From a virus (Duplodnaviria > Heunggongvirae > Uroviricota > Caudoviricetes): a DNA stretch of 64,000 nt. Numbering within the stretch: the first letter of the stretch is position 1; every line of letters begins with the position of its first letter. A program made the position numbers and the translations under genes. This document shows, piece after piece, positions 1 through 64,000 of the stretch. The stretch lies in IMG/VR virus record IMGVR_UViG_3300028534_000019, positions 31,091 to 95,090 of that record. The stretch is one strand, 5' to 3'. Below the pieces are notes generated by a model. It searched no databases, was not told the DNA's origin, and saw only the letters and a list, made by a program, of their open reading frames with translations.

Positions 1-273
1 ACCTGAAAATTCTTTTTTTATTTTTCAAATATCACCAACTCAATCAGAATTATTAGAAGTTGGAACATATTTTTTAAGTGTACAAATAACACATAAAAAT
101 GGTGCTGATGAACTAATATTCAGAAAAGAAGTTTTACAAGCAAAACTTAAAATAAAACAACAAGGTGTTCTTCTGTAACACTTTGTTTCTACAAACAATA
201 AAAAATCTCAAAAATTAAGCAATACATAAGTATATTTTTACTATAATACACTATCAAAACAAAGGAGCAAAAT

Positions 274-618
274 GTGAATGGTTTATATGGAAGTATATTA
301 CAATCAGAAACATTGAAATATGCTGATAATATAGGTATAGAATATATACAAAAACTCAAAGAAATAGATATACAAACCCCGAAAGGTACAAAAGAAATTA
401 ATGAATACCTAACAAATGAATATTCCAAATTTAAAAAAATTGTTGATAATGATAAAATGATAGCTGAAATGTTGAAAAACACTGCTAAGTCAAGGTTTAT
501 ATTAGACCTTATAGCAAGATTTGCTGAATTTTATGATTTAAGTATTGAAGAATTTATGTATAGAGTTGGAGAACCAACACAAAAATTATTTGCTGAGGCG
601 GCAAACTTATTAGATTAA
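274..618 (+). CDS. hypothetical protein (GTG start)
   Basis: ORF of 114 aa. AAAGGAG lies 7 nt upstream of an in-frame GTG. No recognisable motifs. Confidence 0.45.
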   Translation: MNGLYGSILQSETLKYADNIGIEYIQKLKEIDIQTPKGTKEINEYLTNEYSKFKKIVDNDKMIAEMLKNTAKSRFILDLIARFAEFYDLSIEEFMYRVGEPTQKLFAEAANLLD

Positions 619-640
619 AAAATAAAATATTAGGATTAAA

Positions 641-1129
641 ATGTTTGGGAATTATGTACTAGCACAAGAGTTATTTGAAAAAACAGGTTTTGCTTCAAGC
701 AATATTTCAATGGTAATTAAAGATGATAGAATTGAAGAAGGAAATGATTATCTTAAATTTAAAAGTGTTGTTTTACTCTATAAACATTCATTAAACTTAC
801 CAAAATTTATTACTGAGCCAATGAAAAAATATGAAGATGAATTTACAGATTTAAGTGATTTGATACCTTATATATATTTCACTGAATTAACTGATGAAAA
901 TATAAAATCAATAGAAGATAAATTTGAGATTGTTGAATTAGGTGGTGGTGAAGATATGCGACCTAAGAAATTTGTAAGAATTACAGATGAAACTTTACAT
1001 AATGTTATTTATGATGACAGCAAGATTAAAGTAACAGTTGAAAATTCTGAGATTAAAGAATTAGTTCAAGGAAAATATATTGATGGTTATATACAACTTT
1101 CAAATAGAAAATCTTTAGTTTGGTATTAA
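641..1129 (+). CDS. hypothetical protein
   Basis: 162-aa ORF with an RBS-like aggatt upstream. No recognisable motifs. Confidence 0.5.
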   Translation: MFGNYVLAQELFEKTGFASSNISMVIKDDRIEEGNDYLKFKSVVLLYKHSLNLPKFITEPMKKYEDEFTDLSDLIPYIYFTELTDENIKSIEDKFEIVELGGGEDMRPKKFVRITDETLHNVIYDDSKIKVTVENSEIKELVQGKYIDGYIQLSNRKSLVWY

Positions 1130-1177
1130 AAATAAAAAATTAAGTAATTTTACTATATAATACATTTACAAAACAAA

Positions 1178-1214
1178 AAGAAGTAATAAAAAAATATAAA
1201 TATTATTACTTCTT
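1178..1214 (+). promoter_or_regulatory. 12-bp perfect hairpin (AAGAAGTAATAA / TTATTACTTCTT) whose 13-nt loop carries a T4-late-type TATAAATA box
   Basis: Inverted repeat read directly. TATAAATA at 1195-1202 lies in the loop. The element sits between ORF 641-1129 and the gp32 gene. Confidence 0.4.
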
Positions 1215-1292
1215 TAACATATAATAAAGAGTTATCATTTTATTGATGCTCTTTACAGTATGTTAAATAAGGTGCGATTAAATCGTTGGAAA

Positions 1293-1330
1293 TGTTAGAA
1301 ATTGTTAGATTTCGTTAAATAATTGTTAGA
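1293..1330 (+). promoter_or_regulatory. Three direct (T)TGTTAGA repeats in the gp32 5' leader (candidate autoregulatory operator)
   Basis: tgttaga at 1293, 1303 and 1324, immediately upstream of the gp32 RBS (aaaaggaaaa). By analogy with T4 gp32 translational autoregulation. Confidence 0.3.
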
Positions 1331-1344
1331 AAAAGGAAAAATAT

Positions 1345-2358
1345 ATGTTAGATTTTAACAGCAACTCATTAGATTGGGATTCACTAGAAAAAAATTTAGG
1401 TGCGGATGTCAAAGACAAACCAAAGAAAAACTACAAAGATGATAGATTGTGGAGATTAGCTCAAGATGAAAATGGAGCAGGTGGAGCAATTATCAGATTA
1501 CTACCAGACCCTGAGGGTAAACCATTCATCAGACTTTACAAACACGCTTTTAGTTCATATGACCCTATTAAGAAAAGACAAAGATGGTATATTGGTACTT
1601 CACCACAAACTATTGAACAACCTTGTCCAGCTAGTGATTTATGGCAGTCTTTAATGGGAATTGGTACAGAAGAAGCAAAACAAGAGGCTAGAAGTTTTAA
1701 TAGAAGTATTAAATATATGTGTAACATCAAAGTTATTAAAGACCCAGCAAACCCACAAAATGAGGGTAAAATTTTCTTATGGGAATTTGGTACAAAACTT
1801 AAAGATAAATTTATGGCGGCTCTCAACCCATCAGAAACAGAAAGACAAATGGGAGAAGAACCAAAACAACTTTTCAATCCATTTACAGGGTGTAATGTAA
1901 AACTCAAAATTAAAAAAGTAGCTGGATTCCCTAACTATGATGAAACTGAAATTATGGGTGTAAGTGCTATTTATGAAAATGGAGATGTTGCCAAAGAAGA
2001 TATTCTTGCTAATGGGCATAAACTTTCAGAGTTCTTAAAACCTGATGCTTTTGATTCATATGAAGAACTTAAAGGTAAACTTAAATATGTTCTTGAAACA
2101 TATAAACCTAAACATCTTGATGAAGTTGTTTTTAGAAATGCTGTTGCACCTCTTATTAGTGGAACTAGTGGAACTAATGAGGAAGCACCAAAAACAGAAA
2201 GTGTTAAAGAAAATGTTGTTGATAGTGTAGATGTATCTCAAACTGAAACACCTGCTAATGATGTTCAAGAAACACCAAAAGTAGAAACAAAACAAGATAC
2301 AACCCAATCAGCACCATCAGCACAAAGTGATGATTTATCATTCTTAGAAGACCTTTAG
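1345..2358 (+). CDS. 32: T4 gp32-like single-stranded DNA-binding protein
   Basis: Segments align with T4 gp32: AIIRLLPDPEGKPF, IKVIKDPANPQNEGKIFLWEFG and NVKLKIKKVAGFPNYDE. Acidic C-terminal tail DDLSFLEDL. Confidence 0.9.
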   Translation: MLDFNSNSLDWDSLEKNLGADVKDKPKKNYKDDRLWRLAQDENGAGGAIIRLLPDPEGKPFIRLYKHAFSSYDPIKKRQRWYIGTSPQTIEQPCPASDLWQSLMGIGTEEAKQEARSFNRSIKYMCNIKVIKDPANPQNEGKIFLWEFGTKLKDKFMAALNPSETERQMGEEPKQLFNPFTGCNVKLKIKKVAGFPNYDETEIMGVSAIYENGDVAKEDILANGHKLSEFLKPDAFDSYEELKGKLKYVLETYKPKHLDEVVFRNAVAPLISGTSGTNEEAPKTESVKENVVDSVDVSQTETPANDVQETPKVETKQDTTQSAPSAQSDDLSFLEDL

Positions 2359-2372
2359 TCTTCTAAGATTTG
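2342..2372 (+). terminator. Hairpin overlapping the gp32 stop (TCTTAGAAGAC-cttta-GTCTTCTAAGA) followed by TTTGG
   Basis: 11-bp perfect inverted repeat read in sequence. The downstream T-run is weak. Confidence 0.35.
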
Positions 2373-2381
2373 GATTGTAAA

Positions 2382-3512
2382 ATGAAACATAATTCTATAA
2401 TAGTAATAGATTTTTCTCATTTATCAAGTAGAATGTTATATGTTGCTGTATCACAAGCACATCCAAAAAAGAAAAATGGTAAATTTATTACTTCTGATTT
2501 TGTGAAATATTATAAACATTTGATATTTAATTCTTTACAATCAGTAAATACTAAGTTTAAAGGTGATATAATTATTGCTATGGATGGCAGAGATAATTGG
2601 AGAAAGAAATTTTATCCATTATATAAAGCACATAGGGCAAAAGATAGAGATAAATCTGAAATAAATTTTGCTGAATATTATGAAGAACTTGATAAGGTAG
2701 CAAATGCTTTAGAAAATTATTTCCCTTATAAAGTTATTAAAGTAGATGAAGCAGAAGCAGATGATATTGCTGGGGTTATAAGTAATACTTATGGTAATGA
2801 AATGAATATAACTTTAGTTACATCAGACCACGATTGGCAACAAGTACAAGCAGAAAATGATTTAATTACATTTTTTGACCCAATTAAAAGACTTGAAATA
2901 GAAATATCAGCAGATATGCAGGAAATTATTGATACACCTGAGGGTAAAATGTCAAGATTTACAGTAATTCATACCTTATTAGGTGATGATGGGGATAATG
3001 TACCGGGTGTTGTTAAATATACTGAATTTTCAGATAGTTTTATTTCTTTCTTAAAAGAAAATGGTATATATGATGTATCAGTTAAGAATTTTCATAAACT
3101 GAGTATGGCAGATGAACTACTTCAAAAATTTGATGTTTATAAAGTAGTTAAATCAGGGAAGAAAAAAGGGCAATTTTCAGATATTAAAGATATTTACAAA
3201 ACAAAAGCATTCGGAAAAGTTAAGGCTGAAAAAGTTTCACAAAATTCTGAAACACTTAATAAGTTTTTAGATTCTGATGAAATGTATAGAGATAATTTTA
3301 AAAGAAATGCTGTTTTAGTTGATTTCAATAAAATTCCAAAATTTGTAGAAGAAAAAATACTACAAGAATATAAAACAAAAAATAATCTTGCTAAAAATAA
3401 CAAGATATTAGAATATTTTATAAATGAAGGTTTGGGTGAGATGGTTCAAAAAGTTCATCTTTTTTATGGTGACTCAGATGAATCATCACTTGATGATTTT
3501 TTAGAATGGTAG
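2382..3512 (+). CDS. rnh: T4 RNase H-like 5'-3' exonuclease (FEN family)
   Basis: IVIDFSHL..., IIIAMDGRDNWRKKFYPLYKAHRAK, KVDEAEADDIAG and TSDHDWQQV match T4 rnh motifs. The ATG at 2382 is preferred over the track's TTG at 2370. Confidence 0.85.
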   Translation: MKHNSIIVIDFSHLSSRMLYVAVSQAHPKKKNGKFITSDFVKYYKHLIFNSLQSVNTKFKGDIIIAMDGRDNWRKKFYPLYKAHRAKDRDKSEINFAEYYEELDKVANALENYFPYKVIKVDEAEADDIAGVISNTYGNEMNITLVTSDHDWQQVQAENDLITFFDPIKRLEIEISADMQEIIDTPEGKMSRFTVIHTLLGDDGDNVPGVVKYTEFSDSFISFLKENGIYDVSVKNFHKLSMADELLQKFDVYKVVKSGKKKGQFSDIKDIYKTKAFGKVKAEKVSQNSETLNKFLDSDEMYRDNFKRNAVLVDFNKIPKFVEEKILQEYKTKNNLAKNNKILEYFINEGLGEMVQKVHLFYGDSDESSLDDFLEW

Positions 3513-3516
3513 TTTA

Positions 3517-3786
3517 TTATTCTGAAAAAACAAATTTTACAAAGGAATATTGTTTCCATATTTCACTTTTTTGAAGTGTTGTATTAATAAATGCTTCAAG
3601 TCTATCAGGATATTTATAAGAATTTATTCTTTTTATATTATGTTCTGATAGTTCTTTACTTGGTATTATTTTTTTATCCCCTAAAATTGCTAGACTATTT
3701 GATAAAATATAGTTTGCTTCTTCATTAGAATTTCTTTCAAGTAAAGTTTTATATATGTTATTGATGTTTTCATTAGAAAAAATCAT
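3517..3786 (-). CDS. hypothetical protein (minus strand)
   Basis: 89-aa ORF filling the rnh-primase gap. No motifs. Confidence 0.4.
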   Translation of the reverse strand: MIFSNENINNIYKTLLERNSNEEANYILSNSLAILGDKKIIPSKELSEHNIKRINSYKYPDRLEAFINTTLQKSEIWKQYSFVKFVFSE

Positions 3787-3826
3787 ATTACATTCCTTAT
3801 TTTAAAAATATTTATAAAGGTTATTT

Positions 3827-4873
3827 ATGGCTATTATAGAACCATTAGAACAAAAATACTTCTTACTAGAAACCTCATCTAAAGACATAGGATACATTAA
3901 AAGTGATGATATATCTAAATCTTGTGATATATGTAATGAGGGTTCATCTTATGGTAGAAAACACCGACTTCATTTATACACTAAACCTACATATGATACA
4001 CCATCAATAGCGTGTTTTAATTGTGGTTATAAAGGTAATATGTATAGTTATCTTAGAGATTACCATCCTACTTTATTTGACCAATATAAAAAAGAAAAAA
4101 TGGGTAGTACCTTTAAAGAGTTAAAATTATCAAAAAATAAAAATAAAAACTCTAATAATGAAACAACAGAAGATATAAATTTAGATAATATTTTTAGTTC
4201 ACACAAAACAAAACACACACCAATATTAGGCGATTTACCAAAAAGTTTTAAGCCTTTATTAGAATTTGAAGAACCTATAAAATACTTAAAGAATAGAAAA
4301 ATAGAAAACTATGATAGATGGTATTTTTCACCAAAAGATAATAATATTGTATTTAATGGTGCTGAGGTAAGATTAAGTGAATATATTATTATACCATTCT
4401 ATAAAGAAGATAAAATATATGGTTTTCAAGCATTATCATACAAACAAAAAAGATTTTTTGTATTTTTATTAAAAGGTAATGATAGTTGGAAAGTTGAAAA
4501 TTGGTTTAATATAGATAGAGAGAAAAATATATATGTTTTTGAATCTGTTTATGATAGACTTTCATCAGGTTTAGATAATACTATTTCCCAAATGGGTGCT
4601 AGTTTATCAGTTGAAAGAATAGAAGAATTAAATAAAAATAAGCTAGTTTTTTGTTTGGATAATCAAAATATTGATGAAGCATCACAAAGAGAGTCTTTAA
4701 AATATGCTGAGAAAGGTTATAATGTTTTTATTTGGCCGACTAAGATACCAAAAAAATTTAAAGATACAAATGATTTACTAAAGGGTGGTGTACCAAAAGA
4801 AAAGATTAAAGAGATTATTGAAAATAATACCTTTAGTGGTACAGAAGCAATTTTGAGATTAAAAATGATATAA
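3827..4873 (+). CDS. 61: T4 gp61-like DNA primase
   Basis: Zn-ribbon CDICNEG...CFNCGYKGN followed by ...YLRDYHPTLFDQYKKEK, plus C-terminal VFIWPTKIPKKFKDTNDLL. These parallel T4 gp61. Confidence 0.8.
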   Translation: MAIIEPLEQKYFLLETSSKDIGYIKSDDISKSCDICNEGSSYGRKHRLHLYTKPTYDTPSIACFNCGYKGNMYSYLRDYHPTLFDQYKKEKMGSTFKELKLSKNKNKNSNNETTEDINLDNIFSSHKTKHTPILGDLPKSFKPLLEFEEPIKYLKNRKIENYDRWYFSPKDNNIVFNGAEVRLSEYIIIPFYKEDKIYGFQALSYKQKRFFVFLLKGNDSWKVENWFNIDREKNIYVFESVYDRLSSGLDNTISQMGASLSVERIEELNKNKLVFCLDNQNIDEASQRESLKYAEKGYNVFIWPTKIPKKFKDTNDLLKGGVPKEKIKEIIENNTFSGTEAILRLKMI

Positions 4874-4883
4874 AGGAATAATA

Positions 4884-5633
4884 ATGTATATACCAAGAAG
4901 AGAATTTGATGATGAACCAAAAATAATTATTTTTAGTGGTGCTGGATTGGATGCCCCATCAGGATTAAAAACTTTTAGGGGTTCTGATGGTTTATGGGAT
5001 AGCCACAAAATACAAGATATTTGTACTGAAAGTACTTGGAAACAAAATTTTGAAGAAGTTCATAATTTTTATAATGGTTTAAGAAATAAATTAGAAAAAG
5101 CACAACCAAATAAAGCACATTTAAAAATAAAAGAATTATATGAAAAGTACCCTGATAGTGTTCTAAATATTACAATGAATATATCAGACTTTTTTGAAAG
5201 GTTAGAAGTTCCAGTTCTTCATATTCACGGAGAACTTAAAAAAATGGAATGTTATGCTTGTGGTACTAAATGGGATATTGGGTATAAGCAGTGGGATATT
5301 GAAAAAGATAGGTGTCCTAAATGCAATAGTAGAAAAGGTGTGAAACCATCTATTGTATTTTTTGGTGGTCAAGCACCTATGTATAGCTACTTGTGGCGTG
5401 CTTTTGAGCATACTATGAATAAAGATACTATTGTGATTGTTATTGGTACTCAGGGTAATGTAGTGAATGTAGAAGAGAATTTAATAGGTACTCCTTGTAA
5501 GAAAATTCTTTGTAATATGGAAGCATCAGCAGATATTAATGTAAAAAAATGTGGTTTTGATAAGGTGTACTATGAAAGTATAGAAACAGCAATAGACAAA
5601 ATTATGGATGATATTGAAGAATGGAAAAAATAA
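4884..5633 (+). CDS. Sir2-family NAD-dependent deacylase / ADP-ribosyltransferase
   Basis: Sirtuin motifs FSGAGLDAPSGLKTFRGSDGLW and ITMNISDF...VLHIHGEL. Zn tetrad CYACG...CPKCN, then IVFFGG. Confidence 0.8.
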   Translation: MYIPRREFDDEPKIIIFSGAGLDAPSGLKTFRGSDGLWDSHKIQDICTESTWKQNFEEVHNFYNGLRNKLEKAQPNKAHLKIKELYEKYPDSVLNITMNISDFFERLEVPVLHIHGELKKMECYACGTKWDIGYKQWDIEKDRCPKCNSRKGVKPSIVFFGGQAPMYSYLWRAFEHTMNKDTIVIVIGTQGNVVNVEENLIGTPCKKILCNMEASADINVKKCGFDKVYYESIETAIDKIMDDIEEWKK

Positions 5634-6088
5634 AAATATTCACAAGTTACTATTCTAATATTAACAAAATCAGAGAGAATTATCCTGATTTTGTTTTAAT
5701 TTCAATTAGTGGTGGTTTGGAAAATAATATTATAACTTTAATAGATGATTGGGATAAAAGGTTAGCACCTAAAAAAGATTTCTTCTTAGAGTATAAAAAT
5801 TCAAAAGAAGGTTTACCACGAGAGATTAAATATGTAAAAGAATTTAATGATAAAGTTCTATATAAAGATAAAATAAAAATAATTATAAACTCTTGGTTAG
5901 AAAAATATCCAAACAAAACTATTGTAATGCTTTGTTATGAACATCCTAAAGATTTTTGTCATAGACAAATAGTAGCTAAAGAAATTGAAACTGTTTTTAA
6001 TGTTGATGTAAAAGAATTATTTTTTGAAAATTATGAAAGAATAGATTATAAAATGTTTCCTAAAGGCTTAGATGAAGATGAATGGTAA
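5621..6088 (+). CDS. DUF488-like protein (LCYEHPKDFCHRQIV signature), overlapping the Sir2 stop
   Basis: N-terminal IKIFTSYYS and C-terminal ...IVMLCYEHPKDFCHRQIVA resemble the DUF488 ALLCaE..CHR signature. Its start overlaps the Sir2 stop by 13 nt. Confidence 0.4.
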   Translation: MEKIKIFTSYYSNINKIRENYPDFVLISISGGLENNIITLIDDWDKRLAPKKDFFLEYKNSKEGLPREIKYVKEFNDKVLYKDKIKIIINSWLEKYPNKTIVMLCYEHPKDFCHRQIVAKEIETVFNVDVKELFFENYERIDYKMFPKGLDEDEW

Positions 6089-6165
6089 TTATTAATTTTT
6101 TATTTAATATTGTTTTAATCTAAATCATATTATAATTTCATCATATTTAAGGAAAAGGCTATAAT

Positions 6166-6639
6166 ATGAAAAAAGAATTAAAAATAGATATATTAGATAA
6201 TCTACAAAGAAATAGTGTTTGTGTTATTTTTAAACCAAGTGATAGTGTTTCACATATACTTATTTTGGAAGAATTAGTAAATAGAGTAGTATCAAGTGAA
6301 GTGATATTAAAAAGAGATACACTTGAGTATCTTAGAGATTCAGAAATAGAAATATATCCATTAGTTTATATGTCAAAAAATGATTTTGATGAATTACCTC
6401 AAAATGTCAAAGCAAGAGTTAGTTGTGTTGATGGTGAGATGTTATTTGAAAGTGTAGAAGATGATAGACAATTATCTAAAACAACCTTTTCTATACAAAT
6501 AGAAGATAAAGAATATACAAAAGATGAACTTTTAAAAGAAGTTGTTATGAGAATGAGTAATTTAGAAGATGGTACTTATGCTAGTACACCTGATGATTAT
6601 GATGACTTTTATAGTTCTTACAGTTTTAAAAAGATTTAA
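6166..6639 (+). CDS. hypothetical acidic protein
   Basis: 157-aa ORF with a TATAAT plus AAGGAAAAGG upstream. Confidence 0.5.
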   Translation: MKKELKIDILDNLQRNSVCVIFKPSDSVSHILILEELVNRVVSSEVILKRDTLEYLRDSEIEIYPLVYMSKNDFDELPQNVKARVSCVDGEMLFESVEDDRQLSKTTFSIQIEDKEYTKDELLKEVVMRMSNLEDGTYASTPDDYDDFYSSYSFKKI

Positions 6640-6705
6640 TTTTTAAGTTTCATTTAAGTTTAATATGTTATAATTTTACATATCAAAAGACAAAAAGGAT
6701 TTAAA
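6640..6705 (+). repeat. 66-nt promoter/RBS module, copy 1 (near-identical to 36836-36901)
   Basis: ttttaagtttcatttaagt[t/c]taatatgttataattttacatatcaaaagacaaaaaggatttaaaATG occurs twice with a single mismatch. Confidence 0.85.
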
Positions 6706-6954
6706 ATGTCACAAATTAATTTCAAAAAAGTTTCTTACTATGTAGTTTCAATTATGGTATTATTTTCTTTAATAGCAATATTATCAAAACCATCACAAAT
6801 TGAGATAGATGTAAAATCAGGTACTAAAACTCTAACTTGTGAATTTGCTGATGGATGGAGAGAAATAGAACCTGAAAAAGTTGTTGGGTTTAATGATGAA
6901 AATGGATATTGGACTTTTACAAATGGTTATGCTAAAAATTGTGAGGTTAGATAG
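6706..6954 (+). CDS. small membrane-anchored protein
   Basis: Hydrophobic segment YYVVSIMVLFSLIAIL after a short N-terminus. Lies behind the repeated promoter module. Confidence 0.5.
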   Translation: MSQINFKKVSYYVVSIMVLFSLIAILSKPSQIEIDVKSGTKTLTCEFADGWREIEPEKVVGFNDENGYWTFTNGYAKNCEVR

Positions 6955-7157
6955 TGTTTGTTGATAAAATTTTAGAAAATGGTGTAGAGTGTGTTTTTAT
7001 TACACACTCCAACAAAATAAGAAAGGCATATAGATATAAAAATATTATTTGGAAAATATATGCTAGTGGTGGTTATTCTGAAGTTTTTGAAAGTGAAATT
7101 CAATTCTCAGGAACAAGAGAAGAAGCAAAACAGAAATATCCTGAATTATTTTTTTAA
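6954..7157 (+). CDS. small protein with C-terminal KYPELFF tag
   Basis: 67 aa. Ends ...KQKYPELFF-stop. One of seven YPE-tag proteins in the window. Confidence 0.5.
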   Translation: MFVDKILENGVECVFITHSNKIRKAYRYKNIIWKIYASGGYSEVFESEIQFSGTREEAKQKYPELFF

Positions 7158-7166
7158 AGGTTAGAT

Positions 7167-7463
7167 ATGGATTTAGATAAAATAAGATTAATAGAAACAA
7201 ATAGTGCTTTAGGTTATATGGAAGTAGCATACCTAATACAAATAAATGAAAAAGAAATGCTTTGTGTGTATTCAAATGAAGAAGGATATGTAGGTGACCA
7301 TTCTTGGGTGGTTGGTGAAGTGTATGATATGTTTGAATATGAGAGTGATTATGATGAAGTAATTAATGATAAGAAAGAAATGGTATTAAAAGATTCTCCT
7401 CTATATGGTGATTTTTTATTTGACTTTTTCTTAAAACATCTAATTAAGAATAAACTATGTTAG
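7167..7463 (+). CDS. hypothetical protein
   Basis: 98-aa ORF. Confidence 0.45.
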   Translation: MDLDKIRLIETNSALGYMEVAYLIQINEKEMLCVYSNEEGYVGDHSWVVGEVYDMFEYESDYDEVINDKKEMVLKDSPLYGDFLFDFFLKHLIKNKLC

Positions 7464-8191
7464 ACTATATATCTATATTAGCTGGTGGTTCTTGTAAATT
7501 TAATTGTGAATTTTGTGTTGGTAATTCTATAAGAGAAAATATCACACCTCATTATAGTTCAAAAATCAAAGGTTTTTTAGAATGTTATGCTGATAGAACA
7601 CAATTACTTTCAGTTTCAGGTGATACTTCAGACCCATCATTAATAAGTGAAACAATATTTATTCCTGTTGAAGCAAAAGAGTATAATAAAGATATAAAAG
7701 TTAGCATACATACAAGGGATATATATTTTACTGAAAAAGCAATGGATTATGGTTATGATAAAATTGTTTTAAGTATTGATGAAACACTTTCAGAAAATGA
7801 TTATCAAACCTTAGTAAATTATTATTACCACTATGGTTATAATATTAGATTAAGTTTTGTTTTAACATCATCTAATTTTTGGATTATTGATGAATGGAAA
7901 AAAGATTTTCCAGCATTATTTGATATGGAATTAACAATAAGACCTGATGTATTTGAAAAAGATGAGGTTTTTAGAAAACATATTTTTTTAGAAACATTTC
8001 TTGGTATAGATGGAGATTGGCAAAATATAGAGCAATATAAAAATGAATATGGTGCTATTGTTTTAGAAAAGTACCCTAATGTTTGGTATTGGGATTATAA
8101 TGTTACTAATAAAAATCTTGATGTTTTATATCTTTTTAGTAATGGTGACATAAAAAATAATTGTAAGTGGGAAAATTTATATGAAAATTAG
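7457..8191 (+). CDS. radical SAM domain protein (activase/QueE-like)
   Basis: N-terminal GGSCKFNCEFCVG, i.e. a CxxxCxxC cluster. Confidence 0.65.
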   Translation: MLDYISILAGGSCKFNCEFCVGNSIRENITPHYSSKIKGFLECYADRTQLLSVSGDTSDPSLISETIFIPVEAKEYNKDIKVSIHTRDIYFTEKAMDYGYDKIVLSIDETLSENDYQTLVNYYYHYGYNIRLSFVLTSSNFWIIDEWKKDFPALFDMELTIRPDVFEKDEVFRKHIFLETFLGIDGDWQNIEQYKNEYGAIVLEKYPNVWYWDYNVTNKNLDVLYLFSNGDIKNNCKWENLYEN

Positions 8192-8423
8192 ATTAATAGA
8201 TTATAAAGAAGAAAGTTTTGATTTTCCTTACCCACCAAATTATGGTATGGATTTAGCAAAAATAAAAATAATGGGTAGTACTTTAGATATAGATAAGAAA
8301 CTATCTAAACATCTTGCTGAGTATAATTATTTTATGTATAAGGGTATGAAGATATTTTTTGAAGATTTAAACAATGACTCAAAAAAGAAAATGTATTCAG
8401 AATACCCTGAATATTACTTTTAG
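8181..8423 (+). CDS. small protein with C-terminal EYPEYYF tag
   Basis: 80 aa. Ends ...YSEYPEYYF-stop. Confidence 0.5.
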   Translation: MKIRLIDYKEESFDFPYPPNYGMDLAKIKIMGSTLDIDKKLSKHLAEYNYFMYKGMKIFFEDLNNDSKKKMYSEYPEYYF

Positions 8424-8438
8424 TGATTAGGGGATTAT

Positions 8439-8795
8439 ATGAGTTTAGAAAGTACAGTGGCTTCACAGTCAATACACCCAGGAACATATGAAGTACATTG
8501 GGAAAATACATTCGATACAAAAGAAATAGTTAGTACAATAGAAATAAAACAAACTATATATTCTAGTAATCAATTAAAAAAAGTTCTTAAAAAATTATTA
8601 AAAAATTTTGATAAATTAAATAGTGAAATAAAATTAATAGAACCATCATATAATAATACTGAAGAAAAAATTAATAGAACATTTGCTATAATTGATATGA
8701 ATAATGAATATGAGATTAATAAACTAATTTCAGAAGGGTATTCTTTAAAAGAGATACACCAAGGTAAATTTATATTATACAAAAGGATTATATAA
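8439..8795 (+). CDS. hypothetical protein
   Basis: 118-aa ORF. Confidence 0.45.
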   Translation: MSLESTVASQSIHPGTYEVHWENTFDTKEIVSTIEIKQTIYSSNQLKKVLKKLLKNFDKLNSEIKLIEPSYNNTEEKINRTFAIIDMNNEYEINKLISEGYSLKEIHQGKFILYKRII

Positions 8796-9316
8796 TGGTT
8801 TTAAATTTTTATGGCGGGCCGGGTATTGGTAAAAGTACAAAAGCATCAGAGTTATTTTTTAGATGTAAACAACAAAACTTACAGGTTGAATTAATACACG
8901 AGTTTGCTAAAGATATGGTTTATTCTCAATCTATGGAAATATTGAAAGACCAATATTATGTAGGTGCTAATCAACATCATAGGGTGTGGAGAGTTCATAA
9001 CTATTACTTACAACAAGGTTTTAAAGAGGATGAATTTCTTATAATAACTGATAGTCCTATTTTGTTGGGTGCGGCTTATACTGATGATGATAAATTAAGA
9101 GATTTTATTTTTGAAACTTCAGAAAGATATAATAATATTAATATTATGCTAACAAGAAAATTTAATTACCAAGAAGAGGGAAGAAACCAAGATTTAAAAG
9201 GTGCTATTGAGATTGATAAAAAAGTTTTAGATTTATTAAATAAAACTTCTTATATAGAAACAAATGATACAGATAAAATTTTATCTCTAATTAAGGAAAA
9301 AATGAGTACAATATAA
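8795..9316 (+). CDS. P-loop NTPase / nucleotide kinase-like
   Basis: Walker A FYGGPGIGKST. Kinase-sized at 173 aa. Confidence 0.6.
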   Translation: MVLNFYGGPGIGKSTKASELFFRCKQQNLQVELIHEFAKDMVYSQSMEILKDQYYVGANQHHRVWRVHNYYLQQGFKEDEFLIITDSPILLGAAYTDDDKLRDFIFETSERYNNINIMLTRKFNYQEEGRNQDLKGAIEIDKKVLDLLNKTSYIETNDTDKILSLIKEKMSTI

Positions 9317-9335
9317 ATATTAAAAAGGAGATAAA

Positions 9336-9914
9336 ATGACACTTGAAACATTTGCTGTTGAGTATAATAACTTAAAAATAGAAAAAGTATATATAAATTC
9401 ACACACATTAGAATCAGTAAAAAAAAGATTTAATATAGATTTAAAAATATCAGACCTAAAATCTGATATTTCTTTATCTATTGCTTTTCAAAAATATAAA
9501 AAGAATTTTACAGTAAATGATTTTAAGTTTGTTATCTTTATAAATGATATTGTACTTGTATTAAATATATATGAAAAAAATAATAAGTTTTATGGTAAAG
9601 TACTAACAGCATTATCACAAAAACAATTTGAATTAAGCAAAAATTTTTATCTTGGTAGTATTTTTGGTAATTTTGAGTGTACTATAAAAGAATATGCTTA
9701 TGAAGAAGTTTATTTTAATAATAGTTTTGAAAATATAAAAAAATCACTAAATGATTACAAACAATTACCAATATCACTAGATATTGCAACAAGTGATAGT
9801 GATATTAAAAGATTGAGAAAAGCAAACAGAACTGTTGATGTACCTTATATAAAAGGTTATTTTATAAAAGTTGTTGATGGTATTGATTATCTTATTATAG
9901 GTAGTAAAAAATAA
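9336..9914 (+). CDS. hypothetical protein
   Basis: 192-aa ORF. TATAAATA box at 9312-9319 and aaaggag RBS upstream. Confidence 0.5.
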   Translation: MTLETFAVEYNNLKIEKVYINSHTLESVKKRFNIDLKISDLKSDISLSIAFQKYKKNFTVNDFKFVIFINDIVLVLNIYEKNNKFYGKVLTALSQKQFELSKNFYLGSIFGNFECTIKEYAYEEVYFNNSFENIKKSLNDYKQLPISLDIATSDSDIKRLRKANRTVDVPYIKGYFIKVVDGIDYLIIGSKK

Positions 9915-9931
9915 GTATATGGAGGGTTAAT

Positions 9932-10387
9932 ATGAATAAACAAAAGTTTTATTTTAATAGTGAACATTTTGAATATGCTATTAATGACATTAAAAATAGA
10001 GTCCTATTGAATGTTAAAAAAGATGGTTTACAGATTGTTTCAGTGTTTAAGGATGGTTTACCTTTGGGTGTAAGGTTATCAAATGAATTTAATACAGGGT
10101 TGAGTATTATAAATTATGAAAAGTTTAGCTCAAATTCTGATAGTGTAACATTGCTTAAAGATGATGGTTTAAGAGGTGCTACAAATATATTAATTGTAAG
10201 TGACTTAGTACAAGATAAAAAGGGTTTTGAAAAAATTGTAAAATATATTAAAGAAAAATATGATAAAGAACCTATTATATACACTTTATTTGGTGACCCT
10301 TTGGAAAATAATACTAGATGGAATTTTACATTTAAAGAAAATGGACAGAAAATTCAATTCATTCCTTGGGTTGGAATGGATGTATAA
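9932..10387 (+). CDS. hypothetical protein (weak PRTase-like ILIVSDLVQD segment)
   Basis: 151-aa ORF with gagg RBS. The motif is only suggestive. Confidence 0.45.
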   Translation: MNKQKFYFNSEHFEYAINDIKNRVLLNVKKDGLQIVSVFKDGLPLGVRLSNEFNTGLSIINYEKFSSNSDSVTLLKDDGLRGATNILIVSDLVQDKKGFEKIVKYIKEKYDKEPIIYTLFGDPLENNTRWNFTFKENGQKIQFIPWVGMDV

Positions 10388-10411
10388 ATAATTCTAAAAT
10401 AGGAGAAAGAA

Positions 10412-10999
10412 ATGAAAAAATTTAGTGAATATATGAGTGAAAAAGCACTTGTAGAAGAAATGGAAGATAAGATAGGTTTAATGTTATATATGGCAGAAAA
10501 AAGTGATATTATAGCTGAATCTTATGATTTTGAAAATTTAACAGAAAGCCAAAGAATTGTACTTGAAGAAGGTGTAAATGATTGGTTAAACAAAGTTGGT
10601 CTTAAATTACATAAAACAAAAGGTATTATTGATTATTTAGCTGATTTTACTAAAGGTACAGGTAAAGTTCTTATGTCAGCAATTAAAGGTGATAAAGAGG
10701 CTGTTAAAGAACAACTTAAAAATGTTAAAAAAGAAGAAGTTTTAGATTTCTTACTTAAATTAGATATGGCTACATTACATATTGTTACCGGCCCGATACA
10801 CTTAATTGATGCTGTTACAGGTTGGGATTTAATGGCTAATGTTAAAGCAGTAGCTAAAACAGCAACTGATAAACTTAAAGAATTTTATCAAGCAATGAAA
10901 AAAGTAAAAGAAACAATTACAACTGTTTTACAAGGTACTAAACAAAAGAAAATGTTACAATTAGCAACAAACTTAGAAACAACAATTCCTGCACCTTAG
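10412..10999 (+). CDS. hypothetical protein
   Basis: 195-aa ORF with aggagaaag RBS. Confidence 0.5.
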   Translation: MKKFSEYMSEKALVEEMEDKIGLMLYMAEKSDIIAESYDFENLTESQRIVLEEGVNDWLNKVGLKLHKTKGIIDYLADFTKGTGKVLMSAIKGDKEAVKEQLKNVKKEEVLDFLLKLDMATLHIVTGPIHLIDAVTGWDLMANVKAVAKTATDKLKEFYQAMKKVKETITTVLQGTKQKKMLQLATNLETTIPAP

Positions 11000-11019
11000 A
11001 ACAAAAAAAAGGATTTTAA

Positions 11020-11538
11020 ATGCCAAAATTTGGTAAAAGAAGTAAAAGAAACTTAGAAACTTGTCATAGAGATTTAAGAATTATATGTAATGAAGCAATT
11101 AAATATTTTGATTTTTCTGTTATATATGGTATAAGAAGTGAAGAAGAACAATTTAAACTTTTTAATGAAGGCAAATCTCAACTTGATGGTATCCATAAAA
11201 AATCAAAACACCAAGGCAGAAAGTGTGAAAAACTTGATGCTGGTGTAGATGAAGAACACAAAATTTTAACAGATGAAGATGGTGATGCTATTGCTTCTTT
11301 TGCTGTTGATTTAATGCCTTACTATAAAGGTTTCAATCCTTTTACAAATGAGTCAGGAACTAAACTTTTTTATTACCAAGCAGGATTAATAATGGGGATA
11401 GCCGCTAGACTTTATGAAGAGGGAAAAATAAAACATACTTTAAGATGGGGTGGAAATTGGGATAATGATATGGACTTTTTCGGAGATTCTCATTTCTTTG
11501 ATTTACCACACTTTGAATTAGTAATACCTAAAAAATAG
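11020..11538 (+). CDS. T5-type L-alanyl-D-glutamate peptidase (peptidase M15) endolysin
   Basis: FGKRSKRNL..., GIRSEEEQ and SKH match the T5 endolysin N-terminus. C-terminal LRWGGNWDNDMDFFGDSHFFDLPHFEL matches the M15 W-GG-W...HFE motif. Confidence 0.75.
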   Translation: MPKFGKRSKRNLETCHRDLRIICNEAIKYFDFSVIYGIRSEEEQFKLFNEGKSQLDGIHKKSKHQGRKCEKLDAGVDEEHKILTDEDGDAIASFAVDLMPYYKGFNPFTNESGTKLFYYQAGLIMGIAARLYEEGKIKHTLRWGGNWDNDMDFFGDSHFFDLPHFELVIPKK

Positions 11539-11547
11539 GGTATTACT

Positions 11548-11664
11548 ATGAAGATATTTAAAAAAATTATTTTATCTATGATTATAAGTTTAAGCCTTTT
11601 TGTTTTTGACCCTTATAAACTTAACAGGTTAAGAGATTATCATAAAATTGAAAACACAAAATAA
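11548..11664 (+). CDS. possible small membrane protein downstream of the endolysin (holin/spanin-like?)
   Basis: 38-codon ORF MKIFKKIILSMIISLSLFVFDPYKL... with a hydrophobic N-terminus. It falls below the track's length cutoff and has a weak RBS. Confidence 0.25.
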   Translation: MKIFKKIILSMIISLSLFVFDPYKLNRLRDYHKIENTK

Positions 11665-11741
11665 CCTTAAAGACTTATAAAACTTACAATAACCTTACAA
11701 CACTACATAAAGTATTATAAATAATTATAAAAGGATTTATA

Positions 11742-12089
11742 ATGCTTTATACTTACAGAATTAAAAAAATACACAAAATATATGATGGTGATACAATTAC
11801 AGCAGAACTTGATTTAGGATTTAAGATTTCATTTATTGAAAAGATTAGATTGTCTTTTATTGATGCTCCTGAAATAAGAGGGGAAGAAAGAGAAGAAGGA
11901 TTAAAATCAAGATTATGGTTAGTAGAACATTTAAACTCAGCTATATCTAAAGGTGATGATGTTTTTGTTAGAACAAATAAAGATAGCCAAGGTAAATATG
12001 GAAGATATTTAGGGGATATTATAATTAATGGGGAGTCACTTAATCTAAAGATGGTTGAAGAGGGTTATGCTGAACTTTATAAAAAGTAA
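11742..12089 (+). CDS. staphylococcal-nuclease (SNase/thermonuclease)-like nuclease
   Basis: IYDGDT, RLSFIDAPEIRG and KYGRYLGDI...N..MVEEGYA match SNase Ca-binding and catalytic positions. Confidence 0.65.
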   Translation: MLYTYRIKKIHKIYDGDTITAELDLGFKISFIEKIRLSFIDAPEIRGEEREEGLKSRLWLVEHLNSAISKGDDVFVRTNKDSQGKYGRYLGDIIINGESLNLKMVEEGYAELYKK

Positions 12090-12099
12090 AGGTTTTATT

Positions 12100-13872
12100 A
12101 TGGAAGGAATATTTAATAAATTAAAAGAACATAATAAAGATGTTGTACTTAGTGATGAAGAGAAAAATAAAGTTTTAAGTGTTATAGATATAGAGAAAAA
12201 TAAAGAGGGTTTATATGTAGATGCCTTTGGTATGCCTATATCGCATAATGGGTTAAGAGATTTAAAAAAAGAGAAAACACAAATAAATCTTTCAGAAACA
12301 TTAATAAATGAAATTAAAACATCATATTTAGATTATTATTATTTTAGAGAAAATTATTGTAAAATTGTTACTAAAAAAGGTATTAAAAGACCTGAGCCAA
12401 GACCATACCAAAAAAGGTTAGAAGATGATTTAGTAACAGGTGAAGATGTTTTAGCATTTTGGCCGAGACAATCAGGAAAATCTGTAACTATTTCAACTTA
12501 TCTATTATGGAAAGCAATTACAACACCTAATATTAATATTGGTATAGCGGCAAATGTTCAAAAATTAGCTATGGAAGTATTAGACAAAATAAAAAATATA
12601 TTTTTGGAGTTACCTATTTGGATGAAGCCGGGTATAAAGGTTTGGAATAAAGGTTCTATTGAATTTGAAAATGGTACAAGAATTTTAACCTCAGCAACTA
12701 ATGGTGATGCTTTTAGGGGGTTTACTATTAATATATTATATGTTGATGAGGTTGCTTTTATTAGACATAGTGTGTGGGAAGAATTTGCTGATTCTGTTTT
12801 CCCTGCTCAAGAAGCACTTATGGAAAAACAAACTATTATGTCAAGTACGGCTGGTGGGCTTAATCATTGGTATCATTTAGTAGAGGGTGCTAGAAAGGGT
12901 AAAAATGGTTATAGAATAGCTGAAGCAAGTTGGAAAGAAGTTCCTAGATGGAAAAAAGATGGTACTCTTAAAACACCTGATGAATTTAAGGCTGAAATAA
13001 TAGCTAAAAATGGAGAGATGTTTTTCCAACAAAATTTTGGTAACTCTTTTTTAGGTAGTTCTAAAACTTTAATAGATTCACAAGCATTAAAAAATATTGA
13101 ACCTATGGATGATGATGAAATTTTGTTTGATAATGTTTTTAATGGACTAAGAATTTTTAAAGAGCCAAAACCTAATCATAATTATATAGTTACTTGTGAC
13201 CCCAAAAAAGAGGGTTTGGATAGTGCTGGATTACAAGTTGTTGATGTTACAAATTTACCTTTTGAACAAGTAGCATCAGCACAATTACACGAGAGTTATT
13301 TAACAATTCCTGGTAAATTAAATGATTTAGGGTTGTATTATAATAAGGCTATGATAGTATGTGAAAATAATGTAGCTGAGTCTATACCTAGTACTGTATA
13401 TTATAATTATGAATATGAGGGTGAAGTCTTTATAGAAAAAGATAGTAAGGGTCGCCCTAAAAAGGAAATGGGCATTAGGACAACTACCAAAACAAAAAGA
13501 TTAGGTTTAACTCTATTAAAGAAATTTGTAGAGAATGGAAACCTAATAATAAATGATACAAAAACATTAGATGAATTATTTAACTTCATTGAATATAAAG
13601 ATGGTATATATAAAGCAGAAGAGGGTTATCACGATGACCTTGTTATGTCATTAATGCTTGTTTTTGCTCCATTTTTAGATTTTAAAAACTTTGATGATTT
13701 TAGAGGTTTTGTTGATTATCTTGATAAAAAAGAAAAACAACAAGAAGAGAATGATAAAGAGATGGAAGAATTTATGGATTTAGGTTTTAGTTCTGATGAT
13801 GATTTGGAAGATGACGGGCCGTTTACTAAGGATATTTGGGGAAATAGAGATATGGTTGGTGGCTTCATATAA
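12100..13872 (+). CDS. 17: terminase large subunit (T4 gp17-like)
   Basis: Walker A AFWPRQSGKSVTIST and Walker-B-like ILYVDEVAF, with a C-terminal nuclease region. Start moved to the ATG at 12100, which has an aaagg RBS. Confidence 0.85.
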   Translation: MEGIFNKLKEHNKDVVLSDEEKNKVLSVIDIEKNKEGLYVDAFGMPISHNGLRDLKKEKTQINLSETLINEIKTSYLDYYYFRENYCKIVTKKGIKRPEPRPYQKRLEDDLVTGEDVLAFWPRQSGKSVTISTYLLWKAITTPNINIGIAANVQKLAMEVLDKIKNIFLELPIWMKPGIKVWNKGSIEFENGTRILTSATNGDAFRGFTINILYVDEVAFIRHSVWEEFADSVFPAQEALMEKQTIMSSTAGGLNHWYHLVEGARKGKNGYRIAEASWKEVPRWKKDGTLKTPDEFKAEIIAKNGEMFFQQNFGNSFLGSSKTLIDSQALKNIEPMDDDEILFDNVFNGLRIFKEPKPNHNYIVTCDPKKEGLDSAGLQVVDVTNLPFEQVASAQLHESYLTIPGKLNDLGLYYNKAMIVCENNVAESIPSTVYYNYEYEGEVFIEKDSKGRPKKEMGIRTTTKTKRLGLTLLKKFVENGNLIINDTKTLDELFNFIEYKDGIYKAEEGYHDDLVMSLMLVFAPFLDFKNFDDFRGFVDYLDKKEKQQEENDKEMEEFMDLGFSSDDDLEDDGPFTKDIWGNRDMVGGFI

Positions 13873-13925
13873 AAATTAAGTATTTTTACTGTATAATAAA
13901 ATCTATTAAAAATAAAAGGTTATAT

Positions 13926-14552
13926 ATGAGAAAGAAATTTAATGAAGATAAGAACAAAACTTATGAGAGTAAAGAACACTCTTTACATAAAAAGAAGATT
14001 GTAAAAAATCAAGACTATACAAAATTTAGGTTTTTTATAGGAACTTTTGATAATCAAACACCTAAGTTTCATTTAATATTAAATGATTTATATGATTCTA
14101 ATGAAAAAGATGAATTAGAATTAAGAATTATGTCACCAGTTGGATTGGTTATTGAATGTCAGCAAGTTGTGAATATAATGAATAACAAATTTAATGGTAG
14201 AACAACAGCATATATTGAAAGCCACGCTAGTTCAGCAGGTGCTATTGTTTTTGCTAATGCTGATAAAAGAGTTATATATGAAAATTCAAGAATAATGTTT
14301 CACAACTATTCAGGTGGTTATGGTGGTAAATTTCAAGATATTAAAGATAGATTAGATTTTGATGAAAAACATATTATTTCTTTTTTGAGTGTTGCTAAAC
14401 AATTCTTAAATAAAAAAGAATGGAAACAAATGGTAAATGGAAAAAACTTTTGGTTTGATGCTTCTGATATGTTAAAAAGAAATATAGCAACTCATATCAT
14501 AGTAGATGGTAAAGAGATGACTAAGAAAGAATATAAAAAATATAAAAAATAA
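13926..14552 (+). CDS. ClpP-like (S14) serine protease
   Basis: RIMSPVGLV...TTAYIESHASSAGAIVFANADKRV...SRIMFHN...DIKDRLDFD aligns with the ClpP Ser/His/Asp region. Confidence 0.7.
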   Translation: MRKKFNEDKNKTYESKEHSLHKKKIVKNQDYTKFRFFIGTFDNQTPKFHLILNDLYDSNEKDELELRIMSPVGLVIECQQVVNIMNNKFNGRTTAYIESHASSAGAIVFANADKRVIYENSRIMFHNYSGGYGGKFQDIKDRLDFDEKHIISFLSVAKQFLNKKEWKQMVNGKNFWFDASDMLKRNIATHIIVDGKEMTKKEYKKYKK

Positions 14553-14606
14553 TAATCTCTATAATAGAAAATCATATAAATATTATTAAAATTAAAGAGG
14601 TATAAA

Positions 14607-15344
14607 ATGAACCTTAATTTATATGACTCATCACACGATAGAGAATATGAACTTTTTAGAGATACAACAGAAGAATTAATTAATATGTATGGTGTACCTG
14701 TAAAATATCTTATAACAGAAAAAATTAATCAAAATGAAATATTTGGTGAATGGAGTCATTTAAAGATAGACAATCAAAAGGTACACCAATTTTTTGGTTT
14801 ACCATCAGCTAGTGATAATTGGGAAGGTGATAACTCTTTATTTTCAAATTTTGGGCTTCAAAATGTAGAAAGTATTAATATATTCATTCCTAGAAAAGTT
14901 ATGGAAGTGATACACCCTGAAATTGTTAATAGAGATGGTAAAGCAACAATAGAAAATTTACCTATTGGGAATTTGGTAGTTTTTGAAAGTAATAAAATAA
15001 TGGAAGTTACTGGTTTTGAATTAAGTTCAGCAGATTTTGGTAATAATAATGTATTTACTTCTGATAGACTGAAAAATGTTTTTAAACTTAAATTAAAATC
15101 TTATATACCAAATAGAGATGATTATTCTTCAGCAGATGATATAACAGATAGTAACAATTTTGATTATGGTGATTTTGGTAACTTAGATTCAATATTCAGA
15201 GATGAAGAAGAAGAAGTAAAAAATGTTACACACAAAGCCGAAGATGTAGTATTAAAAAATGAAACTATTTATCCTGCTGAGGTTAGAGAAAAACCAATAA
15301 GAGAAAAAACAAAAGAAGATAATCCTTTTGGGTATCTTGGTTAA
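14607..15344 (+). CDS. hypothetical protein
   Basis: 245-aa ORF. TATAAATA at 14575-14582 and agagg RBS upstream. Confidence 0.5.
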   Translation: MNLNLYDSSHDREYELFRDTTEELINMYGVPVKYLITEKINQNEIFGEWSHLKIDNQKVHQFFGLPSASDNWEGDNSLFSNFGLQNVESINIFIPRKVMEVIHPEIVNRDGKATIENLPIGNLVVFESNKIMEVTGFELSSADFGNNNVFTSDRLKNVFKLKLKSYIPNRDDYSSADDITDSNNFDYGDFGNLDSIFRDEEEEVKNVTHKAEDVVLKNETIYPAEVREKPIREKTKEDNPFGYLG

Positions 15345-15358
15345 TATAAAGGAAAAAT

Positions 15359-15754
15359 ATGAAAAATAACCTAAATGGTGTTGATAATACTAAAACAGTA
15401 GGTTCTTTTAATGAATTAGATAAGTTATTAAAAGATAAGAAAATGAAACCTGTTTTTGAAAGAGATGGTTTAACATTTTTTAAAAAATCAAGGTTTTATA
15501 TGAACAAAGGTGTATTAAGAGAACATATTGCTACATATAAGGGATATGCTATTCTACTAGACCACAACAATCTTAAAGAAACTTTAGATGAAAATAAAAC
15601 AAAAATGATGCCTATACTAATTAGTGCTAATGATATTAAATTACTTAAAAAAATAAATGGTAATATAATAAGAAAATTAAACCCACAAACTCTTACAAAA
15701 CTTGAAAAAGCAGTAATGCTTGATGAAGTAATGAAAAACATAGATTCAATGTAA
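15359..15754 (+). CDS. hypothetical protein
   Basis: 131-aa ORF with aaagga RBS. Confidence 0.5.
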   Translation: MKNNLNGVDNTKTVGSFNELDKLLKDKKMKPVFERDGLTFFKKSRFYMNKGVLREHIATYKGYAILLDHNNLKETLDENKTKMMPILISANDIKLLKKINGNIIRKLNPQTLTKLEKAVMLDEVMKNIDSM

Positions 15755-15830
15755 TCTATGTTCCCACAATAAAATTTTTAAAAAATCAATAATAAACATA
15801 CTATTTTTATTTTACTTTAAGCATATAGTA

Positions 15831-15867
15831 GCTATAATACTACATATAAAACATAAAAGGATTAGAA
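15831..15867 (+). promoter_or_regulatory. conserved promoter module gcTATAATactACATATAAAAcataAAAGGAtta (identical copy at 32565-32602)
   Basis: A 35-nt exact repeat carrying a -10 TATAAT at 15833-15838, read in sequence. It is the archetype of a module found upstream of about 17 genes. Confidence 0.5.
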
Positions 15868-16212
15868 ATGGCAACAAGAAGTACAATTTGGATAGAAAAT
15901 GAAGATAAAAGTTTTGAAGGTATTTATGCTCATTGGGATGGATATTTATCACATAATGGTAGAATACTTTTAAATAACTATAATTCAGAAGAAAAAGCAA
16001 GAGAACTTATTGCTAAGGGTAATATTTCAGTTTTAGATGAAACTATTGACACTTGTAGATTTTATGATGAAGAGGGTTATAAATCAAGTTCTGATGATTT
16101 AACTGATTATCACGAAGAGTATCTATATCTTTTCAAAGATGGTAAATGGTTTGTATCAGAAGATGCTAAAAATTTTGTTGAATTAACAGAAAAACTTATA
16201 GGAGAAGAGTAA
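15868..16212 (+). CDS. hypothetical protein
   Basis: 114-aa ORF behind the conserved promoter module. Confidence 0.5.
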   Translation: MATRSTIWIENEDKSFEGIYAHWDGYLSHNGRILLNNYNSEEKARELIAKGNISVLDETIDTCRFYDEEGYKSSSDDLTDYHEEYLYLFKDGKWFVSEDAKNFVELTEKLIGEE

Positions 16213-16592
16213 TGTTTTCAGATAAGTATGTAAAAATTTTAAAAGAGGATTGGGAAGTAATCAAAAAAGATTATAACTCAATGCTGAAAGAAAATGAAAA
16301 GTTAAAAAAAGAAAATGCTGAGTTACAGAAATATAAAGCACAAGATGATTTACTTTATAGTTATGAAAACACATTAGTTGATAAAGATATTCAGATAAAC
16401 TCTTTAAAGGAAGAAATTCATAATTTAAAATATAATTTACTTATATTAGAAGATAAACTAGATAGAAGTGCTATTATGGAAAAATTATATCTTGAAACTT
16501 TACATAAGGAAAGATTGAAAAGAAGTTGTTTTAAAGAATGTGATGAATATGAAACTGTAAATACAGAGAGTATTTTAGATAAAACTGTTTAA
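16212..16592 (+). CDS. coiled-coil protein
   Basis: 126 aa, with heptad-rich sequence. Confidence 0.45.
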   Translation: MFSDKYVKILKEDWEVIKKDYNSMLKENEKLKKENAELQKYKAQDDLLYSYENTLVDKDIQINSLKEEIHNLKYNLLILEDKLDRSAIMEKLYLETLHKERLKRSCFKECDEYETVNTESILDKTV

Positions 16593-16601
16593 AGGATTAA
16601 A

Positions 16602-17051
16602 ATGATATATTCAAATAATAAAAAAGTAAAACACGACTATGAAATAATTGAAACATTTGAGGCAGGTGTTGTTTTGAGCGGTCCGCAAGTAAAATCAATT
16701 AGAAAAGGTTCTTTAAGCCTTAAAGGTTCTTATGTTAGTCTTGATGATGGTGTTTTATCATTAAAACAATACTCACTTGCTAGACCTGATTATTTGGATG
16801 CTTTTAGTTCTTTTGATGATAAACCAATAAAATTTTTACTCAAAAAAAGAGAGATTAAAAAATTACAAAAAAAGATTCAAGAAAAAGGTTTAACATTATC
16901 TATAACAAAAGTTTATCAACCTGAAAATACTAGATTTATTAAGGCTGAGTTAGTTCTTGTGAGAGGTAAAAAACTATATGATAAAAGAGAAGATTTAAAA
17001 AAGAAAACACAAGAAATGGATATGAAAAAGGCTATAAAATATGATAGATAA
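16602..17051 (+). CDS. smpB: SmpB (SsrA-binding protein)
   Basis: KHDYEIIETFEAGVVLSGPQVKSIRKGSLSLKGSYVSLDDG...KKREIKKL...GLTLSITKVY aligns along the length of E. coli SmpB. Confidence 0.85.
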   Translation: MIYSNNKKVKHDYEIIETFEAGVVLSGPQVKSIRKGSLSLKGSYVSLDDGVLSLKQYSLARPDYLDAFSSFDDKPIKFLLKKREIKKLQKKIQEKGLTLSITKVYQPENTRFIKAELVLVRGKKLYDKREDLKKKTQEMDMKKAIKYDR

Positions 17052-17250
17052 TCTAAAAAGTGCTGATGAAATATATTTAGTAGTACAGTTTGGAGCAAAA
17101 GATTTTAACAATAGAACACAAGAATTGATTGATGAAAATTATATTCCATTTAGTGATGTTGCTGTTCAAAGTTTTCACGATGAATTTTGCTTTTCACAAC
17201 AGTTTATAAAAAATCCAAAATACATAGAAGAAACAAAAAGGAAAATATAA
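17041..17250 (+). CDS. hypothetical small protein
   Basis: 69 aa. Its stop overlaps the next gene's ATG (TAATG). Confidence 0.4.
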   Translation: MIDNLKSADEIYLVVQFGAKDFNNRTQELIDENYIPFSDVAVQSFHDEFCFSQQFIKNPKYIEETKRKI

Positions 17251-18041
17251 TGTTAATAGTACCTGTTGGTTTGCCTGGTTCAGGAAAAACTGTTTTATCA
17301 AGAAAATTTAATACAGTTATAAATGCTGATGAATTGTTTAAGGATAATTATACATTAGATGATTTAATAAATTATATAAAAGAATATAATTATACAGTAA
17401 CAGATGTTTATTTGGATGGTTTATTTATTACAAGGAATTTAGTTAAGAAATTGATTGAAACTTTTGATTATTATATTAGATTAGTATATTTTAAACCTAA
17501 TATAGAAAATTGTATCTACAATGATTTATCAAGAAATAGAGAAAAAGATAGTGTTAATATAATTTATGGTTCTGATTTAAGTTTTATGAAAGAAAGTTAT
17601 TTTAGAAATAAAATAAGAGAAACAATGGAAGTATATAAGGCTGATTATGTAGAATATATAAAAGAAGAAAATAACTTTCAAAATTATATAGAAACACAAG
17701 AGTATGTCTTAGAAGGAAGTACATATGGTACTTGTTGGGATGAAGACGGCCCGTCTGAAACAACACCTGATGACCCATACCATTTTACTGATTTTACAGA
17801 ACTTGAAAAGATATTTAAAAAAATGAATATTCCTTATACAGAAGAAAATTATAATAAAATTGAAAGTGTTATAGAAGAAGAAGATAGAAGTGAGGGTGAT
17901 TATTATGGTGGTTATGCTTATAAAGAGGTTTATAGAGTTGAAGTTACATTATTAATAAAAGCAATACTAAAAGAGTTTTTTGGTATTGATAAAACAGATA
18001 TGGCATATATTAAAAAAGAATACCCTGAACTAATATTTTAA
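17250..18041 (+). CDS. P-loop kinase (polynucleotide-kinase-like N-terminus) with C-terminal EYPELIF tag
   Basis: Walker A VGLPGSGKT, then VINADE. Ends ...YIKKEYPELIF-stop. Start set at the ATG at 17250, which has an aaagga RBS. Confidence 0.6.
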   Translation: MLIVPVGLPGSGKTVLSRKFNTVINADELFKDNYTLDDLINYIKEYNYTVTDVYLDGLFITRNLVKKLIETFDYYIRLVYFKPNIENCIYNDLSRNREKDSVNIIYGSDLSFMKESYFRNKIRETMEVYKADYVEYIKEENNFQNYIETQEYVLEGSTYGTCWDEDGPSETTPDDPYHFTDFTELEKIFKKMNIPYTEENYNKIESVIEEEDRSEGDYYGGYAYKEVYRVEVTLLIKAILKEFFGIDKTDMAYIKKEYPELIF

Positions 18042-18056
18042 AAAAAAGGCTAAAAA

Positions 18057-18569
18057 ATGGTAGAAGAAAATAATTTTAGAGAAACAAAAACACATATTTA
18101 TTTTTGGGGTAGTATCTATTCTCAATGGTACACTTCAAAAAACCAATTCAAAGAAGATGGATTTATTTTTCAAAATGCTGAACAGTATATGATGATGAAA
18201 AAAGCAGAACTTTTTAAAGATTATGATGTATTAGAAAAAATGAAACAAACAAGTAATCCAAAGGTATTAAAAAAATTGGGTAGAGAAATTAAAGGTTTTG
18301 ATGAAGATATTTGGAATTTTAATAAAATGGATATTGTTGAAAGAGGGAATTTTTTAAAGTTCTCTCAAAATCCTAAGTTATTAGAAAAACTTATAGCACA
18401 CAAAAATAAACATATAGTAGAAGCATCACCTTATGATAAGATTTGGGGTATTGGGCTTCATTGGTCAGATGATAAGGTATTAAATGAAAGTACTTGGAAT
18501 GGTGAAAATCTTTTAGGTAAATGTATTATGTCAGCAAGAGATAAAATTTTAAATCCAAAATCTATATAA
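18057..18569 (+). CDS. NADAR (YbiA/DUF1768) domain protein
   Basis: FQNAEQYMMMKKAELF, KKLGREIKGFDEDIW, KFSQNPKL and VEASPYDKIWGIG match the NADAR signature. Confidence 0.75.
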   Translation: MVEENNFRETKTHIYFWGSIYSQWYTSKNQFKEDGFIFQNAEQYMMMKKAELFKDYDVLEKMKQTSNPKVLKKLGREIKGFDEDIWNFNKMDIVERGNFLKFSQNPKLLEKLIAHKNKHIVEASPYDKIWGIGLHWSDDKVLNESTWNGENLLGKCIMSARDKILNPKSI

Positions 18570-18639
18570 TAAGAAAAAATTAAATAAAAATATTATATAA
18601 TTAAGAATTAAAACATTTAAAACACAAAGGAGATAATTT

Positions 18640-20490
18640 ATGGCAGTTATTGGTATAGATTTAGGAACGACAAATAGTGCTGTTTCAGTTTATGAAGTAG
18701 GGGAATTTAAAATTATTCCTAATGCTGAGGGTAAAAATACAACACCTAGTATTGTAGCATTTACAGATAAAGGGGATGTATTAGTAGGGGAATCAGCAAA
18801 AAGACAAGCAGTCACAAACCCTGAAAAAACTATTGAAGCAATTAAAAGAATTATGGGTATGCAATTTAATGAACCTAGATGTAAAGAGGCTCAAGAAAAA
18901 GTACAATATAAAATTGTAGATAAAAATGGTTTGGCCGCTGTTGATGTTGATGGTAAGATTTATACACCACAAGAAATTTCAGCTAAAATCCTTACAAAAC
19001 TAAAAGATGATGCAGAAGCATTTATTGGTAAAGAAGTTACAGATGCTGTAATTACAGTTCCAGCATACTTTAATGATGCTCAGAGAAAGGCGACACAAGA
19101 GGCAGGCGTTATTGCAGGGCTTAATGTACTAAGAATTATTAATGAACCTACTTCGGCCGCTCTTGCTTATGGTTTGGACAAAAAAGGTGAGGAAAATATT
19201 CTTGTTTATGATTTTGGTGGTGGTACTTTTGATGTATCTGTATTAGAAATTGGAGATGGTACTTTTGAAGTTCTTTCAACTGATGGTAATGCTTTCTTAG
19301 GTGGTAAAGACTTTGACCAAATTTTAGTTAATTATATTGCTGAATATTTTAAAGAGAAACAGGGTGTTGATTTAAGAAATGATAAAATGGCACTTCAAAG
19401 ATTATATGATGCTTCAGAAAATGCTAAAAAAGAGTTATCAAGTGTTGTAGAAACTGAAATTAACTTACCATTTATTACTATGACAGAAGCCGGCCCGCAG
19501 CATCTTGTTTTAAAAATTTCAAGAGGTAAATTTGAGGGGTTAGTACAAAATCTTGTAGATGAAACTATTGAACATATTACAACAGCATTACAAGACGCTG
19601 GTTTAAGTGTAGATGATATTAGTGAATTGATTATGGTTGGTGGCTCAACAAGAATACCTTTAGTACAAGAGGCAGTTTCAAAGTATTTTAAAGGTAAAAC
19701 TCTTAATAAATCTGTTAATCCTGATGAAGTTGTAGCCGCTGGTGCTTCAATTCAAGGTGGTGTATTAACAGGAGATGTAAAAGATGTTCTTCTTCTTGAT
19801 GTTACACCATTATCACTTGGTATTGAAACTATGGGTGGTATTGCTACTAAAATCATCCCAAAAGGTACAACTATTCCTGTTAAAAAATCAGAAATCTTTA
19901 GTACAGCAGTTGATAATCAACCAGCAGTTAGTATTGTAGTAGTACAAGGTGAAGCAAAATTAGCAGAAGATAATAAATCTTTAGGACAATTTAATCTTGA
20001 GGGTATAACACCAGCTAAAAAAGGTGTACCACAAATTGAAGTTAATTTTGATGTTGATTCTAATGGTGTTTTGAGTGTATCAGCTATTGATAAAGGAACA
20101 GGTAAAGAACAGAAAATAACAATTACAGGTTCGACAGGTTTAAGTGAAGAAGAAATTAGAAAGATGATTGATGATGCTGAAAAACAAAATCAAGAAAAGG
20201 CTGAAAAAATTAAAGCAATTGAAGCAAAAAATGAATTGGATGCTACTCTTTCAAGAATTAAAAACTTTAATGATGAAGAAAAAAATGAAGTGCTATCAGC
20301 TAAAATTTCTGATGTTGAAGAATATGTAAAAGAAGATAGAACAGCAGAAGAAATTAGAAAAATTAGAGATGAACTTGAAGAAGTTTATTTAAAAGCATTT
20401 GAAGAGAAATCAAAAAGAAATGAAGGTGCTGAGGTAAAAGAAAGCACTGAAAATAATGATGATGTTATTGATGCTGAAATTGAAGAATAA
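18640..20490 (+). CDS. dnaK: Hsp70 chaperone DnaK (canonical-looking)
   Basis: [32 protein letters not shown] and the substrate-binding domain [14 protein letters not shown]. Ends DVIDAEIEE. Confidence 0.95.
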
Positions 20491-20501
20491 AAGAGGAAAA
20501 A

Positions 20502-21305
20502 TTGAAAAAATTATATAAAATTCTTGAAATTGAAGAAACTTCTACAACAGTAGAAATAAAAAAAGCATATAGAAAATTAGCTAAAAAATACCACCCTGAT
20601 GTTTGTAAAGAAGAGGGTGGTGAAGATAAGTTTAAAGAAATTAATAGAGCATATGAAGTTCTAAGCAATCCACAAGAAAAACAAAAGTATGATAGATTTG
20701 GTGATGAAATGTATGAAAAAATGGGGTCAGGTGGTGGAAGACCTAATCCAAATGCTGATGAGTTTGCAGAAGCAATGGCATCATTTTTCAACCAAAAGGG
20801 AAATCCCCGACAAGGTAATCCTTTTGGTATGGGTGGTAATCCTTTTATTCATACAACAATTCAAGCATATATTTCGATAGAAGATTTATTTAAAGGTACT
20901 TCTATACAATTACAAGATGGTACTAAAGTAAAAATACCACCTAGAACAATACCGGGTAGTAGGGTAAGAGTTAAAGGCAAAGGTATGTCAGATGGTAAAA
21001 ATACAGGAGATTTATTTATTATCATAACACCAAAAAATAATGATAAAGAATTTGTTGAGAATGATACTATTATAAAGATTATCAAAATTGATTTAGTTAG
21101 TATGATTTTTGGAAATGAAATAAAATATAATCATTATGGTAAAGATTTAATTGTTACTGTTCCAAAAAATACAAAGCCCGGTGACTTTGTACAAATTCCC
21201 AATCAGGGCTTAGGTACTCAGGGTTCATTAATTTTACATTTAGATTTAGAATTACCAAAAGCAGAAGATTTAGATGAAGAAAAAGTAAAAGAATTATTTA
21301 ATTAA
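20502..21305 (+). CDS. J-domain co-chaperone (class B-like, no Zn-finger), TTG start
   Basis: J domain with YRKLAKKYHPD...KFKEINRAYEVLSNPQEKQKYDRFG, followed by a G-rich linker and a C-terminal client-binding domain. aagagga RBS 5 nt before TTG. Confidence 0.85.
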   Translation: MKKLYKILEIEETSTTVEIKKAYRKLAKKYHPDVCKEEGGEDKFKEINRAYEVLSNPQEKQKYDRFGDEMYEKMGSGGGRPNPNADEFAEAMASFFNQKGNPRQGNPFGMGGNPFIHTTIQAYISIEDLFKGTSIQLQDGTKVKIPPRTIPGSRVRVKGKGMSDGKNTGDLFIIITPKNNDKEFVENDTIIKIIKIDLVSMIFGNEIKYNHYGKDLIVTVPKNTKPGDFVQIPNQGLGTQGSLILHLDLELPKAEDLDEEKVKELFN

Positions 21306-21364
21306 TATACAATTAAGGTTTCTTTTGCTATAATTTCATCATATATAAACTAAAAGGATTCAAA

Positions 21365-21769
21365 ATGGCAAAAGAAAAAAGTTATGGGGTTGCTCCTTAT
21401 TTAATTATAAATGGGCAATATTATATATTGTTAAATAAAACATCAGAACATAGTAGATACAATTTCTTCAAAGGTAAAATTGAAGAGGGTGAAACTATTG
21501 CTCAATGTGCCAAAAGAGAATTTTGGGAAGAAACAGGTGTAGAAGTTGATGAGAGAGATTTTGAAGAATATTTTTTCCAAAAGTCTTCTAAAAAAGATGT
21601 TGGTATTTTTTTAATTAATTGGTCTAAATATATTAATAAAAAATTTCAATTTCAAAAAAGAGAAATTTGGGCTTCTTATTGGGTAGAGGTTGATGATGTT
21701 CAAACATCCAAAAACCAAAAAGAAATTGTTGATTCTATTGAATCTTTTTTTAAAAATAAATCTGAGTAA
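21365..21769 (+). CDS. Nudix hydrolase
   Basis: Nudix box GKIEEGETIAQCAKREFWEETGV. Confidence 0.8.
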   Translation: MAKEKSYGVAPYLIINGQYYILLNKTSEHSRYNFFKGKIEEGETIAQCAKREFWEETGVEVDERDFEEYFFQKSSKKDVGIFLINWSKYINKKFQFQKREIWASYWVEVDDVQTSKNQKEIVDSIESFFKNKSE

Positions 21770-21785
21770 AAAGTAAAGGTAAAAA

Positions 21786-22823
21786 ATGTCTAAAGAAATT
21801 GATGGATATGTAGTAAAACAAGAAACAGTTCAAGGTGTAATGAGTATTGAAGATATTGAAAAGAATTTCAATTCTTTTGTTAAAGAGATAGATTCAAATA
21901 TGGATAAAATGTCCACTGTAATACAAAATGATGAGTTAAATCAAATTAGTGATGAAATTCTTAAAGCAAAAGAATATATTGAAACATTTTCAAGAGGTGA
22001 AACAAAAAGTTTTAAAGAAAAAACACTAAGCCATTTAGGTAATGTACCGATGATTGGGGATTGGGCTAAGGGTAAGTATGAAGAAGTCAGAAGAACAAAT
22101 TTTGAAAATAGTTCTGTTAAAGAAATTATTGAGGGTATTTTTAATACTTTTGAAGAAAAGAAGAAAAGACTTATTGTTTTGAGTGAAAATATTGATTTAC
22201 TTAGAAGTAATTTACAAGTACAAGAGGCAAAACTTGAAGAGTATATTGTTCAACTTGATTATATTATTGATAATACAACTAGCTCAGGTGAAAAACTTAA
22301 AGCAATTGATATGAGTATTGTTGCTCAATCTCAAAGACAAGTGGTTAAAGAAATGTTATATAATCAAATTGATTTTATTCTTAACCTTATGGAAACTTTA
22401 ATGGTTAAAATTGTAAAAACTTTACCTGTTCTTAAAAATACATTAAATAGTTCTGTAAACATAGCGGCAACTATTAATAGTATGAAAGATACTGTTGAAA
22501 TGATGAACTCTTTAGAAGAATTGACAAATAAAGTTACACAAGAATCAACAAATAATATTCAAAGTCTTATTATTGATGTTATGGATAACTTCTCAGAAAA
22601 AATTGATGAAGAATTTTATGAAAAAGCCGCTGATAGAAATATACAGTTTACTAAAGATTTGATTGATTCAAGAAAAAAATATATTGAAAAATCTGTTAAA
22701 GGTTATAAAAATCTTAAAAGTATTGAGGTAAAAATGCAACAAGCACTTCTTGAAAGAGCAAATGCTGAAGAAGAAACATTACAAATTATGCAGTCAAGTA
22801 CAATTTCATCAGAGGCTGTGTAA
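21786..22823 (+). CDS. coiled-coil protein
   Basis: 345 aa. No motif recognised with confidence. Confidence 0.5.
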   Translation: MSKEIDGYVVKQETVQGVMSIEDIEKNFNSFVKEIDSNMDKMSTVIQNDELNQISDEILKAKEYIETFSRGETKSFKEKTLSHLGNVPMIGDWAKGKYEEVRRTNFENSSVKEIIEGIFNTFEEKKKRLIVLSENIDLLRSNLQVQEAKLEEYIVQLDYIIDNTTSSGEKLKAIDMSIVAQSQRQVVKEMLYNQIDFILNLMETLMVKIVKTLPVLKNTLNSSVNIAATINSMKDTVEMMNSLEELTNKVTQESTNNIQSLIIDVMDNFSEKIDEEFYEKAADRNIQFTKDLIDSRKKYIEKSVKGYKNLKSIEVKMQQALLERANAEEETLQIMQSSTISSEAV

Positions 22824-23236
22824 TGGAAAATTCTGAATTTTATATTGAGATAAATAACACTATTTTATTTTGTCCTGATATTTTGACGGCTGAAAGAAAA
22901 TATGATGAGGTTTTATTGACTTGTAACAATGGTACTGAAATAATTTTATCAGATGCTAAATATCTTGATGAGATACTAGATAAAAAAGCAAACTTTCATA
23001 AATTACAAAATATTGTGAATGTAGATAAAACAATTTTAGATATTGAGGAAAAAGTTAAACAAAAAAGTTTAGCAAATATTCAGGAAATTGAAGATAAATT
23101 TAAAAGTTCTTTAGCTCAAACAGAATCAAAAATTGATAGTATTAGACAAACTATAAGCACTATTGACCCATCAAGAGCAGTGAGTTTGGTTGATGATATG
23201 GAAACACTTTTATCAAAATTTAAGGCTTTAATCTAA
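22823..23236 (+). CDS. hypothetical protein
   Basis: 137-aa ORF. Confidence 0.45.
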   Translation: MENSEFYIEINNTILFCPDILTAERKYDEVLLTCNNGTEIILSDAKYLDEILDKKANFHKLQNIVNVDKTILDIEEKVKQKSLANIQEIEDKFKSSLAQTESKIDSIRQTISTIDPSRAVSLVDDMETLLSKFKALI

Positions 23237-23245
23237 AGGAATAAT

Positions 23246-24100
23246 ATGTTCAAAAAAGATAAAAATACCTCAACTATTTTAAAAGTTATTAAAGAGTATG
23301 ATAATATTCAGAAATTGTTTAATATAGAGTTGGATAAAGCAACATCAGAACAATTTGTGGATGAACTTAAAAAACAACTTAAATTAAATTTAGAAACTCT
23401 ATCTATCTTAACTGAAAAAACAGAGGTGTTTTCAGATACAAAAACATTTACAGGTTTTGGTTTTAGGTTGCCATATGAAGAACAAAAAATAGAGTATCTA
23501 AAATATGATAATATTTCAAGTGATGAAGAAAGTGCTTATAATATAATTGAGCATAATAAATTTATAACTTTATATAAACATAAAAAAGAATATAAAAAAA
23601 TCTTTACAAAAGAAAGTATATATTTTGAAAGTGTTTTATTAGAAATTAATAAAATATATGGTAGTATAAAAAGTGATTATTCACATAATACAGAATTAAG
23701 AGATGCTTTATTTATTATTAAAGAGTTTTCAAGAACAACACAAAAAGGTGTAGTTTATTATATTTCTTTAAGATATATAGAAAAATTTTTGATAGAAGTA
23801 TTTCCAACATTTTCAAATGTAATAAAAAAAGAATTTAAAGACTATAAAGAAAATACAAAAAATGATTTTGGGTATTGGAAAATAGAAAATTTATATAATA
23901 TTTTATTAGGATTTGAGTCTTTAATTTCATATTCAAAACAAAAAGATGAGTTTACCTTTAGACCAAGAATTAGTGTATCTATAATTTTAAAAAATGAAGA
24001 TGGTTATGTAACTAAGAAAATATTAAAAGAACTAATGAAAGAAACAAGGTATTTAGATTTTAAAATTTATCAGAAAAATAAAAAGGATAGTAATGAATAG
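23246..24100 (+). CDS. hypothetical protein
   Basis: 284-aa ORF. Confidence 0.5.
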   Translation: MFKKDKNTSTILKVIKEYDNIQKLFNIELDKATSEQFVDELKKQLKLNLETLSILTEKTEVFSDTKTFTGFGFRLPYEEQKIEYLKYDNISSDEESAYNIIEHNKFITLYKHKKEYKKIFTKESIYFESVLLEINKIYGSIKSDYSHNTELRDALFIIKEFSRTTQKGVVYYISLRYIEKFLIEVFPTFSNVIKKEFKDYKENTKNDFGYWKIENLYNILLGFESLISYSKQKDEFTFRPRISVSIILKNEDGYVTKKILKELMKETRYLDFKIYQKNKKDSNE

Positions 24101-24380
24101 ATATTCAAAAGATGAAACAATAAAAACATTCTTAACACAAAATAAAGCAACTATAATTTATGATGGTATGTATAAACTTGTTTTTGATGATGGTGGTGTT
24201 ATGATAACAACTAAAACTTCTGATGAGATGTTTTCATTCTTAATTGGTTATAAGTATGCTAGTATGAATTATGAAAAGATTTTAGAGAGAATTAATACTG
24301 AACACAATAATATGGTAAAACAGTATGATGAACAAATGAACATTATGTCATCTATGGTTGAAGATAAAGAAGAAAATTAA
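24093..24380 (+). CDS. hypothetical protein
   Basis: 95-aa ORF. Confidence 0.4.
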   Translation: MNRYSKDETIKTFLTQNKATIIYDGMYKLVFDDGGVMITTKTSDEMFSFLIGYKYASMNYEKILERINTEHNNMVKQYDEQMNIMSSMVEDKEEN

Positions 24381-24447
24381 TTTTAATTTTTAATTTTCTT
24401 TTAATATTAAAATGCTATAATTACATAATTAAAAAAGAAGGATATTT

Positions 24448-25548
24448 ATGTTAGTTCAAAATAAAAAAGTTCCAAAAGAAACATTAGAGTTATTGGACTC
24501 TAAAATAGAAGAATTTGAAAAAAATACAAATTCAACTGTTTTATATATTACAATTACAGGTTCTGTTCTTTATGGTACTGATAATGAAAATAGTGATTTA
24601 GATTTTAAAGGTATTTTTATGCCTAATCTAAAAGAAGTGCTTATTGGTAATACACCTAGTGCTTTTGTTTTTAATTCAAATACAAAAGATAAAAACTCTT
24701 CTGATGATATTGATTTAACATTACACCCTGTAAATGACTTCTTTAATCATCTTAGAAAATCTGAAACAGGTGCTGTTGATTTACTTTTTAGTATGTTTAG
24801 AGAAGATACTATTGTTTTTGATGATGGTATTTTCACGAACTTTATGAAGAAAAATTATCAAAAGTTTAGAAATTCTAATATGAAAAGTTTTATCGGTTAT
24901 GCTGTTGGTCAAACTAAAAAATTTGGGATTAAAGGTGCTAGATATGAAGAGTTAGATGTTTTTTATAAAGATTGTGTTAATTATTTTAATCTTGCTCCAA
25001 AAGAAAATAAATTAGGTGAATATTGGGATTTTCTTGAACTAAAAGCCCAAGGTAAAAAATATATTAAGTTTACAAAAGCAGAAGGTGCTAGAAGAAATGA
25101 TGGTAGTAGTAATATCATTGATTATATTTCTGTTCTTGGTAAACTATATCATAAAGATGTAACAGTAGGTTATTTTTTAGAAAGAGTTTCTAAATTTTAT
25201 AATCAATTTGGTAATAGAACTAAAACAGTAGCTAAAACTGAATCAAAAACAGATTGGAAAGCAATGAGCCACGCCCTTAGAGTAGCTATGGAAGTTAAAG
25301 AGTTACTTCAATTTGGTTTTATTAAATTTCCATTGACTTATGCTGATGAGATTAAAGAAGTTAAATTTGGTAACAGAGAAGAACAAGAAACATTAGATAA
25401 AATTAGAGATGTATTGGGTGAAGTTGATACAATATTAGAAAATATTGATAAAGATAACTTTCCTTGTGAAATGAGTGAAGAATTACTTAAAAAATTAAAA
25501 TGGGAAGTAATTCTTCTATATAAAGAGTTTTTAGATTTAGGTTTTTAA
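24448..25548 (+). CDS. nucleotidyltransferase-fold protein (Pol-beta superfamily)
   Basis: TGSVLYGTDNENSDLDFKGIF (GS...DhD) and a downstream acidic SSDDIDLTL. Confidence 0.6.
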   Translation: MLVQNKKVPKETLELLDSKIEEFEKNTNSTVLYITITGSVLYGTDNENSDLDFKGIFMPNLKEVLIGNTPSAFVFNSNTKDKNSSDDIDLTLHPVNDFFNHLRKSETGAVDLLFSMFREDTIVFDDGIFTNFMKKNYQKFRNSNMKSFIGYAVGQTKKFGIKGARYEELDVFYKDCVNYFNLAPKENKLGEYWDFLELKAQGKKYIKFTKAEGARRNDGSSNIIDYISVLGKLYHKDVTVGYFLERVSKFYNQFGNRTKTVAKTESKTDWKAMSHALRVAMEVKELLQFGFIKFPLTYADEIKEVKFGNREEQETLDKIRDVLGEVDTILENIDKDNFPCEMSEELLKKLKWEVILLYKEFLDLGF

Positions 25549-25549
25549 A

Positions 25550-26602
25550 ATGGATTTTGATTTTGATGAAATTGTTGCTACAAGAACTTATGTTGATTGT
25601 TATTGTAATGATAATATAAGTTCAGATGATATTAAAGGTATATTAAATCCTAATTTTATTAATAAAACATTAAATGAAATAGATAATTTTTTATATGGTG
25701 GTTTTAATTATTTTAGTAAAAGAGTTCCATTCACTTTAGCTGGTGGTTCTCTTCTTAGTTATTGTTCTTATTATATAGCTACAAAAAATGATTATGGTAA
25801 TCCAAAAAGTTATTTAGATTGGTTGGAATATTCAGGTAATTCTGATATTGATTTATTTTTTGAATGTGAGGAAGATTATATAAAAATGCTTGAAGCAGTA
25901 CAAAAAAATGGTTTTAGTAATTTATCACCTAAACCAAATGCTAAAAGTTTTTATAAAAAAAGAGGAAAAAATAAAAATACAATTTCAATAGATTTAGTAC
26001 ATAAAGATTATTCAGCACCACAAAAACTTATAGATAGATTTGATTTGAATAAGAGTAAAATTGCTATAAGTTCTTATGGCAATCTTTATATAGGTAATGA
26101 TTTTGATAATTATCTTTGTTTAAATCCATTAAATATAAATTATAATACTATATCAAGATTTAAAAAATATTCTATAACAAAACATATACAACCTTCATAT
26201 AAAACTTTACAAGAACTTGTACATATTTTCATTGATAAACAAGATGAAGTATATGAAAGTTTTTATAATGATGAAAAAAGAGATATACCTATGTATGGTG
26301 GGCTTGAAAATCTGATTACAATTATTGTAGATTGTAAAAAGTTATATAACATAGATTTAAAACTTAGTCGTGATGAGGTATTTAACTTATATTTAATATT
26401 GGAGAAACATTTTTCTGAAAAAGATAGATTAATTTCTTTTTTTACAAAAATAATTAATGAAGATAGTATTGATTATATACCTAAAATATATGAATTATTA
26501 TTACAACGACAAGATAGATTTTATGGAAAACAATTTGAAGATAATATGGATGAATCTATTAGAGATAAAGTTTTAGAAACATACCCTGAAATAATGTTTT
26601 AA
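25550..26602 (+). CDS. second nucleotidyltransferase-fold protein with C-terminal TYPEIMF tag
   Basis: LAGGSLLSY...GNSDIDLFFE (GGS...DhD). Ends ...VLETYPEIMF-stop. Confidence 0.5.
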   Translation: MDFDFDEIVATRTYVDCYCNDNISSDDIKGILNPNFINKTLNEIDNFLYGGFNYFSKRVPFTLAGGSLLSYCSYYIATKNDYGNPKSYLDWLEYSGNSDIDLFFECEEDYIKMLEAVQKNGFSNLSPKPNAKSFYKKRGKNKNTISIDLVHKDYSAPQKLIDRFDLNKSKIAISSYGNLYIGNDFDNYLCLNPLNINYNTISRFKKYSITKHIQPSYKTLQELVHIFIDKQDEVYESFYNDEKRDIPMYGGLENLITIIVDCKKLYNIDLKLSRDEVFNLYLILEKHFSEKDRLISFFTKIINEDSIDYIPKIYELLLQRQDRFYGKQFEDNMDESIRDKVLETYPEIMF

Positions 26603-26664
26603 CACATAAAAATTAAGTAATATTACTATATAATATGACTTATTAAATATAATAAAGGAAAAAA

Positions 26665-27576
26665 ATGGAAGAACAAATAGCGATTGATTTAGGCTATTCA
26701 ACATCAAAAGTTGCTTATGCTGATAAAATAGCAAAATTCCCAACTGCTGTTTCTTTTGCTACTGATGTAGGTACATCATATGGTGAAGGGAATATTTATG
26801 ACTTTGAGGGAGATAAGTATTATGTGGGTAGTGAAGCCGCTGATGCTGAGGCTTTTACAACTATGGATTTTAAATTTTTATATAAATTTGCTCCTCTTCT
26901 TATCTATCATATTTTAAGTAAATTTGATAAAGCAGAACTTGAAAAACCTATTGTTGTAAAAACAGGATTGGCAATTGTTGATTGGCATAAAAAAGATGAT
27001 TTTATTGAAAGAATTTCAAAAATTGAAGTGAATGGGCAAACTGTTGAAACAACACCCATTCTTATTCCTCAAGGTGCTGGATGTGCTGTTGATTGGGTTT
27101 CATCAGATAATGATGGAGAATGGCCGGACAATCTTACAGTAGTTGATATTGGTTATAATACTATTAACCTTATATCATTTTTAGAGGGTAAACCAATTAG
27201 AAAAAATATGAAAAGTTACCCAGGACACGGTGTTTCTAGTATAATTAAACCTTTTACTAGTTATCTTGAAAATACTTTTGGTACAACATTTTCAGAACAA
27301 GAAGCAATTAAATTTTTTGTTAAAGGTACTTTTAAATATAATGGTGAAGACCAACCTAAAGTATCAGAAAAAATTACAGAATTAAAATCACAATTTGTTA
27401 AAAAAATGTTTCAATCTGTTTTAGTTTCTGATAAAAAACTTCTTGCTATGTCAGATGTAGTGCTTATTGCTGGTGGTGGTGCTTATTTACTTCAAGATAT
27501 TCCATTCCCGCCAAATGTTGAGTTTGTTGATTCTCCTTATGAGTTCAGTAATACTCGTGGTTATTTAATTTCATAA
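26665..27576 (+). CDS. actin-like ATPase (ParM/Alp family)
   Basis: Phosphate-1 IAIDLGYSTSKVA, phosphate-2 VVDIGYNTINL and adenosine motif LIAGGGAYLL. Confidence 0.65.
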   Translation: MEEQIAIDLGYSTSKVAYADKIAKFPTAVSFATDVGTSYGEGNIYDFEGDKYYVGSEAADAEAFTTMDFKFLYKFAPLLIYHILSKFDKAELEKPIVVKTGLAIVDWHKKDDFIERISKIEVNGQTVETTPILIPQGAGCAVDWVSSDNDGEWPDNLTVVDIGYNTINLISFLEGKPIRKNMKSYPGHGVSSIIKPFTSYLENTFGTTFSEQEAIKFFVKGTFKYNGEDQPKVSEKITELKSQFVKKMFQSVLVSDKKLLAMSDVVLIAGGGAYLLQDIPFPPNVEFVDSPYEFSNTRGYLIS

Positions 27577-27589
27577 AAAAGGATAAAAA

Positions 27590-27931
27590 TTGTTAAAATT
27601 ATGGTATAGAATTAAGTGTTTTTTTGGACACTGTTTAGAACTTGATATTATTAAAAGTAAGGAAGAAATTAGAAAAAGAGATTATGATGTTTCTAAAGCA
27701 CCTTATAAAGTTGAAGGTGTGGCTGAGGAATTTCCACAAGAATTTAAAGATATTCTTGAAAAGAAAGAAGATAAAGAAAATGAGTCTGAAAAAACAGAAA
27801 AACTTAAAAGGGCTTGGTTCAATAATGGAGTTGAACAAAGATTAGTTCAAATTCAACCTATTGATGAAAGTTTAAGTTTACCTGATGGATGGGTAAAAGG
27901 TAAATTAAAAAAAGGTATGAATAATGAGTAA
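27590..27931 (+). CDS. hypothetical lysine-rich protein
   Basis: 113-aa ORF. Confidence 0.4.
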   Translation: MLKLWYRIKCFFGHCLELDIIKSKEEIRKRDYDVSKAPYKVEGVAEEFPQEFKDILEKKEDKENESEKTEKLKRAWFNNGVEQRLVQIQPIDESLSLPDGWVKGKLKKGMNNE

Positions 27932-28136
27932 AAATAGATATGGTGTCAGAGACGCTTATAAAAATTTAGCAAACATCACAAAAACAATTAATACTCTTAG
28001 TGGTGAAGCCCTTGAAGAGGCAGAAAGAAAAATTTATCTTTATAGAGATTTTATTGATTATTCAAGAGATTTATACAATAATGGTTTGATAAATCAGAAA
28101 GAATTAAAAGGTTTAGGTAAGGTAGATAATGGATAA
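27924..28136 (+). CDS. hypothetical protein
   Basis: 70-aa ORF. Confidence 0.35.
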   Translation: MSKNRYGVRDAYKNLANITKTINTLSGEALEEAERKIYLYRDFIDYSRDLYNNGLINQKELKGLGKVDNG

Positions 28137-28428
28137 TGTAAAACCAACAAGTGTATCTATTAATTTAGATGAACACTCAGTAAAAACAATTAAAAAAGTA
28201 AATAGCATACATAGAGATTCTTTAATCAATATTGGTATTGCTATGGTGGCAAAAACACCTTATTATAAAACATTATTAGGTGTAGAACAAGAAGATTTAG
28301 ATGAAGTAGCATCATTAGATATGTTAGATGAAGAAAATGAAACTACAACATCAAAAAAATCTAAAAAGAAAGAAGAAACTAAAACAGAAGTAAAAGCAAA
28401 ACCTACATCTTCTTGGGATAGTTTCTAA
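28129..28428 (+). CDS. hypothetical protein
   Basis: 99-aa ORF. Confidence 0.4.
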   Translation: MDNVKPTSVSINLDEHSVKTIKKVNSIHRDSLINIGIAMVAKTPYYKTLLGVEQEDLDEVASLDMLDEENETTTSKKSKKKEETKTEVKAKPTSSWDSF

Positions 28429-28442
28429 TAAAAGGAACAATT

Positions 28443-28889
28443 ATGATTTTAGATAAAATCACAAAAGAACAATTATTAGCAAGAAAGAATAGAGATACCT
28501 TTAAAACAGGTATCTTAACTACATTAATGTCAGAAGTATCTATTATAGGTAAGAATAAAGGTAATAGAAAAACAACTGATGAAGAAGCAATTGCTGTTAT
28601 AAAGAAATTTATTTCAAATGCTGAAAATAACATTGAATCTCTTCAAGGTTCTCATAATTGGGAAAATTGTACTGAAAGTATTCAAGAATTTCAAGATGAA
28701 ATAGAATTACTTCAAGGTTTTTTACCAAAACAAATGACCGAAGATGAGTTAAAAGTATCTATTGAAGTTATGGTTTCAAAAGGTGCTAACAATATTGGTG
28801 CTATTATGGGTACTCTTAAAAAAGAATATGGTGGATTATATGATGGCAAGATGGCTAGTAAACTAGCTAAAGAAGTTTTATCAAAATAA
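28443..28889 (+). CDS. GatB/YqeY-domain protein
   Basis: LLARKNRDTFKTGILTTLMSEV..., TDEEAIAVIKKFI, ELLQGFLPKQMTEDEL and GAIMGTLKKEYGGLYDGKMASKLAKEVL follow the YqeY pattern. Confidence 0.75.
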   Translation: MILDKITKEQLLARKNRDTFKTGILTTLMSEVSIIGKNKGNRKTTDEEAIAVIKKFISNAENNIESLQGSHNWENCTESIQEFQDEIELLQGFLPKQMTEDELKVSIEVMVSKGANNIGAIMGTLKKEYGGLYDGKMASKLAKEVLSK

Positions 28890-28940
28890 TTAACATATTT
28901 TATGTTATAATTCTAACATAAAAATAAAAAAAGGATATTA

Positions 28941-29846
28941 ATGACATTAGAAAAAGATGGTATATCTTACGAAAAACCGATAGTAACACTATTACAAGAT
29001 ACAGGTATAGGTGTAGCTGAATATGCCGCTAGAACTTGCTATGATAGTTTTAACAATAGTGAAAACACACTAATTAAAGAAGTTAATTACCAACTTGATT
29101 CTTATATAGGTCAAGACCATTATGATGAGTCATACAAAGATGATTTAAACAATATTGAAGATTCTGAATTGCTTAGTGATTTAGCTTGGGCATATCATCA
29201 CCATTCAATTTTAGAACATTCTAATCTATCTTTCTTAATTAAAGGTACTTCAAGAGGTGTACTTCAAGAACACGCTCGACATAGAATACAAGCAATTTCA
29301 GTAAGAAGTACAAGATATACAATGAGTGGTATTATTAATGCTTTTGTTGCTAGTAAATTTCATATTGGTTCAGAATTACAGTTTTTTACTGAAAAGTTAA
29401 TGAATATGGATATGTTTGTAACTACTGATGAAATGTATCAAAAAATTGAAATAGCAGGTATTTTTGATAAACTAAATTTTCAATATAATAACTGTAATGA
29501 ATTTTATGAGATGGCAGTTGCTAAATCTAGTATGAAATTTCTTGAAGCAAATGATAATCCTTATAATGCTTATGATATTTTTGAAAAACTTCAAAAAGGT
29601 AAGAAGAAAAGAAATGTTGGAGATGCTTTTAAACATATAGTTTCAGATAACTGGAAAGTAGATATGGTAGTGACTTTTAATATTAGAAGCCTTAAAAACT
29701 ACTTTACATTAAGAGATAGTGGTGCGGCATATTTTCAAATTAAGTGGTTAGCAGAAGAAATGAAAAAAGCAACACCTATTAAATACTTAAAACTTATTGA
29801 TAAAAAATATAGAGATGTTGATGTTAAAGGAATAGATAATGATTAG
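28941..29846 (+). CDS. thyX: flavin-dependent thymidylate synthase ThyX
   Basis: ThyX motif ...ILEHSNLSFLIKGTSRGVLQEHARHRIQAISVRSTRY (RHR-x7-S). Confidence 0.85.
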   Translation: MTLEKDGISYEKPIVTLLQDTGIGVAEYAARTCYDSFNNSENTLIKEVNYQLDSYIGQDHYDESYKDDLNNIEDSELLSDLAWAYHHHSILEHSNLSFLIKGTSRGVLQEHARHRIQAISVRSTRYTMSGIINAFVASKFHIGSELQFFTEKLMNMDMFVTTDEMYQKIEIAGIFDKLNFQYNNCNEFYEMAVAKSSMKFLEANDNPYNAYDIFEKLQKGKKKRNVGDAFKHIVSDNWKVDMVVTFNIRSLKNYFTLRDSGAAYFQIKWLAEEMKKATPIKYLKLIDKKYRDVDVKGIDND

Positions 29847-30483
29847 TATTAAAAATTTCAAAGGAACACTTGTTTTAAATGGTGTTTCTTCTTTTGATGA
29901 ACCATATTTAGATGATGAATTATTAGAAAAGATAAATGAAAGAAAAGAAGAAATGGATGATATATTTGAAGCAAGAAAAACAAATGAAAATATATCATAT
30001 GATTGTTTATATTTAGAAAATAGAGTAAAATTATTAGAAAAACAATTAGAAATTGATAATAAAGAAATTGCTAAAATACTAGAAGATAATCTTGAAGTTG
30101 ATTTAGAATCTAATGATTTTGAAAAAGATTTAGAAAATACTTATAATAAAGTTCTATTACTTGTTAGAAATAAAGTTAGAATTACTGAAATAATGAACCA
30201 TTATTCAGTTTTATTATTAAGTCTTAAAGATGATTCTGATTTTATAGGTAAAAGTAAATTTGAATTTGAAATGTTTCTAAACTCTAAAAAGAACTTAGGT
30301 AGCATTAAAGAATATTCAGTAAAAGTTAATGATGATAAAACATTTATAAGTTTAAAAGTGTTTTTTAAGAATGAAGATGAACCTGTATATTTCTTGGTTA
30401 CTGAAGAATATATTAAATTTTCAAACTTATCCACTTTTGAAGTACTAAATCTACACTCATTAGAGGATTTAGATGATGAGTAA
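29839..30483 (+). CDS. hypothetical coiled-coil protein
   Basis: 214-aa ORF. Confidence 0.5.
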   Translation: MISIKNFKGTLVLNGVSSFDEPYLDDELLEKINERKEEMDDIFEARKTNENISYDCLYLENRVKLLEKQLEIDNKEIAKILEDNLEVDLESNDFEKDLENTYNKVLLLVRNKVRITEIMNHYSVLLLSLKDDSDFIGKSKFEFEMFLNSKKNLGSIKEYSVKVNDDKTFISLKVFFKNEDEPVYFLVTEEYIKFSNLSTFEVLNLHSLEDLDDE

Positions 30484-30667
30484 TGAACTTTTTAAACATA
30501 AAGAAAAAGGTACTATTTATAAAGTAATTAAAACAGATAATATCAATGGTATTAACACTGTTACTTATAAAGAGGACTCTTTCCCTGATAGTGCTAAACC
30601 AAGAATATATGTAAGAGATTTATATATGTTTCTTAAAAATATGGAATTAATTGAAGATAAAGGTTAG
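30473..30667 (+). CDS. hypothetical small protein
   Basis: 64-aa ORF. Confidence 0.35.
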   Translation: MMSNELFKHKEKGTIYKVIKTDNINGINTVTYKEDSFPDSAKPRIYVRDLYMFLKNMELIEDKG

Positions 30668-30669
30668 AG

Positions 30670-30909
30670 ATGGAAATACAATCTTTATTATATAAATGTG
30701 ATAAATGTGATGCTATTATAGATAATCCAATTTCTAAAGAATATAATATTCATTTTTGTAACAAATGTGTTTTAGAGTTTATTCATAATAAGATGGTAAT
30801 TGAATTTAATGAACCTCAAAAAATTCATAACATAAATGAAAATCATAAAGATGAACATATAACGACAAAAAATATAGATTTTTGTGAAGTTAGTATTAAG
30901 GATTTATAA
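30670..30909 (+). CDS. zinc-ribbon protein
   Basis: CDKCDA...HFCNKC, i.e. two CxxC pairs. Confidence 0.45.
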   Translation: MEIQSLLYKCDKCDAIIDNPISKEYNIHFCNKCVLEFIHNKMVIEFNEPQKIHNINENHKDEHITTKNIDFCEVSIKDL

Positions 30910-31217
30910 TGTCAAAGCAATGGCTTAGTGAATTAATAGAACAGCCATATGAATGGTGTATTGAAACTGTTACAAAAGAGCCTGAATTACTAAAAAATAT
31001 AAAAGTACAAACACAAGAACTTTGTGAAATAGCATTTTATGAAGATTATAAAACAGCAAAATATATACATCAAGAATTTAGATTTAATGAGAGAATTTTA
31101 GCTATTGCTCGACAGCATAGTTTATTAAATAAAAGCATACCACAAGATATGCTTGAAAAAATAAATGAATATCCATATAATTACTTTGAAAAGAAATATC
31201 CTGAAATCTTTTTCTAA
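30909..31217 (+). CDS. small protein with C-terminal KYPEIFF tag
   Basis: 102 aa. Ends ...YFEKKYPEIFF-stop. Confidence 0.5.
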   Translation: MSKQWLSELIEQPYEWCIETVTKEPELLKNIKVQTQELCEIAFYEDYKTAKYIHQEFRFNERILAIARQHSLLNKSIPQDMLEKINEYPYNYFEKKYPEIFF

Positions 31218-31345
31218 TTTAATAAAAGGTTAAGGTTGTATTAGCTATAATTCTACATACACAAAATAAAAGTAAAGGATTTGATATGACATAAATGTTT
31301 GTTATAGAAATTTAGATACATAATATAAAACAAAAGGAAAAAGAA

Positions 31346-31549
31346 ATGGATAGCAAAACAGCAGAAGGTTTAGGTATAGCAATTGGTGCTATTATTGTAT
31401 TAATTATAGGATTAGCAATTCAATTAGGTATTTTTTATCTAATCGCTTTAGGGTTGATTTGGGCTTTTGATATAGCAATAGTACCAATTAAATTAGCAAT
31501 TGGAATGTGGTTAGTTAAAATAGTGCTTAGTTTAGCAGTAAGAAAATAA
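31346..31549 (+). CDS. small two-helix membrane protein
   Basis: 67 aa and very hydrophobic (IAIGAIIVLIIGLAIQLGIFYLIALGLIWAF...). Lies immediately upstream of the SPFH gene. Confidence 0.5.
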   Translation: MDSKTAEGLGIAIGAIIVLIIGLAIQLGIFYLIALGLIWAFDIAIVPIKLAIGMWLVKIVLSLAVRK

Positions 31550-31567
31550 AAAATAAAAAGGAAAGAA

Positions 31568-32455
31568 ATGGATAAAGGTTTATTTGGAATTATTGGAGCA
31601 GGTGTATTAGTAGTTATGCTATTAATTTTAGGTGCTACATCAGTTTATACAGTTGATGAGGGTAAAGTTGGTATTGTAAAGACTTGGGGTAAAGCAGTAA
31701 AGCAAGTTAATCCCGGACTTCACTTCAAAATGCCTATTGCTGATGAGGTTGTAGAGATTGAGGTAAGAACAAGAAAAAATGTTGAAACTATGAGTATTGC
31801 TACAAGTGAGCAAATGGCGGCAAAAGCAACTGTTTCTATGAACTGGACTGTTAATAAAGCAAGTGTTTTAGAACTCTATAAGAAATATGGCTCACTTGAC
31901 CAATTTGAAAGTAGAATTTTAGACCCAAAACTTAGAGATGCCACAAAAGAGGGTATTGCTAAATTTACAGCAGAACAAAATATTAAGAACAGAGGTGTAA
32001 GCACACTCAAAGTTAAGGAATTATTTATTAACCAAATTAAAGGTTATCCTATTACTGTTAATGGTTTTCAAATTGAAGATATTCAATTAAGTAAAAAATA
32101 TCTTGCTTCAATTGATGCTAAACAAACAGCTAAAAATGAAAGAGATGCTGAAAAATTTAAACTTGAAAAACAAGCCCTTGAAGCACAAAGAGCAGTAAAT
32201 ACAGCAAATGCTGAAAGAGATGCCGCTAAAGCAAGAGCAGATGGTGTGGCTTATAAAATTGAAGCAGAAGCAAAAGCAAATGCTAAGAAAATTGCCCTTA
32301 TTGCTGGAGCAGAAGCAAAAGCAATTAAACAAAAAGCACAAGCACTTAAAAATAACCCTGCTATTATAGACTATATGAGAGCAGAAAAATGGAGTGGGAA
32401 TTATCCTACTACTATGATGGGTAGCAACCCAAACATTCTTATGAAATTAAAATAA
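31568..32455 (+). CDS. SPFH/band-7 (HflK/C-prohibitin-like) membrane protein
   Basis: N-terminal transmembrane segment, then VYTVDEGKVGIVKTWGKAVKQVNPGLHFKMP..., with an Ala/Lys-rich coiled-coil C-terminus. Confidence 0.8.
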   Translation: MDKGLFGIIGAGVLVVMLLILGATSVYTVDEGKVGIVKTWGKAVKQVNPGLHFKMPIADEVVEIEVRTRKNVETMSIATSEQMAAKATVSMNWTVNKASVLELYKKYGSLDQFESRILDPKLRDATKEGIAKFTAEQNIKNRGVSTLKVKELFINQIKGYPITVNGFQIEDIQLSKKYLASIDAKQTAKNERDAEKFKLEKQALEAQRAVNTANAERDAAKARADGVAYKIEAEAKANAKKIALIAGAEAKAIKQKAQALKNNPAIIDYMRAEKWSGNYPTTMMGSNPNILMKLK

Positions 32456-32564
32456 GAGTATCTTCTAATAGAGGTTTTTACCTCTATTACCCCTAACACA
32501 TCTACATACATATAATCACAACAACAAAACAACAAAAAATTTTAATATTACATTAAGAATATTC

Positions 32565-32602
32565 AGCTATAATACTACATATAAAACATAAAAGGATTAA
32601 AA
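32565..32602 (+). promoter_or_regulatory. conserved promoter module, exact 35-nt repeat of 15831-15867
   Basis: agctataatactacatataaaacataaaaggatta, with TATAAT at 32567-32572. Confidence 0.5.
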
Positions 32603-32914
32603 ATGGAAGAGTTTTTAAATAAGTTTGAAAAAATAGTTGATAGTTTCCCTTTAAACCCATCATACTTTTTAGTATTGGATATAGCAAATGATGTTTCAAA
32701 TGCTATGTTAGAAGATGATAAAGAAGTTTGTAGAAATATGTTATTAAAATATATTAAAATTGAATGTAGCATAGAAACATATAATGAAAACAGAAAAGAA
32801 ATTGATAAATTAATTTCAAAAATTAAAGAAACATTGATTACACTTTGTTTAACATTTTCAAGAGATGATAGTTTTATAATGGTTGATGATAATTTAATAG
32901 ATTTAGAATTATGA
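32603..32914 (+). CDS. hypothetical protein
   Basis: 103-aa ORF behind the repeated promoter module. Confidence 0.5.
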   Translation: MEEFLNKFEKIVDSFPLNPSYFLVLDIANDVSNAMLEDDKEVCRNMLLKYIKIECSIETYNENRKEIDKLISKIKETLITLCLTFSRDDSFIMVDDNLIDLEL

Positions 32915-33183
32915 TTGAAAATTATTTTGATTGGTTTTTAAATAATTCTGAAGAATTAAGTGATTTTAGGAATGATTTTTTATATACGATAATAACTATT
33001 GAAACAGCACCAAAAATGGAACTTAGTTTATTCTATGTTTTTAAAGATTTAGGTATTAATCTTGATATATCTGATATTAGTGTTAAGGTTAATAGTACAA
33101 GTTCTAGTTTAAGTGTTTCAGATAATTTAAAAGAAAAACTAAAACTCTATATAAAAGAAAAATATCCTGAAATTATATTCTAA
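32911..33183 (+). CDS. small protein with C-terminal KYPEIIF tag
   Basis: 90 aa. Ends ...LYIKEKYPEIIF-stop. Confidence 0.5.
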   Translation: MIENYFDWFLNNSEELSDFRNDFLYTIITIETAPKMELSLFYVFKDLGINLDISDISVKVNSTSSSLSVSDNLKEKLKLYIKEKYPEIIF

Positions 33184-33245
33184 TTAATTTTAATTTAAGC
33201 ATTTAATAGATATAATATCACATATAAAAGGAAAAAGGAACAAAA

Positions 33246-33461
33246 ATGAGTTTAACATATAAACAGATTACAGAACATATTTCTAAGATTAAAGAAAATA
33301 TTTCTATTCTTGAAGATAGACTTGATACTGAATGTAAAAGTGCTGAGTCTAATAGTTGTATTGCTAAAACATTACTAGAAGAACTTGATAAGCAAGAGAT
33401 GGCTTTAATGGTAGCTGAAGATTATTTTGATAGAGTAATAGATAGAGGAAGAGGAGATTAA
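33246..33461 (+). CDS. hypothetical small protein
   Basis: 71-aa ORF. Confidence 0.4.
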   Translation: MSLTYKQITEHISKIKENISILEDRLDTECKSAESNSCIAKTLLEELDKQEMALMVAEDYFDRVIDRGRGD

Positions 33462-33464
33462 AGA

Positions 33465-34577
33465 ATGAAAATTACAGAGATTAAACCTATTTTACAGTTT
33501 TCTAAAGATGCTGATGATGCTGTAATCATTGAGGGTAAACACGGTATTGGTAAATCAGAAATAGTTAAACAATATTGTTCGGAAAATGGTTATTTTTATA
33601 CTGTTTTATTTTTAAGTCATCAAGAAGTTGGTGATTTGATTGGTATGCCTTTTGAAAAAAATGGTATTCAATATTGGTCTAAACCATCTTGGTTAGTAAG
33701 AATGGAAGAAGCATCAGCAAGAGGGGAACATAATGTTTTACTCTTAGATGAGTTAAACCGAGCCCAAACTGATGTATTACAAAGTGCTTTACAACTTGTT
33801 TTAGAAAGACAAATTCACGAGCATTTCTTACCTACTACTGATGGTGTAAGAAGTCAAGTAATTGCTTGTATTAACCCTGATGATGATTTATATCAAGTAA
33901 TTACACTTGACCCAGCACTAAAAGATAGATTTTTACATTTAAAAACAAGTGAAGATTTACAAGGATGGGTTAAATGGGGTGGTGAAAAAGGAGTACCTGA
34001 TGTTGTTATTCATTACTTGCTTGAAAATGAAAATGATTTTCATAGTACAAATGAAGATGGTGAGGGTGCTACACCAAGAAGTTGGTATAAATTAAGTCAA
34101 TTCTTGAAAATATTTGAAGATAAAGAAGTTGAAGAATTTCAACTTTGGGAGATTATTAAAGGTAAAGTAGGTTCAAGTATCGGTAGCAAATTCCTTAACT
34201 TTTATAATACTCATAGTACATTTATTGATGTTACAAAAATTAAAAAGTTTTTAAATAAATATAAAAGAGATATTTCTGATTTACCTGAAATTGGTGCTGA
34301 ATTAGCTAGTTATATTAAAGGTCTTGAACAAGTAACTAAAGTAGAACAAGTTAATAAACTATATCACGACAGTATTGAAAAAATTAAAGATACTAAAGTT
34401 ACTATGGATGATGAAGATATTTTCACTATTTTTGCTATGCTTCACGCTTTTGAAATAGAAGTAACAACATCAGTTATGAAGCAATGGAAAAATGAAAGTG
34501 TGAGTGATTTTATGGATTTTGTTAAAAAAGATAATAAAGAACTCATTACATTAATAACAAGAAGATTAAAAACATAA
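33465..34577 (+). CDS. MoxR-family AAA+ ATPase
   Basis: Walker A EGKHGIGKSE. MoxR signature LLLDELNRAQTDVLQSALQLVLERQI (cf. DEINRAxxKTQSALLEAMQE). Confidence 0.8.
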   Translation: MKITEIKPILQFSKDADDAVIIEGKHGIGKSEIVKQYCSENGYFYTVLFLSHQEVGDLIGMPFEKNGIQYWSKPSWLVRMEEASARGEHNVLLLDELNRAQTDVLQSALQLVLERQIHEHFLPTTDGVRSQVIACINPDDDLYQVITLDPALKDRFLHLKTSEDLQGWVKWGGEKGVPDVVIHYLLENENDFHSTNEDGEGATPRSWYKLSQFLKIFEDKEVEEFQLWEIIKGKVGSSIGSKFLNFYNTHSTFIDVTKIKKFLNKYKRDISDLPEIGAELASYIKGLEQVTKVEQVNKLYHDSIEKIKDTKVTMDDEDIFTIFAMLHAFEIEVTTSVMKQWKNESVSDFMDFVKKDNKELITLITRRLKT

Positions 34578-34592
34578 AAGAGGTATTAAAAA

Positions 34593-34802
34593 ATGTATGC
34601 TTTAATAGGTTATAATGATGAGTATTATTACATTCAAATTTTTTCAGAAACTGATGTTGTGTATGGTTATATAATATATAACTTTAGTGGGGATAAAAGT
34701 TTAGTAGTTGATAATTTCCCAATTAGTTCAGTATTAAAAAGGTTTGAAACATTATATACTATTGAAGAAATACAAAATTTATACCCTGAATTAAAGTTCT
34801 AA
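34593..34802 (+). CDS. small protein with C-terminal LYPELKF tag
   Basis: 69 aa. Ends ...EEIQNLYPELKF-stop. Confidence 0.45.
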   Translation: MYALIGYNDEYYYIQIFSETDVVYGYIIYNFSGDKSLVVDNFPISSVLKRFETLYTIEEIQNLYPELKF

Positions 34803-34814
34803 GAAAGGTTTTAT

Positions 34815-35183
34815 ATGGTAAAATTTCATAAAGATTATGATTTTAAAGGTGCTGATTTAGAAATCTTAAAAAAATTTCATAAAGATAATAATATTTCAAG
34901 AGTTGTATTAGATATAGAACTTAAAAAAGATAAAATTATGTTTTATTGGATTGAATATTCTAATTTTAGATATTTGTATGTTGATGATTTAAAAAGAAGT
35001 AGAGATATTAATATTAGCATATTCAAAATTAATGATATTATTTCTATAACAAATAGAGATTTTAACACACAAATATATTTTAAAGATGATATGTTTTATA
35101 TACCAAATAATAAAAATACTGATGTATTAATTGATGAATTTATCGAAGGTGATACATCAGTGAAAATTTTAAGAAAGATTTAA
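34815..35183 (+). CDS. hypothetical protein
   Basis: 122-aa ORF. Confidence 0.45.
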   Translation: MVKFHKDYDFKGADLEILKKFHKDNNISRVVLDIELKKDKIMFYWIEYSNFRYLYVDDLKRSRDINISIFKINDIISITNRDFNTQIYFKDDMFYIPNNKNTDVLIDEFIEGDTSVKILRKI

Positions 35184-35219
35184 TATTTTTTAGTGTATAA
35201 TGTCATATAAAGGATTAAA

Positions 35220-36473
35220 ATGGCTAAGAGTAATTTAAGAAGTGAAATTATTGAGGAAACTGTTATAAATGCCTTTTCAAATAAGAGAGATGGTTTTGTA
35301 AATGAGTATGCTTTTTATTTTCATATGTTTGCTATGTGTAATATAATTGAAACAGAAGATGTAGAGTTAGCAGGTGTTAATTTTATTAAAAAATGGAATT
35401 TATATATAAATCCTAAAGAGTTTCAAAAATATTCACTTAATCAAAGACTTGGTATAATTAAGCACGAAATGCTTCACATAATTTTTAACCATTTAGTAAG
35501 AATGGAAAACAAAGAAAAAGAAGAATGGAATTTAGCTACTGATTGTGCTATTAATCAAATGATTAGAAGTGCTGATTTACCTAAAGAAAGAGTAGATACA
35601 AAAAGTCTAAGTGAATATTTGGGTGTTGATGTACCTACTAATCAAAGTGCTGATTATTATTATGATTTAATTATGAAAAATAAAAAACAACAAAATAAAT
35701 GTGGTGGCAGTTCATCAGGTGGTTGTCCACAACAAGGTGATGGTAGTGGTTCTGATGAAAGTGATGGTTTAGGTACATTAGATGACCATAATAAATGGGA
35801 AGAGTCGGAAAGTATGGATGGTATAGAAGAACTTATTGAATCTTCTGTTAAAGATATGGTTTCAAAAGCCCAAGACAAAAACAGAGGTCTAACACCACAA
35901 GAACTTAATGAAATTATTGAGATTATTTTTGGTAAATCTGTTGTTAATTGGAAAAGTGTTTTAAGAAATATTGTTTCTAATAGAAGAGTTAATAAAAGAT
36001 ATACAATTCAAAAAAGGAATAGAAGATTCCCAAAAAGAATAGAAATTAGAGGTACAACAAAAGAGAAAAAATTTGATATTGTTGTTATACTTGATATTTC
36101 AGGTAGTATGAATGATAGTGAAATTCAAGATGGTTTAAATGAAATTAAAGCAATTGCTAAATTAACAAAATCTAGTATTAAGATAATTCAAGTCGATACA
36201 ACTGTTAAAGAAGTTCAAGAGTTTACAGCAAAGACAAAAACATTTAATAGACTTGGTTGTGGTGGTACAATGATGTATCCAGCACTTCAATATATAAAAG
36301 ATAACAAAATAGATATGGATTGTGGCATTTTGATTTCAGATATGATGATTGAAAGTTTAGATACTTGGGAACAAAAAGGTTTAGCACCAAAATGTAAATT
36401 TATCTTTTTGAATACTAGTAACCACTCACTAAAAACAACAACAAGAAAAAACTATATGTTTTTTGATTTATAA
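35220..36473 (+). CDS. VWA-domain protein with N-terminal HExxH putative metallopeptidase domain (DUF2201-like, MoxR partner)
   Basis: IKHEMLHIIFNH (HExxH), a Gly/Ser linker, then a VWA MIDAS motif VVILDISGSMND. Confidence 0.75.
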   Translation: MAKSNLRSEIIEETVINAFSNKRDGFVNEYAFYFHMFAMCNIIETEDVELAGVNFIKKWNLYINPKEFQKYSLNQRLGIIKHEMLHIIFNHLVRMENKEKEEWNLATDCAINQMIRSADLPKERVDTKSLSEYLGVDVPTNQSADYYYDLIMKNKKQQNKCGGSSSGGCPQQGDGSGSDESDGLGTLDDHNKWEESESMDGIEELIESSVKDMVSKAQDKNRGLTPQELNEIIEIIFGKSVVNWKSVLRNIVSNRRVNKRYTIQKRNRRFPKRIEIRGTTKEKKFDIVVILDISGSMNDSEIQDGLNEIKAIAKLTKSSIKIIQVDTTVKEVQEFTAKTKTFNRLGCGGTMMYPALQYIKDNKIDMDCGILISDMMIESLDTWEQKGLAPKCKFIFLNTSNHSLKTTTRKNYMFFDL

Positions 36474-36485
36474 AAAGGAAATAAA

Positions 36486-36833
36486 ATGGAATATTTATAT
36501 ATAATTTTAATTGGTTATGCTTTTAATTTTGCTGTTGAAATTATTTGGACAATACTTACAATTATTGTAACCACTGGTTCTATAATACAAGACCCAAAGA
36601 GTATGTTAGAACTTAAAAAATTAGAATCTTTAACAGCTAGATATAAATTGTTAAATAAAGATATACCCTTTAGTAAAAAAAGCACTGAGAAAATAGCTTC
36701 GGCTTTTCCTTTTGCTTCAATAGTTGGTATGATTCTATTAACATATAAAATTAAACAAAATAATGGTTTAGTTGGTTATATTGAGAGTGAAAATAAAAGA
36801 TTTGAAGAAATAATAAAAGAGCAAAAAGGTTAA
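36486..36833 (+). CDS. membrane protein
   Basis: 115 aa with N-terminal hydrophobic helices YIILIGYAFNFAVEIIWTILTIIV. Confidence 0.45.
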   Translation: MEYLYIILIGYAFNFAVEIIWTILTIIVTTGSIIQDPKSMLELKKLESLTARYKLLNKDIPFSKKSTEKIASAFPFASIVGMILLTYKIKQNNGLVGYIESENKRFEEIIKEQKG

Positions 36834-36835
36834 AT

Positions 36836-36901
36836 TTTTTAAGTTTCATTTAAGTCTAATATGTTATAATTTTACATATCAAAAGACAAAAAGGATTTAA
36901 A
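36836..36901 (+). repeat. 66-nt promoter/RBS module, copy 2 (see 6640-6705)
   Basis: Near-identical to copy 1, with one mismatch. Confidence 0.85.
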
Positions 36902-37321
36902 ATGATTTTAATCATAGATACATTATTTACAGAAAGTGTTGCTTTAACAGTTATTCAAGAAAAAGAGAATGAAAAAAGAGTTAAAGAAGTTAATTATAAA
37001 GATGTTAAAAAAGAAATTGAAAATAACACTTTTAATATTTGTAATTTAAAAGATGATGTTATAAGATTTATTAAAATAAATGATGTTCCTGCTGATGTTT
37101 TTGAAAGTTTTAAAGAGTATTTAAGAGGTTGTTTATTTGAATTAACAGTTAAAAACCTTAAAAAAGGTTTTGAAGATACTTTGAAAATACAAGAAGTTAC
37201 TAAATCAATTAATGATTTAGATATTAAAATTTCTATTGCTGATAATGTTTTTGAATTAGGACAATTATCAATAGCATTAGATTATTATAAAAATGAATTA
37301 GATAAAATAAAAGGGTTATAA
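36902..37321 (+). CDS. hypothetical protein
   Basis: 139-aa ORF behind the repeated module. Confidence 0.5.
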   Translation: MILIIDTLFTESVALTVIQEKENEKRVKEVNYKDVKKEIENNTFNICNLKDDVIRFIKINDVPADVFESFKEYLRGCLFELTVKNLKKGFEDTLKIQEVTKSINDLDIKISIADNVFELGQLSIALDYYKNELDKIKGL

Positions 37322-38004
37322 TGGATAATATATTATTAAGAGATTTAGTTAATGAGATTGATGAAAATACTAAGGTTATTTCAGATACTCATTTTTCTCA
37401 TAAAAATATCCTAAATTTTGAGCCTTGTAGATTAACACAAATGAGAATTGATGGTTATGATGCAGATGAACACGACAAATGGCTCATAGATAAATGGAAT
37501 GAGAATGTAGGTAAAGATGAACTTGTTATACATTTAGGTGATTTTGCTTTTAAAAGAGTAGCTGAATGTTTAGAAGAATTAAATGGTAGAATTATTTTAA
37601 TTCTTGGAAACCACGATGGAAATTCAAAAAATACAAAATATAATAAGGCTACTGTTGTAGATGGTTCTTATATGTTTCTAAAGTCTTATACAGATGATAC
37701 AATATTATGTAAAATTGTTGATGAAGATGAGAAAAATAGTTCTTTGATAATTGAAATTGGTGGTAAGACTGTTATGTTTTGTCATTATGCTTTATTTAAT
37801 AAAAATGGTGAATGGGATTATAAAAATCCAAAGATAGCACCAAGAATTAAATATCTTGAGAGTATTTATTCTATGTTAGATTGTGATGTAAATGTACACG
37901 GTCATCTACATAGTTCTATTAGTACTTTTGATAAAAGTATAAACTGTTCTCTTGAACATATTGAGTTTAAACCAACAAAAATAAAAGATTTAAAAGGGTG
38001 GTAA
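37321..38004 (+). CDS. calcineurin-like metallophosphoesterase
   Basis: ISDTHFSH (DxH), IHLGDFAF (GD), ILGNHD (GNHD/E) and VHGHLHS (GHxH). Confidence 0.75.
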   Translation: MDNILLRDLVNEIDENTKVISDTHFSHKNILNFEPCRLTQMRIDGYDADEHDKWLIDKWNENVGKDELVIHLGDFAFKRVAECLEELNGRIILILGNHDGNSKNTKYNKATVVDGSYMFLKSYTDDTILCKIVDEDEKNSSLIIEIGGKTVMFCHYALFNKNGEWDYKNPKIAPRIKYLESIYSMLDCDVNVHGHLHSSISTFDKSINCSLEHIEFKPTKIKDLKGW

Positions 38005-38172
38005 ATGGTAGTAAATGATTTAAGAGTTATGCTAAGTACAGCATTAGAAATTATTGGTGATAGAAATGCTTTACCATCAGATAAAGATAAAATTATTCTA
38101 TTGATGAAGAGTGAAGCAACAACACATAATCTTGAAGAAATAGAAAAGATTTGTGAAAAATATAAAGGATAG
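38005..38172 (+). CDS. possible small ORF (55 aa) filling the phosphoesterase-CCA gap
   Basis: Its ATG overlaps the upstream stop (TAAATG). Below the track's length cutoff. Confidence 0.2.
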   Translation: MVVNDLRVMLSTALEIIGDRNALPSDKDKIILLMKSEATTHNLEEIEKICEKYKG

Positions 38173-38174
38173 TA

Positions 38175-39122
38175 ATGTTTGTTGTTAGAAAATTGCTTGA
38201 AGAAGCAAATGATAATTATTTTAAAAGACTTAATGATAATGAAATATCTAAAAATGATATAGAAATTTATGAAACTATTTTCCCTATTAGAAAATTAGAT
38301 GCTAGAAAATTAGATGATTTTGTTTCTAAAACTAACATTGATAATCTATTAATTAAAATTTCAAAACTAGATAATTCTTATATTAAAACTTTACTTAATG
38401 ATGTAATACTGATATTATCTAATGAAAAACCAAACTCAAGTCTAGCAGAAAATCTAAATCTTGTAAAAATGAGAATTGAAATAGATTTAGATGATGATGT
38501 TAAAAATTTTATATATGCTGAGGATATTATAGAAGTTTTAAAAACATTACCTAAAAGAACATTTATTGTAGGTGGTTTTGTTAGAGATTCAATAGCTAAT
38601 AGAAGTGCTAATGATATGGATTTTTGTACTGAAAATAGCTATGAAGATGTAAAAAAAGTTTTTGAAAAAAATAAAAACTTCTCTATTAAAGAAACAGGTA
38701 AACATTTTTCTGTTTTGATTGTTACAGATAAAAATAATCTTGAATCTTTTGAAATTGCTCAATTAAGAAAAGACAAAGATAATGGTGGTGCTGAAATAGG
38801 AACTATTATAGATGATGCTGAAAGAAGAGATTTTATGAATAGTGCTATTTACTTTGATATTAATTCTAAAGTATTAATTGACCCTCACGGTCAATCAATA
38901 GATGATAGTGTCAGAAATGTAATTAGATTTATTGGCAAACCTGAGGATAGAATAAAAGAAGACCCTCTAAGGGTTCTAAGATTTTATAGATTTATGGGTA
39001 GAGGTTGGGTAGCTGATTCAAAATCATTAAAAGCAGTGAGAACTAATTTTAGTTTAATGATGAATGAAACATCTCATAATAGAGTTATGAGTGAAATTGA
39101 AAAAATGGTAATGGGAGCATAA
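38175..39122 (+). CDS. class-II tRNA nucleotidyltransferase (CCA-adding / poly(A) polymerase) head+neck, truncated
   Basis: Head motif GGFVRDSIANRSANDMDFCT, motif B ERRDFMNSAIYFD, then LIDPHGQSIDDSVRNVIRFIG and EDPLRVLRFYRF. At 315 aa it lacks the body and tail. Confidence 0.8.
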   Translation: MFVVRKLLEEANDNYFKRLNDNEISKNDIEIYETIFPIRKLDARKLDDFVSKTNIDNLLIKISKLDNSYIKTLLNDVILILSNEKPNSSLAENLNLVKMRIEIDLDDDVKNFIYAEDIIEVLKTLPKRTFIVGGFVRDSIANRSANDMDFCTENSYEDVKKVFEKNKNFSIKETGKHFSVLIVTDKNNLESFEIAQLRKDKDNGGAEIGTIIDDAERRDFMNSAIYFDINSKVLIDPHGQSIDDSVRNVIRFIGKPEDRIKEDPLRVLRFYRFMGRGWVADSKSLKAVRTNFSLMMNETSHNRVMSEIEKMVMGA

Positions 39123-39353
39123 ATGAATTGTACAGTTTTATATAAAGACAAAGATTATGATATAACAGTGAAAGGTTTTAAAAACATTACAGAAGCAGAG
39201 GATTTTATTCAAGATAAAACTGAAGATGATGAATGTTATGAACCGAGAATAATGGTTGATTATCCAATCATTCAACAACAAGAAGAAACAATAAAACTAT
39301 TAAGAAGTTTACTTGAATCTTTTGCTAATGATTTTAAAGTAAAAAGATTATAA
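39123..39353 (+). CDS. hypothetical small protein
   Basis: 76-aa ORF. Confidence 0.4.
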   Translation: MNCTVLYKDKDYDITVKGFKNITEAEDFIQDKTEDDECYEPRIMVDYPIIQQQEETIKLLRSLLESFANDFKVKRL

Positions 39354-39393
39354 ATATCTTTGATATTTTATAAAAAATTAAGTAAAGTTAGAG

Positions 39394-39399
39394 TATAAT
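39394..39399 (+). promoter_or_regulatory. -10 TATAAT of the conserved promoter module upstream of tmRNA (gagTATAATtACACATACAAAAAGGA)
   Basis: Same module as in front of protein genes. About 50 nt of leader lie before the mature 5' GGGG. Confidence 0.45.
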
Positions 39400-39451
39400 T
39401 ACACATACAAAAAGGATATGTTGTTTTAATTATAAAAACTTTACTTACTAT

Positions 39452-39772
39452 GGGGATGATATGGTTTCGACTGGAAGTCATAGCACTAATGATACCTTTT
39501 AAAATTAAACGCAAACAACACAGATTACACTGGTAACACAGTGCTTTCAGCATAGTCTAAGGACTTGACTGAGGGGTTTTTAAGTTTTACCTTGCAACAG
39601 AAAAACTTATCCTTTTCGTTTTATATGGTTGTATGTCCTTAACATACATTAAAGTTTGTAATCTTTTCAAAATTACACATAAAAGTTAATAGTTCTTGGT
39701 TCTTTTAAAAACTAGAACATATCATTAGTGTGGATTTTTAGGACTCGGGTTCAATTCCCGACATCTCCACCA
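39452..39772 (+). ncRNA. ssrA: tmRNA (SsrA), 321 nt including encoded CCA
   Basis: 5' GGGGAUGAUAUGGUUUCGAC pairs with 3' CAUCUCC-A-CCA, including a G3:U70 wobble. T-arm UCGGG-UUCAAUU-CCCGA. The tag-leader UUUUAAAAUUAAAC-GCA-AAC-AAC matches the recalled C. jejuni ssrA leader. Confidence 0.9.
39511..39555 (+). other. tmRNA tag-peptide reading frame: ANNTDYTGNTVLSA-stop(TAG)
   Basis: The resume codon GCA follows AAAUUAAAC as in the host-type ssrA recalled from memory. The tag is 14 aa and shares ANNTDY with the Helicobacter tag as recalled, but its C-terminus VLSA differs from the host AKAA. Confidence 0.7.
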
Positions 39773-39843
39773 ATCAAAAAATATTTTTAAAGTTTATAAT
39801 AAATAGATTTTTAAAATATTTTTAAAAATATAAAAGGATTATA

Positions 39844-41706
39844 ATGAGTCAAGATATTGTTTTAGGTATTGATTTAGGTACAACAATGAGTGTAATATCA
39901 TATTACGACCCCCACGAAAAAGCAGTCAAACTTATTAAAGATAAAGAACAAAAAGTTTTATTTCCATCAGTTGTTGCTTTGGTTGATGGTAAATGGGAAG
40001 TTGGTGAAAGGGCTTTAGAACAATATGAAGTAACTCCTGAATTAACAATAAGAAATATTAAAAGACTTATGGGAACACCATTTTATTCTGATGGATGTAA
40101 ACAAGCAAAAAATATAATCAGTTCAAAAGTTGTTAATATGGATGGTATGGCAGGTGTTGAGTTGATGGGTAAACAATATTCACCTGAAGAAATTTCCTCA
40201 ATCATTCTTAGTTTTTTAAAAGATACAGCAGAAAAACATTTTGAAAGATTGAAATTAGATTATAATATTAGTGGTGTTGTTATAACAGTTCCAGCATACT
40301 TCAATCATAACCAAAGAACAGCCACAAGGCGTGCTGGAGAGGTAGCTGGACTAAATGTATTAAGGATAGTTAATGAGCCGACAGCGGCTTCTCTTGCTTA
40401 TGGTTTACAAAATAAAGAAGATGGTAAAATAGTAGCAGTTGATTTAGGTGGTGGTACATTTGATGTATCAGTAATTGATATTTCTGATAGTACATATAAA
40501 GTTCTAAGTACAAATGGTAACTCTTATTTTGGTGGAGAAGACCTAAATAATAAAATTTTTAAAAATTTAGTAGATTTTATAAAGGCTAATATTGGAATAG
40601 ATATTACACTAAGTGATAGGTCACAAGCAATATTAAATGAAGAAATAGAGAGAGTAAAACAAGAACTTTCTTTTAATAAATCTTCTTACCTAAATGCTAA
40701 TGATATTTTTGAAAAAGACCCTTATAATTTTTCAGCTAAGATTACAAGAGAAGAATTAGAAGAAATTCTTGATTTTGGAGAAGTTAAAAAACACATAATT
40801 AAGGCTATTGAAGATGCTGATGTAAAATATGAAGAAATACAAGATGTTGTTTTAGTTGGTGGTTCAACAAGAATACCTATGTTGAAAAAAATAGTTTCTA
40901 AATTATTTGATGGTAGAGAACTTTATGATAAATTAAACCCTGATGAGGTAGTTTCAATAGGTGCTTCTATTCAGGGTGCTATTATTTCAGGTTATATTGA
41001 TGATATTTTGTTAATTGATGTTGCTTCTTTATCTTTGGGTATAAAATTAGATGACGAAACATTTTTACCAATTATTAAAAAAGGAACAGTATTACCAGCA
41101 GAATTTAATGATAATGTTACAACTTCTGAGAATGACCAAAAATTCTTAGTTTTTAATATAGCCCAAGGTGAAGCAGAAAAATTTAGTGATAATATTTTCT
41201 TAGGTAACTTTATTTTTGAGGGTTTTGATACCGGACCGGCAGGTTATCCAAACATAACTGTAACAATAAAACAAAATTTAGATGGTATTATAGAAGTATT
41301 AGTTAAAGATGAAAATTCTAAAGCAAAAGAAACTTATCTCATTGAGGGTGAATATAATATTTCACAAAGTAGAATACAAGAATTAACAGCTAAAAATGAA
41401 GAAAGTAATGAAGAAAACAAAGAAGAAAATGAAAGAAAAAGATGTTTATCGAGAATAAAATATAAATTGTTTGAAATTGAAAGATATGCTGAAAAATTTG
41501 ATTCTGAGAGAATGAGAGAATTATATAAAAATGGTTTGGATGCCATAAAAGAAGATAAACTAAAAGCAAGTGATTTATCAGTTATAGAAAATTATCTATC
41601 AAGTAGATATTTTAGTGTTATGGCTTCACACCAAAAAGAAATAGAAAACAAATTAGAAGAAAATGCTAGAAATTATGCTAAAAAACTTAGAAAAAAGGAA
41701 AAATAA
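39844..41706 (+). CDS. second, divergent Hsp70/DnaK paralogue
   Basis: [36 protein letters not shown] and substrate-binding DVASLSLGIKLDD. 620 aa. Confidence 0.9.
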   Translation: MSQDIVLGIDLGTTMSVISYYDPHEKAVKLIKDKEQKVLFPSVVALVDGKWEVGERALEQYEVTPELTIRNIKRLMGTPFYSDGCKQAKNIISSKVVNMDGMAGVELMGKQYSPEEISSIILSFLKDTAEKHFERLKLDYNISGVVITVPAYFNHNQRTATRRAGEVAGLNVLRIVNEPTAASLAYGLQNKEDGKIVAVDLGGGTFDVSVIDISDSTYKVLSTNGNSYFGGEDLNNKIFKNLVDFIKANIGIDITLSDRSQAILNEEIERVKQELSFNKSSYLNANDIFEKDPYNFSAKITREELEEILDFGEVKKHIIKAIEDADVKYEEIQDVVLVGGSTRIPMLKKIVSKLFDGRELYDKLNPDEVVSIGASIQGAIISGYIDDILLIDVASLSLGIKLDDETFLPIIKKGTVLPAEFNDNVTTSENDQKFLVFNIAQGEAEKFSDNIFLGNFIFEGFDTGPAGYPNITVTIKQNLDGIIEVLVKDENSKAKETYLIEGEYNISQSRIQELTAKNEESNEENKEENERKRCLSRIKYKLFEIERYAEKFDSERMRELYKNGLDAIKEDKLKASDLSVIENYLSSRYFSVMASHQKEIENKLEENARNYAKKLRKKEK

Positions 41707-42164
41707 TGTTTTATGATAGAGATACAATGGATATGTTATTAGAAAGTTCTTATAGAACTTTCAGATATTTATTTAGACAAGGTAAAAAATTTAGTATAGT
41801 TATTTGGAATAATAATGATTGGAATCATCCATTACCACAAGAAACTATGAAAGCCCACCCTGAGCATATTTTGCTTGATATTAATAGCCAAGAAATAGAA
41901 AGAAGTGAAATCTTAGAAGATGGTTCTGTATTACTTAGATTAATTTTTGGTGAAACACATTATGAAAAAGTTATATTACCAAAAGATATTATAGCAATTT
42001 TAGATGGAAGTGGTAGAGCAATACATTCAAATAACTTTAAGGATGTAGCAAAAGAAGAATTACTTGATAGTGTATTTAGTTTAAATGATTTATATGAAAC
42101 TTTATTAGCATCAGGTGTAGAAGATGAAAATATTATAAAATCAATGGAAGCATTCGGATTATGA
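41706..42164 (+). CDS. hypothetical protein
   Basis: 152-aa ORF. Its ATG overlaps the DnaK2 stop. Confidence 0.5.
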   Translation: MFYDRDTMDMLLESSYRTFRYLFRQGKKFSIVIWNNNDWNHPLPQETMKAHPEHILLDINSQEIERSEILEDGSVLLRLIFGETHYEKVILPKDIIAILDGSGRAIHSNNFKDVAKEELLDSVFSLNDLYETLLASGVEDENIIKSMEAFGL

Positions 42165-42364
42165 CAGATTATAGAAAGATTACAACAAAAACAACAAAAA
42201 GAAAATTAATTGAAACATATATGTCAAATAACAATATATTTGTAAATTCAGTTTTAACACAAATTTTTGAGAAAATTGATATTGGTTTATCAACAGGTTC
42301 TTGGAAAGTTAGAATTATTGATGAAGAATTAGAAATAATCCATATTATAGAAATAATTAAATAA
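42161..42364 (+). CDS. hypothetical small protein
   Basis: 67-aa ORF. Confidence 0.35.
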   Translation: MTDYRKITTKTTKRKLIETYMSNNNIFVNSVLTQIFEKIDIGLSTGSWKVRIIDEELEIIHIIEIIK

Positions 42365-42405
42365 AAATATACTATAATATTACATATAAAATAAAAAGGA
42401 AATAG

Positions 42406-42903
42406 ATGAAAACTGAAAATCAAAGAATTAAAGAATGGAATGAAGAAAGAGGTTTAATAAAAACACCAAAAGATATTAATTTAGTTAATGAATTTTCTTT
42501 CATTGTTGAAGAAATATTAGAAGGTTTAACAAATCTTAAAAGTGAAGAAGCAAGAGAATATGCCAAAACACTAACAAAAACAATAGCAAGTGGGAATATC
42601 AAATACTTATGTGATTTAATAGAAGAACATAATTTAGATATTGAACAAGATGGTGGAGATGAAATTATACCTTTAAGCAATGATGAAGTAGTAGATGCTT
42701 TATGTGATATTAAGGTATTTGCTAGTGGTTCAATAAGAAAATTAGGCTATGATGCTGATATTGCTATGGATGAAACACTTAAAGAAATTGAATCAAGAGT
42801 TGGAAAACAAATTGATGGTAAATTTGTTAAAGATAAATCTGATGAAGCAAAAGCAAAATGGTACAAAGCAGATTATTCACTAGCAATTGTTGAAACATTG
42901 TAA
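42406..42903 (+). CDS. MazG-like nucleotide pyrophosphohydrolase (tentative)
   Basis: IKEWNEERGL...EFSFIVEEILEG and EVVDALCDIKVFASGSIRKLGYD resemble the MazG/HisE EExxE helices. Confidence 0.4.
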   Translation: MKTENQRIKEWNEERGLIKTPKDINLVNEFSFIVEEILEGLTNLKSEEAREYAKTLTKTIASGNIKYLCDLIEEHNLDIEQDGGDEIIPLSNDEVVDALCDIKVFASGSIRKLGYDADIAMDETLKEIESRVGKQIDGKFVKDKSDEAKAKWYKADYSLAIVETL

Positions 42904-42972
42904 AATATTAAGAAATATATAAGTATAAATAGTGTAAAATTTTATTATAAATATTCATAAAGAGGAATAAAA

Positions 42973-43482
42973 ATGAAAAGTTTTACAGATATACTTATAG
43001 AAAGTACAGAACAAGATGAAGTGGTAATAGGAATTAATAATTTTATAAAACAAGTAGAAAAAGATTTTCATAGCCATTTTCCAAATGGATATATCAATAT
43101 TAATTATGGTACAGGTGGTTTAACTGAGCATATTTCAGGTACTTTTGGTATGATTGGAAATTTAAAAGATAATACCCACGGTATAGCTGGAAATGATAAA
43201 ATGAAACACGGCTTCATTATGTTCCCTGTAAACAAAGAAAGAACTTTATGGAGTTTTAAAGTTTCAGGTAGTAGTTGTATATATATTAAACCAGCACCTG
43301 ATTCTTATAATGCTATGGATAGAATTAAAACGAAATTAGGTAATAATTCTAAAATCACTTTAGATAAGGCAGAAGTAAAATTCAGAAAATTCTTCAAAAA
43401 ACTTTCAGATTTAATGAAAGAAAACAAACAAAATATTTTTGGTGTTGAAGATATTGATAAAAAATATTTGGTTTTTAAATAG
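42973..43482 (+). CDS. hypothetical protein
   Basis: 169-aa ORF. Confidence 0.5.
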   Translation: MKSFTDILIESTEQDEVVIGINNFIKQVEKDFHSHFPNGYININYGTGGLTEHISGTFGMIGNLKDNTHGIAGNDKMKHGFIMFPVNKERTLWSFKVSGSSCIYIKPAPDSYNAMDRIKTKLGNNSKITLDKAEVKFRKFFKKLSDLMKENKQNIFGVEDIDKKYLVFK

Positions 43483-43497
43483 AAATAAAGGTATTTA

Positions 43498-43989
43498 GTG
43501 AAAAAATATGATAATGTGTTAATGATTAATGCTAAATCTTGGGCAAAACAGAGTTACTGTAATAGAAAAAAAGTAGGTGCTGTTTTAGCCAAAGATGGTA
43601 GGATTTTAGCAACAGGTTATAATGGTACTATCTCAGGTACTGAAAATTGTTGTGAAGAAAAATGTGATGTTTGTAATGGTACAGGTAGGTCATATTTAGA
43701 TGATGAAGAATATTGTCCTAGATGTAATGGTGGTGGTAAAATTACAAATGATTTTACATTACACGCTGAACAAAATATAATTACATTTTGTGCTAAAGAA
43801 GGAATACCAACAAAAGATACTACGATTTACATTACTCTAAGCCCTTGTAAAACTTGTGCTAAATTAATTGCTCAAAGTGGTATTAAAAGAGTTGTGTATA
43901 ATGAACAATATAGAGATACATCAGGTGTTGATTTTCTTAAAAATCTTGGAATACAATGTGAACAACATAATACAAAAGGAAAAGAATGA
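43498..43989 (+). CDS. cd: dCMP deaminase (GTG start)
   Basis: HAEQNII and SPCKTCAKLIAQSGI zinc ligands, with an inserted CDVCNG...CPRCNG Zn-ribbon. Confidence 0.8.
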   Translation: MKKYDNVLMINAKSWAKQSYCNRKKVGAVLAKDGRILATGYNGTISGTENCCEEKCDVCNGTGRSYLDDEEYCPRCNGGGKITNDFTLHAEQNIITFCAKEGIPTKDTTIYITLSPCKTCAKLIAQSGIKRVVYNEQYRDTSGVDFLKNLGIQCEQHNTKGKE

Positions 43990-44579
43990 AAAAAACATTA
44001 ACAGGTACTAGTTTAGCTGGTGGAAGTGTAAATTATGATAGAGTAGAAAATGATTTTTATGCTACTGATAAGAATAGTACTAGAGGTTTATTGGATATAC
44101 ATAATATAGAATCTGATAGTTTTTATGAACCTTGTGTTGGTCAAGGGCATATAGTTGAAGTTCTTAAAGAATATTTTCCAAATGCTGAATATACTTATAG
44201 TGATTTAGTTGATAGAGGTTATGAAAATACACAAATTTTTGATTATCTAAATACTGAAACAGATATTAAAGCAGATTGGATAATCACTAATCCACCTTAT
44301 AAATTAGCAAAAGAATTTATTTCAAAAAGTTTAACACAAGCTAATAAAGGTGTGGCAATGTTTCTTAAAATCCAATTTTTAGAAGGACAAGCTAGAAAAG
44401 AATGGTTTAAAAACACACCATTAAAATATGTATATGTTTTTAGTAAAAGACAAGACCCTTTAAGAGATGGAATGGAATTAAATCCAAAAACAGGTAAAAA
44501 ATGGGGTAGCACTATGTGTTTTGCTTGGTTTGTATGGGAGATTGGATATGAGGGTGAACCAATTATTAGGTGGATATAA
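43986..44579 (+). CDS. amino-methyltransferase (N6-adenine/N4-cytosine DNA MTase, NPPY motif)
   Basis: Motif I FYEPCVGQGHI and motif IV DWIITNPPY. Confidence 0.7.
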   Translation: MKKTLTGTSLAGGSVNYDRVENDFYATDKNSTRGLLDIHNIESDSFYEPCVGQGHIVEVLKEYFPNAEYTYSDLVDRGYENTQIFDYLNTETDIKADWIITNPPYKLAKEFISKSLTQANKGVAMFLKIQFLEGQARKEWFKNTPLKYVYVFSKRQDPLRDGMELNPKTGKKWGSTMCFAWFVWEIGYEGEPIIRWI

Positions 44580-44794
44580 TGACAAATATTCAAAAAATTA
44601 AATTTGATGCTAAATTTAGTGTTTCATATATGAATGGAAAATATGTTATTTCAGGTTTTAATCATACTTATTCTTTACATATAAAAGATAGATGTGATGA
44701 ATTAAATTATTTCATTGAAGATTATGAATTATGGAATTTAAGAGAAAAAGAATGGGAAGACCTTGTAAATACAATTAAGAAAGAGGGATTTTAA
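44570..44794 (+). CDS. hypothetical small protein
   Basis: 74-aa ORF. Last + strand gene before the convergent minus-strand tail operon. Confidence 0.4.
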   Translation: MDIMTNIQKIKFDAKFSVSYMNGKYVISGFNHTYSLHIKDRCDELNYFIEDYELWNLREKEWEDLVNTIKKEGF

Positions 44795-45411
44795 ATCTCT
44801 CCTGATTGTATTTTACTTAATAAACTAGCTGTATCGCCAATAAAATTATTCTGAATATTAACAGTTTTTTCATCATTTTGTTTTTCTAATTCATAAGCAT
44901 TTAAAAATTTCTTAACTTTAAGTTGTGTTTCAGCAACAGTAGAATAACTATCCATCAATAACTTCATACTTGTAACATTACCTTTTTTAAGTTCAGCATA
45001 TGCCATTAAAACACTACCTGAAACCTCTTCAGAGTGTGATACAGCTAAATCCTTACCTAACTTAGATAAAATCTCTTTCGTCGTCTGTATATCTTCTCTT
45101 AGTGCTTGTTTAACTATATCAAAATCAGTTAATAATTCATCACTCTTTACAATACTTGCTAATGTATCACTATCATTTAAAACAGGAACTTGTTTTATTT
45201 TCTCATCTATTTCTTGTTTTCTTTTTTTAAGATTATCTTCAAGACCATCAGCCTCTAATTCAAAAGCGTCTAACAAACCTAAAAATTTATTTGCTTCTTC
45301 TAATTCTTTAGAAACCTTTTCATTTACATCTTCTATAATTTCTATTTCATCAGTATTATCAGTTGATTTATTTTCTGTAAAATCTATATTATTTTCTTCT
45401 ATATTAGACAT
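44791..45411 (-). CDS. hypothetical acidic coiled-coil protein (last gene of minus-strand tail operon; neck-like?)
   Basis: 206 aa. No motif recognised. Confidence 0.45.
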   Translation of the reverse strand: MSNIEENNIDFTENKSTDNTDEIEIIEDVNEKVSKELEEANKFLGLLDAFELEADGLEDNLKKRKQEIDEKIKQVPVLNDSDTLASIVKSDELLTDFDIVKQALREDIQTTKEILSKLGKDLAVSHSEEVSGSVLMAYAELKKGNVTSMKLLMDSYSTVAETQLKVKKFLNAYELEKQNDEKTVNIQNNFIGDTASLLSKIQSGEI

Positions 45412-45434
45412 TTAAAACCTTTTTTATTATTTTT

Positions 45435-46223
45435 TTATTCATTTGGATGTGTTATAGTTGTTTTAGCATTATCTATGTTATAATCATCTTCATCTACTTG
45501 TTTTGAATTAATAAAACCTGATAATTCCTCTATCTCATATACTTCACTTTTGTAATTTATTTCAGTTGTAACAGCAGTAGTATAAATTTCAACCTCTTTA
45601 ATAATGTGTGCTTCTTTTATAGGTAAGTATAAATTACCCTTAACAGTTATCGGTACTGAAATTTCAACAAGATATATTTCATCATCATTTGGTTCAGGTA
45701 ATTCAATATCAAAATCACCTAATTGTACTTGTATAGATGTAGGTTCTTCTTGTATATCTAATTCATTAATTTTTAATGTGTAATCAGGTCTAAATAATGG
45801 TGCTATCTGTTCAATGATTATAGTAGCATCAGAAAATGTTTTTGTAGCAATATGTAAAGTAAATTCAAAATCATAAGCAACAGAATTTTTATGAAATAAT
45901 CTTGTAATATCTTCTTTACTTAAATTATCTTTTGATGTTCTGTTTACAATAGAATTTTTATTTGTATTTCTATTTAATGCTTTATTTAAGCCATTAAATT
46001 CTAAAGCCATTCTTGGTAATACATTAACATTACCATTATTAATATTTTCTATATCATAATCACTCAACATAAAAGCAATATTTCTATTCCCAAATTTTAT
46101 AGGTACTTTTGTATCTGAAATTCTTTTACCTGTATTATCAAATCTTGGTACACTAATATCATTAAATAAATCTATCAAAGCAATAGTATAATTTTTAGTT
46201 GAGTTGTGGTAAAAGTAGTTCAT
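45435..46223 (-). CDS. 15: T4 gp15-like tail sheath completion / terminator protein
   Basis: MNYFYHNSTKNYTIALIDLFNDISVPR, KVPIKFGNRNIAFML, VLPRMALEFNGL and FEFTLHIATKTF..IIEQIAPLFRPDY parallel T4 gp15. Confidence 0.7.
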   Translation of the reverse strand: MNYFYHNSTKNYTIALIDLFNDISVPRFDNTGKRISDTKVPIKFGNRNIAFMLSDYDIENINNGNVNVLPRMALEFNGLNKALNRNTNKNSIVNRTSKDNLSKEDITRLFHKNSVAYDFEFTLHIATKTFSDATIIIEQIAPLFRPDYTLKINELDIQEEPTSIQVQLGDFDIELPEPNDDEIYLVEISVPITVKGNLYLPIKEAHIIKEVEIYTTAVTTEINYKSEVYEIEELSGFINSKQVDEDDYNIDNAKTTITHPNE

Positions 46224-46261
46224 AATTTTCCTTGTTAAAATATGTTATTTTATATTAATAT

Positions 46262-46283
46262 TCTTAGGAAAAATCCTAAGAAT
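46262..46283. other. perfect 9-bp hairpin TTCTTAGGA-aaaa-TCCTAAGAA between tube gene and gp15-like gene
   Basis: Read in sequence. Followed on the + strand by TAATTTTTT. Possible attenuator or transcript-stability element inside the minus-strand operon. Confidence 0.35.
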
Positions 46284-46289
46284 AATTTT

Positions 46290-46814
46290 TTACATTTTAA
46301 TCCAGTGAGTAAATGCAAAATCAACAGTAAACTCAGTTACCATATCATTACTTTCATCAGCCATATCAATAGAACTGATATTAGTCGGCCAAAGGTTTCT
46401 AAATTGATAAGTAAGTTTTACACTATTATCTCTTGTATCTAATTGTTGAATTTGTGCTGTTTCAGTCATATAAGAAGCATTAGTAGTAACTTTTCTTTTA
46501 TGATTTTCCATATCATCAATAAATACCAACCAATCATCAAATAATTTTCTTAATTCGTGGTCTTGTGTGTTGTAAAATGTTAAAGACCAAGTATTTTCAT
46601 AAGCCGCATCACCTGCAATTATAAGTTTTCTACCTTGTGTCCAAACCTCAATTTGCCCAATAGATTTAGCTGGTATCGGCCCGCCCTTACAAAGAGTATC
46701 TATCTTTTTATCATCTTTTGGTCCGACAGGAGCCGCCAACATAACTCTATATTTATTTGCTCTTGCACCTAAACCAAGAGTACTTTTTAATTCTTGTACT
46801 TTACTAGAAGCCAT
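46290..46814 (-). CDS. 19: T4 gp19-like tail tube protein (paralogue B)
   Basis: KYRVMLAAP...GDAAYENTWSLTFYNTQDHELRKLFDDW... and C-terminal RNLWPTNISSIDMADESNDMVTEFTVDFAFTHW closely follow T4 gp19 (GLWPTN...FEVTLALDYWE). AAGGAGG RBS. Confidence 0.85.
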   Translation of the reverse strand: MASSKVQELKSTLGLGARANKYRVMLAAPVGPKDDKKIDTLCKGGPIPAKSIGQIEVWTQGRKLIIAGDAAYENTWSLTFYNTQDHELRKLFDDWLVFIDDMENHKRKVTTNASYMTETAQIQQLDTRDNSVKLTYQFRNLWPTNISSIDMADESNDMVTEFTVDFAFTHWIKM

Positions 46815-46886
46815 AACTTCCTCCTTTTTTTAATCTTAATACAAAATTTGTACTAATTCTTATTTATTTATATATGGTATTTTTTA

Positions 46887-47399
46887 TCAATCCCAATGTG
46901 AATAATTAAATGTAACAGTAAACTCTAACAACCCTTCTGTATCATCACTATAAGTAGATTCAGATAATGCTTTAGGATATAAATCATATATTGTATATGT
47001 AGCCATTGGTGAGTTATCTTTTGTGCTTAATTGTTGTAAAACAGCATCAGTCATATAACTTGGTGCTGATGAAGCACTTCTATTATTTGTATTAAAATCA
47101 TCTATAAAATTCATCCAAGCTAAAAATGCTTTTCTTAATGTATGCTGTTCTGTATCAACAAATGTTAAATCCCAAGTTCCTGTAAAAAGTGTTTCACCAG
47201 CGATAGTTAATTTTTTACCTTGTACATATACTTCTACATCAGCAAATTCTTTACCAGGAATATTAGCACCTTTAACTAATGTATTAACTATATTATTACC
47301 CGGCCCGCCACCTTTTGAATTAAGAATTAGTTTATATCTATTTGACCTAGCACCTATACCAAGTGTATTTTTTAGATTTTGAATTGTACTATTTGCCAT
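46887..47399 (-). CDS. 19: T4 gp19-like tail tube protein (paralogue A)
   Basis: Paralogous to 46290-46814: RYKLILNSKGG...GETLFTGTWDLTFVDTEQHTLRKAFLAW...YDLYPKALSE...LEFTVTFNYSHW. Confidence 0.85.
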   Translation of the reverse strand: MANSTIQNLKNTLGIGARSNRYKLILNSKGGGPGNNIVNTLVKGANIPGKEFADVEVYVQGKKLTIAGETLFTGTWDLTFVDTEQHTLRKAFLAWMNFIDDFNTNNRSASSAPSYMTDAVLQQLSTKDNSPMATYTIYDLYPKALSESTYSDDTEGLLEFTVTFNYSHWD

Positions 47400-47410
47400 T
47401 ATATATCCTT

Positions 47411-47935
47411 TTAAAATGTTTCAATATATGATGCTTTGGCTGTTATACTAAATTCAGCTATTGAAGCACCAGCACTATTATCTAAAGTCGGCCCGCCTAC
47501 TGTAACTAAAATACAATCTTTGAATTTAATAATATCTTGAAAGGTATTAATATCAAAGTCAGTGGCAGTTTGAACTAATATATCAAACCTTTGGTTTTTA
47601 GGGTATTCTCTTGAAAATTTTTGTGAAGCACTTGACCACATTCTATATAGTGTAAAATTTTCTAAATCTTTCATAGTAACAGTAACTTGAAAATTTTCTA
47701 ATCTACCCACTGCAAATCTCCATTCCTCAGCTACCCATTCCTCAATAGGTGATGAATTAACCTCAGCTAACTGTATATTAGTTATAGCGGCCGTCAGTGT
47801 ATCAGGGTCAACTGTAATAGCACCAGCGGCTGTTCCACCTGTTGGTAATATCATAACCTTAAATTTAGAGGGGTCTTGCCATCTAATAGACTTAGCAAGT
47901 TGTATAGGTGCTGATAAAGCCATAAGCATCTCCAT
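47411..47935 (-). CDS. third tail-tube-family protein (gp19/gp48/gp54-like fold)
   Basis: KFKVMILPTGG...RFAVGRLENFQVTVTMKDLENFTLYRMW follows the gp19 F.V.I...G....VTV..D.....F..W pattern. Confidence 0.55.
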   Translation of the reverse strand: MEMLMALSAPIQLAKSIRWQDPSKFKVMILPTGGTAAGAITVDPDTLTAAITNIQLAEVNSSPIEEWVAEEWRFAVGRLENFQVTVTMKDLENFTLYRMWSSASQKFSREYPKNQRFDILVQTATDFDINTFQDIIKFKDCILVTVGGPTLDNSAGASIAEFSITAKASYIETF

Positions 47936-47937
47936 AT

Positions 47938-47955
47938 TTTATAAATATTTATAAA
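47938..47955. promoter_or_regulatory. 18-bp perfect palindrome TTTATAAATATTTATAAA giving a TATAAATA box on both strands between divergent operons
   Basis: + strand TATAAATA at 47940-47947. Minus strand TATAAATA is the reverse complement of 47946-47953. The T4 late-promoter consensus is TATAAATA. Confidence 0.45.
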
Positions 47956-47964
47956 AGGAAAACA

Positions 47965-48654
47965 ATGGCTTTAGTATATAAAGAAGAATATAAAAATATA
48001 GCTAAAATAGGTGGTAAAGAAATTCATTTTAAACCGTGGAATACAAAAAATGAAAAAGAATTTTTAATTGCTGTTGAATCTGATGAAGATATTACAGATT
48101 CAATGCTATATGAATTATTAGTTAAACCTTGTATAAAAGAACAAGATATTGTACTTGATGAATACGAACAAAAATTACTTATGATTGAAATGAGGAAAAA
48201 ATCTATTGGTAGTACTTTCCCATTGAGTTACAAATGTTCTAATTGTAAAAATCTTAATGAGATTGAAGTAGAATTAGATGATATTATTAAATATAATGAA
48301 CCAAAATATGATGAGGTTACCGTAGAAGATATAACTATATCTTTTGGAGTTCCAAGAACTGAAAAATTAATCAAAAGACTTGATGAAGTTGATACAAAAG
48401 TAGAAAAAACTTTTTATAATTTTTTAATACATATAAACTATATTATTATTGATGGTGTTAAAGAAGATACATTTAGTTTTGAGGAGTTAAAAGATTATAT
48501 TGAAAGTTTACCAACATCTATTTTTGATGAATTTTATGAAAAATATAGTGCTATGAGTCCTAATTTAAGGTTTGAGTTAGACCAATATTGTATGTTTTGT
48601 AATGAGAAAAATCAGATTAATCTTGAAGGAATCCCAAATTTTTTATGGGCATAA
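47965..48654 (+). CDS. Zn-ribbon protein, paralogue 1 of a pair preceding the tape measure (tail assembly chaperone-like?)
   Basis: MALVYKEEYKNIAKIGGKEIHFKPW... with CSNCKN...CMFCNE. Confidence 0.45.
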   Translation: MALVYKEEYKNIAKIGGKEIHFKPWNTKNEKEFLIAVESDEDITDSMLYELLVKPCIKEQDIVLDEYEQKLLMIEMRKKSIGSTFPLSYKCSNCKNLNEIEVELDDIIKYNEPKYDEVTVEDITISFGVPRTEKLIKRLDEVDTKVEKTFYNFLIHINYIIIDGVKEDTFSFEELKDYIESLPTSIFDEFYEKYSAMSPNLRFELDQYCMFCNEKNQINLEGIPNFLWA

Positions 48655-48889
48655 TGGTAGAGTCATCTTTACTAAGTATATACCAATTTTACTCTAATAT
48701 GAAATTTTTTGGAAATTATTCTATTCCTGAGGTTGATGAAATGTTGCCTTTTGAAAGAGATATTTTTTACTCTTTATTAGTTAAACTTAAAGAAGAACAA
48801 AATAAAGTTGGTATGTAAAAATTAAGTATTTTTTAGATATAATATATTTAATTTAAAGAATAAAGAACCATTATGTCATTAAAGACTCA

Positions 48890-49618
48890 ATGATAAATAT
48901 AAACAAAAGGAAAATTATGGCTTTACAATATAAGCAATCGTATAATAATATCTCTAAAATAGGAGATAAAGAAATTCATTTTAGACCTTGGAGTGCTAAA
49001 GATGAAAGACTTTATTTGAAGTTAATTGAAAAAACTGAAAATATAACAGAAGAAGATTTTTATAACACTTTAATAAAACCTTGTATAGAAGAAAAAGATT
49101 TAGTTTTAAGTCAAGCAGAACAAAAGAAACTATTACTAGATATTAGAATTAAATCAATTTCTGAATTTATTGAAGATGATATTGTATGTGAAGAATGTGA
49201 AGAAATCACTAAAATCAAAGTTAAAATAGAAGACTGTTTAACTTATATACCAAATACATTTAAACCAATTAAAATAGATGATATAGAGATTGAATTTGAT
49301 AAACCAAAAACAATGAAAGATTATTTTAATGTAACTGAGGGTGAAAGTGTCGTAGATTATATCTATGATATGTTTTTGCTACATATAAGTAAAATAAAAA
49401 TGGTTAGTGAAGATGGTGAAAAAGTTTATGATGATATTTCTATTCAAGATAAAGAAGATTTTATAAATTCATTACCTAGTAAGATGTTTGATGAATTTTT
49501 TGAAAAATTTCAAGAAATGCTAGATGAAACAAAAATAACCTATAAGTTTACTTGTCCTAAATGTAAACACAAACAAGAAACAGACTACAATTTTATACCT
49601 AACCTTCTTTGGGTATAA
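48890..49618 (+). CDS. Zn-ribbon protein, paralogue 2 of the pair
   Basis: MALQYKQSYNNISKIGDKEIHFRPW... with CEECEE...CPKCKH. Clearly paralogous to 47965-48654. Confidence 0.45.
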   Translation: MININKRKIMALQYKQSYNNISKIGDKEIHFRPWSAKDERLYLKLIEKTENITEEDFYNTLIKPCIEEKDLVLSQAEQKKLLLDIRIKSISEFIEDDIVCEECEEITKIKVKIEDCLTYIPNTFKPIKIDDIEIEFDKPKTMKDYFNVTEGESVVDYIYDMFLLHISKIKMVSEDGEKVYDDISIQDKEDFINSLPSKMFDEFFEKFQEMLDETKITYKFTCPKCKHKQETDYNFIPNLLWV

Positions 49619-49692
49619 AATAAACTATAAAATCTCTTACTATATTAAGTTATCTATAAATACTTTTAAGATAAAAATAGTCAGGAGATTTT

Positions 49693-52600
49693 ATGAGTGC
49701 TAACAAAAGAACTAATAAAAGAAAAACTTTTAAAAAACCTACATTAATAACTTTACCAAAAATAAAAGGTAGTGATTATAGAAATAAAGATAATTATGAA
49801 GAACCTAATGGTTTTAAAGAAAAAAAATCTAAACCATCATCTTTATTTGCTAAAATGGCTCAAGATTTAGCTAAGGTTAAAAAAGAGAATGAAGAATTAA
49901 ATAATAAACTTGAAAAAATTTATGAAGTTCAAAAAAACTCTAATGCTCAGATAATCAAAAACCAACAACAAAGTATAGATATACAGCACGACCAAATGGA
50001 ACAACAAAGAGAGGCTGAATATAAAAAAGAACATTCTTATGCTAAAAAAGTAAAAGAAAAAATAGTTTATATTAAAGAAAAAACTAAAGATTCTTTATCA
50101 AATGCTGGTGGAAAAATCAAGAATGGTTTTAATAAAGTAAAACAGAAAACATCAGGTTTTTTTGATTTTATAAAGAAAGCAGCGGGAATAGCATTATTTT
50201 TAAAACTTTTTTGGCCGGTGATTAAAAAGAAAGTGATACCTTATGTTAAAGATACACTAATACCTCAAATTAAAGATTTTTTAAATAATAAAGTAATACC
50301 ATTTTTTAAAGATACTGTAATACCCGGCTTAGAGAAATTTTTCAAAGATACACTTTGGCCGATGATAAAAAACAATTTTGGTGATATTTTAAAAGGGTTA
50401 GGTATAACAGCATTTTTGTTAAATCCTGTTAAATTTATAACAACAGCAATAAAATTGGCTTTTAAAACTACTTTTTTTGGAATTAAACAAATAGTAAAAT
50501 TATTACCTAAACTAGCAGGTTTTTTAAAATCACCAGCAAAATATTTAGCAACAAAAGGGTTAGATTTAGCTAAACAAGGTGCTACTAAGGTTTCTGATTT
50601 AGCTAAACAAGGTGCTACTAAGGTTTCTGATTTAGCTAAACAAGGTGCTACTAAGGTTTCTGATTTAGCTAGAGATGGAGTTGATGCTGTTTCTGATTTT
50701 ACAAAAAATGATAGTATAAGTGATATGGCTGAAAATGGTTATGATAAATTAAAAGACTCTAAAGGAAGTGGTGGTTTATTAGAAAAAATTAATAAAAAAA
50801 TTGATTCTATGAAAGAAAAAATAACAAAAATTTCAGGGTCTTTGATAGATAAAGGAATTGGTTTAGCTAAAAAATTACCATCAAGTTTTGGTGCCGCACT
50901 GAAAATGTTAAAACCACTAGCAAAACTTATTCCATTTTTAGGAACAGCATTAATGGTGTGGGATGTTATAGATTTATTTTTCCCTAATTTAACAAGTAAA
51001 CTCACAGAATTTTTTAGTTGGAAGAATATTAAAGAAATGGCTTCAAGTATATGGGAAAAAGTTAAAGAAGTATTTGGTAGTGTTTCTAAATGGATAAGTG
51101 ATAAATTTAGTGGTATAATTTCAAGTGTAAGAAAAATGGTAGGTAAATTATTTTTAATGAGTCCTATGACTGCATTGTTACCTGATTCTATTAAGAAAAA
51201 AGTATATAATTTTATTGTAGGAGATGATAAAGAAGCTAAAAAAGAAGAAAAATCTTCAGCTATGTTTAAAAAAGGTTATGCTAATGATGATTGGGGTGAT
51301 AATAGTATAAATGAACAAAAGATTAAAAAAGATTTAAAAACAGGTAAAATTAATATTAAAGATTTAGAAGCATTGTTACAATATGGGAATTTAGATGAAG
51401 ATGAACAAGATAAATTAAAGAAAATAATTTCTTCTAATACTAAAACTAAAAAAACTAAAAAAACTTTAGGTAATGTTTCATCTATTAGTAATACTACTGA
51501 TGTTAAAAAACCTCTAACAAAAGAACAAAAACAAGATAATTATATTAAATCTATGGATGCCCAAATTGGAGCATTTACAAAAACAAGAGATAAAATTAAA
51601 ACAGCACTTGATAATAAAGATTTAAGTCCTAAGAAAAGAAAAGGTTTAGAGAAAGCATTATCTTATTATGATACACTTATCAAGAAGAAACAAGAAAAGA
51701 AACAAAGTTTAGTAAAACATAAAAAACATAAAAAACCTACAAGAACATCAGAATCATCATATATGATGGCTGATGGGAAAGGTGGGAAAGTTCCAATAAC
51801 TAAAGAGCAACACGACAGAATGGATGCCATTCAAAATAAAATTTCTGTTGCTTTTGATGGTGGAAACAGTGAAGAAATAGATAAATTACTTAAAGAACAA
51901 GAAGATTTAAGAGCAACAATAATTAAAGAAGGATTTAAACCTTCACAAAGTATAAGTATTTCTAATACTTCTAGTAGTTCTAGTACAACAAATAATTCTT
52001 TTGGTAATGTTAGTAATGTTAGTAATGTAGGTAATACTTTTTTATCAGCAAAACCTAATACTGCTCAAAGTGTAGCAAATCCAAGTGAGTCTGAAACACC
52101 AAAAACAGATGGTTTTTTTACTTCTCAAATGAAACCTAGTTTTGATACAAAACCAAAAGATGTAAGTACAAGTGGTTTTAATCAATCACAAAGTAATGAT
52201 TTAGATGATAAAGAAAGAAAACAATTAAAAATGGAAAAAATACCTGCTAAAAAAATATTCAAATTAACAGGTAGTGCTTCAAGTGGTGGTTTTGAAAAAA
52301 TGAATAAATCATTACAACATAATGTTAAATTATTTGGTATGGAATATGCTGAAAAAACAGGAGAAAAACTAACTATTAATTCAGCATATAGAAGTGTTAA
52401 ATTACAAAAAAAATTATTTGAAAATAAGAAAAAAGAAGTAAGAAAAAAACACCCTGAATGGTCAGATAGTCAAGTTCTTAGGGAAACAAGAAGATGGGTA
52501 GCACCTCCAGGGAGAAGCGCACACAATTCAGGTTTAGCAATTGATATAGGTTATCAAAATAGAAAATCTCCATCAATGGATAAAGCAGATAGATTAGGTT

Positions 52601-53952
52601 TATTATCAAAATATGGTTTAACAAGGATGTTACCAAACGAGCCTTGGCATATTACACCATCAAGTTTAACAAAAACTGATTTAAAATCAGTTGCTAATGA
52701 AATAGAACAAGATGTAAAAGATGGTAATTTTACAGAAGATAATATTACAAAAGGAGTATATTTAGCTAAAGCAACAGGTTCTACAATATCAGATATGGAT
52801 GAGCCTGAATTACCAAGTACTTTAGCAAATTCTTTAACACAACCTAAAGAACAAAGTATAACTATACCTAATACAAGTAATGTAGCTAATACAAGTAATG
52901 TAGCTAATACAAGTAATGTAGCTAATACAAGTAATGTAGCTAATACAAGTAATGTAGCTAATACAAGTAATGTTAAAAATAAAAAAAATAAGTTTAAAGA
53001 ACTTGTTAAAAAAATTGATGGGTCAATAGTTTATGCTCAAAGAGGATTAAAAGATTTTGGTATAACTTCTCTTAATCCATCAGATATGGGAGAAGCAAAA
53101 AATAGTGGTGGTTTTGTTGGTAATGAGTCATTATATGATAAACAGGATTCTTTATATACTGATATGTTAAAAAGTCAAAAGGCTCAAAATAATATTGTAA
53201 AAGATTCTTATAATGCTTATAGTACAGTGGATGGTGCTATTAAAACTGAAAATGTACCTGATGGGTATGAAATATATACAACAGATGGTGGTGTATCTAC
53301 ATTAATTAAGAAACCTTTAGAAGATAGCAAGAATAATAAACCTATGGCTAAAGAAGTTGTAAAACAAGAACAACAAATACAACATAAACCTATGGCTAAA
53401 GAAGTTGTAAAACAAGAACAAAATCAAAGTGTATATAAAAAAGGGTTGAGTAAATTTGGTAAAATACTATCTAATCCATTTGAAAGTTTAGGTAATGGAA
53501 TAGAAAAAGTTGTTAGTAAAACACAAGATTTTGGTAACAAAGTTAAAGATGTATTAACTGATAATCCTATTGTTAATAAAGAGAAAGAAATAATAGATAA
53601 TGTTAGTGGTAGTATAAGTGGAATTTTTGGTGGAGTTGAGAATCATTTTGATGATATGAGTTCAAAAATTAAAGGTAAAGATAATATTAATTTATTAAAT
53701 GATAATAAATCATATTCTAAAGCACCTTTACAAAAAGCAAAAGTTAAAAAAACTTCAGCACCAAAAATAGATATTGATAATGTAGCCAAAAAACTATTAG
53801 CATCAAATAAAACAGAAACTAAACAAGTAAAAGATGAAAATAAAGCACCTATAATAATTAATCAGTCATCAGGTGGTGTTAGAAATGATGATGTTTCATT
53901 ACACGAAATAAAACCAAAACAAGATATGTTTGGTATTATGGAGATGTTATAA
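49693..53952 (+). CDS. tape-measure-like tail protein with internal VanY/M15 peptidoglycan peptidase domain
   Basis: 1419 aa. N-terminal coiled coil, hydrophobic periodic segment (LFWPVIKKKVIPYVKDTLIPQIKDFL...), and an M15 domain LTINSAYRSVKLQKKLF...VAPPGRSAHNSGLAIDI...EPWHI at about 52270-52665. TATAAATA at 49655-49662. Confidence 0.75.
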   Translation: MSANKRTNKRKTFKKPTLITLPKIKGSDYRNKDNYEEPNGFKEKKSKPSSLFAKMAQDLAKVKKENEELNNKLEKIYEVQKNSNAQIIKNQQQSIDIQHDQMEQQREAEYKKEHSYAKKVKEKIVYIKEKTKDSLSNAGGKIKNGFNKVKQKTSGFFDFIKKAAGIALFLKLFWPVIKKKVIPYVKDTLIPQIKDFLNNKVIPFFKDTVIPGLEKFFKDTLWPMIKNNFGDILKGLGITAFLLNPVKFITTAIKLAFKTTFFGIKQIVKLLPKLAGFLKSPAKYLATKGLDLAKQGATKVSDLAKQGATKVSDLAKQGATKVSDLARDGVDAVSDFTKNDSISDMAENGYDKLKDSKGSGGLLEKINKKIDSMKEKITKISGSLIDKGIGLAKKLPSSFGAALKMLKPLAKLIPFLGTALMVWDVIDLFFPNLTSKLTEFFSWKNIKEMASSIWEKVKEVFGSVSKWISDKFSGIISSVRKMVGKLFLMSPMTALLPDSIKKKVYNFIVGDDKEAKKEEKSSAMFKKGYANDDWGDNSINEQKIKKDLKTGKINIKDLEALLQYGNLDEDEQDKLKKIISSNTKTKKTKKTLGNVSSISNTTDVKKPLTKEQKQDNYIKSMDAQIGAFTKTRDKIKTALDNKDLSPKKRKGLEKALSYYDTLIKKKQEKKQSLVKHKKHKKPTRTSESSYMMADGKGGKVPITKEQHDRMDAIQNKISVAFDGGNSEEIDKLLKEQEDLRATIIKEGFKPSQSISISNTSSSSSTTNNSFGNVSNVSNVGNTFLSAKPNTAQSVANPSESETPKTDGFFTSQMKPSFDTKPKDVSTSGFNQSQSNDLDDKERKQLKMEKIPAKKIFKLTGSASSGGFEKMNKSLQHNVKLFGMEYAEKTGEKLTINSAYRSVKLQKKLFENKKKEVRKKHPEWSDSQVLRETRRWVAPPGRSAHNSGLAIDIGYQNRKSPSMDKADRLGLLSKYGLTRMLPNEPWHITPSSLTKTDLKSVANEIEQDVKDGNFTEDNITKGVYLAKATGSTISDMDEPELPSTLANSLTQPKEQSITIPNTSNVANTSNVANTSNVANTSNVANTSNVANTSNVKNKKNKFKELVKKIDGSIVYAQRGLKDFGITSLNPSDMGEAKNSGGFVGNESLYDKQDSLYTDMLKSQKAQNNIVKDSYNAYSTVDGAIKTENVPDGYEIYTTDGGVSTLIKKPLEDSKNNKPMAKEVVKQEQQIQHKPMAKEVVKQEQNQSVYKKGLSKFGKILSNPFESLGNGIEKVVSKTQDFGNKVKDVLTDNPIVNKEKEIIDNVSGSISGIFGGVENHFDDMSSKIKGKDNINLLNDNKSYSKAPLQKAKVKKTSAPKIDIDNVAKKLLASNKTETKQVKDENKAPIIINQSSGGVRNDDVSLHEIKPKQDMFGIMEML
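50563..50661 (+). repeat. 3 perfect tandem copies of a 33-nt unit (LAKQGATKVSD x3) inside the tape measure gene
   Basis: gatttagctaaacaaggtgctactaaggtttct x3, read in sequence. Confidence 0.9.
52870..52977 (+). repeat. about 6 tandem copies of an 18-nt unit (NTSNVA) inside the tape measure gene
   Basis: aatacaagtaatgtagct x5, plus a degenerate copy. A related 9-nt NVS repeat lies at 52006-52035. Confidence 0.9.
53338..53421 (+). repeat. two copies of a 36-nt unit (KPMAKEVVKQEQ) spaced 48 nt apart inside the tape measure gene
   Basis: aaacctatggctaaagaagttgtaaaacaagaacaa x2. Confidence 0.85.
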
Positions 53953-53975
53953 ATAATTTAAAAAGGTATTAATTT

Positions 53976-54686
53976 ATGATTTATCCATTAAATTTATTTA
54001 CACCAGACCCTATAACAAATAGCCTTAGACCATTTATGATGTTCTCAGCAAAAGAAGTCAATTTTAATGCTATGAGGGCTAAATCGTGGTCTGATGCTAA
54101 GGAAACATTATCAACAAAAATGATATTTGCTTTACCTATACCAAATACAGGTATTATGGATTCATTCCAAAATGAATATGGCAGTGAACCATCAGTTGGT
54201 GGTTTACTTGCTCAGAAAGCCCAAGATACTTTTAATGCACTTCCGGGTGCCGCTGGAATTTCATCAGCATCAGCAAGATTAGGCTTTGTTGCCGACCCTA
54301 AATATACTCAACTATACAAAGGTTCTTCACCTAGAAGTTGGAGTGGTACTTGGCAAATTGTTCCTGAATCATTAGGAGAATCACTTGTTGCTCATATGAT
54401 GTTAAGAGCAATTAAATATTGTGCCGCACCTGATAAAAAATCTGATGCTAGTAATAAAATAGGTGTATTAATACAGCCTTATGTTTTTTCAATAACAATT
54501 TCTAATCCTTTAATAGATAGAGCAGTAAAATTTGATAAAATGGTGATGAAATCTTATGATATTACTTATTATGCTCAAGGTTATGCTAGTTCTTATAAAG
54601 ATATGTTTCCAAAACAAATATCTTTATCATTAAAATTTGAAGAATTTGGAATTAAAACTAGAAAAGATTGGGGAAAACCTTTCTAA
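53976..54686 (+). CDS. putative distal tail / baseplate protein
   Basis: 236-aa ORF immediately after the tape measure. Assigned by position only. Confidence 0.4.
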   Translation: MIYPLNLFTPDPITNSLRPFMMFSAKEVNFNAMRAKSWSDAKETLSTKMIFALPIPNTGIMDSFQNEYGSEPSVGGLLAQKAQDTFNALPGAAGISSASARLGFVADPKYTQLYKGSSPRSWSGTWQIVPESLGESLVAHMMLRAIKYCAAPDKKSDASNKIGVLIQPYVFSITISNPLIDRAVKFDKMVMKSYDITYYAQGYASSYKDMFPKQISLSLKFEEFGIKTRKDWGKPF

Positions 54687-54706
54687 TAAGAGAGTAAGGA
54701 AAAATA

Positions 54707-55216
54707 ATGAAAAATAAATATTTAGAATTTGATAATATGGATTTTATTGATAACAAACAAGTTAAGAATTTCACAAGGTTATCTTATTTACCTGATTTAC
54801 CTAAAGATTTTTGGGATAATTTTACATTTGATACATATTTAGTTGATGATGATGAATATATAGAAGGTATATCTTGGAGATTATATGAAACTACTGATTA
54901 TTGGGATGTATTAATGTTTCTAAATGGTATAACAAATTTTTATGATTTACCTAAAAATTTCAATGTTGTTGTAGAAAGAACTATGTCAAAAGTTGATAAA
55001 TGGAATCAGTTCTCAAATAAAAAGTTATCAGAAGAAGAAAAAGAGAAAAAATATAAAGAGTTATTAGATAAAGAAAATGAAAAAAATGAAAGATTTAGAC
55101 ATATTAAATATCTTACACCAAGTGGGTTATCTGATTTAGAACATTATTTAGATACATTTAAAGGTAAACCAAAAATATTACCTAACTTAATAATAAATCC
55201 ACCACAAGAAAACTAA
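54707..55216 (+). CDS. hypothetical protein
   Basis: 169-aa ORF. Confidence 0.45.
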   Translation: MKNKYLEFDNMDFIDNKQVKNFTRLSYLPDLPKDFWDNFTFDTYLVDDDEYIEGISWRLYETTDYWDVLMFLNGITNFYDLPKNFNVVVERTMSKVDKWNQFSNKKLSEEEKEKKYKELLDKENEKNERFRHIKYLTPSGLSDLEHYLDTFKGKPKILPNLIINPPQEN

Positions 55217-55243
55217 ATATCTAAATATACTAAAGGAGTATAA

Positions 55244-56353
55244 ATGGGTTATAATATAGGGGTACAATCAAACCATTTTAAAGAATTTTCTTTAACAATA
55301 GATGGTATTAAGATAGTAGAAGAACAAATAATATCACTTATGATAAATTGGGATATTAATCACTTTAAAATAACAGGTTCTCTTAGTTGGAAAGATGGAA
55401 GTTGTATGGTAGAAGAAACACCGATTAGAGGTGGTAATACAGTAGTAATTAATATGACTGATTTTGATGGGGCTTCATATTCAGGGAACTTTAAAGTCTT
55501 AAATACAAATTATGAAAGAAGCACAGATTTTTATATAAGTACAATATCTTTTATTGATACAGAAAGTTTTAACATTTTAAAACTTTATCCAACAAAGTCT
55601 TGGCTTCAAGCAACTATGGTACAAATAATTGATGATGCCAAGACAGCAAAACCTTTCTTAACTTCAAAAGGTAAAGAATTTAATGACCCTGGTTTAATGC
55701 ACGAGAATTTTGTTGTGCCTCAAAATAAAAACTTTTATTGGACAATAGAGTGGTTAAAACAAAGAAATAATAGGTTAATGTTTCAAAATAGAGAGAAATA
55801 TATTATTGATGATTTTAATACATTAATAAACAAAGGTGTTAAAGGTAAGCCATATTATTTTAAAGCAAATAATGCTTCATATAAAAGAAATGTTTATGAA
55901 TATAGTGTAAAAAATTCAGATTTTATTAAGAATATAGCAACTATGCCAAATGTAGAATTTCCTTATTTTAATGTTGATTACAAACATAAACAACAAACAA
56001 AAGGCTCATATGCAGATGCTTCAGGTGCTATTGGTGGGCAAGGTACATTAAATGATTTTAGTTCAAATGGGGATAAATTTAGTTTTATATCAAATACAAA
56101 TTTTGAAGAAACTAAAGATTTTTATTTTCAGAAAAATGCTTTATCTAACTTAGTTGTAGAAATATTAGTTCCTGGGCAATGTAAAACAAATTTAGGTGAT
56201 GTAGTATGTTTAGAATTTGATAATTTATTTGAGGGAAAAGGTCCGGAAAAGAATATTAAAGGTAAATTTCTAATTGTAGGATTAACAGATATTTTTCAAA
56301 ATCCTGAATATTTACAAAAATTAACATTAGCAAGACCAAAATGGTTTAAATAA
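55244..56353 (+). CDS. putative baseplate hub protein
   Basis: 369-aa ORF immediately upstream of the spike gene. Assigned by position only. Confidence 0.4.
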   Translation: MGYNIGVQSNHFKEFSLTIDGIKIVEEQIISLMINWDINHFKITGSLSWKDGSCMVEETPIRGGNTVVINMTDFDGASYSGNFKVLNTNYERSTDFYISTISFIDTESFNILKLYPTKSWLQATMVQIIDDAKTAKPFLTSKGKEFNDPGLMHENFVVPQNKNFYWTIEWLKQRNNRLMFQNREKYIIDDFNTLINKGVKGKPYYFKANNASYKRNVYEYSVKNSDFIKNIATMPNVEFPYFNVDYKHKQQTKGSYADASGAIGGQGTLNDFSSNGDKFSFISNTNFEETKDFYFQKNALSNLVVEILVPGQCKTNLGDVVCLEFDNLFEGKGPEKNIKGKFLIVGLTDIFQNPEYLQKLTLARPKWFK

Positions 56354-56364
56354 AGGGATATTAA

Positions 56365-57435
56365 ATGAATGATATAATGTATAATAAGAGTAATTTAAAC
56401 TCAACTAAAATTTTTTATAGAGCAGTAATAGAAAATAGAGTTGACCCTAAAAAACTTGGTAGATGTCAAGTTAGAATATTAGGAATACACTCCGAAGAAG
56501 CCACAGGAGATAAAGTTCCAAAGGAGAACCTACCTTGGGCTGAGTTGATAGGAAGCAACGGTTATAACGGAGGTATGAGTGGTATAGGTATTAGTGCTGT
56601 ACCTGAGCAAGGTTCTTGGGTATGGGTATTCTTAGAAGATGGTGATTGGAATAAACCTATTATAGTAGGTACAATATATGGTATATCATCAATGTTAAGC
56701 CCCGGCACTAACCCCGGTTTTCACGACCCTGATGTACAATTTCCTTATGCTGATAGACTTAATGAGCCTGATTTTAATAGATTAGCAAGAAATGAAAAAG
56801 TAAATGAAACAATAATTATTACAATCAAGGATGCTAATAGAGATAAATCAATACCAACATCAACTGGTAAATTATGGGATGAATTGAAAGAAACTACTAC
56901 TTTAGCAGAATACCCAAATAATAGAGTGATAGAAACAAGACACCATTCTTATATAGAACTTGATGATACTGATGGTAATGAAAGATACCATTATATTCAT
57001 AAAACAGGAACTTATAGAGAAATAGTAGAAACAGGTGATGAAACAAACAAAGTAATAAGAGATAAGTACCTAATAGTTGATAGAAATCTTAAAGAATTAA
57101 TAAAGGGTAATATGTGGACTACTGTTTATGGTGATAATGAAGATTATGTACAAGGTTATAGAGAGATACTTGTTTCAGATTATCAACACGAAATAGTTGA
57201 AAAACATCTTAAAGAAGAATATATGGACTATAAAGAAGAAGATGTGCATAAATATCTAAAAGAGCATTATCATAGCACCAAAGATGAAACAGTTGATGGT
57301 ATGCTAACAGAGAAATATAATAGTACAAAAACAGAAACAGTGTCAGGTTTAGTAAGTGAGAGTTATAATTCAGGACAAACAACAGATGGCGGGCCGTTTA
57401 TACAAATAACAGCAGGTGTTATAACTCTTAACTAA
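56365..57435 (+). CDS. baseplate central spike (gpV / gp5 N-terminal OB-fold family)
   Basis: AVIENRVDPKKLGRCQVRILGIH...LPWAELIG...GSWVWVFLEDGDWNKPIIVGTIYG matches the Phage_base_V/VgrG-like signature. Confidence 0.7.
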   Translation: MNDIMYNKSNLNSTKIFYRAVIENRVDPKKLGRCQVRILGIHSEEATGDKVPKENLPWAELIGSNGYNGGMSGIGISAVPEQGSWVWVFLEDGDWNKPIIVGTIYGISSMLSPGTNPGFHDPDVQFPYADRLNEPDFNRLARNEKVNETIIITIKDANRDKSIPTSTGKLWDELKETTTLAEYPNNRVIETRHHSYIELDDTDGNERYHYIHKTGTYREIVETGDETNKVIRDKYLIVDRNLKELIKGNMWTTVYGDNEDYVQGYREILVSDYQHEIVEKHLKEEYMDYKEEDVHKYLKEHYHSTKDETVDGMLTEKYNSTKTETVSGLVSESYNSGQTTDGGPFIQITAGVITLN

Positions 57436-57446
57436 AAGGATAAAAA

Positions 57447-58292
57447 ATGGAATTAAAAGTAAAAGATTTTATTATAGATAAAAATATACCATTAGCACTA
57501 ATAGAAAATCCTGTTAAGGCAACGGCTTGTGCTGTAAAAGGTATGAAATTATATGAAGAAAGTAAAATTTTAAAAAGTTTGTTTAATATAGGAAGAATAA
57601 AATTAAGAGTTTTAAAACCAATATTAGAAGGACTTTTATTAATTGAAACTGTTAAAAATTTATCAGTAGTATTACCAAGTCCAACTAAGATTACAGAAGT
57701 AAATGCTAATGCTAGTATAAATTTACCTGAATGTTTGGTTGGTAAAAAAGTAACAGCAGTTGCTAATAAAATAAATAATTCTACATCAAAAGCAAGTGTT
57801 AGTGTAGAAATTAAGAATAATATTGATATAATGTCAGTAACAGCAGAAGATTATATAAACAAAACTGTTTCAGGGATTGTTAATAGTGTATATTTACCAT
57901 TCTTTTATTTACTTGATGAGTATAGATGGTTTATTCAAAAAACTGAGTTTGCTAAACTTTATAAAGAATGGAAAGAAGATTATAGTTGTTTTGTTAATAA
58001 TTGCGAACCACTAAAAGATATTGTAACAGATGATTCTTATATGTGGGAAGATAATAGAAGTCAATTTATTTTACCAATTGATATTAATTCAGGAAAATTA
58101 AGACTTTGGAAGATATTAGGAAATCCTAGTGAAACAACAAAAGATAAATGTTATGAAATAGAAAAAGAATATTATGATTTTACACAAAAAAGAAAAGAAT
58201 TAGCTCAACAAGGTAAGAAAATATTATATGAAAAAGGAATACCTGATGAAATAAACCCTTTTATAGAACTAATAAATAAATATAAAATATAA
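57447..58292 (+). CDS. hypothetical baseplate-region protein
   Basis: 281-aa ORF between the spike and the gp25-like gene. Confidence 0.4.
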   Translation: MELKVKDFIIDKNIPLALIENPVKATACAVKGMKLYEESKILKSLFNIGRIKLRVLKPILEGLLLIETVKNLSVVLPSPTKITEVNANASINLPECLVGKKVTAVANKINNSTSKASVSVEIKNNIDIMSVTAEDYINKTVSGIVNSVYLPFFYLLDEYRWFIQKTEFAKLYKEWKEDYSCFVNNCEPLKDIVTDDSYMWEDNRSQFILPIDINSGKLRLWKILGNPSETTKDKCYEIEKEYYDFTQKRKELAQQGKKILYEKGIPDEINPFIELINKYKI

Positions 58293-58303
58293 TAGGGTAT
58301 AAT

Positions 58304-58654
58304 ATGAGATATGTTGATATTAATAATAATTTAAAGTTAGATAAAGATTATAAAGCAGTAGAAAATTCTGTACATAATATATTATCAACAAGAAAAGGTT
58401 CAGTGCCAGGAGTTCCAAATTTTGGAAGTAATTTATATTCTATTGTTTTCAATCAACTAGACCCAATTATAGAAACAACAATAAAAAATGAAATAGTAGA
58501 AGCATTAGAATATTGGGAACCGAGAATTGATATTAAACATATAAATATCATTGAAGATGAAGATTATAACAGACTAAAAGTGTTCATAGGTTATGAGATA
58601 TTATATGATGTAATACAAAAAGAATATGAATATCTGTTTGTAATTAACAAATAA
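58304..58654 (+). CDS. 25: baseplate wedge protein gp25 / GPW family
   Basis: NSVHNILSTRKGSVPGVPNFGSNLYSIVFNQLD...IVEALEYWEPRIDIK parallels T4 gp25 (IITTRKGSRPFDPEFGCDL...VRNYEPRID). Confidence 0.8.
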   Translation: MRYVDINNNLKLDKDYKAVENSVHNILSTRKGSVPGVPNFGSNLYSIVFNQLDPIIETTIKNEIVEALEYWEPRIDIKHINIIEDEDYNRLKVFIGYEILYDVIQKEYEYLFVINK

Positions 58655-58670
58655 GGATATGGAGAAATAA

Positions 58671-61600
58671 ATGAGTACAACTAGTGAAGAACTTTTAGAG
58701 ATAGTACCTTATGATTTAGAAGAAATTAAAAAAGAACTTAAAGATAGAGCAATATCTGATTTAGGAATGACTGATGCTCAATATGAGGGTTCAAATATTT
58801 CACAAATAATAGATATTATTGCTTATAATACATTAATTAATAATTATAATTTTACTTATGGTTTTAATGAAATGTTTATTACAAAAGCAAGAGATAAATC
58901 TAATGTAATTTCACACGCAAGGGCTTTGGGTTATATTAATAAAAGAAAAACATCTTATCAATATAAAATTAGATTAAAATCTAAAGTAGCTGGACAAGTA
59001 ACATTAGATAAATACACACCTTTTGAATCAGGTGGTAATCAATATGTTTATATGGGTGACCCTTTTACTGATTCTTTTGGTACTGAGATAATTATCTATT
59101 CTCTATATAATGAATATGAAAATGGTTTAACTCAAGATTTTTATAAAAATATTGTAAAAGATGATTATATTATTACTGAAGAGGGTGTTGTATTTAGACT
59201 TCTTGATAATACAGAAGAAGCAGAATATCCAAAAATGCTACTTGAACAAATTACAAAAGGTGAAGTAAAAGAGTTATCAGGTTTACCACAACAAATTTTT
59301 TATAAAGATAAAAGAACATCAAAATTAGTTCAATTCGGAACAGTTGATAGTTATCTAATTTCAGGTGATAAATTTCTAGTACAATATAATTCAGATTCTT
59401 ATAATAGATTAAATCCTTGGACTGTAAGTCCTTTAATAACAAATAGTTTTAAATTAATAGATGGTAAATTAACAGTTGATAATGACTTAAATTTTAATAA
59501 TCAGTCAGATTTTAAAATACAAAGTATAGTTGAAGTATTAGTTGATATTGAAGCAGATGGTAATTATGTTGTATATGATGTTAATTCTGTTACAATATCA
59601 GATGATAAAACAACAGTTTATTTCCCTACTGATAAGATGGCTGTAAGAGAAAATGTAAACTCAGCAAATATTCATTCATTGGGTGGTGATGCTTATTCTA
59701 TTGATACTCAATATATCATATATGATGAAGATTCAGTAACAGAATTAGAAATTATTATTGCTGGTTTAGAACCTCTAAGATTATATAAAAAAGGTTATGT
59801 AGTTGTTAATGATGATGATGATAAACTTAAAAGAGTTGCTTTAGACCCTATTAAAAATAGATTAACTGATGATTATATAGCACCTGAAATAAATACAACT
59901 TTGTATGTATTTGATAAACCAATTGTTGAAAGAGTTATAAGTGTAGATTTAGTAAAAATAACCAAAGCATCAGATGGTAGTGTAATATTTGTTCCTGATG
60001 ATAAAATAACATTATCTGATAATCAAATGATTATAGATGATTCAGTAGGTTTAGAAAAAGATGATGAAGTAGAAGTTAGTTATACTTTTTATACTAATGT
60101 TACTGAAGCAGATGTTTATGTTCATTACTTATATTCTTATAGTGATTTAGATGGTAAACATCTTAAAATAAGTATAGGTTATGATGAAAATAATGATGGA
60201 AGACCTGATGCTTTAATTTCTTTTTCAGATTTAAAACCTGAGCCCGGGATTAATTGGGAAGGTTTTCCTTTGTTTGATTGGCAAGAAGAAACAGAAATTC
60301 TTATATTTGATATTAGAACTTTGAATATAGATGACACATTAGTTAAACAATCTTTATATAAAGAAACTGGTTTACAAATACACGAATGTTTTACTACACC
60401 TTTTAGATTAACAAGATTTTCAAAGACACAACCTGAAGTAGATGCTTTAGGTAAAGTTACTTATCAAGATTTTGATAGTAGCACTTGTTTTGCTAGTACA
60501 AAAACTATACAAGAAAAATATGAATTTGAAGTTGTTGTTACTGAGGGTTCTATGGAAAGATATAGTGAATTAGATGATGAAGGTAACATTAAATATCCTG
60601 AATTAAGTGTTGTTATTACACCTGATATGGAACAATCAGGTTATTTTGTTATTTATGGTAAAGATATAGAACAAAATGGTATAGAAATGTTTATTGATGG
60701 TGTTAAGAAAAATGGTACACTTCATAACTCTAAACCTTGGTATCAAAGAAGTTCATTATTAGCTGAAAAGATAATTGAAGATAATACTTTTATTTCATTA
60801 CCTGATGCTGAATATCCTGATTATATCAAAATTTATACTAGATATGCTTCTTCAGGTATAGAAATTATGAGTGGAAACTTATGTAAATTGAATATACTTA
60901 AAACATCAGGTTCTAAGGGTTATACTAACCTTTTAATTTCTCCTAAAGATACTAGTATTTTTGATGCTGTTTATATTAATGAAGAAGCAAAAGTTCCTAA
61001 TATATTATTTGTAGAAGGAAGTGATGAAGAGAGTATTGATGAAATTAGAGAAAATGCTCCATTATTTAGTAATACAGCTAATAGAGCAGTAACTAAAAAA
61101 GATTATAAAACTATTTGTGAGGCTCAACCTTATGTTTATAATGCTCAGATTTGGGGTGGTGAAGAGATAAGACCTTGTCCTCATTTAGGAGAAGTTTATA
61201 TATCTATTATACCTTATTCAAGAACATTAGACTTGGTTAAAGATAATGATACTTATAAAATTGATACATCATTACCTGAAATGTTTTTTCCAACATATTA
61301 CCAAATAACAGGTAAGATTGAGGAAACATCAACTGAGAAAAATATAACTGATAAGAGTATTTTATTTAATATTTTAGATAATTATAAAGTAATTACAATA
61401 AAATTAAATTATGCTAAACCTGTATATATAGAAAGTAAAGTAACAATAGATTTACTTAAAAATAAACCGGGTAAATCAGTTAATGAAATTAGACAAGATT
61501 TGGTTAATGCTATTAGAAATTATTTTACTGAAAATGTAGAATTTTTTGAATCAACAATTTATAAATCAACTTTAGTTAAAAAACTTGATGAAGTTATAGG

Positions 61601-62429
61601 TGATTATTATGGTTTAAATGCTAATATTTCTTATTGGGTTAATATTTGGGCTGATGTAGTTAATACAACAAATGGTTCTTTTAGTTTCAGTCACACAAGA
61701 ACAGTGGATTATGATGAAACACACCAAGTAGCAACAGGTATTATACAAAGAATTAATAAATTTAATTTATATCTTGCTTATCCTATTGAACCTATGTTTA
61801 AACCAAATAAAGTTATAGATGGTAATTTGGTATATGGTGATTTGGATGTTGATGCTTTAACTAAGATAGGTGCTAGAGATGTTTTTTTAACTAATGATGA
61901 AATATATTTAGATTTAAACTATGCTCATATTAGAGCATTTGATAAAAATGATGTAGAAACAAGAGCATACCCAACTGAGGAAGACCAATTGATACAAATT
62001 CCTATTATGTGGAAAGTTCCTAATTATAATATAGGAAAAATGCTAACTATTTTACCTACTGAGGTAAAAGATAAATTAGGTTTAGAAAACCAAACAGGTT
62101 CAACATTAACAATAGATTTAGAATATAGAATAGGATGGTATAATATTTATAGAGATATTAAAATTATTGATGTTGTTATAGAACAATTAGATGAAAATAC
62201 AACAAGTTTTTTAGAAACTTCTTTTATAAATTATATTGTTATGAATCAAGTTGATGAATATATTTTAAAAACTTTCCCAGGAGAAAGTAGATGGGATTAT
62301 AAATCAACTATATTACCTAGAATGGCTTTTTTAGAAAGAATAAAATTAGATATTTTACCTCAATATGAAGATTTACAATTTGTTAGAAACACCTTTCCAA
62401 TAATTGAACAAGTAGAATTTATAGCATAA
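58671..62429 (+). CDS. large baseplate wedge protein (gp6/gpJ-like by position) with extensions
   Basis: 1252 aa. Lies directly after the W-like gene, as in the conserved V-W-J-I order. No motif verified. Confidence 0.45.
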   Translation: MSTTSEELLEIVPYDLEEIKKELKDRAISDLGMTDAQYEGSNISQIIDIIAYNTLINNYNFTYGFNEMFITKARDKSNVISHARALGYINKRKTSYQYKIRLKSKVAGQVTLDKYTPFESGGNQYVYMGDPFTDSFGTEIIIYSLYNEYENGLTQDFYKNIVKDDYIITEEGVVFRLLDNTEEAEYPKMLLEQITKGEVKELSGLPQQIFYKDKRTSKLVQFGTVDSYLISGDKFLVQYNSDSYNRLNPWTVSPLITNSFKLIDGKLTVDNDLNFNNQSDFKIQSIVEVLVDIEADGNYVVYDVNSVTISDDKTTVYFPTDKMAVRENVNSANIHSLGGDAYSIDTQYIIYDEDSVTELEIIIAGLEPLRLYKKGYVVVNDDDDKLKRVALDPIKNRLTDDYIAPEINTTLYVFDKPIVERVISVDLVKITKASDGSVIFVPDDKITLSDNQMIIDDSVGLEKDDEVEVSYTFYTNVTEADVYVHYLYSYSDLDGKHLKISIGYDENNDGRPDALISFSDLKPEPGINWEGFPLFDWQEETEILIFDIRTLNIDDTLVKQSLYKETGLQIHECFTTPFRLTRFSKTQPEVDALGKVTYQDFDSSTCFASTKTIQEKYEFEVVVTEGSMERYSELDDEGNIKYPELSVVITPDMEQSGYFVIYGKDIEQNGIEMFIDGVKKNGTLHNSKPWYQRSSLLAEKIIEDNTFISLPDAEYPDYIKIYTRYASSGIEIMSGNLCKLNILKTSGSKGYTNLLISPKDTSIFDAVYINEEAKVPNILFVEGSDEESIDEIRENAPLFSNTANRAVTKKDYKTICEAQPYVYNAQIWGGEEIRPCPHLGEVYISIIPYSRTLDLVKDNDTYKIDTSLPEMFFPTYYQITGKIEETSTEKNITDKSILFNILDNYKVITIKLNYAKPVYIESKVTIDLLKNKPGKSVNEIRQDLVNAIRNYFTENVEFFESTIYKSTLVKKLDEVIGDYYGLNANISYWVNIWADVVNTTNGSFSFSHTRTVDYDETHQVATGIIQRINKFNLYLAYPIEPMFKPNKVIDGNLVYGDLDVDALTKIGARDVFLTNDEIYLDLNYAHIRAFDKNDVETRAYPTEEDQLIQIPIMWKVPNYNIGKMLTILPTEVKDKLGLENQTGSTLTIDLEYRIGWYNIYRDIKIIDVVIEQLDENTTSFLETSFINYIVMNQVDEYILKTFPGESRWDYKSTILPRMAFLERIKLDILPQYEDLQFVRNTFPIIEQVEFIA

Positions 62430-62436
62430 TTTATGC

Positions 62437-62444
62437 TATAAATA
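62437..62444 (+). promoter_or_regulatory. TATAAATA late-promoter-like box within hairpin ATAGCATAA-tt-TATGCTAT
   Basis: Read in sequence. 20 nt upstream of the next structural ORF. Confidence 0.35.
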
Positions 62445-62463
62445 CTTTTAAAAAGAGGTTAAT

Positions 62464-64000
62464 ATGACTAATGATATATATCCACTTTTGGATGAAAGTC
62501 TAATAAATGAAAATATAGTAAATTATAATTTATTTAAAGATATATTAATGTCTTTTTTTAGAAATAATGCTAATATTGAAAATGTTATTAATAATCCTGT
62601 TTTACTTTATGACTTTGATTATCTAATTGAACAATATTATGATACTTTAGCTGGTGAAGATACAAATAAAATTAGAAAAGAACTATTTAAAATTAATATG
62701 GAAGAAATAAATGATGTTCTTGATAGTACATCACTTAATGATGATGTATTAGAACATTTTTATGATTTTTATAGAAGTATGGGTAAAGGTATTGATGATG
62801 TTAAATTAATTAATAACTTATCAAATGATATTAATTCTCAATATTTTAATACAGCTAGAATTTATAAAATGAAAAAAGGTACATATTTAGGATATGATTT
62901 TATATTTAGTCTTTTAGGAAAAACAGGTCTTGAACCATTATTTAAAGGTGCTGAATTAGAAATTAAAGAACTTGATGAACCTTTTAAATACCAAATTAAA
63001 TCACAAGTACCAAGAGAAATATTAAAAGATACATTGTTAAAAATAACACATCCTTGTGGTTTTGAATACAGTTTTGTTTCATATGATTATATTGGTTTTG
63101 ATGAATTTTATTCTTTTTATTATGAAACTTTTTATAACTCAATAATTTTTAAACAAAATGATGGTACAATAATATTCTCATTAGAGAAAGAGTCTGATTA
63201 TTCGACAAATTTAATTTCTAGTTATTATGATGGAATTAGAAATTTTAATGTTACTGATGATGAAGTTTATGGTACTTTGGTTGAAGTTTTATTCATAAAT
63301 AATTTTTATTTTAAAGAATTAATGGATAGAACAACTGAATTATTTTTAAAATTACAATATAATGAAATTTATACAGTACAAGAAGATTCTCCTATTGAAG
63401 TTAAAGATATATATGATGTTGGAACTAATTTAGAAATATTAATAACAAATATTGAGTTAATTAATATTGAAATTGGTGAATTATATTATGAAGTAGGAAA
63501 TAAAGAAAATTCTATTAATAATGGAAAATATCTTTTTAACTTTAAACTAAAAGAAGCAAAAACATTATATATAGTTGGACAAAATTCATTTAAAGTTAGA
63601 TATACAATAGCTGGTGATAGCCCTAATCAAGGGTGGTATTATGCTGATATACCTATTATAGACCCTGTTGTATCACAAGATAATAAAAAAGTTTATGAAG
63701 ATATTAATTTTACGAAAGAAGATATTCTAAAAGATTTTAATTATAATGGTGTTTATCTTAAAAAATTTGATACTACTAATTATTTTTTAATCAATAAAAC
63801 AGAAAACAATAAACTTGATTTGATTAGAGATGAATTATATTGGGATATGTTTATACATATTGGACTTTATACATCACAAACATTTTTATTAGAAGATATA
63901 TTTGAGCCAAAACCTAATGAAATTTGTAGAAAAGTACAAATAGGTATGGAAACTACTTATTATAAAGAAAAACTTAAAATAGGTGGTTTTAAAATTGGTT
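62464..64000 (+). CDS. baseplate/tail-fiber region protein, 5' partial (runs off window)
   Basis: ATG at 62464 after a gaggtt RBS. The frame is open to the window end and follows the J-like gene (I-like position). Confidence 0.5.
   Translation, partial: MTNDIYPLLDESLINENIVNYNLFKDILMSFFRNNANIENVINNPVLLYDFDYLIEQYYDTLAGEDTNKIRKELFKINMEEINDVLDSTSLNDDVLEHFYDFYRSMGKGIDDVKLINNLSNDINSQYFNTARIYKMKKGTYLGYDFIFSLLGKTGLEPLFKGAELEIKELDEPFKYQIKSQVPREILKDTLLKITHPCGFEYSFVSYDYIGFDEFYSFYYETFYNSIIFKQNDGTIIFSLEKESDYSTNLISSYYDGIRNFNVTDDEVYGTLVEVLFINNFYFKELMDRTTELFLKLQYNEIYTVQEDSPIEVKDIYDVGTNLEILITNIELINIEIGELYYEVGNKENSINNGKYLFNFKLKEAKTLYIVGQNSFKVRYTIAGDSPNQGWYYADIPIIDPVVSQDNKKVYEDINFTKEDILKDFNYNGVYLKKFDTTNYFLINKTENNKLDLIRDELYWDMFIHIGLYTSQTFLLEDIFEPKPNEICRKVQIGMETTYYKEKLKIGGFKIG

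What the first reader, a model, noticed from the sequence alone, without database searches (positions are those of the whole stretch)
4884..6088. Sir2-family enzyme translationally coupled to a DUF488-like protein
The sirtuin motifs are complete (GAG..SG..FRG..GLW, N-ISDF...HIHG, Zn Cys4). A 155-aa gene with the DUF488-like LCYE..CHR signature starts inside the Sir2 stop region (ATGGAAAAAATAA overlap). Bacterial Sir2 domains act as deacylases, as ADP-ribosyltransferases, or as NADases in defence systems. A phage copy may modify host proteins or pre-empt NAD+-depletion defences. The tight coupling suggests the DUF488 protein is a partner or regulator.
Basis: partly seen in the sequence, partly recalled or inferred. 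Interest (0 to 1): 0.6.

Follow-up and report, generated by a model that had tools for sequence, protein, structure and literature searches.

The report
Phage sirtuin next to DUF488 phosphatase-like gene
A very AT-rich T4-like phage carries a CobB-like sirtuin gene whose end overlaps a small DUF488 (cysteine-phosphatase-fold) gene; both calls are real, but the overlap is ordinary phage gene packing and relatives show the two are neighbours, not an obligate pair.

Summary
Both genes exist as described. ORF 4884-5633 is a sirtuin: Pfam SIR2 E 4.6e-28, and its model superposes on E. coli CobB at TM about 0.8. ORF 5621-6088 is a DUF488-N3a protein, above Pfam's cut-off, with an invariant LCYE.P.DFCHR loop and a rhodanese/PTP-phosphatase-like fold. 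The 13-nt overlap ATGGAAAAAATAA is real.

The sirtuin motifs are not fully canonical. The NAD-pocket motif TQN[IV]D reads TMNISD, a variant shared with its closest phage relatives and KVP40.

The coupling argument is weak. In this window 21 of 78 same-strand neighbour pairs overlap. In related metagenomic phages Sir2 and DUF488 lie 0.3 to 2.4 kb apart, with one to four genes between them. Two relatives keep DUF488 while Sir2 is destroyed, and one keeps Sir2 with no DUF488 within 6 kb. Across 80 viral DUF488 loci only 3 have a Sir2 nearby. Across 80 viral Sir2 loci only 1 has a DUF488 nearby.

Best reading: two co-transcribed accessory enzymes of the phage's NAD+/ADP-ribose and RNA-repair toolkit. 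Relatives place RlaP and a kinase between or beside them. These are new members of known kinds, with no experimental function known. Interest is modest.

The parts
4873..4877 (+). Shine-Dalgarno-like AAGGA, 6 nt upstream of the Sir2 ATG
   Evidence: Read directly from the sequence. 73 of 82 + strand ORFs in the window have an SD-like motif upstream.
4884..5633 (+). Sir2-family (CobB-like, class III-type) sirtuin gene, 249 aa
   Evidence: PF02146 E 4.6e-28; phrog_2162 E 7.5e-52. Best solved relative is E. coli CobB, E about 1e-30. AF2 model pLDDT 93; Foldseek TM 0.80-0.86 to CobB over about 245 columns.
4938..4946 (+). GAG of the Rossmann NAD-binding motif (residues 19-21, within IFSGAGLDAPSG)
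   Evidence: G19 and G21 are invariant and A20 is at least 90% conserved in 32 homologs. Aligned to GAGISAESG of CobB.
5172..5189 (+). NAD/nicotinamide-pocket motif T-M-N-I-S-D (residues 97-102), a variant of canonical T-Q-N-[IV]-D-[DN]
   Evidence: Aligned to TQNIDN of CobB. Cellular Campylobacterota homologs keep TQNVDD. The closest phage relatives and KVP40 have T[M/A]N[IV]SD. 17 Sir2 ORFs in the fetched loci carry the SD form.
5226..5228 (+). Codon of the catalytic His115 (HIHGE)
   Evidence: Invariant in the alignment. Aligned to the HMHGE His of CobB.
5250..5324 (+). Zn-ribbon module, CxxC...CxxC (C123, C126, C144, C147)
   Evidence: All four Cys are invariant in 32 homologs.
5621..5633 (+). 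13-nt overlap ATGGAAAAAATAA: DUF488 start codon to Sir2 stop codon. DUF488 is in the -1 frame relative to Sir2, and there is no SD-like motif in front of its ATG.
5621..6088 (+). DUF488-N3a gene, 155 aa, rhodanese/PTP-phosphatase-like fold
5933..5965 (+). Predicted active-site loop C105-Y-E-H-P-K-D-F-C-H-R115, between strand 101-105 and helix 114-126
   Evidence: C105, Y106, E107, D111, F112, C113, H114 and R115 are invariant in 16 homologs. Secondary structure from the model.

Best explanation
These are two adjacent, co-transcribed accessory genes. They sit in a plastic stretch just downstream of the replication genes (gp32, RNase H, primase) of an uncultivated T4-like phage with 26% G+C. The sirtuin's nearest cellular relatives are from Campylobacterota, and a related contig comes from a hydrothermal-vent metagenome; the host itself is an inference.

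Gene 1 is a CobB-type sirtuin. It has the catalytic His, the pocket Asn and a Cys4 zinc module, so it is most likely an NAD+-consuming acyl-lysine deacylase or ADP-ribosyltransferase. It belongs to a phage subclade in which the nicotinamide-pocket motif TQN[IV]D has become T[M/A]N[IV]SD.

Gene 2 is a DUF488-N3a protein of the rhodanese/PTP-phosphatase superfamily. It has an intact Cys...Cys-His-Arg loop. It is most likely a cysteine-dependent phosphoesterase acting on a ribose phosphate, either on an ADP-ribose derivative or at a nucleic-acid end.

The 13-nt overlap reflects the general gene packing of this genome. The two proteins are not an obligate two-component system. Both probably contribute to the phage's wider NAD+/ADP-ribose and RNA-repair/translation-rescue toolkit: NADAR, RlaP, a CCA-adding-type nucleotidyltransferase, Nudix, and tmRNA with SmpB.

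Shown here: family and fold assignments, residue conservation, gene order in relatives. Inferred: both substrates and both activities.
For: Family and fold.

The overlap is generic: 21 of 78 same-strand neighbour pairs overlap and 26 more lie within 20 nt. No terminator-like site lies between 3400 and 8400.

Gene order in relatives:
- Sir2 lies upstream of DUF488 with gaps of about 0.3, 0.3, 0.5, 0.9, 1.0, 1.35 and 2.4 kb (L187, L193, L005, L009, L007, L189, L184).
- In L145, Sir2 is cut by a GIY-YIG endonuclease gene and only residues 1-79 and 207-249 remain. DUF488 stays an intact ORF 5 kb away, after dnaK-grpE-dnaJ, though the otherwise invariant Asp111 is Cys there.
- In L011, Sir2 is reduced to about 45 residues fused to the upstream ORF, and DUF488 is intact.
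- L100 has Sir2 (60% identical, syntenic with RNase H and primase) with no DUF488 within 6 kb.

Wide sampling: Sir2 lies within 6 kb in 3 of 80 viral DUF488 loci. DUF488 lies within 6 kb in 1 of 80 viral Sir2 loci, and that one has the disrupted Sir2. Among 80 metagenomic DUF488 loci, only the 5 close relatives have a Sir2.

Toolkit context:
- In the window: NADAR 18057-18569 and SmpB 16602-17051; tmRNA; RlaP at 24448-25548, plus PolyA_pol-head, NUDIX and Metallophos hits among the other ORFs scanned.
- L184: Sir2, two ORFs, RlaP, one ORF, DUF488, then a CoaE/AAA_18 kinase.
- L182: Sir2 close to an HD+AAA_33 kinase and RlaP.
- NAD/ADPr genes recur within 6 kb of viral DUF488 genes: NADAR, PARP, PnuC, SLOG, Tad3, Tad8, KptA.

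Literature: most viral sirtuins are predicted to act in RNA repair, and the related DUF4326 rhodanese-phosphatase clade is predicted to process phosphates on ADPr ribose (PMC9503650).
Against: - No activity of any phage sirtuin of this clade, or of any DUF488 protein, was found in the literature searched. Both substrate assignments rest on homology and on published computational predictions.
- Sir2 does lie upstream of DUF488 in about 8 of 12 sampled lineages of this phage group, which a pure no-relationship model explains only as inherited synteny.
- The NAD/ADPr gene enrichment around viral DUF488 genes is no stronger for immediate neighbours than for genes 3.5-6 kb away. It is a regional effect, and I had no genome-wide background to compare with.
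- The D-to-S change in the nicotinamide pocket could mean altered or lost NAD+ chemistry.
- The toolkit genes in this window lie 11-20 kb from the pair, with the tmRNA about 34 kb away.
Confidence: 0.55

Rival explanations
1. The two proteins are a true functional pair, a two-step pathway. The sirtuin uses NAD+ to transfer ADP-ribose. This would either remove an RNA 2'-phosphate, as KptA/Tpt1 does, giving ADPr-1'',2''-cyclic phosphate, or deacylate a protein, giving O-acyl-ADPr. DUF488 would then hydrolyse the phosphate on the ADPr product or heal the RNA end. Translational coupling would set their stoichiometry.
For: - Adjacency or near-adjacency in about 8 lineages of this phage group.
- No SD-like motif in front of the DUF488 ATG, consistent with reinitiation.
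- In L184, RlaP and a kinase sit in the same cluster.
- A different class of Sir2 (24-28% identical) lies 0.8-4.5 kb from a 33%-identical DUF488 in L062, L082 and L092.
- Published predictions for viral sirtuins and for rhodanese-phosphatase domains (PMC9503650).
- A Macro-domain ADPR-1''-phosphate phosphatase is experimentally used by phages (bioRxiv 10.64898/2026.01.28.702374).
Against: - The overlap is unique to this genome, and the spacing varies from -13 nt to 2.4 kb with unrelated small ORFs in between.
- DUF488 is kept as an intact ORF where Sir2 is destroyed (L145, L011).
- Sir2 occurs without a nearby DUF488 (L100).
- Co-location is only 3 of 80 and 1 of 80 in the wide samples.
- L082 and L092 are near-identical, so independent events are few.
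- No Sir2-DUF488 fusion appears among the 120 listed homologs of either protein.
Confidence: 0.2
2. DUF488-N3a works on DNA ends or DNA modification as part of the replication/repair module, and has nothing to do with NAD+ or the sirtuin.
For: - In the window it follows gp32, RNase H and primase.
- Relatives lie beside DNA polymerase B (L016), Pol III alpha and NAD-dependent DNA ligase (L067), and an AP-endonuclease-2 family gene in a cellular contig (L012).
- It is fused to DUF1848 in L085, and lies near an amidoligase/DAM-like/GNAT base-modification gene in L058.
- From memory of Burroughs & Aravind 2023 (NAR Genom Bioinform lqad029; the paper is not held): some enzymes of the RapZ-C/DUF488/DUF4326 clade were predicted to process DNA ends.
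Against: No neighbour recurs across the 38 dereplicated viral loci; the largest non-DUF488 cluster is in 14 of the 80 loci and probably reflects synteny. NAD/ADPr genes are at least as frequent nearby.
Confidence: 0.17
3. The sirtuin is an NADase or ADP-ribosylating toxin-like effector, used for host takeover, superinfection exclusion, or pre-emption of NAD-depletion defence. DUF488 is its antidote or regulator, like the sirtuin-Macro pairs.
For: - Two cellular homologs sit in defence or mobile islands: L097 with integrases, Fic, a second SIR2, cREC and ADP-ribosylglycohydrolase; L098 with GmrSD, PemK, WYL and McrB.
- DUF488 gives weak hits to two PADLOC candidate-system models, E 6e-6 and 4e-5.
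Against: - No PADLOC Sir2 model matches.
- The full deacylase architecture with zinc module superposes on CobB, Sir2Af and SIRT5.
- A Sulfurimonas homolog (50% identical) sits in a housekeeping context.
- Either gene occurs without the other, which an antidote relation would not tolerate for the toxin (L100).
Confidence: 0.05
4. A programmed -1 ribosomal frameshift on the A6 run (TGG AAA AAA TAA) just before the Sir2 stop codon makes a Sir2-DUF488 fusion protein.
For: DUF488 is in the -1 frame. tRNA-Lys can re-pair perfectly one base back on AAA AAA at a stop codon (sequence).
Against: The run is only six A's preceded by G. A-runs are everywhere in a 26% G+C genome. Relatives have separate genes with ORFs in between. 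No fusion proteins appear among the listed homologs.
Confidence: 0.03

Closest known systems
E. coli CobB and class III sirtuins (SIRT5, Sir2Af1)
   Same: Same fold over the full length (TM 0.80-0.86). GAG..SG, FR, the catalytic His, the pocket Asn and the Cys4 zinc ribbon are all present.
   Different: - About 29% identity.
- Scores of 120-130 bits are far below the NCBIfam CobB cut-offs of 243-320.
- TQNID reads TMNISD.
- FGE reads FGG.
- The Arg of the Y-x-x-R succinyl-recognition motif is Leu.
Phage sirtuins of PHROG 2162 (KVP40 Sir2/CobB, T5-like, rV5-like and jumbo-phage copies)
   Same: Same family; 1009 phage records match. KVP40 shares the T-A-N-V-S-D pocket variant. Function was predicted by Iyer et al. 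2022 as KptA-like RNA repair.
   Different: At most 45% identical to any cultured-phage copy. It is closer (50-67%) to Campylobacterota proteins. KVP40 lacks the zinc cysteines in the alignment and has no DUF488 neighbour.
[quoted passage not shown]
   Same: Above the Pfam cut-off, with the invariant C-Y-E...D-F-C-H-R loop. The fold resembles PTP/DSP phosphatases and RapZ-C. At least 5430 proteins match the profile at E <= 1e-5.
   Different: No member has a tested activity. The closest cultured-phage copies (Erwinia Machinavirus, Vibrio 1.121.O, Lak phages) are only 24-28% identical and are not next to Sir2.
Sirtuin-Macro two-gene systems (SirTM/Macro; Streptomyces phage Moab type)
   Same: A sirtuin gene next to a small enzyme that could process an ADPr-linked product (PMC9503650).
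   Different: The partner here is not a Macro domain, the pairing is not conserved, and the sirtuin is CobB-like rather than SirTM-like.
Phage Macro-domain ADPR-1''-phosphate phosphatase Adpp of NARP1-AP
   Same: A phage phosphatase acting on a phosphorylated ADP-ribose. This is the kind of reaction proposed for DUF488.
   Different: Unrelated fold. Adpp sits in a NARP1 operon with Adps and Namat. No significant Adps (PRPS-like) or Namat (NAMPT-like) match appeared among the window ORFs scanned.

Membership tests
Sirtuin (Sir2, PF02146) | Profile match above the curated cut-off | tested here: met
   98.8 bits against a cut-off of 24, E 4.6e-28, profile positions 1-178 of 180.
Sirtuin (Sir2, PF02146) | Rossmann fold plus small zinc-ribbon domain, superposable on solved sirtuins | tested here: met
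   AF2 pLDDT 93. Foldseek TM 0.80-0.86 to CobB and 0.75-0.79 to Sir2Af1/2 and SIRT5. Cys4 invariant.
Sirtuin (Sir2, PF02146) | Catalytic His (HG motif) and pocket Asn | tested here: met
   H115 and N99 are invariant in 32 homologs and align to the CobB residues.
Sirtuin (Sir2, PF02146) | Canonical T-Q-N-[IV]-D nicotinamide/ribose pocket motif | tested here: not met
   T-M-N-I-S-D: Gln to Met, and the pocket Asp to Ser. This is a subclade feature shared with the closest phage relatives and KVP40.
Sirtuin (Sir2, PF02146) | NAD+-dependent deacylase or ADP-ribosyltransferase activity | not testable with these tools
   Needs enzyme assays.
CobB equivalog (NCBIfam NF040867, NF001753 and relatives) | Score above NCBI's curated cut-off | tested here: not met
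   120-130 bits against cut-offs of 243-320.
SIRT5/CobB-type desuccinylase | Tyr-x-x-Arg pair that binds the acyl carboxylate | tested here: not met
   F-Y-N-G-L-R: the Tyr is present, the residue at +3 is Leu, and Arg is at +4. Most homologs have R-R.
Defence-type Sir2 NADases (ThsA, DSR1/2, Sir2-HerA, SPARSA) | Match to a PADLOC Sir2 model, or fusion or linkage to a sensor (SLOG, HerA, pAgo) | tested here: not met
   No PADLOC hit at E <= 0.01. Single-domain protein with no such neighbour.
DUF488-N3a (PF22751) | Profile match above the curated cut-off | tested here: met
   39.4 bits against a cut-off of 27, E 8.8e-10. The database's precomputed Pfam agrees.
DUF488-N3a (PF22751), 'active' subclade | Conserved C-x-E ... 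C-H-R loop between a strand end and a helix start | tested here: met
   C105, E107, C113, H114 and R115 invariant. Strand 101-105 and helix 114-126 in the model.
Rhodanese/PTP-phosphatase superfamily | Fold similarity to PTP/DSP phosphatases, rhodanese and RapZ-C | tested here: met
Rhodanese/PTP-phosphatase superfamily | Cys-dependent phosphoesterase or transferase activity | not testable with these tools
   Needs enzyme assays. No DUF488 member with a tested activity was found.
Conserved two-gene Sir2-DUF488 system (operon partners) | Adjacency conserved beyond close relatives and mutual dependence of presence | tested here: not met
   Variable spacing with inserted ORFs. DUF488 without a functional Sir2. 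Sir2 without DUF488 within 6 kb. Co-location in 3 of 80 and 1 of 80 wide samples.
Viral 'RNA-repair' sirtuin neighbourhoods (Iyer et al. 2022) | Sirtuin gene linked to RNA-end-processing genes (2H, Nudix, cREC, PIN, RNA ligase, kinase, MazG, HAD or calcineurin phosphoesterase) | tested here: inconclusive
   In the window the nearest such genes are 3-20 kb away: AAA_28 at 8795-9316 and RlaP at 24448-25548. In relatives, RlaP and a kinase lie within 3 kb of Sir2 (L184) and an HD+AAA_33 kinase and RlaP lie within 4 kb (L182). No RNA ligase was seen.

The most novel reading that the evidence does not exclude
In this group of phages, the Sir2, RlaP, DUF488-N3a and P-loop kinase genes together encode a previously undescribed NAD+-dependent RNA-end healing pathway. 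The related contig L184 comes from a hydrothermal-vent metagenome. The pocket-variant sirtuin would remove RNA 2'-phosphates in a KptA-like manner. DUF488 would be the long-sought activity of its family: a cysteine phosphatase acting on ADPr-1''-phosphate or its cyclic form, or on 2',3'-cyclic or 3'-phosphate RNA ends. The pathway would counter host tRNA- or mRNA-cleaving defences alongside the phage's own tmRNA and SmpB.
Probability: 0.15. Interest if true: 0.65.

Novelty: new member of a known kind. Interest (0 to 1): 0.33.

Why it matters
Phage sirtuins are annotated in more than a thousand phage genomes, and DUF488 proteins number in the thousands. In the literature I could search, neither has an experimentally shown function. 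This locus and its relatives offer a compact, testable set: a sirtuin with a derived nicotinamide pocket, a cysteine-phosphatase-fold protein, and in relatives an RNA-repair nucleotidyltransferase and a kinase. Testing it could assign the first activity to DUF488 and check the published prediction that viral sirtuins act in RNA repair. As it stands, the finding is a correct annotation of two known families, and the 'coupled partners' inference does not survive comparison with relatives.

Tried and rejected
1. Near-identical DNA in cultured phages: none. Close relatives in IMG/VR by single-sequence patterns: none.
2. DUF488 neighbours in cultured phages (Erwinia Machinavirus, Vibrio 1.121.O): no Sir2 adjacent. 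I did not test genome-wide co-occurrence in Erwinia phages (16 records with DUF488, 15 with Sir2). A 'spread' listing of Sir2 hits contained no Erwinia row.
3. Neighbour clustering of 80 viral DUF488 loci found no widely recurrent partner.
4. Near versus far Pfam census: NAD/ADPr genes are equally common 3.5-6 kb away, so I dropped the claim of adjacency-level enrichment.
5. Radical-SAM ORF 7457-8191 against the DUF1848 domain fused to DUF488 in L085: no similarity by BLASTP.
6. Sequence search of DUF488 against PDB: nothing.
7. The C-terminal extension of the L198 DUF488 fusion looks like a SLOG/DprA domain, but only at E 0.05.
8. Literature: no paper in the library holds both DUF488 and Sir2. 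The DUF488 papers give no function. There is no experimental paper on phage sirtuins. Burroughs & Aravind 2023 could not be retrieved, so what I say of it is from memory and from Pfam's family names.
9. The promoter scan was uninformative, with fewer matches than in shuffles.
10. Complex prediction was not possible with the tools.
Full report
**Observation**

The window holds two + strand ORFs, 4884-5633 (249 aa) and 5621-6088 (155 aa). The ATG of the second lies 13 nt inside the first, in the sequence ATGGAAAAAATAA.

The first ORF matches Pfam SIR2 at E 4.6e-28 over essentially the whole profile. It also matches the phage sirtuin family phrog_2162 at E 7.5e-52. The second ORF matches PF22751, 'DUF488-N3a, active DUF488-N3 subclade', at 39.4 bits, above the curated cut-off of 27. 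The generic DUF488 model scores just below its cut-off. It also matches phrog_2450.

**The sirtuin**

- The best solved relatives are E. coli CobB (E about 1e-30), then Sir2Af1/2, SIRT5 and Sir2Tm.
- An AlphaFold model built on 32 homologs has pLDDT 93. It superposes on CobB over about 245 columns at TM 0.80-0.86.
- G19, G21, R32, N99, H115 and the four zinc cysteines are invariant across homologs.

The motifs are not all canonical:

- Where CobB has TQNIDN, the window has TMNISD. Gln becomes Met, and the pocket Asp becomes Ser followed by Asp.
- Cellular Campylobacterota homologs keep TQNVDD. The closest metagenomic phage relatives and Vibrio phage KVP40 share T[M/A]N[IV]SD. 17 Sir2 ORFs in the fetched loci carry the SD form.
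- The Arg of the Y-x-x-R succinyl-binding pair is Leu here.
- NCBIfam CobB models score only 120-130 bits against cut-offs of 243-320.
- No PADLOC defence-type Sir2 model matches.

It is therefore a divergent member of the deacylase-type sirtuins. It is neither a CobB equivalog nor a defence NADase type.

Phage sirtuins are already widely annotated: 1009 phage records match, including T5-like, rV5-like, KVP40-like and 350-kb jumbo phages.

The nearest proteins overall are from uncultivated contigs and from Campylobacterota:

- Sulfurimonas 50-67% identical, Hydrogenimonas 54%, Sulfurospirillum 53%.
- One Sulfurimonas copy sits in a housekeeping context.
- Two others sit in mobile or defence islands.

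**The DUF488 protein**

- Sixteen homologs share an invariant C105-Y-E ... D-F-C113-H-R115 loop.
- The model (pLDDT 92) places C105 at the end of strand 101-105 and H114-R115 at the start of helix 114-126. This is the strand-loop-helix geometry of cysteine phosphatases and rhodaneses.
[quoted passage not shown] I could not retrieve that paper. Its citation appears.
- The family is large: 5430 proteins at E <= 1e-5, almost all single-domain.
- I found no experimental function.

**Is the coupling meaningful?**

Overlaps are the norm in this window. 21 of 78 same-strand neighbour pairs overlap, and 26 more lie within 20 nt. There is no terminator-like site between 3400 and 8400. The DUF488 ATG has no SD-like motif in front, so reinitiation is plausible. 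That does not single out this pair.

Related contigs from metagenomes (Sir2 61-78% identical, DUF488 43-57% identical to the window) show the following arrangements:

| Locus | Arrangement |
|---|---|
| L187, L193 | Sir2 upstream of DUF488, gap about 0.3 kb |
| L005 | Gap 0.5 kb, two ORFs between |
| L009 | Gap 0.9 kb, three ORFs between |
| L007 | Gap 1.0 kb, four ORFs between |
| L189 | Gap 1.35 kb |
| L184 | Gap 2.4 kb: Sir2, two ORFs, RlaP, one ORF, DUF488, then a CoaE/AAA_18-type kinase |
| L145 | Sir2 interrupted by a GIY-YIG endonuclease gene. Only residues 1-79 and 207-249 remain. DUF488 is an intact ORF 5 kb away, directly after dnaK-grpE-dnaJ, though the otherwise invariant Asp111 is Cys there |
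| L011 | Only about 45 N-terminal Sir2 residues remain, fused to the upstream ORF and followed by stop codons. DUF488 is intact |
| L100 | Sir2 (60% identical) after RNase H and primase, as in the window. No DUF488 within 6 kb |
| L191 | No Sir2 within about 2 kb upstream or 1.5 kb downstream of DUF488 |
| L192 | No Sir2 within 6 kb of DUF488 |

The neighbourhood is therefore inherited synteny in a stretch that gains and loses small genes. Each gene can persist without the other.

**Wider tests**

- Of 80 IMG/VR loci with more distant DUF488 genes, three have a Sir2 within 6 kb (L062, L082, L092). Those sirtuins are of another type (24-28% identical, TQNI[DE]G). L082 and L092 are near-identical, so these represent one or two events.
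- Of 80 IMG/VR Sir2 loci, only L145 has a DUF488 within 6 kb.
- Of 80 metagenomic DUF488 loci, only the five close relatives have Sir2.
- Clustering of neighbours found no widely recurrent partner.
- A Pfam census of the two genes on each side of 36 of the 38 dereplicated viral DUF488 genes gave NADAR (2), SIR2, PnuC, PARP, YpsA-SLOG, Tad3, Tad8, Thg1 and Metallophos (3).
- A control census of genes 3.5-6 kb away in the same loci gave SIR2, KptA, NADAR, YAcAr-SLOG, AAA_28 (3) and Thg1.
- Viral DUF488 genes therefore tend to lie in regions rich in NAD+/ADP-ribose and RNA-repair genes. The signal is regional, not one of adjacency, and I had no genome-wide background to compare with.
- Fusions seen: DUF488-DUF1848 (L085) and a DUF488 with a possible SLOG-like extension (L198).

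**Context in the window**

The pair follows gp32 (1345-2358), T4-type RNase H (2370-3512) and a primase (3827-4873). Further along the window:

- A radical-SAM-like ORF (7457-8191) and an AAA_28 kinase-like ORF (8795-9316).
- The large terminase (12055-13872).
- SmpB (16602-17051), a NADAR protein (18057-18569), DnaK (18640-20490) and DnaJ (20502-21305).
- RlaP (24448-25548). A second Hsp70, a PolyA_pol-head nucleotidyltransferase, NUDIX, Metallophos, ThyX and baseplate proteins lie among the remaining ORFs; I did not place them individually.
- A tmRNA (39452-39772), found by ARAGORN and confirmed by Rfam at 90.8 bits.

G+C content is 26%.

**Mechanism**

Iyer et al. 2022 (PMC9503650) argued that most viral sirtuins form a clade used like KptA in RNA repair. 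That clade is linked to 2H, Nudix, cREC, kinase, ligase, MazG, HAD or calcineurin-like genes. They also argued that the related DUF4326 rhodanese-phosphatase domain processes phosphates on the ribose of ADPr. A phage Macro-domain ADPR-1''-phosphate phosphatase has since been shown experimentally.

Two relatives fit that picture: L184 (Sir2, RlaP, DUF488, kinase) and L182 (an HD+AAA_33 kinase, Sir2, RlaP).

My best reading has two parts. The first is a CobB-like NAD+-consuming transferase or deacylase with a derived nicotinamide pocket. The second is a Cys-dependent ribose-phosphate phosphoesterase. Both belong to the phage's NAD+/ADPr and RNA-repair toolkit and are co-transcribed, but they are not an obligate pair (confidence 0.55).

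The rivals are:

- A true two-step pathway (0.2).
- A DNA-end or DNA-modification role for DUF488, unrelated to NAD+ (0.17).
- A toxin/antidote or NADase role (0.05).
- A -1 frameshift fusion on the A6 run (0.03).

**Novelty**

Both families are known in phages. I found no publication mentioning the two together, but the adjacency is specific to this lineage. I file the finding as a new member of a known kind, of modest interest. Its value lies in offering a small, testable gene set for two families that still lack an experimentally defined function in phages.

**Limits**

All functional statements are inferences. The loci are mostly short metagenomic contigs, so 'absent' means absent within the flank available. 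The lineages compared are related, so the counts are not independent events. The Pfam census lacks a genome-wide background.

Noticed in passing
window 39452-39772 (+) and 16602-17051 (+): The phage encodes its own tmRNA (ARAGORN tag ANNTDYTGNTVLSA*; Rfam RF00023 at 90.8 bits against a gathering score of 47) and its own SmpB (PF01668, E 1.7e-38). Together these form a complete trans-translation rescue pair.
   Followed up: partly
window 18640-20490 and 20502-21305 (+), plus a further Hsp70 hit among ORFs 21365-62429: DnaK (Hsp70, E 1.7e-230) and DnaJ genes, and a second Hsp70-family ORF (E 4e-141). The related contig L145 has dnaK-grpE-dnaJ followed directly by DUF488.
   Followed up: partly
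window 18057-18569 (+), 17187-18041 (+), 8795-9316 (+): A NADAR-domain protein (E 3.8e-45), preceded by a 284-aa ORF with a weak P-loop (AAA_33) hit. Separately, an AAA_28 kinase-like ORF. An AAA_28+NADAR fusion gene recurs near DUF488 in other viral loci (L021).
   Followed up: partly
window 24448-25548 (+) and other ORFs in 24000-62000: An RlaP 'RNA repair pathway' nucleotidyltransferase, plus PolyA_pol-head (CCA-adding type), NUDIX, Metallophos, SNase and YqeY hits. This is an unusually large RNA-repair/translation-support gene set for one phage window. The individual ORFs were not all located.
   Followed up: partly
window 7457-8191 (+): A 244-aa ORF with a CxxxCxxC motif (CKFNCEFC) and a weak Radical_SAM hit (E 0.005), 1.4 kb downstream of DUF488. 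It shows no BLASTP similarity to the DUF1848 domain that is fused to DUF488 in L085.
   Followed up: partly
L145 6001-7640: In a related phage the sirtuin gene is split by a 355-aa GIY-YIG homing-endonuclease ORF (6461-7528). The catalytic middle, residues 80-206, is missing. This is a natural Sir2 knockout with DUF488 retained.
   Followed up: yes
window 5621-5633: The Sir2 ORF ends TGG AAA AAA TAA, and DUF488 is in the -1 frame. A -1 slip of tRNA-Lys at the stop codon would fuse the two proteins. The feature is not conserved in relatives, so it is probably incidental.
   Followed up: no
L097 5598-8756; L098 6001-9287: Cellular homologs of this sirtuin in a Sulfurimonas single-cell genome and in Hydrogenimonas sit in defence or mobile islands. 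Each island has a second, different SIR2 gene nearby. The Sulfurimonas copy overlaps a DDE_Tnp_1_assoc gene and lies beside a cREC gene.
   Followed up: no
L085 2911-4071; L198 5174-6337: DUF488-N3a occurs fused to DUF1848 (Pfam E 1.7e-17) in one viral contig. In a metagenomic contig it carries a C-terminal extension with a DprA/SLOG-like GGAKGAD motif (PDB DprA, only E 0.05).
   Followed up: partly
window 5621-6088: The DUF488 protein gives weak hits to two PADLOC candidate defence-system models: PDC-M19A at E 6.4e-6 and PDC-M45C at E 3.8e-5.
   Followed up: no

Follow-up and report, generated by a model that had tools for sequence, protein, structure and literature searches.

The DNA analysed here, a stretch of 64 kb referred to as the window, raises the question of why seven plus-strand genes end in nearly the same peptide, YPE-x-x-F, directly before the stop codon, and what might read it. 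All seven reading frames listed in an initial annotation exist with the endings given there: KYPELFF, EYPEYYF, EYPELIF, TYPEIMF, KYPEIFF, KYPEIIF and LYPELKF. We coin the name PE-tail for a genetically encoded C-terminal tail of about 13 residues, whose consensus reads hydrophobic-x-x-hydrophobic-K-E-x-[Y/F/H]-P-E-x-[F/Y/L]-[L/I/V/F]-COOH, with the heptapeptide as its core.

Seven window genes share a C-terminal tail

Tagged gene 1 (6951..7157, +; 68 aa; stop TAA) carries REEAKQKYPELFF at 7116-7154. The initial annotation placed its start at GTG 6954, but the actual start is ATG 6951, which overlaps the stop of the preceding gene as ATGA. The gene is part of an operon downstream of a sigma-70-like promoter (6640-6705), and searches of Pfam and PHROG returned no family match. 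Tagged gene 2 (8181..8423, +; 80 aa; stop TAG) carries KKKMYSEYPEYYF at 8382-8420 and is directly preceded by a weak radical-SAM-like gene (7457-8191). Tagged gene 3 (17250..18041, +) encodes a kinase-fold protein of 263 aa with MAYIKKEYPELIF at 18000-18038, and tagged gene 4 (25550..26602, +) an NTase-fold-like protein of 350 aa with RDKVLETYPEIMF at 26561-26599. An actin-like ALP gene follows tagged gene 4 and is conserved in the window, in the cultured relative Vibrio phage phiKT1024 and in loci L019 and L035. Tagged gene 5 (30909..31217, +; 102 aa; tail YNYFEKKYPEIFF at 31176-31214) is the final gene of the ThyX operon. Tagged gene 6 (32911..33183, +; 90 aa; tail KLYIKEKYPEIIF at 33142-33180) lies upstream of a MoxR gene with one gene between them, and tagged gene 7 (34593..34802, +; 69 aa; tail IEEIQNLYPELKF at 34761-34799) lies directly downstream of MoxR, an arrangement similar to that in other lineages.

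Six-frame translation of the window yields nine YPE tripeptides in total. Seven lie exactly six codons 5' of the stop of real genes; one is internal to a 1252-aa gp6-like protein, as the initial annotation had noted for the only other YPEL, and one falls within a minus-strand ORF of 31 codons. Across 3000 shuffles of whole proteins or of their last 30 residues, the pattern YPE..F-stop was expected 0.0007-0.0017 times and never occurred more than once, against seven observed; the tail is thus far commoner than in shuffled C-termini. Nor are the seven proteins paralogues: minus the last 13 residues, no two of their bodies resembled each other (best BLASTP E = 1.6).

The tail marks a clade of T4-like phages

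A tail of the form [YFH]-P-E-x-[FYL]-[LIVF]-stop is a mark of one entire clade among the T4-like phages, the clade to which these genes belong. Metagenomic loci of 10-20 kb contain 5-35 tagged ORFs each (12 in L001, 5 in L003 and 12 in L004), with as many as 29-35 per IMG/VR locus. In phiKT1024, about 80 of 330 genes are tagged, corresponding to about a quarter of the proteins, and the tagged arrays are distributed across the entire genome. The distance from Pro-Glu to the free C-terminus is exact: 79 of the 225 PE dipeptides in this proteome lie precisely at -5, and at most one lies at any neighbouring position. Tagged genes account for 74/198 genes shorter than 150 aa versus 4/109 larger ones. 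The hosts of tagged phages are Vibrio and probably Campylobacterota.

The proteins that carry the tail include P-loop kinase, NTase, BspA-LRR and membrane proteins, and removal of the tails left 171 tagged proteins in 143 BLAST clusters. Membrane anchors occur in a few of the tagged proteins, whose tails lie on the basic, cytoplasmic side. As judged by sequence comparison, the tail is modular, being present on unrelated bodies and missing from distant homologues. These results support the core of the initial annotation, a modular and strictly C-terminal tag, and do so far more firmly than data from the window could by themselves. No earlier description was found in the literature, the annotation too knew of no such phage tag, and the PE-tail is apparently an undescribed protein tag. 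The annotation's suggestion of a client signal for Hsp70 is disfavoured, because phiKT1024 bears about 80 tags and has no Hsp70 homologue.

Selection acts on the peptide and on its last residue

Selection on the peptide had been deduced from codon variation among the seven window tails. That argument is weak, since Pro is CCT and Glu is GAA in 7/7 tails, but the conclusion is borne out by comparative data. In non-overlapping tails, the codons for E, F, K, Y and H match genome usage, and Pro-Glu is written CCA GAA at background frequencies.

A different codon choice marks tails that overlap the start of the next gene. CCGGAG occurs in 44/77 ATGA junctions versus 3/94 other tails, and phiKT1024 shows the same split. 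The overlapped tails read CCGGAG-N8-ATGA, a well-spaced ribosome-binding site; their Pro-Glu codons are tuned to CCG-GAG because the overlapping ATGA start needs a Shine-Dalgarno site, and the tail DNA doubles as the ribosome-binding site of the next gene. This raises the alternative that the conserved element is the gene junction itself (Shine-Dalgarno, spacer and ATG over the stop) or a recombination joint for cassette shuffling, the peptide being a mere translation of conserved DNA. The frequency of ATGA junctions (29/77 tagged genes versus 8/229) and the odd codons of the window tails (TAC 4/7 versus 9% genome-wide, TTC 3/7 versus 11%, and the uniform CCT) fit such an origin. However, 0/7 window tails overlap a start, the downstream genes having their own Shine-Dalgarno site after the stop, or a promoter, and Pro-Glu is kept in the non-overlapping tails. 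Variation follows codon phase (CCN GAR), and ATGA junctions of untagged genes encode unrelated tails. As the sole cause, a nucleic-acid element is largely refuted, and we give it very little credence.

The last residue is F, L, I or V; it is uniform across any one genome, lineage-specific and written with many synonymous codons. It is Leu in 73/74 tails of L-type genomes, through six codons, Ile in 112/124 tails of I-type genomes and Phe in 7/7 window tails. Uniformity within each genome and differences between lineages are as expected from one common reader per phage, and one common machine probably reads the PE-tails.

Two tagged enzymes and the structure of the tail

Tagged gene 3 encodes an N-terminal P-loop kinase fold followed by a C-terminal domain. 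It matches Pfam AAA_33 weakly, and its AF2 model resembles gluconokinase, PSTK and adenylate-kinase folds. All of its homologues at 30-37% identity (9/9) retain x-P-E-x-x-[LIF] at or close to their C-terminus, and neither P259 nor E260 varies among the window protein and these nine; the last ~20 residues are missing from more distant homologues. Tagged gene 4 belongs to an NTase-fold-like family usually located beside MoxR. Tailed homologues occur in phiKT1024 (129212-130351, directly after MoxR) and in L018, L026, L058, L060, L090 and L094; the tail is kept in 7/7 homologues from IMG/VR loci, one of them with a P-to-A change.

The PE-tail has the character of a C-terminal amphipathic helix with a hydrophobic end, its last three residues being non-polar. 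In the AF2 model of tagged gene 3 the tail forms a short helix (259-262, pLDDT 72-83) rather than a floppy end. Pro at N1 and Glu at N2 are typical of the first turn of a helix, and the residue before Pro-Glu can be N, D or H. A structural cap without a common reader would account for these features: an x-P-E helix N-cap and a hydrophobic turn that folds back or self-associates, stabilising fast-evolving mini-proteins. We consider this improbable, because it does not predict an identical last residue on 70-80 unrelated proteins of one genome and another residue in the next lineage, nor an exact distance from Pro-Glu to the C-terminus across such different folds.

Expression of tagged genes and the case for sorting or degradation

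The promoters of all tagged window genes are of the sigma-70 type and not T4-late, whereas the structural genes use late promoters TATAAATA. The virion-packaging signal proposed in the initial annotation is disfavoured on this ground. More broadly, the tail could direct proteins to the prohead, to phage actin-like filaments or to type I secretion. Encapsulin cargo peptides and type I secretion signals are likewise C-terminal, an amphipathic helix with a hydrophobic end would suit such a role, and the conserved actin-like gene behind tagged gene 4 offers a possible target. Even so, 80 different proteins, amounting to a quarter of the proteome, are implausibly many to be packaged or exported, the membrane-anchored examples keep their tails on the cytoplasmic side, and a phage ABC exporter was not seen in phiKT1024. 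We therefore regard a sorting or encapsulation signal as highly improbable. The clamp, also named as a possible receptor, is unlikely because the replication proteins end in a different tail: in the window, RNase H ends in SLDDFLEW and gp32 in DDLSFLEDL, and in phiKT1024 DNA polymerase ends in ESLDDW and RNase H in ADDFGW.

Bacterial C-degrons, including those of the ssrA type, are read at the free C-terminus, and non-polar C-termini destabilise proteins. The PE-tail could accordingly be a degradation signal read by host ClpXP/ClpAP, Lon or FtsH, or by a complex with a phage ClpP homologue, such that accessory proteins are short-lived or removed on schedule. Its strict anchoring and three non-polar final residues are compatible with this, its upstream helix and terminal residues resemble the adaptor and protease parts of ssrA, and tags occur on accessory genes, the replication and structural proteins being free of them. 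A true ClpP is present in phiKT1024 and a ClpP-fold protease in the window, although the best score of the latter is to a head-maturation protease. Against a degron, long divergence has not removed the tail from conserved enzymes (the kinase, the NTase-fold protein), the conserved ClpX specificity for ...AA does not match the lineage switch among F, L, I and V, and the hosts range from Vibrio to, probably, Campylobacterota. We know of no degron with an invariant Pro-Glu, and overall a degron appears unlikely.

A MoxR/VWA-zincin pair is the candidate reader

The best candidate for a reader, and one of the partners listed in the initial annotation, is the MoxR AAA+ ATPase that the phage itself encodes, in partnership with a VWA-zincin protein. 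Pfam assigns the product of 33465..34577 (+; 370 aa) to MoxR-type AAA+ ATPases (AAA_5), the putative motor; it is 41% identical to MoxR of phiKT1024. The putative tail-binding partner (35220..36473, +) is, by Pfam and sequence, a fusion of a zincin-like metallopeptidase (DUF2201_N, HEMLH) with a VWA domain whose MIDAS is intact (DISGS), and its orthologues conserve HExxH and DxSGS. Every tag-bearing relative has, like the window, a MoxR and a VWA with intact MIDAS.

Strict tags were found in 34/40 loci of the window MoxR subfamily (147 tags) versus 0/40 distant MoxR loci, a contrast confounded by phylogeny because one clade carries both the subfamily and the tags. In tag-poor genomes (at most 2 tags per ~20 kb), a tagged gene adjoins MoxR or VWA in 8/14 lineages (3.5 expected, P = 0.005), and this neighbour is usually of the NTase-fold family of tagged gene 4. 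Tagged genes also stand directly beside VWA-zincin in many lineages. Several observations count against this reader: in phiKT1024 the MoxR and VWA-zincin genes are 45 kb apart, about 80 different clients would be a large number for one MoxR machine, and the helical kinase tail also fits a structural role. The same pair occurs without any tags in an N4-like Alteromonas phage, so the pair works without PE-tails elsewhere; a virion-assembly role has been proposed for it (PMC7824862).

We put the probability that the PE-tail is a recognition tail on many clients, read by the candidate MoxR/VWA-zincin machine, at roughly 40%. The clade attaches the PE-tail to numerous small accessory proteins as well as a few enzymes, and sigma-70-type promoters drive these genes. 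Under this model, the invariant Glu of the tail would complete the metal site of the VWA MIDAS, and a pocket would hold the three terminal residues and the carboxylate; the client would then undergo ATP-driven remodelling, zincin cleavage or both. The tail may have originated on the NTase-fold protein encoded beside MoxR, with dozens of accessory proteins acquiring it later.

Comparison with known systems

As in translational coupling by an embedded Shine-Dalgarno site, the GAG Glu codon and the G of CCG form the GGAG of the downstream gene; unlike there, coupling accounts for the codon choice and not for the peptide, and the tail persists without overlap. Encapsulin cargo-loading peptides, the T4 capsid-targeting sequence (CTS), PTS1 and type I secretion signals are also terminal peptides common to unrelated proteins. 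The T4 CTS is N-terminal and cleaved, and the secretion signals of proteases and lipases, reportedly described by Ghigo and Wandersman in 1994, end in acidic and then hydrophobic residues after an amphipathic helix. The PE-tail differs from these sorting peptides in sequence, tagged genes are not late, and no transporter or shell partner was identified.

Acidic and hydrophobic residues at the extreme C-terminus also characterise the hub-docking motifs of T4-type clamp- and gp32-binding tails (gp43, gp33, gp55) and the SSB tip DDDIPF. The NWETF pentapeptide of chemoreceptors, a strictly C-terminal docking site for CheR and CheB, tethers an enzyme that acts on its carrier. It shares an aromatic residue, Glu and a terminal Phe with the window tails, but occurs on one protein family, lacks Pro and has W-E-T-F rather than Y-P-E-x-x-F spacing.

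Like ssrA and other C-degrons (ClpXP, ClpAP, Lon, FtsH, Tsp), the PE-tail is short, strictly C-terminal and non-polar in its last residues. Both kinds of tag are portable between unrelated proteins, with one machine reading ssrA and one candidate for the PE-tail. tmRNA appends the ssrA tag, with its ...LAA ending, during translation, whereas the PE-tail is part of the coding sequence of every tagged gene, with Pro-Glu invariant and F, L, I or V as the last residue. The window has a tmRNA of its own, and the tag that it specifies, ANNTDYTGNTVLSA, bears no relation to the PE-tail.

The MoxR-VWA activase CbbQO acts on one substrate, Rubisco, with an HK/HR end, unlike the up to ~80 unrelated phage clients with a Pro-Glu-x-x-hydrophobic end; the phage VWA additionally has an N-terminal zincin peptidase domain, and its recognition of the tail is inferred. 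For CbbQO to act, the substrate must supply an acidic residue to the MIDAS and, at its extreme C-terminus, a motif in a fixed position; function is lost when one residue is added there (PMC4660213). As in CbbQO/Rubisco and Rea1/midasin, tagged phages encode a MoxR-class (AAA_5) ATPase with a VWA protein, and like the CbbQO substrate, the PE-tail presents an invariant Glu at an exact distance from the C-terminus.

Seven unrelated window proteins share a C-terminal tail

The initial annotation had reported seven ORFs of the window with nearly the same C-terminal peptide, and all seven ends were confirmed: KYPELFF (6951-7157), EYPEYYF (8181-8423), EYPELIF (a P-loop kinase, 17250-18041), TYPEIMF (an NTase-fold protein, 25550-26602), KYPEIFF (30909-31217), KYPEIIF (32911-33183) and LYPELKF (34593-34802). 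The first of these ORFs exists and ends as described, but its start had to be moved to the ATG at 6951, which overlaps the upstream stop codon as ATGA. This encoded ending, an aromatic residue followed by Pro-Glu-x-x-hydrophobic-stop, is here called the PE-tail; its coding segments lie on the plus strand at 7116-7154, 8382-8420, 18000-18038, 26561-26599, 31176-31214, 33142-33180 and 34761-34799. Over all six frames, the 64 kb contains only nine YPE tripeptides; in seven cases the tripeptide precedes the stop codon of a real gene by exactly six codons, and these seven ends compare with 0.0007-0.0017 expected when whole proteins or their last 30 residues are shuffled.

The bodies that carry the tail are unrelated, as had been proposed: after removal of the last 13 residues, the best match among the seven proteins had E = 1.6, and paralogy was not seen. 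One body has a P-loop kinase fold in its N-terminal half, one is NTase-fold-like and five are small. The five small proteins gave no family match, and a homologue search with the NTase-fold protein returned the query itself only.

The tail recurs in related T4-like phages

The window, with a G+C content of 26% and nearly all genes on the plus strand, is T4-like myovirus DNA. Its core genes include gp32, RNase H, a T4-type large terminase, a neck protein and gp6/gp25-like baseplate proteins, and its accessory genes Sir2, DUF488, NADAR, ThyX, an SPFH protein, an actin-like ALP, two Hsp70s with a DnaJ-like protein, a MoxR AAA+ ATPase and a zincin-VWA protein. The Sir2-family, DUF488-N3a and NADAR-domain proteins, located at 4884-6088 and 18057-18569, point to a putative NAD/ADP-ribose-related accessory module; the NADAR protein is 49% identical to its counterpart in the Vibrio phage phiKT1024. 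Among cultured phages, phiKT1024 and its kin stand closest by terminase (41% identity), with the Campylobacter CP220 group next. One related contig had been placed in the bin of a Campylobacterales MAG. A tmRNA gene (39452-39772, plus strand) encodes the tag ANNTDYTGNTVLSA, which ends ...LSA rather than the usual ...AA and is unrelated to the PE-tail; its start, ANNTDY..., looks epsilonproteobacterial and hints at a Campylobacterota host.

Direct searches from the window returned little. Megablast of 10 kb of the window against phage records and single queries of IMG/VR with the kinase and the terminase gave no match, and the window-type DNA bait AARTAYCCTGAANTNNNNTTYTAA gave one unrelated match in IMG/VR. 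A tail profile (7 x 30 aa), which is too short for a database of 1.84 billion representatives, recovered the window's own proteins only.

Kinase homologues with 30-37% identity had x-P-E-x-x-[LIF] at the end in all nine cases, save that one has four extra residues after the motif, and P259 and E260 were among only 27 columns that are invariant. More distant kinase homologues, in two IMG/VR loci, end about 20 residues earlier and lack the tail, and the match to gp242 of Bacillus phage G is restricted to kinase residues 1-232. On the contigs with kinase homologues, stretches of 11-18 kb carried 12, 5 and 12 ORFs with the ending P-E-x-x-[LIV]-stop. A junction-type DNA bait led to a set of IMG/VR loci, the richest with 29 tagged ORFs in 13 kb; this set is skewed to ATGA/GAG junctions, although most of its tags were found independently of the bait. 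No tags were present in the first 50 kb of Campylobacter phage CP220.

Using simple ORF calls made in this analysis, as for all relatives, we found about 80 tagged genes among roughly 330 in phiKT1024 (191,289 bp, assembled from five pieces). In its proteome, 79 of 225 PE dipeptides stand exactly at -5, with at most one at each neighbouring position. Tags were carried by 74 of 198 genes below 150 aa, versus 4 of 109 larger ones. About 10% of its tails have Pro replaced by Ala (...AEYFI, ...AELFI), and one Pro-to-Ser variant occurs in the IMG/VR locus L026. Three small ORFs directly after MoxR in another locus (L061, 11192-12085; IMGVR_UViG_3300026518_000006) end ...EIQPYII, ...EIQPYII and ...ELTPYLI, which looks like a variant tail without Glu; canonical ...PEYFI tails come next.

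A logo of 171 non-redundant tails spans about 13 residues: L/I/Y at -13, E/K at -12, L/I/F at -10, K at -9, E at -8, K/E/D/N at -7, Y/F/H at -6, P at -5, E at -4, Y/L/F/E at -3, F/Y/L at -2 and L/I/V/F at -1. With their tails removed, the 171 proteins fell into 143 BLASTP clusters with several distinct folds or domains, which bears out the earlier description of a modular tag on unrelated proteins. Recognisable bodies include the P-loop kinase, the NTase-fold family, repeat proteins of the DUF285/BspA LRR and LRR_4 types, and a small number of single-pass membrane proteins. A transmembrane segment was present, upstream of the tail, in only 4 of 251 tagged proteins, and in the tagged membrane proteins the tail comes after a basic, cytoplasmic stretch.

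Selection acts on the peptide

Peptide-level selection had originally been argued from synonymous variation among the seven window tails. Within the window that argument is weak, because Pro is CCT and Glu is GAA in all seven; CCT compares with 51% genome-wide, TAC (4/7) with 9% and TTC (3/7) with 11%. The claim of peptide-level selection itself stands on comparative data. In many relatives the tail DNA reads CCG GAG TAT TTT NTA TGA, which places a GGAG Shine-Dalgarno sequence eight bases before an ATG overlapping the stop. The tail might thus be a by-product of Shine-Dalgarno/ATGA coupling, and such junctions are indeed frequent in phiKT1024, following 29 of 77 tagged genes versus 8 of 229 others. 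Codon use, however, splits by overlap. In the 171-tail set, Pro-Glu is CCGGAG in 44 of 77 overlapped tails and Glu is GAG in 72 of 77, versus CCGGAG in 3 of 94 tails without overlap, where GAA dominates (64/94); the same split is found within phiKT1024.

That coupling is the only cause is made very unlikely by the non-overlapping tails, in which E, F, K, Y and H are encoded by synonymous codons at the frequencies seen genome-wide. Untagged ATGA junctions have C-termini unrelated to the tail. None of the seven window tails overlaps the next gene, which has its own Shine-Dalgarno sequence past the stop or a promoter in between, and 48 of 77 phiKT1024 tails are likewise without overlap. Together, the overlap-dependent codon split, the background codons elsewhere, the unrelated ends of untagged junctions and the absence of overlap in the window argue that the peptide is selected. 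As judged from these codon patterns, the target of selection is the peptide, with codons additionally tuned as the next gene's ribosome-binding site where needed. Protein and translation signals would then overlap in the same bases, and this dual use is a likely route for cassette-like spread of the tail.

In one metagenomic locus (L001), Pro is always preceded by Y, H, N or D, with a NAC codon in 12 of 12 tails. It is these four amino acids whose codons queuosine tRNAs read.

The terminal residue points to a common reader

Because Pro-Glu stands at an exact distance from the C-terminus, the signal includes the free carboxylate or, at the least, the end of the chain. Within a genome the last residue is near-uniform, but it differs between lineages: Leu in 73 of 74 tails of L-type genomes (six codons), Ile in 112 of 124 of I-type genomes (three codons), Phe in seven of seven in the window, Met in one AT-rich lineage and mixed Val/Ile in other lineages. 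Leu, Ile and Val codons are one base apart. Such a pattern is the signature of amino-acid-level selection for a particular side chain, as would be expected of a pocket co-evolving with its ligands. If each tail instead had a private structural role in its own protein, a genome-uniform, lineage-specific last residue would not be predicted. We assign a probability of roughly 0.85 to the reading in which the PE-tail is a genuine C-terminal tag, modular and selected at the peptide level, with a common reader, that is, one machine that recognises it. All functional statements on the tail made here are drawn from sequence.

The MoxR/VWA-zincin pair as a candidate reader

The best candidate for the reader, put forward tentatively and at less than even odds, is the pair formed by the MoxR AAA+ ATPase (33465-34577, plus strand; Pfam AAA_5), which has tagged genes on both flanks, and the zincin-VWA protein (35220-36473, plus strand), which combines a VWA domain with a HEMLH motif and an intact MIDAS (DISGS). 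Orthologues of both are present in phiKT1024 and in tag-rich loci, with the HExxH and MIDAS motifs conserved in the VWA orthologues, and the MoxR-tag neighbourhood was seen again in phiKT1024 and in the loci L003, L005/L026, L018 and L034. A MoxR profile scan of IMG/VR yielded 80 loci, with strict tags in 34 of the 40 closer ones (147 tags) versus none of the 40 distant ones, a contrast that is confounded by phylogeny. Positional adjacency is free of that confounding: among the 14 lineages that have no more than two tags per ~20 kb, 8 showed a tagged gene directly next to MoxR or VWA, versus 3.5 expected (Poisson-binomial P = 0.005). The adjoining gene is usually a homologue of the NTase-fold gene at 25550-26602, and its tail is always kept, once with Pro replaced by Ala.

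A precedent for such recognition is the MoxR-VWA activase CbbQO, in which an acidic substrate residue is needed for the MIDAS (PMC4660213). The substrate motif is position-critical at the extreme C-terminus, where a single extra alanine is enough to abolish function, and ATPase activity is stimulated by the C-terminal peptide on its own (PMC4660213). The corresponding handle, an acidic residue at an exact C-terminal distance, appears to be present in the PE-tail at the level of conservation; Glu at -4 belonged to the pattern by which tails were picked, so that only in the kinase orthologues (E260) can its invariance serve as a test.

Several observations weigh against the MoxR/VWA-zincin pair as reader. 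The same pair occurs without any tags in an N4-like Alteromonas phage; the two genes lie 45 kb apart in phiKT1024, where tag arrays are spread genome-wide; and an AF2 model of the kinase tail shows a short, fairly confident helix. A virion-assembly role has been suggested for the MoxR-VWA pair by Iyer et al. (PMC7824862).

Some relatives (IMG/VR loci L077/L079/L080/L088/L089) have two MoxR-like genes. In these, one tagged gene (117-129 aa) lies immediately upstream of VWA-zincin, and another (182-186 aa) comes after the gene for a 411-412-aa P-loop (GSGKT) protein that lies on the downstream side of the second MoxR.

The main rival to the MoxR/VWA-zincin pair is that the tail is a degron read by a Clp/Lon-type protease. 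ssrA-type/ClpX C-degrons, which cause rapid degradation by ClpXP/ClpAP, end in ...[L/V/K]AA-COOH or are RRKKAI-like, whereas PE-tails end in [FYL][LIVF], and no AA ends were found among 251 tails. The actin-like ALP, a ParM-type ATPase encoded at 26665-27576 directly downstream of the tagged NTase-fold gene and conserved in phiKT1024 and the loci L019 and L035, is an alternative candidate partner of the tail. A conserved 165-aa protein, 54% identical to a phiKT1024 protein, was considered as a receptor and proved to be MazG-like.

An Hsp70 client signal, which the initial annotation had listed among its candidates, was rejected, since phiKT1024 has no Hsp70 homologue. The window encodes two Hsp70s, one DnaK-like (767 bits against Pfam HSP70) and one divergent (472 bits), within the regions 18640-21305, which also takes in the DnaJ-like gene, and 39844-41706; phiKT1024 has GroEL/GroES in their place. 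The DnaJ_C gene (20709-21305) is preceded by a J-domain reading frame in 20490-20708 that continues into it, and the DnaJ-like gene therefore probably begins near 20500; a NUDIX gene follows.

Virion packaging, likewise listed earlier, is unlikely. All seven tagged window genes lie behind TTAAGT-N17-TATAAT promoters, whereas structural genes have T4-late TATAAATA boxes; expression timing is read here from promoter motifs. The sigma-70-like promoters (for example 1130-1344, 13873-13925, 15755-15867, 24381-24447, 26603-26664 and 33184-33245) continue into ACATAT and an AAAGGA ribosome-binding site; the T4-late-like ones are at ~14553-14606, ~11700-11741 and ~49619-49692. Two near-identical intergenic cassettes of ~68 bp (6640-6705 and 36834-36901; TTTAAGTTTCATTTAAGT[T/C]TAATATGTTATAATTTTACATATCAAAAGACAAAAAGGATTTAAAATG), each placing a promoter, leader and ribosome-binding site ahead of a different gene, recall PeSLs, the mobile promoter cassettes of T4-type phages.

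A clamp-like receptor is also improbable, as replication proteins carry other tails. The PE-tail is absent from the DNA polymerase, RNase H, gp32, primase-helicase and gp55-like sigma factor of phiKT1024 and from RNase H (...SLDDFLEW) and gp32 (...DDLSFLEDL) of the window; phiKT1024 DNA polymerase ends ...ESLDDW and its RNase H ...ADDFGW. This second C-terminal class (window 2382-3512 and 1345-2358; phiKT1024 replication proteins) is acidic-aromatic, often W-ended, and includes ...DDLYAELGL; by analogy it is probably the clade's T4-type clamp-binding or gp32-binding motif. Several other window proteins end ...DEDEW or ...EEWKK.

Taken as a whole, a private, proteome-scale C-terminal address system in this T4-like clade, cultured Vibrio phages among its members, with the tail read by the phage MoxR/VWA-zincin machine, is a doubtful proposal. 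Under it, up to a quarter of phage proteins would carry the encoded PE-tail; VWA-zincin/MoxR would read Glu at the MIDAS site together with the free C-terminus; clients would then be remodelled, processed or destroyed; and the tail DNA would double as the next gene's ribosome-binding site.

Implications and comparison with known systems

A single short tail on a quarter of a phage proteome would offer a handle on "dark matter" genes, and hundreds of unrelated hypothetical proteins would be grouped into one pathway. A common tail predicts a single reader and may explain the MoxR-VWA-peptidase pair of many large phages. Should the MoxR/VWA reading be true, it would give a function to this widespread, unexplained pair and constitute the first viral tag-and-reader system of its kind. 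The tail could also serve as a portable tag for protein control in infected cells. It can be tested directly, because culture on Vibrio parahaemolyticus or V. alginolyticus is available for phiKT1024, Pv27, phiTY18 and Va1.

A full-text literature search with peptide strings and the concept found no description of such a tail, in agreement with the earlier statement that no described phage tag of this form was known, nor of any phage with an encoded C-terminal peptide common to a quarter of its proteins; the Pv27 and phiTY18 genome papers make no mention of a C-terminal motif. The T4 clamp-binding motif sits on DNA polymerase and on replication and late-transcription proteins, from which the PE-tail is absent. 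PEP-CTERM/sortase signals comprise a motif followed by a transmembrane helix and a basic cluster, with an N-terminal signal peptide; only three residues follow P-E in the tail, with no transmembrane segment there, and this identity was rejected. Carriers of the T4 capsid-targeting sequence or encapsulin cargo-loading peptides are expressed late with the shell and scaffold, and the peptide binds one or the other; the seven tagged window genes, by their promoter motifs, lie behind sigma-70-like and not T4-late promoters. We regard the PE-tail as falling outside all known systems, although the principle of shared terminal sorting signals is familiar: in logic only, it resembles PTS1, encapsulin cargo peptides, T1SS signals, the chemoreceptor NWETF tether and the C-terminal requirement of CbbQO.

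Follow-up and report, generated by a model that had tools for sequence, protein, structure and literature searches.

The window, by which we mean the whole 64-kb stretch of DNA analysed, comes from a large T4-like myovirus with an AT-rich genome (roughly 100 kb, 26% GC) and carries genes for a NADAR-domain protein, a small Nudix hydrolase and a MazG-like NTP pyrophosphohydrolase. On balance, we favour reading these as three independent accessory enzymes (an AdfN-like NADAR, a NudE.1-like Nudix and a dUTP/dCTP-directed MazG-like protein) rather than as one machine. Pfam, PHROG and motif evidence confirmed that all three open reading frames are real, intact and confidently assigned, and each is present where a preliminary description of this DNA had placed it. 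What we observed are the domain identities, the conservation of catalytic residues, the homology to proteins that have been tested and the genes nearby; for every one of the three enzymes, substrate and in vivo role are inferred.

The NADAR gene (18057..18569, + strand; 170 aa) and the Nudix gene (21365..21769, + strand; 134 aa) bound an interval, 18057-21769, that had been presented as NADAR plus Nudix. Both genes are there, but 2655 of the 3713 nt (71.5%) are occupied by dnaK (18640-20490, + strand; HSP70, E 1.7e-230) and a class-B dnaJ (20502-21305, + strand; DnaJ, E 2.2e-24; DnaJ_C, E 1.1e-16), which the preliminary description did not mention. These chaperone genes fill the NADAR-Nudix gap and stand outside the nucleotide set. 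The MazG-like gene (42406..42903, + strand; 165 aa) is 20.6 kb downstream of the Nudix gene, and a sirtuin-type Sir2 gene (4884..5633, + strand; 249 aa) lies upstream, 12.4 kb from the NADAR gene and 15.7 kb from the Nudix gene. With the MazG-like gene about 21 kb and Sir2 about 12 kb away from their supposed partners, the arrangement is therefore one of co-occurrence and not an operon. The claim that the genes form one "set" does not hold at the physical level: they are dispersed, and NADAR, Nudix and MazG-like are three separate genes that make up no module. All three are kept in a 96.8-kb relative (loci L012 and L092).

Enzymes of these kinds are well known in big phages, and in this respect the finding is ordinary. 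The domain matches are far beyond chance, but the co-occurrence is expected because NADAR is frequent: tblastn with the window NADAR matched 719 of 50,697 phage records, and the published frequency of NADAR among medium and jumbo phages is 48% (PMC9503650). That large myoviruses carry NADAR and Nudix together has been documented (PMC9503650), and with Sir2 added the pattern is also an already published one.

The NADAR protein is a predicted ADP-ribosyl-guanine N-glycosidase

The NADAR protein matched PF08719 (E 3.8e-45; 154.5 bits, cut-off 35.1) over profile positions 11-162 of 163 and exceeded the cut-off of TIGR02464 (141.5 bits versus 73.7), a YbiA-type model named "riboflavin biosynthesis intermediates N-glycosidase". 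The closest solved structures were PDB 8BAU (E 5.4e-19), the NADAR of Phytophthora nicotianae (Pn), and E. coli YbiA (PDB 2B3W, E 1.1e-5). Residues E42, K49, R76, W86, K90, E122, D127 and W130 of the window protein correspond to Pn E43, K50, R79, W89, R93, E125, D130 and W133 (PMC11543638). The ADP-ribose contacts of 8BAU are thus kept, with K90 in place of Pn R93 as a conservative change. E42 and K49 were invariant in 43 homologues, and also in an alignment with the Bas62 NADAR and T4 gp30.3. The catalytic Glu and the phosphate-binding Lys are E43 and K50 in Pn, E36 and K43 in T4, and E88 and K95 in E. coli C7. The third acidic position of the window protein is Glu (E122), as in the YbiA/PnNADAR type. 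The protein is predicted to be an AdfN-like ADP-ribosyl-guanine N-glycosidase.

Aligned over 166 aa, the window NADAR and bas62_0106 of phage Bas62 shared 38% identity (E 6e-32). Phages Bas60, Bas61 and Bas62 have this type of NADAR in common; tested as AdfN-Bas60, it neutralised DarT1 and allowed phages to grow on DarTG1 hosts (PMC11825919). One mark of an AdfN-type counter-defence protein is to be a phage-encoded orphan NADAR homologous to a tested AdfN, and the window NADAR has this mark; the other would be removal of guanine-ADPr from DNA with restored phage growth on a DarTG1 host. Every NADAR tested, YbiA and T4 gp30.3 included, hydrolysed guanine-ADPr in vitro, whether on DNA or on RNA (PMC11125620, PMC11833690), and the tested NADARs removed ADP-ribose from guanine but not from thymine (PMC11125620, PMC11825919). 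The earlier proposal that the NADAR removes ADP-ribose from DNA bases thus stands as a prediction for guanine, supported by the kept residues and the likeness to an AdfN-type protein. An assay on thymidine-ADPr would therefore be expected to be negative.

The protein does not fit DarG1, the DarT1-associated NADAR antitoxin: the third acidic position is Glu and not Asp, no DarT1 gene adjoins, and the neighbours are DnaK and a protein of 263 aa that has a P-loop near its N terminus (17250-18041, + strand; AAA_33 and AAA_18 matches below threshold), whose gene stops 16 nt ahead of NADAR.

Most likely, the NADAR would be an active ribosyl N-glycosidase and would act as published for AdfN: in the early phase of infection it would cleave the N2-guanine-ADP-ribose bond on phage DNA, and possibly on RNA, after modification by DarT1-type (or ScARP/pierisin-like) ADP-ribosyltransferases, and replication would be restored. 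A second possible role would be the clearing of NAD-derived ribosyl compounds, linked to the phage sirtuin and to NAD-salvage genes. Because no DarT or other ADP-ribosyltransferase was found among the Pfam matches of the 64-kb window, the threat that the NADAR would counter is hypothetical. T4 gp30.3 and YbiA were active in vitro, yet alone they gave cells no protection against DarT1 (PMC11125620), indicating that in vitro activity is no guarantee of a counter-defence role.

NAD-related genes near NADAR

The window Sir2 matched PF02146 (E 1.2e-27), PF22751 (E 1.2e-8) and phrog_2162 (E 7.5e-52), and scored 130 bits, below the cut-off, against NF001753. It is a complete sirtuin with the GAG motif, the catalytic HG and two CxxC zinc-ribbon pairs, and its gene is overlapped by a DUF488-N3a gene (5621-6088). 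Of 88 loci that carry NADAR, nearly all taken from viral collections, 18 had Sir2 within 6 kb of a NADAR of this clade, as did 7 of 80 bacterial loci, with Chryseobacterium among the carriers. Bacterial relatives of the window NADAR occur in NrtR-controlled NAD-salvage operons; NrtR was directly upstream of NADAR in 27 bacterial loci, and one operon (L136) reads NrtR-NADAR-PnuC-NadR-ARH-NAPRTase-nicotinamidase. Among phages, the closest relatives have genes for NAPRTase, Acb1-like and AAA_28-SIR2 proteins near NADAR. This context supports the link of NADAR with both Sir2 and NAD metabolism that the preliminary description had drawn. The phage NAD reconstitution pathways NARP1-3 are marked by the gene pairs Adps+Namat, Nampt+Nmnat and PnuC+NadR. 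The Pfam matches of the 64-kb window included none of these, the one candidate being an AAA_28 protein (8795-9316) with a match below threshold; no NARP pathway can be claimed for the window.

These neighbourhoods could also be read as sirtuin-coupled: Sir2, with DUF488-N3a, would deacylate or ADP-ribosylate targets in the host at the expense of NAD+, and the NADAR, the Nudix and the kinase-like AAA_28 protein would dispose of or recycle O-acyl-ADPr and ADPr. The completeness of the sirtuin, its recurrence near NADAR in phages and Chryseobacterium, and an AAA_28-SIR2-Acb1 cluster 3.5 kb downstream of NADAR in one relative (L005) are consistent with this. In the window itself, however, the distances from Sir2 to NADAR and Nudix given above argue against it, as does the chemistry, since N-glycosidic cleavage by a NADAR is not obviously applicable to O-acyl-ADPr. 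The AAA_28 match is also below the Pfam threshold, and the PHROG label of that protein is thymidylate kinase. We regard such coupling as very unlikely.

The Nudix hydrolase resembles RNA-decapping and Ap4A-hydrolysing enzymes

The small, stand-alone Nudix protein matched PF00293 (E 3.6e-14; 53.4 bits, cut-off 21.1), and the Nudix box GX5EX7REUXEEXGU was matched exactly at G37-V59 (GKIEEGETIAQCAKREFWEETGV), a box of the "FKGK" type. A Pro about 16 residues past the box is said, after Dunn et al. 1999, to mark the ADP-ribose pyrophosphatase subfamily. Position +16 of the window Nudix is S75, and no Pro occurs from +8 to +21. The top 50 Foldseek matches of its model contained no catalytic ADPR pyrophosphatase, the sole ADPR-binding entry, at rank 46, being the Nudix domain of NrtR. 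NudC enzymes are marked by the SQPWPFPxS motif and a zinc-binding N-terminal domain; the motif was not found in the 134-aa protein, which scored 30 bits against NF001299 (cut-off 158). ApnA hydrolases have a Tyr 16-18 residues past the box, and the window Nudix has no Tyr at +16 to +18.

The best PDB sequence match was Dcp2 (1.5e-5). Foldseek placed 1ktg, Dcp2, CT771, NUDT2 and RppH at the top, for a model with a pLDDT of only 70 that was built from 8 sequences, the size of this tiny orthologue family, and with E-values that differed less than 100-fold among Nudix subfamilies. NudC also counted among the sequence and fold neighbours. Identity to T4 NudE.1 was 36% over 55 aa. The protein resembles most nearly a group that comprises Ap4A hydrolases, Dcp2, RppH and T4 NudE.1, a likeness that does not assign it to a substrate class. 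Its orthologues adjoin Thg1 in three loci (L009, L011 and L012), and RlaP is also found beside them (Thg1 or RlaP in L009/L010). These neighbours point to RNA 5′ ends as a target at least as likely as free ADP-ribose. T4 NudE.1 hydrolyses ADPR, Ap3A and FAD and decaps NAD-RNA in vitro, and does not trim ppp-RNA (bioRxiv 10.1101/2024.04.04.588121). The window enzyme would cleave a nucleoside-diphosphate-X bond and, like T4 NudE.1, would most likely be a broad hydrolase of ADP-X, dinucleoside polyphosphates or NAD/Np4 caps, with small molecules and/or RNA 5′ ends as its targets.

Chaperone and translation-linked genes around NADAR

The one unusual feature of the finding is the chaperone cassette that, in this phage lineage, repeatedly lies directly downstream of NADAR. 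Elsewhere, the slot between NADAR and Nudix holds Thg1-DUF7831 (L012), Hsp20-DnaK-GrpE-DnaJ (L018) or GroEL (L003, L005 and L013), and in the NADAR-GroEL arrangement start and stop overlap.

The order in the window is SmpB (16602-17051, + strand; PF01668, E 1.7e-38), the P-loop protein, NADAR, the cassette, Nudix, and then RlaP and an actin-like protein; a 69-aa ORF also lies in the stretch upstream of NADAR (16602..18041, + strand). This order recurs in part in L012 (SmpB, NADAR, Thg1, Nudix), L014 (NADAR then RlaP) and L246 (RlaP, NADAR, SmpB), so that SmpB is near NADAR in L012 and L246 also. In this lineage the block holds SmpB, tmRNA, the CCA enzyme, RlaP and Thg1, and 13 of 88 loci had YqeY or the CCA enzyme no more than 6 kb from NADAR.

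These associations allow an RNA-centred reading, in which a conserved translation-upkeep block (SmpB, tmRNA, CCA-adding enzyme, RlaP, Thg1, YqeY and chaperones) includes NADAR and Nudix. The NADAR would strip ADP-ribose from tRNA or rRNA guanines or clear ADPr by-products of RNA repair, and the Nudix would trim or decap the 5′ ends of RNA, such as those formed by Thg1-type 3′-5′ addition, or remove NAD/Np4A caps. We consider this reading fairly unlikely. The partial recurrence of the gene order, which extends to L009/L010, is consistent with it, as are the RNA-decapping enzymes that are the nearest neighbours of the Nudix. However, the argument is one of proximity alone, and phage genomes are so dense in genes that accessory ones cluster in any case; moreover, no Thg1 was found in the window. 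Furthermore, we know of no anti-phage defence that ADP-ribosylates RNA specifically at guanine, which counts against this reading. In its favour, NADARs were able in vitro to reverse the ADP-ribosylation of guanosine in RNA (PMC11833690) and an association between NADAR and RNA repair was noted earlier (PMC9503650), whereas the failure of T4 NudE.1 to trim ppp-RNA speaks against the proposed trimming (bioRxiv 10.1101/2024.04.04.588121).

A related idea, which we hold to be quite unlikely, links NADAR functionally, in this AT-rich T4-like lineage, to the quality control of proteins and RNA, instead of or besides DNA de-ADP-ribosylation. If true, NADAR and Nudix would act in a "keep translation running" module of the phage's own, repairing ADP-ribosylated components of translation or folding (tRNA or rRNA guanines, or some other adduct in which ADPr is N-linked).

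The MazG-like protein is probably a dUTP/dCTP-type house-cleaning enzyme

The MazG-like protein matched phrog_715, "MazG-like pyrophosphatase" (E 1.8e-11). It had no Pfam, NCBIfam or PDB sequence match, and the curated MazG, PRA-PH and dUTPase_2 models were not matched; among its 148 homologues, a few distant ones carry PF01503 or PF12643. In 50 homologues E35, E36, E39, D97, D101 and E123 were invariant and E127 nearly so. The AF2 model was helical (pLDDT 95.6), and its only consistent PDB fold neighbour was DR2231, a weak match (E 9e-3, TM about 0.5, 19% identity). Neighbouring genes encode an Hsp70, a DNA methyltransferase and a dCMP deaminase (43498-43989; the second ORF downstream), the last of these an adjacency that is not conserved in the relative L092.

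The preliminary description had connected this protein to (p)ppGpp. None of the neighbouring genes provides a contextual link to (p)ppGpp or the stringent response, the closest structural neighbour is a MazG-like enzyme specific for dUTP, and the gene lies beside a dCMP deaminase gene. Thus the protein is probably a dUTP/dCTP-type house-cleaning enzyme, the "housekeeping" outcome that the preliminary description itself had named as refuting its view. The interpretation given in that description is, as a whole, partly supported, and its (p)ppGpp part is not supported. The enzyme would convert a (d)NTP, probably dUTP and/or dCTP, to (d)NMP and PPi. Its product would feed the dCMP deaminase and ThyX, which is also encoded within the window, to yield the dTTP needed by an AT-rich genome, and its activity would keep uracil out of DNA.

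Housekeeping could be extended to all three enzymes, with the NADAR in YbiA-type damage control (riboflavin intermediates or NAD breakdown), the Nudix a MutT-like sanitiser and the MazG-like protein a dUTPase/dCTPase, none of them anti-defence. A purely metabolic NADAR is possible, because the protein scores above the TIGR02464 cut-off and the bacterial context is NAD salvage and not toxin-antitoxin. Source records also label NADAR homologues "ribA/ribD-fused uncharacterized protein", but the Pfam matches of the window included no riboflavin-pathway domain, with no ribA/ribD fusion or linkage. MutT was the best NCBIfam match of the Nudix, although at 36 bits it was far below the cut-off of 98. 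The nearness of the MazG-like protein to a dUTPase, with a dCMP deaminase close by, fits as well. Set against a 38%-identical phage NADAR of demonstrated counter-defence function (PMC11825919), this extension to all three seems unlikely to us.

Comparison with known systems

The nearest counterparts of the window NADAR are the AdfN proteins of Escherichia phages Bas60, Bas61 and Bas62, which are likewise phage-encoded, stand-alone orphans of about 170-180 aa and have in common with it a "VEASPYD.I.GI" motif in which the third acidic position is Glu. The window protein, a predicted enzyme, differs from the AdfN proteins of the Bas phages and T4 in its phage lineage and its chaperone neighbours, and the T4 30.x region is not its setting. 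T4 gp30.3 (AdfN-T4) is only 29% identical to it and has His where the window protein has Glu (PMC11543638). The Pn NADAR (8BAU) and YbiA are its best solved relatives and belong to the same Glu class; unlike them, it is phage-borne and is linked neither to riboflavin genes nor to a LexA operon.

T4 NudE.1 (gene e.1) is, like the window Nudix, a small, stand-alone protein from a T4-like phage; the two share the "x-[WY]-x-[IF]-[PF]-K-G" entry into the box and a fold class near RppH and Ap4A hydrolases (bioRxiv 10.1101/2024.04.04.588121). The likeness is restricted to the 55 aa around the box, and the neighbourhoods differ, with DnaJ next to the window Nudix and Thg1 in its relatives. The MazG-like protein has the all-alpha four-helix core and the EExxE and DxxxD ligands of phrog_715 and of Deinococcus radiodurans DR2231, a MazG-like dUTPase, and differs from DR2231 in that it carries a further conserved segment at its C-terminal end, a beta-hairpin (residues about 130-160). 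As a complement, NADAR, Nudix and Sir2 occur together in the window phage as in the NAD+/ADPr gene complement described for large myoviruses by Iyer et al. 2022 (PMC9503650), and relatives of the window phage carry NAPRTase and NadM-Nudix genes near NADAR that compare with the same complement.

Organization of the NADAR, Nudix and MazG-like genes

The NADAR, Nudix and MazG-like genes named in the preliminary description were all present and intact, as judged by domain or PHROG matches: NADAR at 18057-18569 (+; PF08719, E 3.8e-45), Nudix at 21365-21769 (+; PF00293, E 3.6e-14; residues 37-59 form a textbook Nudix box) and MazG-like at 42406-42903 (+; phrog_715 'MazG-like pyrophosphatase'). Their grouping with Sir2 (4884-5633, +) into one set was not borne out: the genes are unlinked and dispersed. 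The MazG-like gene lies 20.6 kb beyond Nudix, Sir2 lies 12.4 kb upstream of NADAR, and NADAR and Nudix flank, one on each side, a gene pair encoding DnaK (18640-20490, +; 616 aa) and a zinc-finger-less class-B DnaJ (20502-21305, +). This pair, which the earlier description did not mention, makes up 2655 of the 3713 bases in the flagged interval. Between 15.5 and 24.5 kb, a scan for promoters and terminators returned 55 sites versus 59.5 expected from shuffled sequence; because such sites were no commoner than in shuffled sequence, operon boundaries could not be called. The 263-aa P-loop protein encoded upstream of NADAR had no convincing assignment in Pfam, PHROG or NCBIfam.

NADAR, Nudix and MazG-like are all kept in a 96.8-kb IMG/VR relative, indicating that they are conserved backbone genes of the lineage. 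One locus of this relative (L012) contains SmpB, a ClpP-like gene, NADAR, Thg1, DUF7831 and Nudix, and another (L092) contains the CCA enzyme followed by MazG-like. The part that varies among relatives is the content directly after NADAR.

The NADAR protein resembles phage anti-DarT factors

When the NADAR protein was aligned to the solved Phytophthora NADAR (PnNADAR, 8BAU; E 5.4e-19), every residue position reported to bind ADP-ribose or to act in catalysis in PnNADAR (PMC11543638) was retained. The matched residues (window = 8BAU) were E42 = E43, K49 = K50, R76 = R79, W86 = W89, K90 = R93, E122 = E125, D127 = D130 and W130 = W133. NADAR classes are distinguished by the third acidic position, which is Glu in the YbiA/Pn class, His in T4-like phage proteins and Asp in DarT1-associated antitoxins (PMC11543638). 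Glu at position 122 places the window NADAR in the YbiA/Pn class and excludes the His and Asp classes. Its score above the TIGR02464 cut-off is consistent with this placement.

The protein shows 38% identity to the Bas62 protein bas62_0106 (E 6e-32) and 29% to T4 gp30.3 (AdfN-T4), with which it has a Glu/Lys pair in common. Phage NADARs are experimentally established anti-DarTG1 factors (PMC11825919). Bas60, Bas61 and Bas62 all encode the NADAR tested as AdfN-Bas60 (anti-DarT factor NADAR), an antagonist of DarT1 that allows phages to grow again on hosts carrying DarTG1, though not on those carrying DarTG2 (PMC11825919). Every NADAR examined to date cleaves guanine-ADPr, both in DNA (PMC11125620) and in RNA (PMC11833690), whereas none acts on thymine-ADPr (PMC11125620, PMC11825919). 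The window NADAR therefore fits best as a new and divergent addition to the AdfN-like NADARs already known from phages. If it works as predicted, the AdfN counter-defence family would reach an uncultured, very AT-rich T4-like lineage, and the host of this phage would use guanine-directed, DarT1-like DNA ADP-ribosylation. Such an extension, if true, would help in inferring the host and its defences and would not be conceptually new.

NAD-related genes in the neighbourhood of clade members

For the NADAR clade we collected 88 NADAR-carrying loci, almost all of them from viral collections, together with 80 loci from bacteria and 80 from metagenomes. The IMG/VR loci were found with an alignment as query; the single NADAR protein matched nothing there. 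Sir2 was located within 6 kb of NADAR in 18 of the 88 NADAR-carrying loci and near NADAR in 7 of the 80 bacterial loci, all seven from Chryseobacterium. A Nudix-box gene was found in the NADAR flank at 12/80 IMG/VR, 28/80 bacterial and 8/80 metagenome loci, and at the bacterial loci, including those of Chryseobacterium (L115-L183), this gene encodes the NAD regulator NrtR and lies immediately upstream of NADAR. The gene order in a Victivallales MAG (L136, 4210-10274) was NrtR, NADAR, PnuC, NadR (NMNAT + AAA_28), ADP-ribosylglycohydrolase, NAPRTase and an isochorismatase-type nicotinamidase, an order that looks like a complete operon for NAD salvage with NADAR among its genes. On the phage side, a NadM-Nudix gene was present 1.5 kb upstream of NADAR in one locus, and NAPRTase, Acb1-like and AAA_28-SIR2 genes were found near NADAR in the closest relatives. 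The association with NAD and ADP-ribose that gave the domain its name, and that has been surveyed in viruses (PMC9503650), is therefore valid in the clade of the window NADAR. A small-molecule role for the protein is also conceivable.

The 496-kb relative that carries the closest NADAR deposited at NCBI (L005; GCA_029935755.1, JAPOGX010000001.1, 496,182 bp) has AAA_28, SIR2 and Acb1-like genes contiguous in that order (14012-15820). The same contig contains an EF-Tu gene, a NUMOD3 endonuclease, an actin-like protein and GroEL in addition to the AAA_28-SIR2-Acb1 genes, and is possibly a megaphage related to the lineage of the window. In the window itself, the sirtuin-type Sir2 gene overlaps by 13 nt an 'Active DUF488-N3 subclade' (PF22751) gene, the pair spanning 4884-6088 (+). 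A literature search on DUF488 yielded nothing useful; the domain probably falls within the rhodanese-phosphatase superfamily and is predicted to act on sugars derived from NAD. The P-loop protein encoded at 8795-9316 (+) scored just below the threshold for AAA_28, the NadR kinase-type family, and its PHROG label is thymidylate kinase.

Chaperone genes downstream of NADAR

Three different chaperone systems were found immediately downstream of orthologous NADARs among related phages. NADAR is directly followed by DnaK-DnaJ in the window (18057-21305), by Hsp20, a DnaK split by a GIY-YIG ORF, GrpE and DnaJ in L018 (3421-9198), and by GroEL in L003/L004, L005/L006 and L007/L013/L194. GroEL abuts or overlaps NADAR in the latter loci, on contigs of 221 kb, 224 kb and 496 kb (L003, L005, L007 and L013; ~10.0-12.1 kb or 6.0-8.1 kb). 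Small ORFs and Thg1 occupy the same place in L012, and RlaP does so in L014. The split dnaK of L018 (4554-7705) consists of two ORFs, 4554-5243 and 6611-7705, with a GIY-YIG (SegE-like) endonuclease ORF at 5628-6446 between them; the interruption may reflect either a mobile intron or the insertion of a freestanding homing endonuclease.

Adjacency of NADAR and chaperones as a general rule was ruled out by the wider collection. In five huge phages and two Lak megaphages, the 12 kb around dnaK contained no NADAR, no chaperone was present within 5 kb of NADAR in the 80 bacterial loci, and the adjacency was absent from the more distant viral NADAR loci among the 88. Beyond the GroEL phage already described here, the 80 metagenome loci added only a J-domain match 5 kb upstream of NADAR in L244. 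Because the adjacency is absent from the huge and Lak phages and from the bacterial and distant viral loci, we read the region 3′ to NADAR as a hot spot for accessory genes that is specific to the lineage. That NADAR is functionally tied to the quality-control genes is an interesting alternative of low probability. The recurrence in related phages of different chaperone cassettes just after NADAR, together with that of Thg1 just before Nudix, is the one lead that merits specialist attention.

In T4 (L111, NC_000866 128307-131516), 30.3 (AdfN) is 2.4 kb from gene 31, which encodes the GroES-like co-chaperonin, in the same leftward block, and a dCMP deaminase gene lies just past this stretch. 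The closeness of 30.3 and gene 31 echoes the NADAR-chaperone proximity, perhaps by coincidence. In Bas62 (L110, MZ501084 75667-78593), the AdfN-type NADAR is two genes downstream of an annotated 'FtsH-like protease', another protein quality-control neighbour.

The window contains two Hsp70 systems, at 18640-21305 (+) and 39844-42164 (+), and no GrpE was found in its 64 kb. The second Hsp70 (620 aa) is more divergent, follows immediately after a tmRNA gene and is overlapped by a conserved 152-aa ORF that has a homologue in L009. Together with the tmRNA, it fills the slot between the CCA enzyme and MazG-like, where L092 has other genes. Among 50,697 phage records, only 40 had DnaK, and most of the genuine ones were huge or Lak phages.

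RNA-related genes and the Nudix protein

The tmRNA gene (39452-39772, +) was detected by ARAGORN (tag peptide ANNTDYTGNTVLSA) and by Rfam RF00023 (90.8 bits), and SmpB is encoded at 16602-17051 (+; PF01668, E 1.7e-38). The phage thus has its own trans-translation pair, with the two genes 22 kb apart; the portions retrieved from four related contigs contained no tmRNA. Genes for an RlaP nucleotidyltransferase (24448-25548, +), a YqeY/GatB-like protein (28443-28889, +) and a CCA-adding enzyme with a PolyA_pol head domain (38175-39122, +) are of RNA-repair or tRNA-maintenance style and are kept in relatives (L009, L010 and L092).

The Nudix orthologue family is tiny, with 8 sequences in 5.8 billion. 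Nudix subfamilies have defined motifs: a proline marks ADP-ribose pyrophosphatases, canonical ApnA hydrolases have a Tyr, and NudC has a motif of its own; a motif check found none of the three in the window Nudix. Its top PDB sequence match was the Dcp2 decapping enzyme, and the nearest folds to its model, which is of moderate confidence (pLDDT 70), were Ap4A hydrolases, Dcp2, RppH and NudC. The orthologue follows a Thg1-like gene immediately in L009 (9213-10456) and L011 (9201-10465), lies 1.4 kb after a gene for a Thg1-like 3′-5′ nucleotidyltransferase in L012 (8801-11594), and stands just before RlaP in L010. Thg1 itself was absent from the 64-kb window. The missing motifs, the Dcp2/Ap4A-type neighbours and the Thg1/RlaP context together single out no one substrate. 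Free ADP-ribose is no likelier a candidate than RNA 5′ ends or dinucleoside polyphosphates, and the protein cannot be called an ADP-ribose enzyme. T4 NudE.1, which is 36% identical to the window Nudix over 55 aa and has the same 'KG' entry to the Nudix box, is active on ADPR, Ap3A, FAD and NAD-capped RNA (bioRxiv 10.1101/2024.04.04.588121).

The MazG-like protein and nucleotide metabolism

No curated Pfam or NCBIfam model and no PDB sequence matched the MazG-like protein, and PDB searches with both the single sequence and a profile gave chance-level matches only. It has 148 homologues; across 50 of them EExxE, DxxxD and E123 were invariant and E127 was nearly so. The model is a helical bundle (pLDDT 95.6) whose only consistent PDB neighbour is DR2231, the MazG-like dUTPase of Deinococcus radiodurans, whose PDB entries name it a MazG-like NTP pyrophosphohydrolase in crystals with dUMP and dUMPNPP. 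The modelled fold and the metal ligands support membership of the MazG-like superfamily, whose members (phrog_715) are common among phages.

The gene is followed by a 169-aa ORF, a dCMP deaminase gene (43498-43989) and a DNA methyltransferase gene, and ThyX is also encoded within the window. The simplest reading is that the protein is a predicted dUTP/dCTP pyrophosphatase feeding dTMP synthesis in a 26% GC phage, for which T4 gp56 provides a parallel. Adjacency to dCMP deaminase is not a conserved feature of the gene, since relatives differ: in the 96.8-kb relative (L092), the genes after MazG-like instead encode an AAA ATPase and another Nudix. We found no connection to the alarmone (p)ppGpp, with which the enzyme had been linked; the DR2231 fold and the dCMP deaminase and ThyX context are most simply read as dNTP housekeeping.

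The phage and its relation to known systems

The window is part of a T4-like myovirus, from a source contig of 100,859 bp, and is densely coding, nearly all on one strand, with 26% GC and the standard genetic code. It encodes gp32 (1345-2358), a T4-type large terminase (12055-13872), RNase H, gp15, gp19, baseplate proteins, gp5 and gp25. The best cultured matches of the terminase were 39-41% identical (Vibrio phage phiKT1024 and Campylobacter CP220-type phages), and the NADAR neighbourhood of phiKT1024 was not syntenic with that of the window. Megablast of window positions 16-24 kb against 50,697 phage records gave no nucleotide-level match, indicating that there is no close cultured relative.

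Several further genes were observed. The ranges 26665-27576, 31568-32455 and 33465-36473 (+) hold an actin-like ALP/ParM-type protein, an SPFH/Band-7 protein preceded by a small hydrophobic ORF, and a MoxR-like AAA_5 ATPase with a DUF2201 metallopeptidase/VWA protein 0.6 kb downstream. A tape-measure-like protein of 1419 aa (49693-53952, +) has a VanY D-Ala-D-Ala carboxypeptidase domain and the internal repeats NTSNVA (~6 times) and LAKQGATKVSD (3 times). The 244-aa ORF at 7457-8191 (+) includes the sequence CKFNCEFC, which fits the CxxxCxxC pattern typical of radical-SAM enzymes, and had no Pfam match at E <= 1e-3.

The preliminary description was thus sound as observation and reasonable in spirit, but the genes are dispersed and not an organised set, the link between MazG and alarmones was not supported, and an ADP-ribose role for Nudix is no more than a candidate. 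The value of the re-examination is mainly corrective, in that the three genes are unlinked and the flagged interval consists mostly of a phage DnaK-DnaJ pair, and its interest rests mostly on the NADAR-chaperone and Nudix-Thg1 neighbourhoods. Large myoviruses with NADAR, Nudix, Sir2 and related genes are already documented (PMC9503650), and T4 carries a comparable Nudix; the NADAR, Nudix and MazG-like genes described here are further, dispersed members of these already known kinds.
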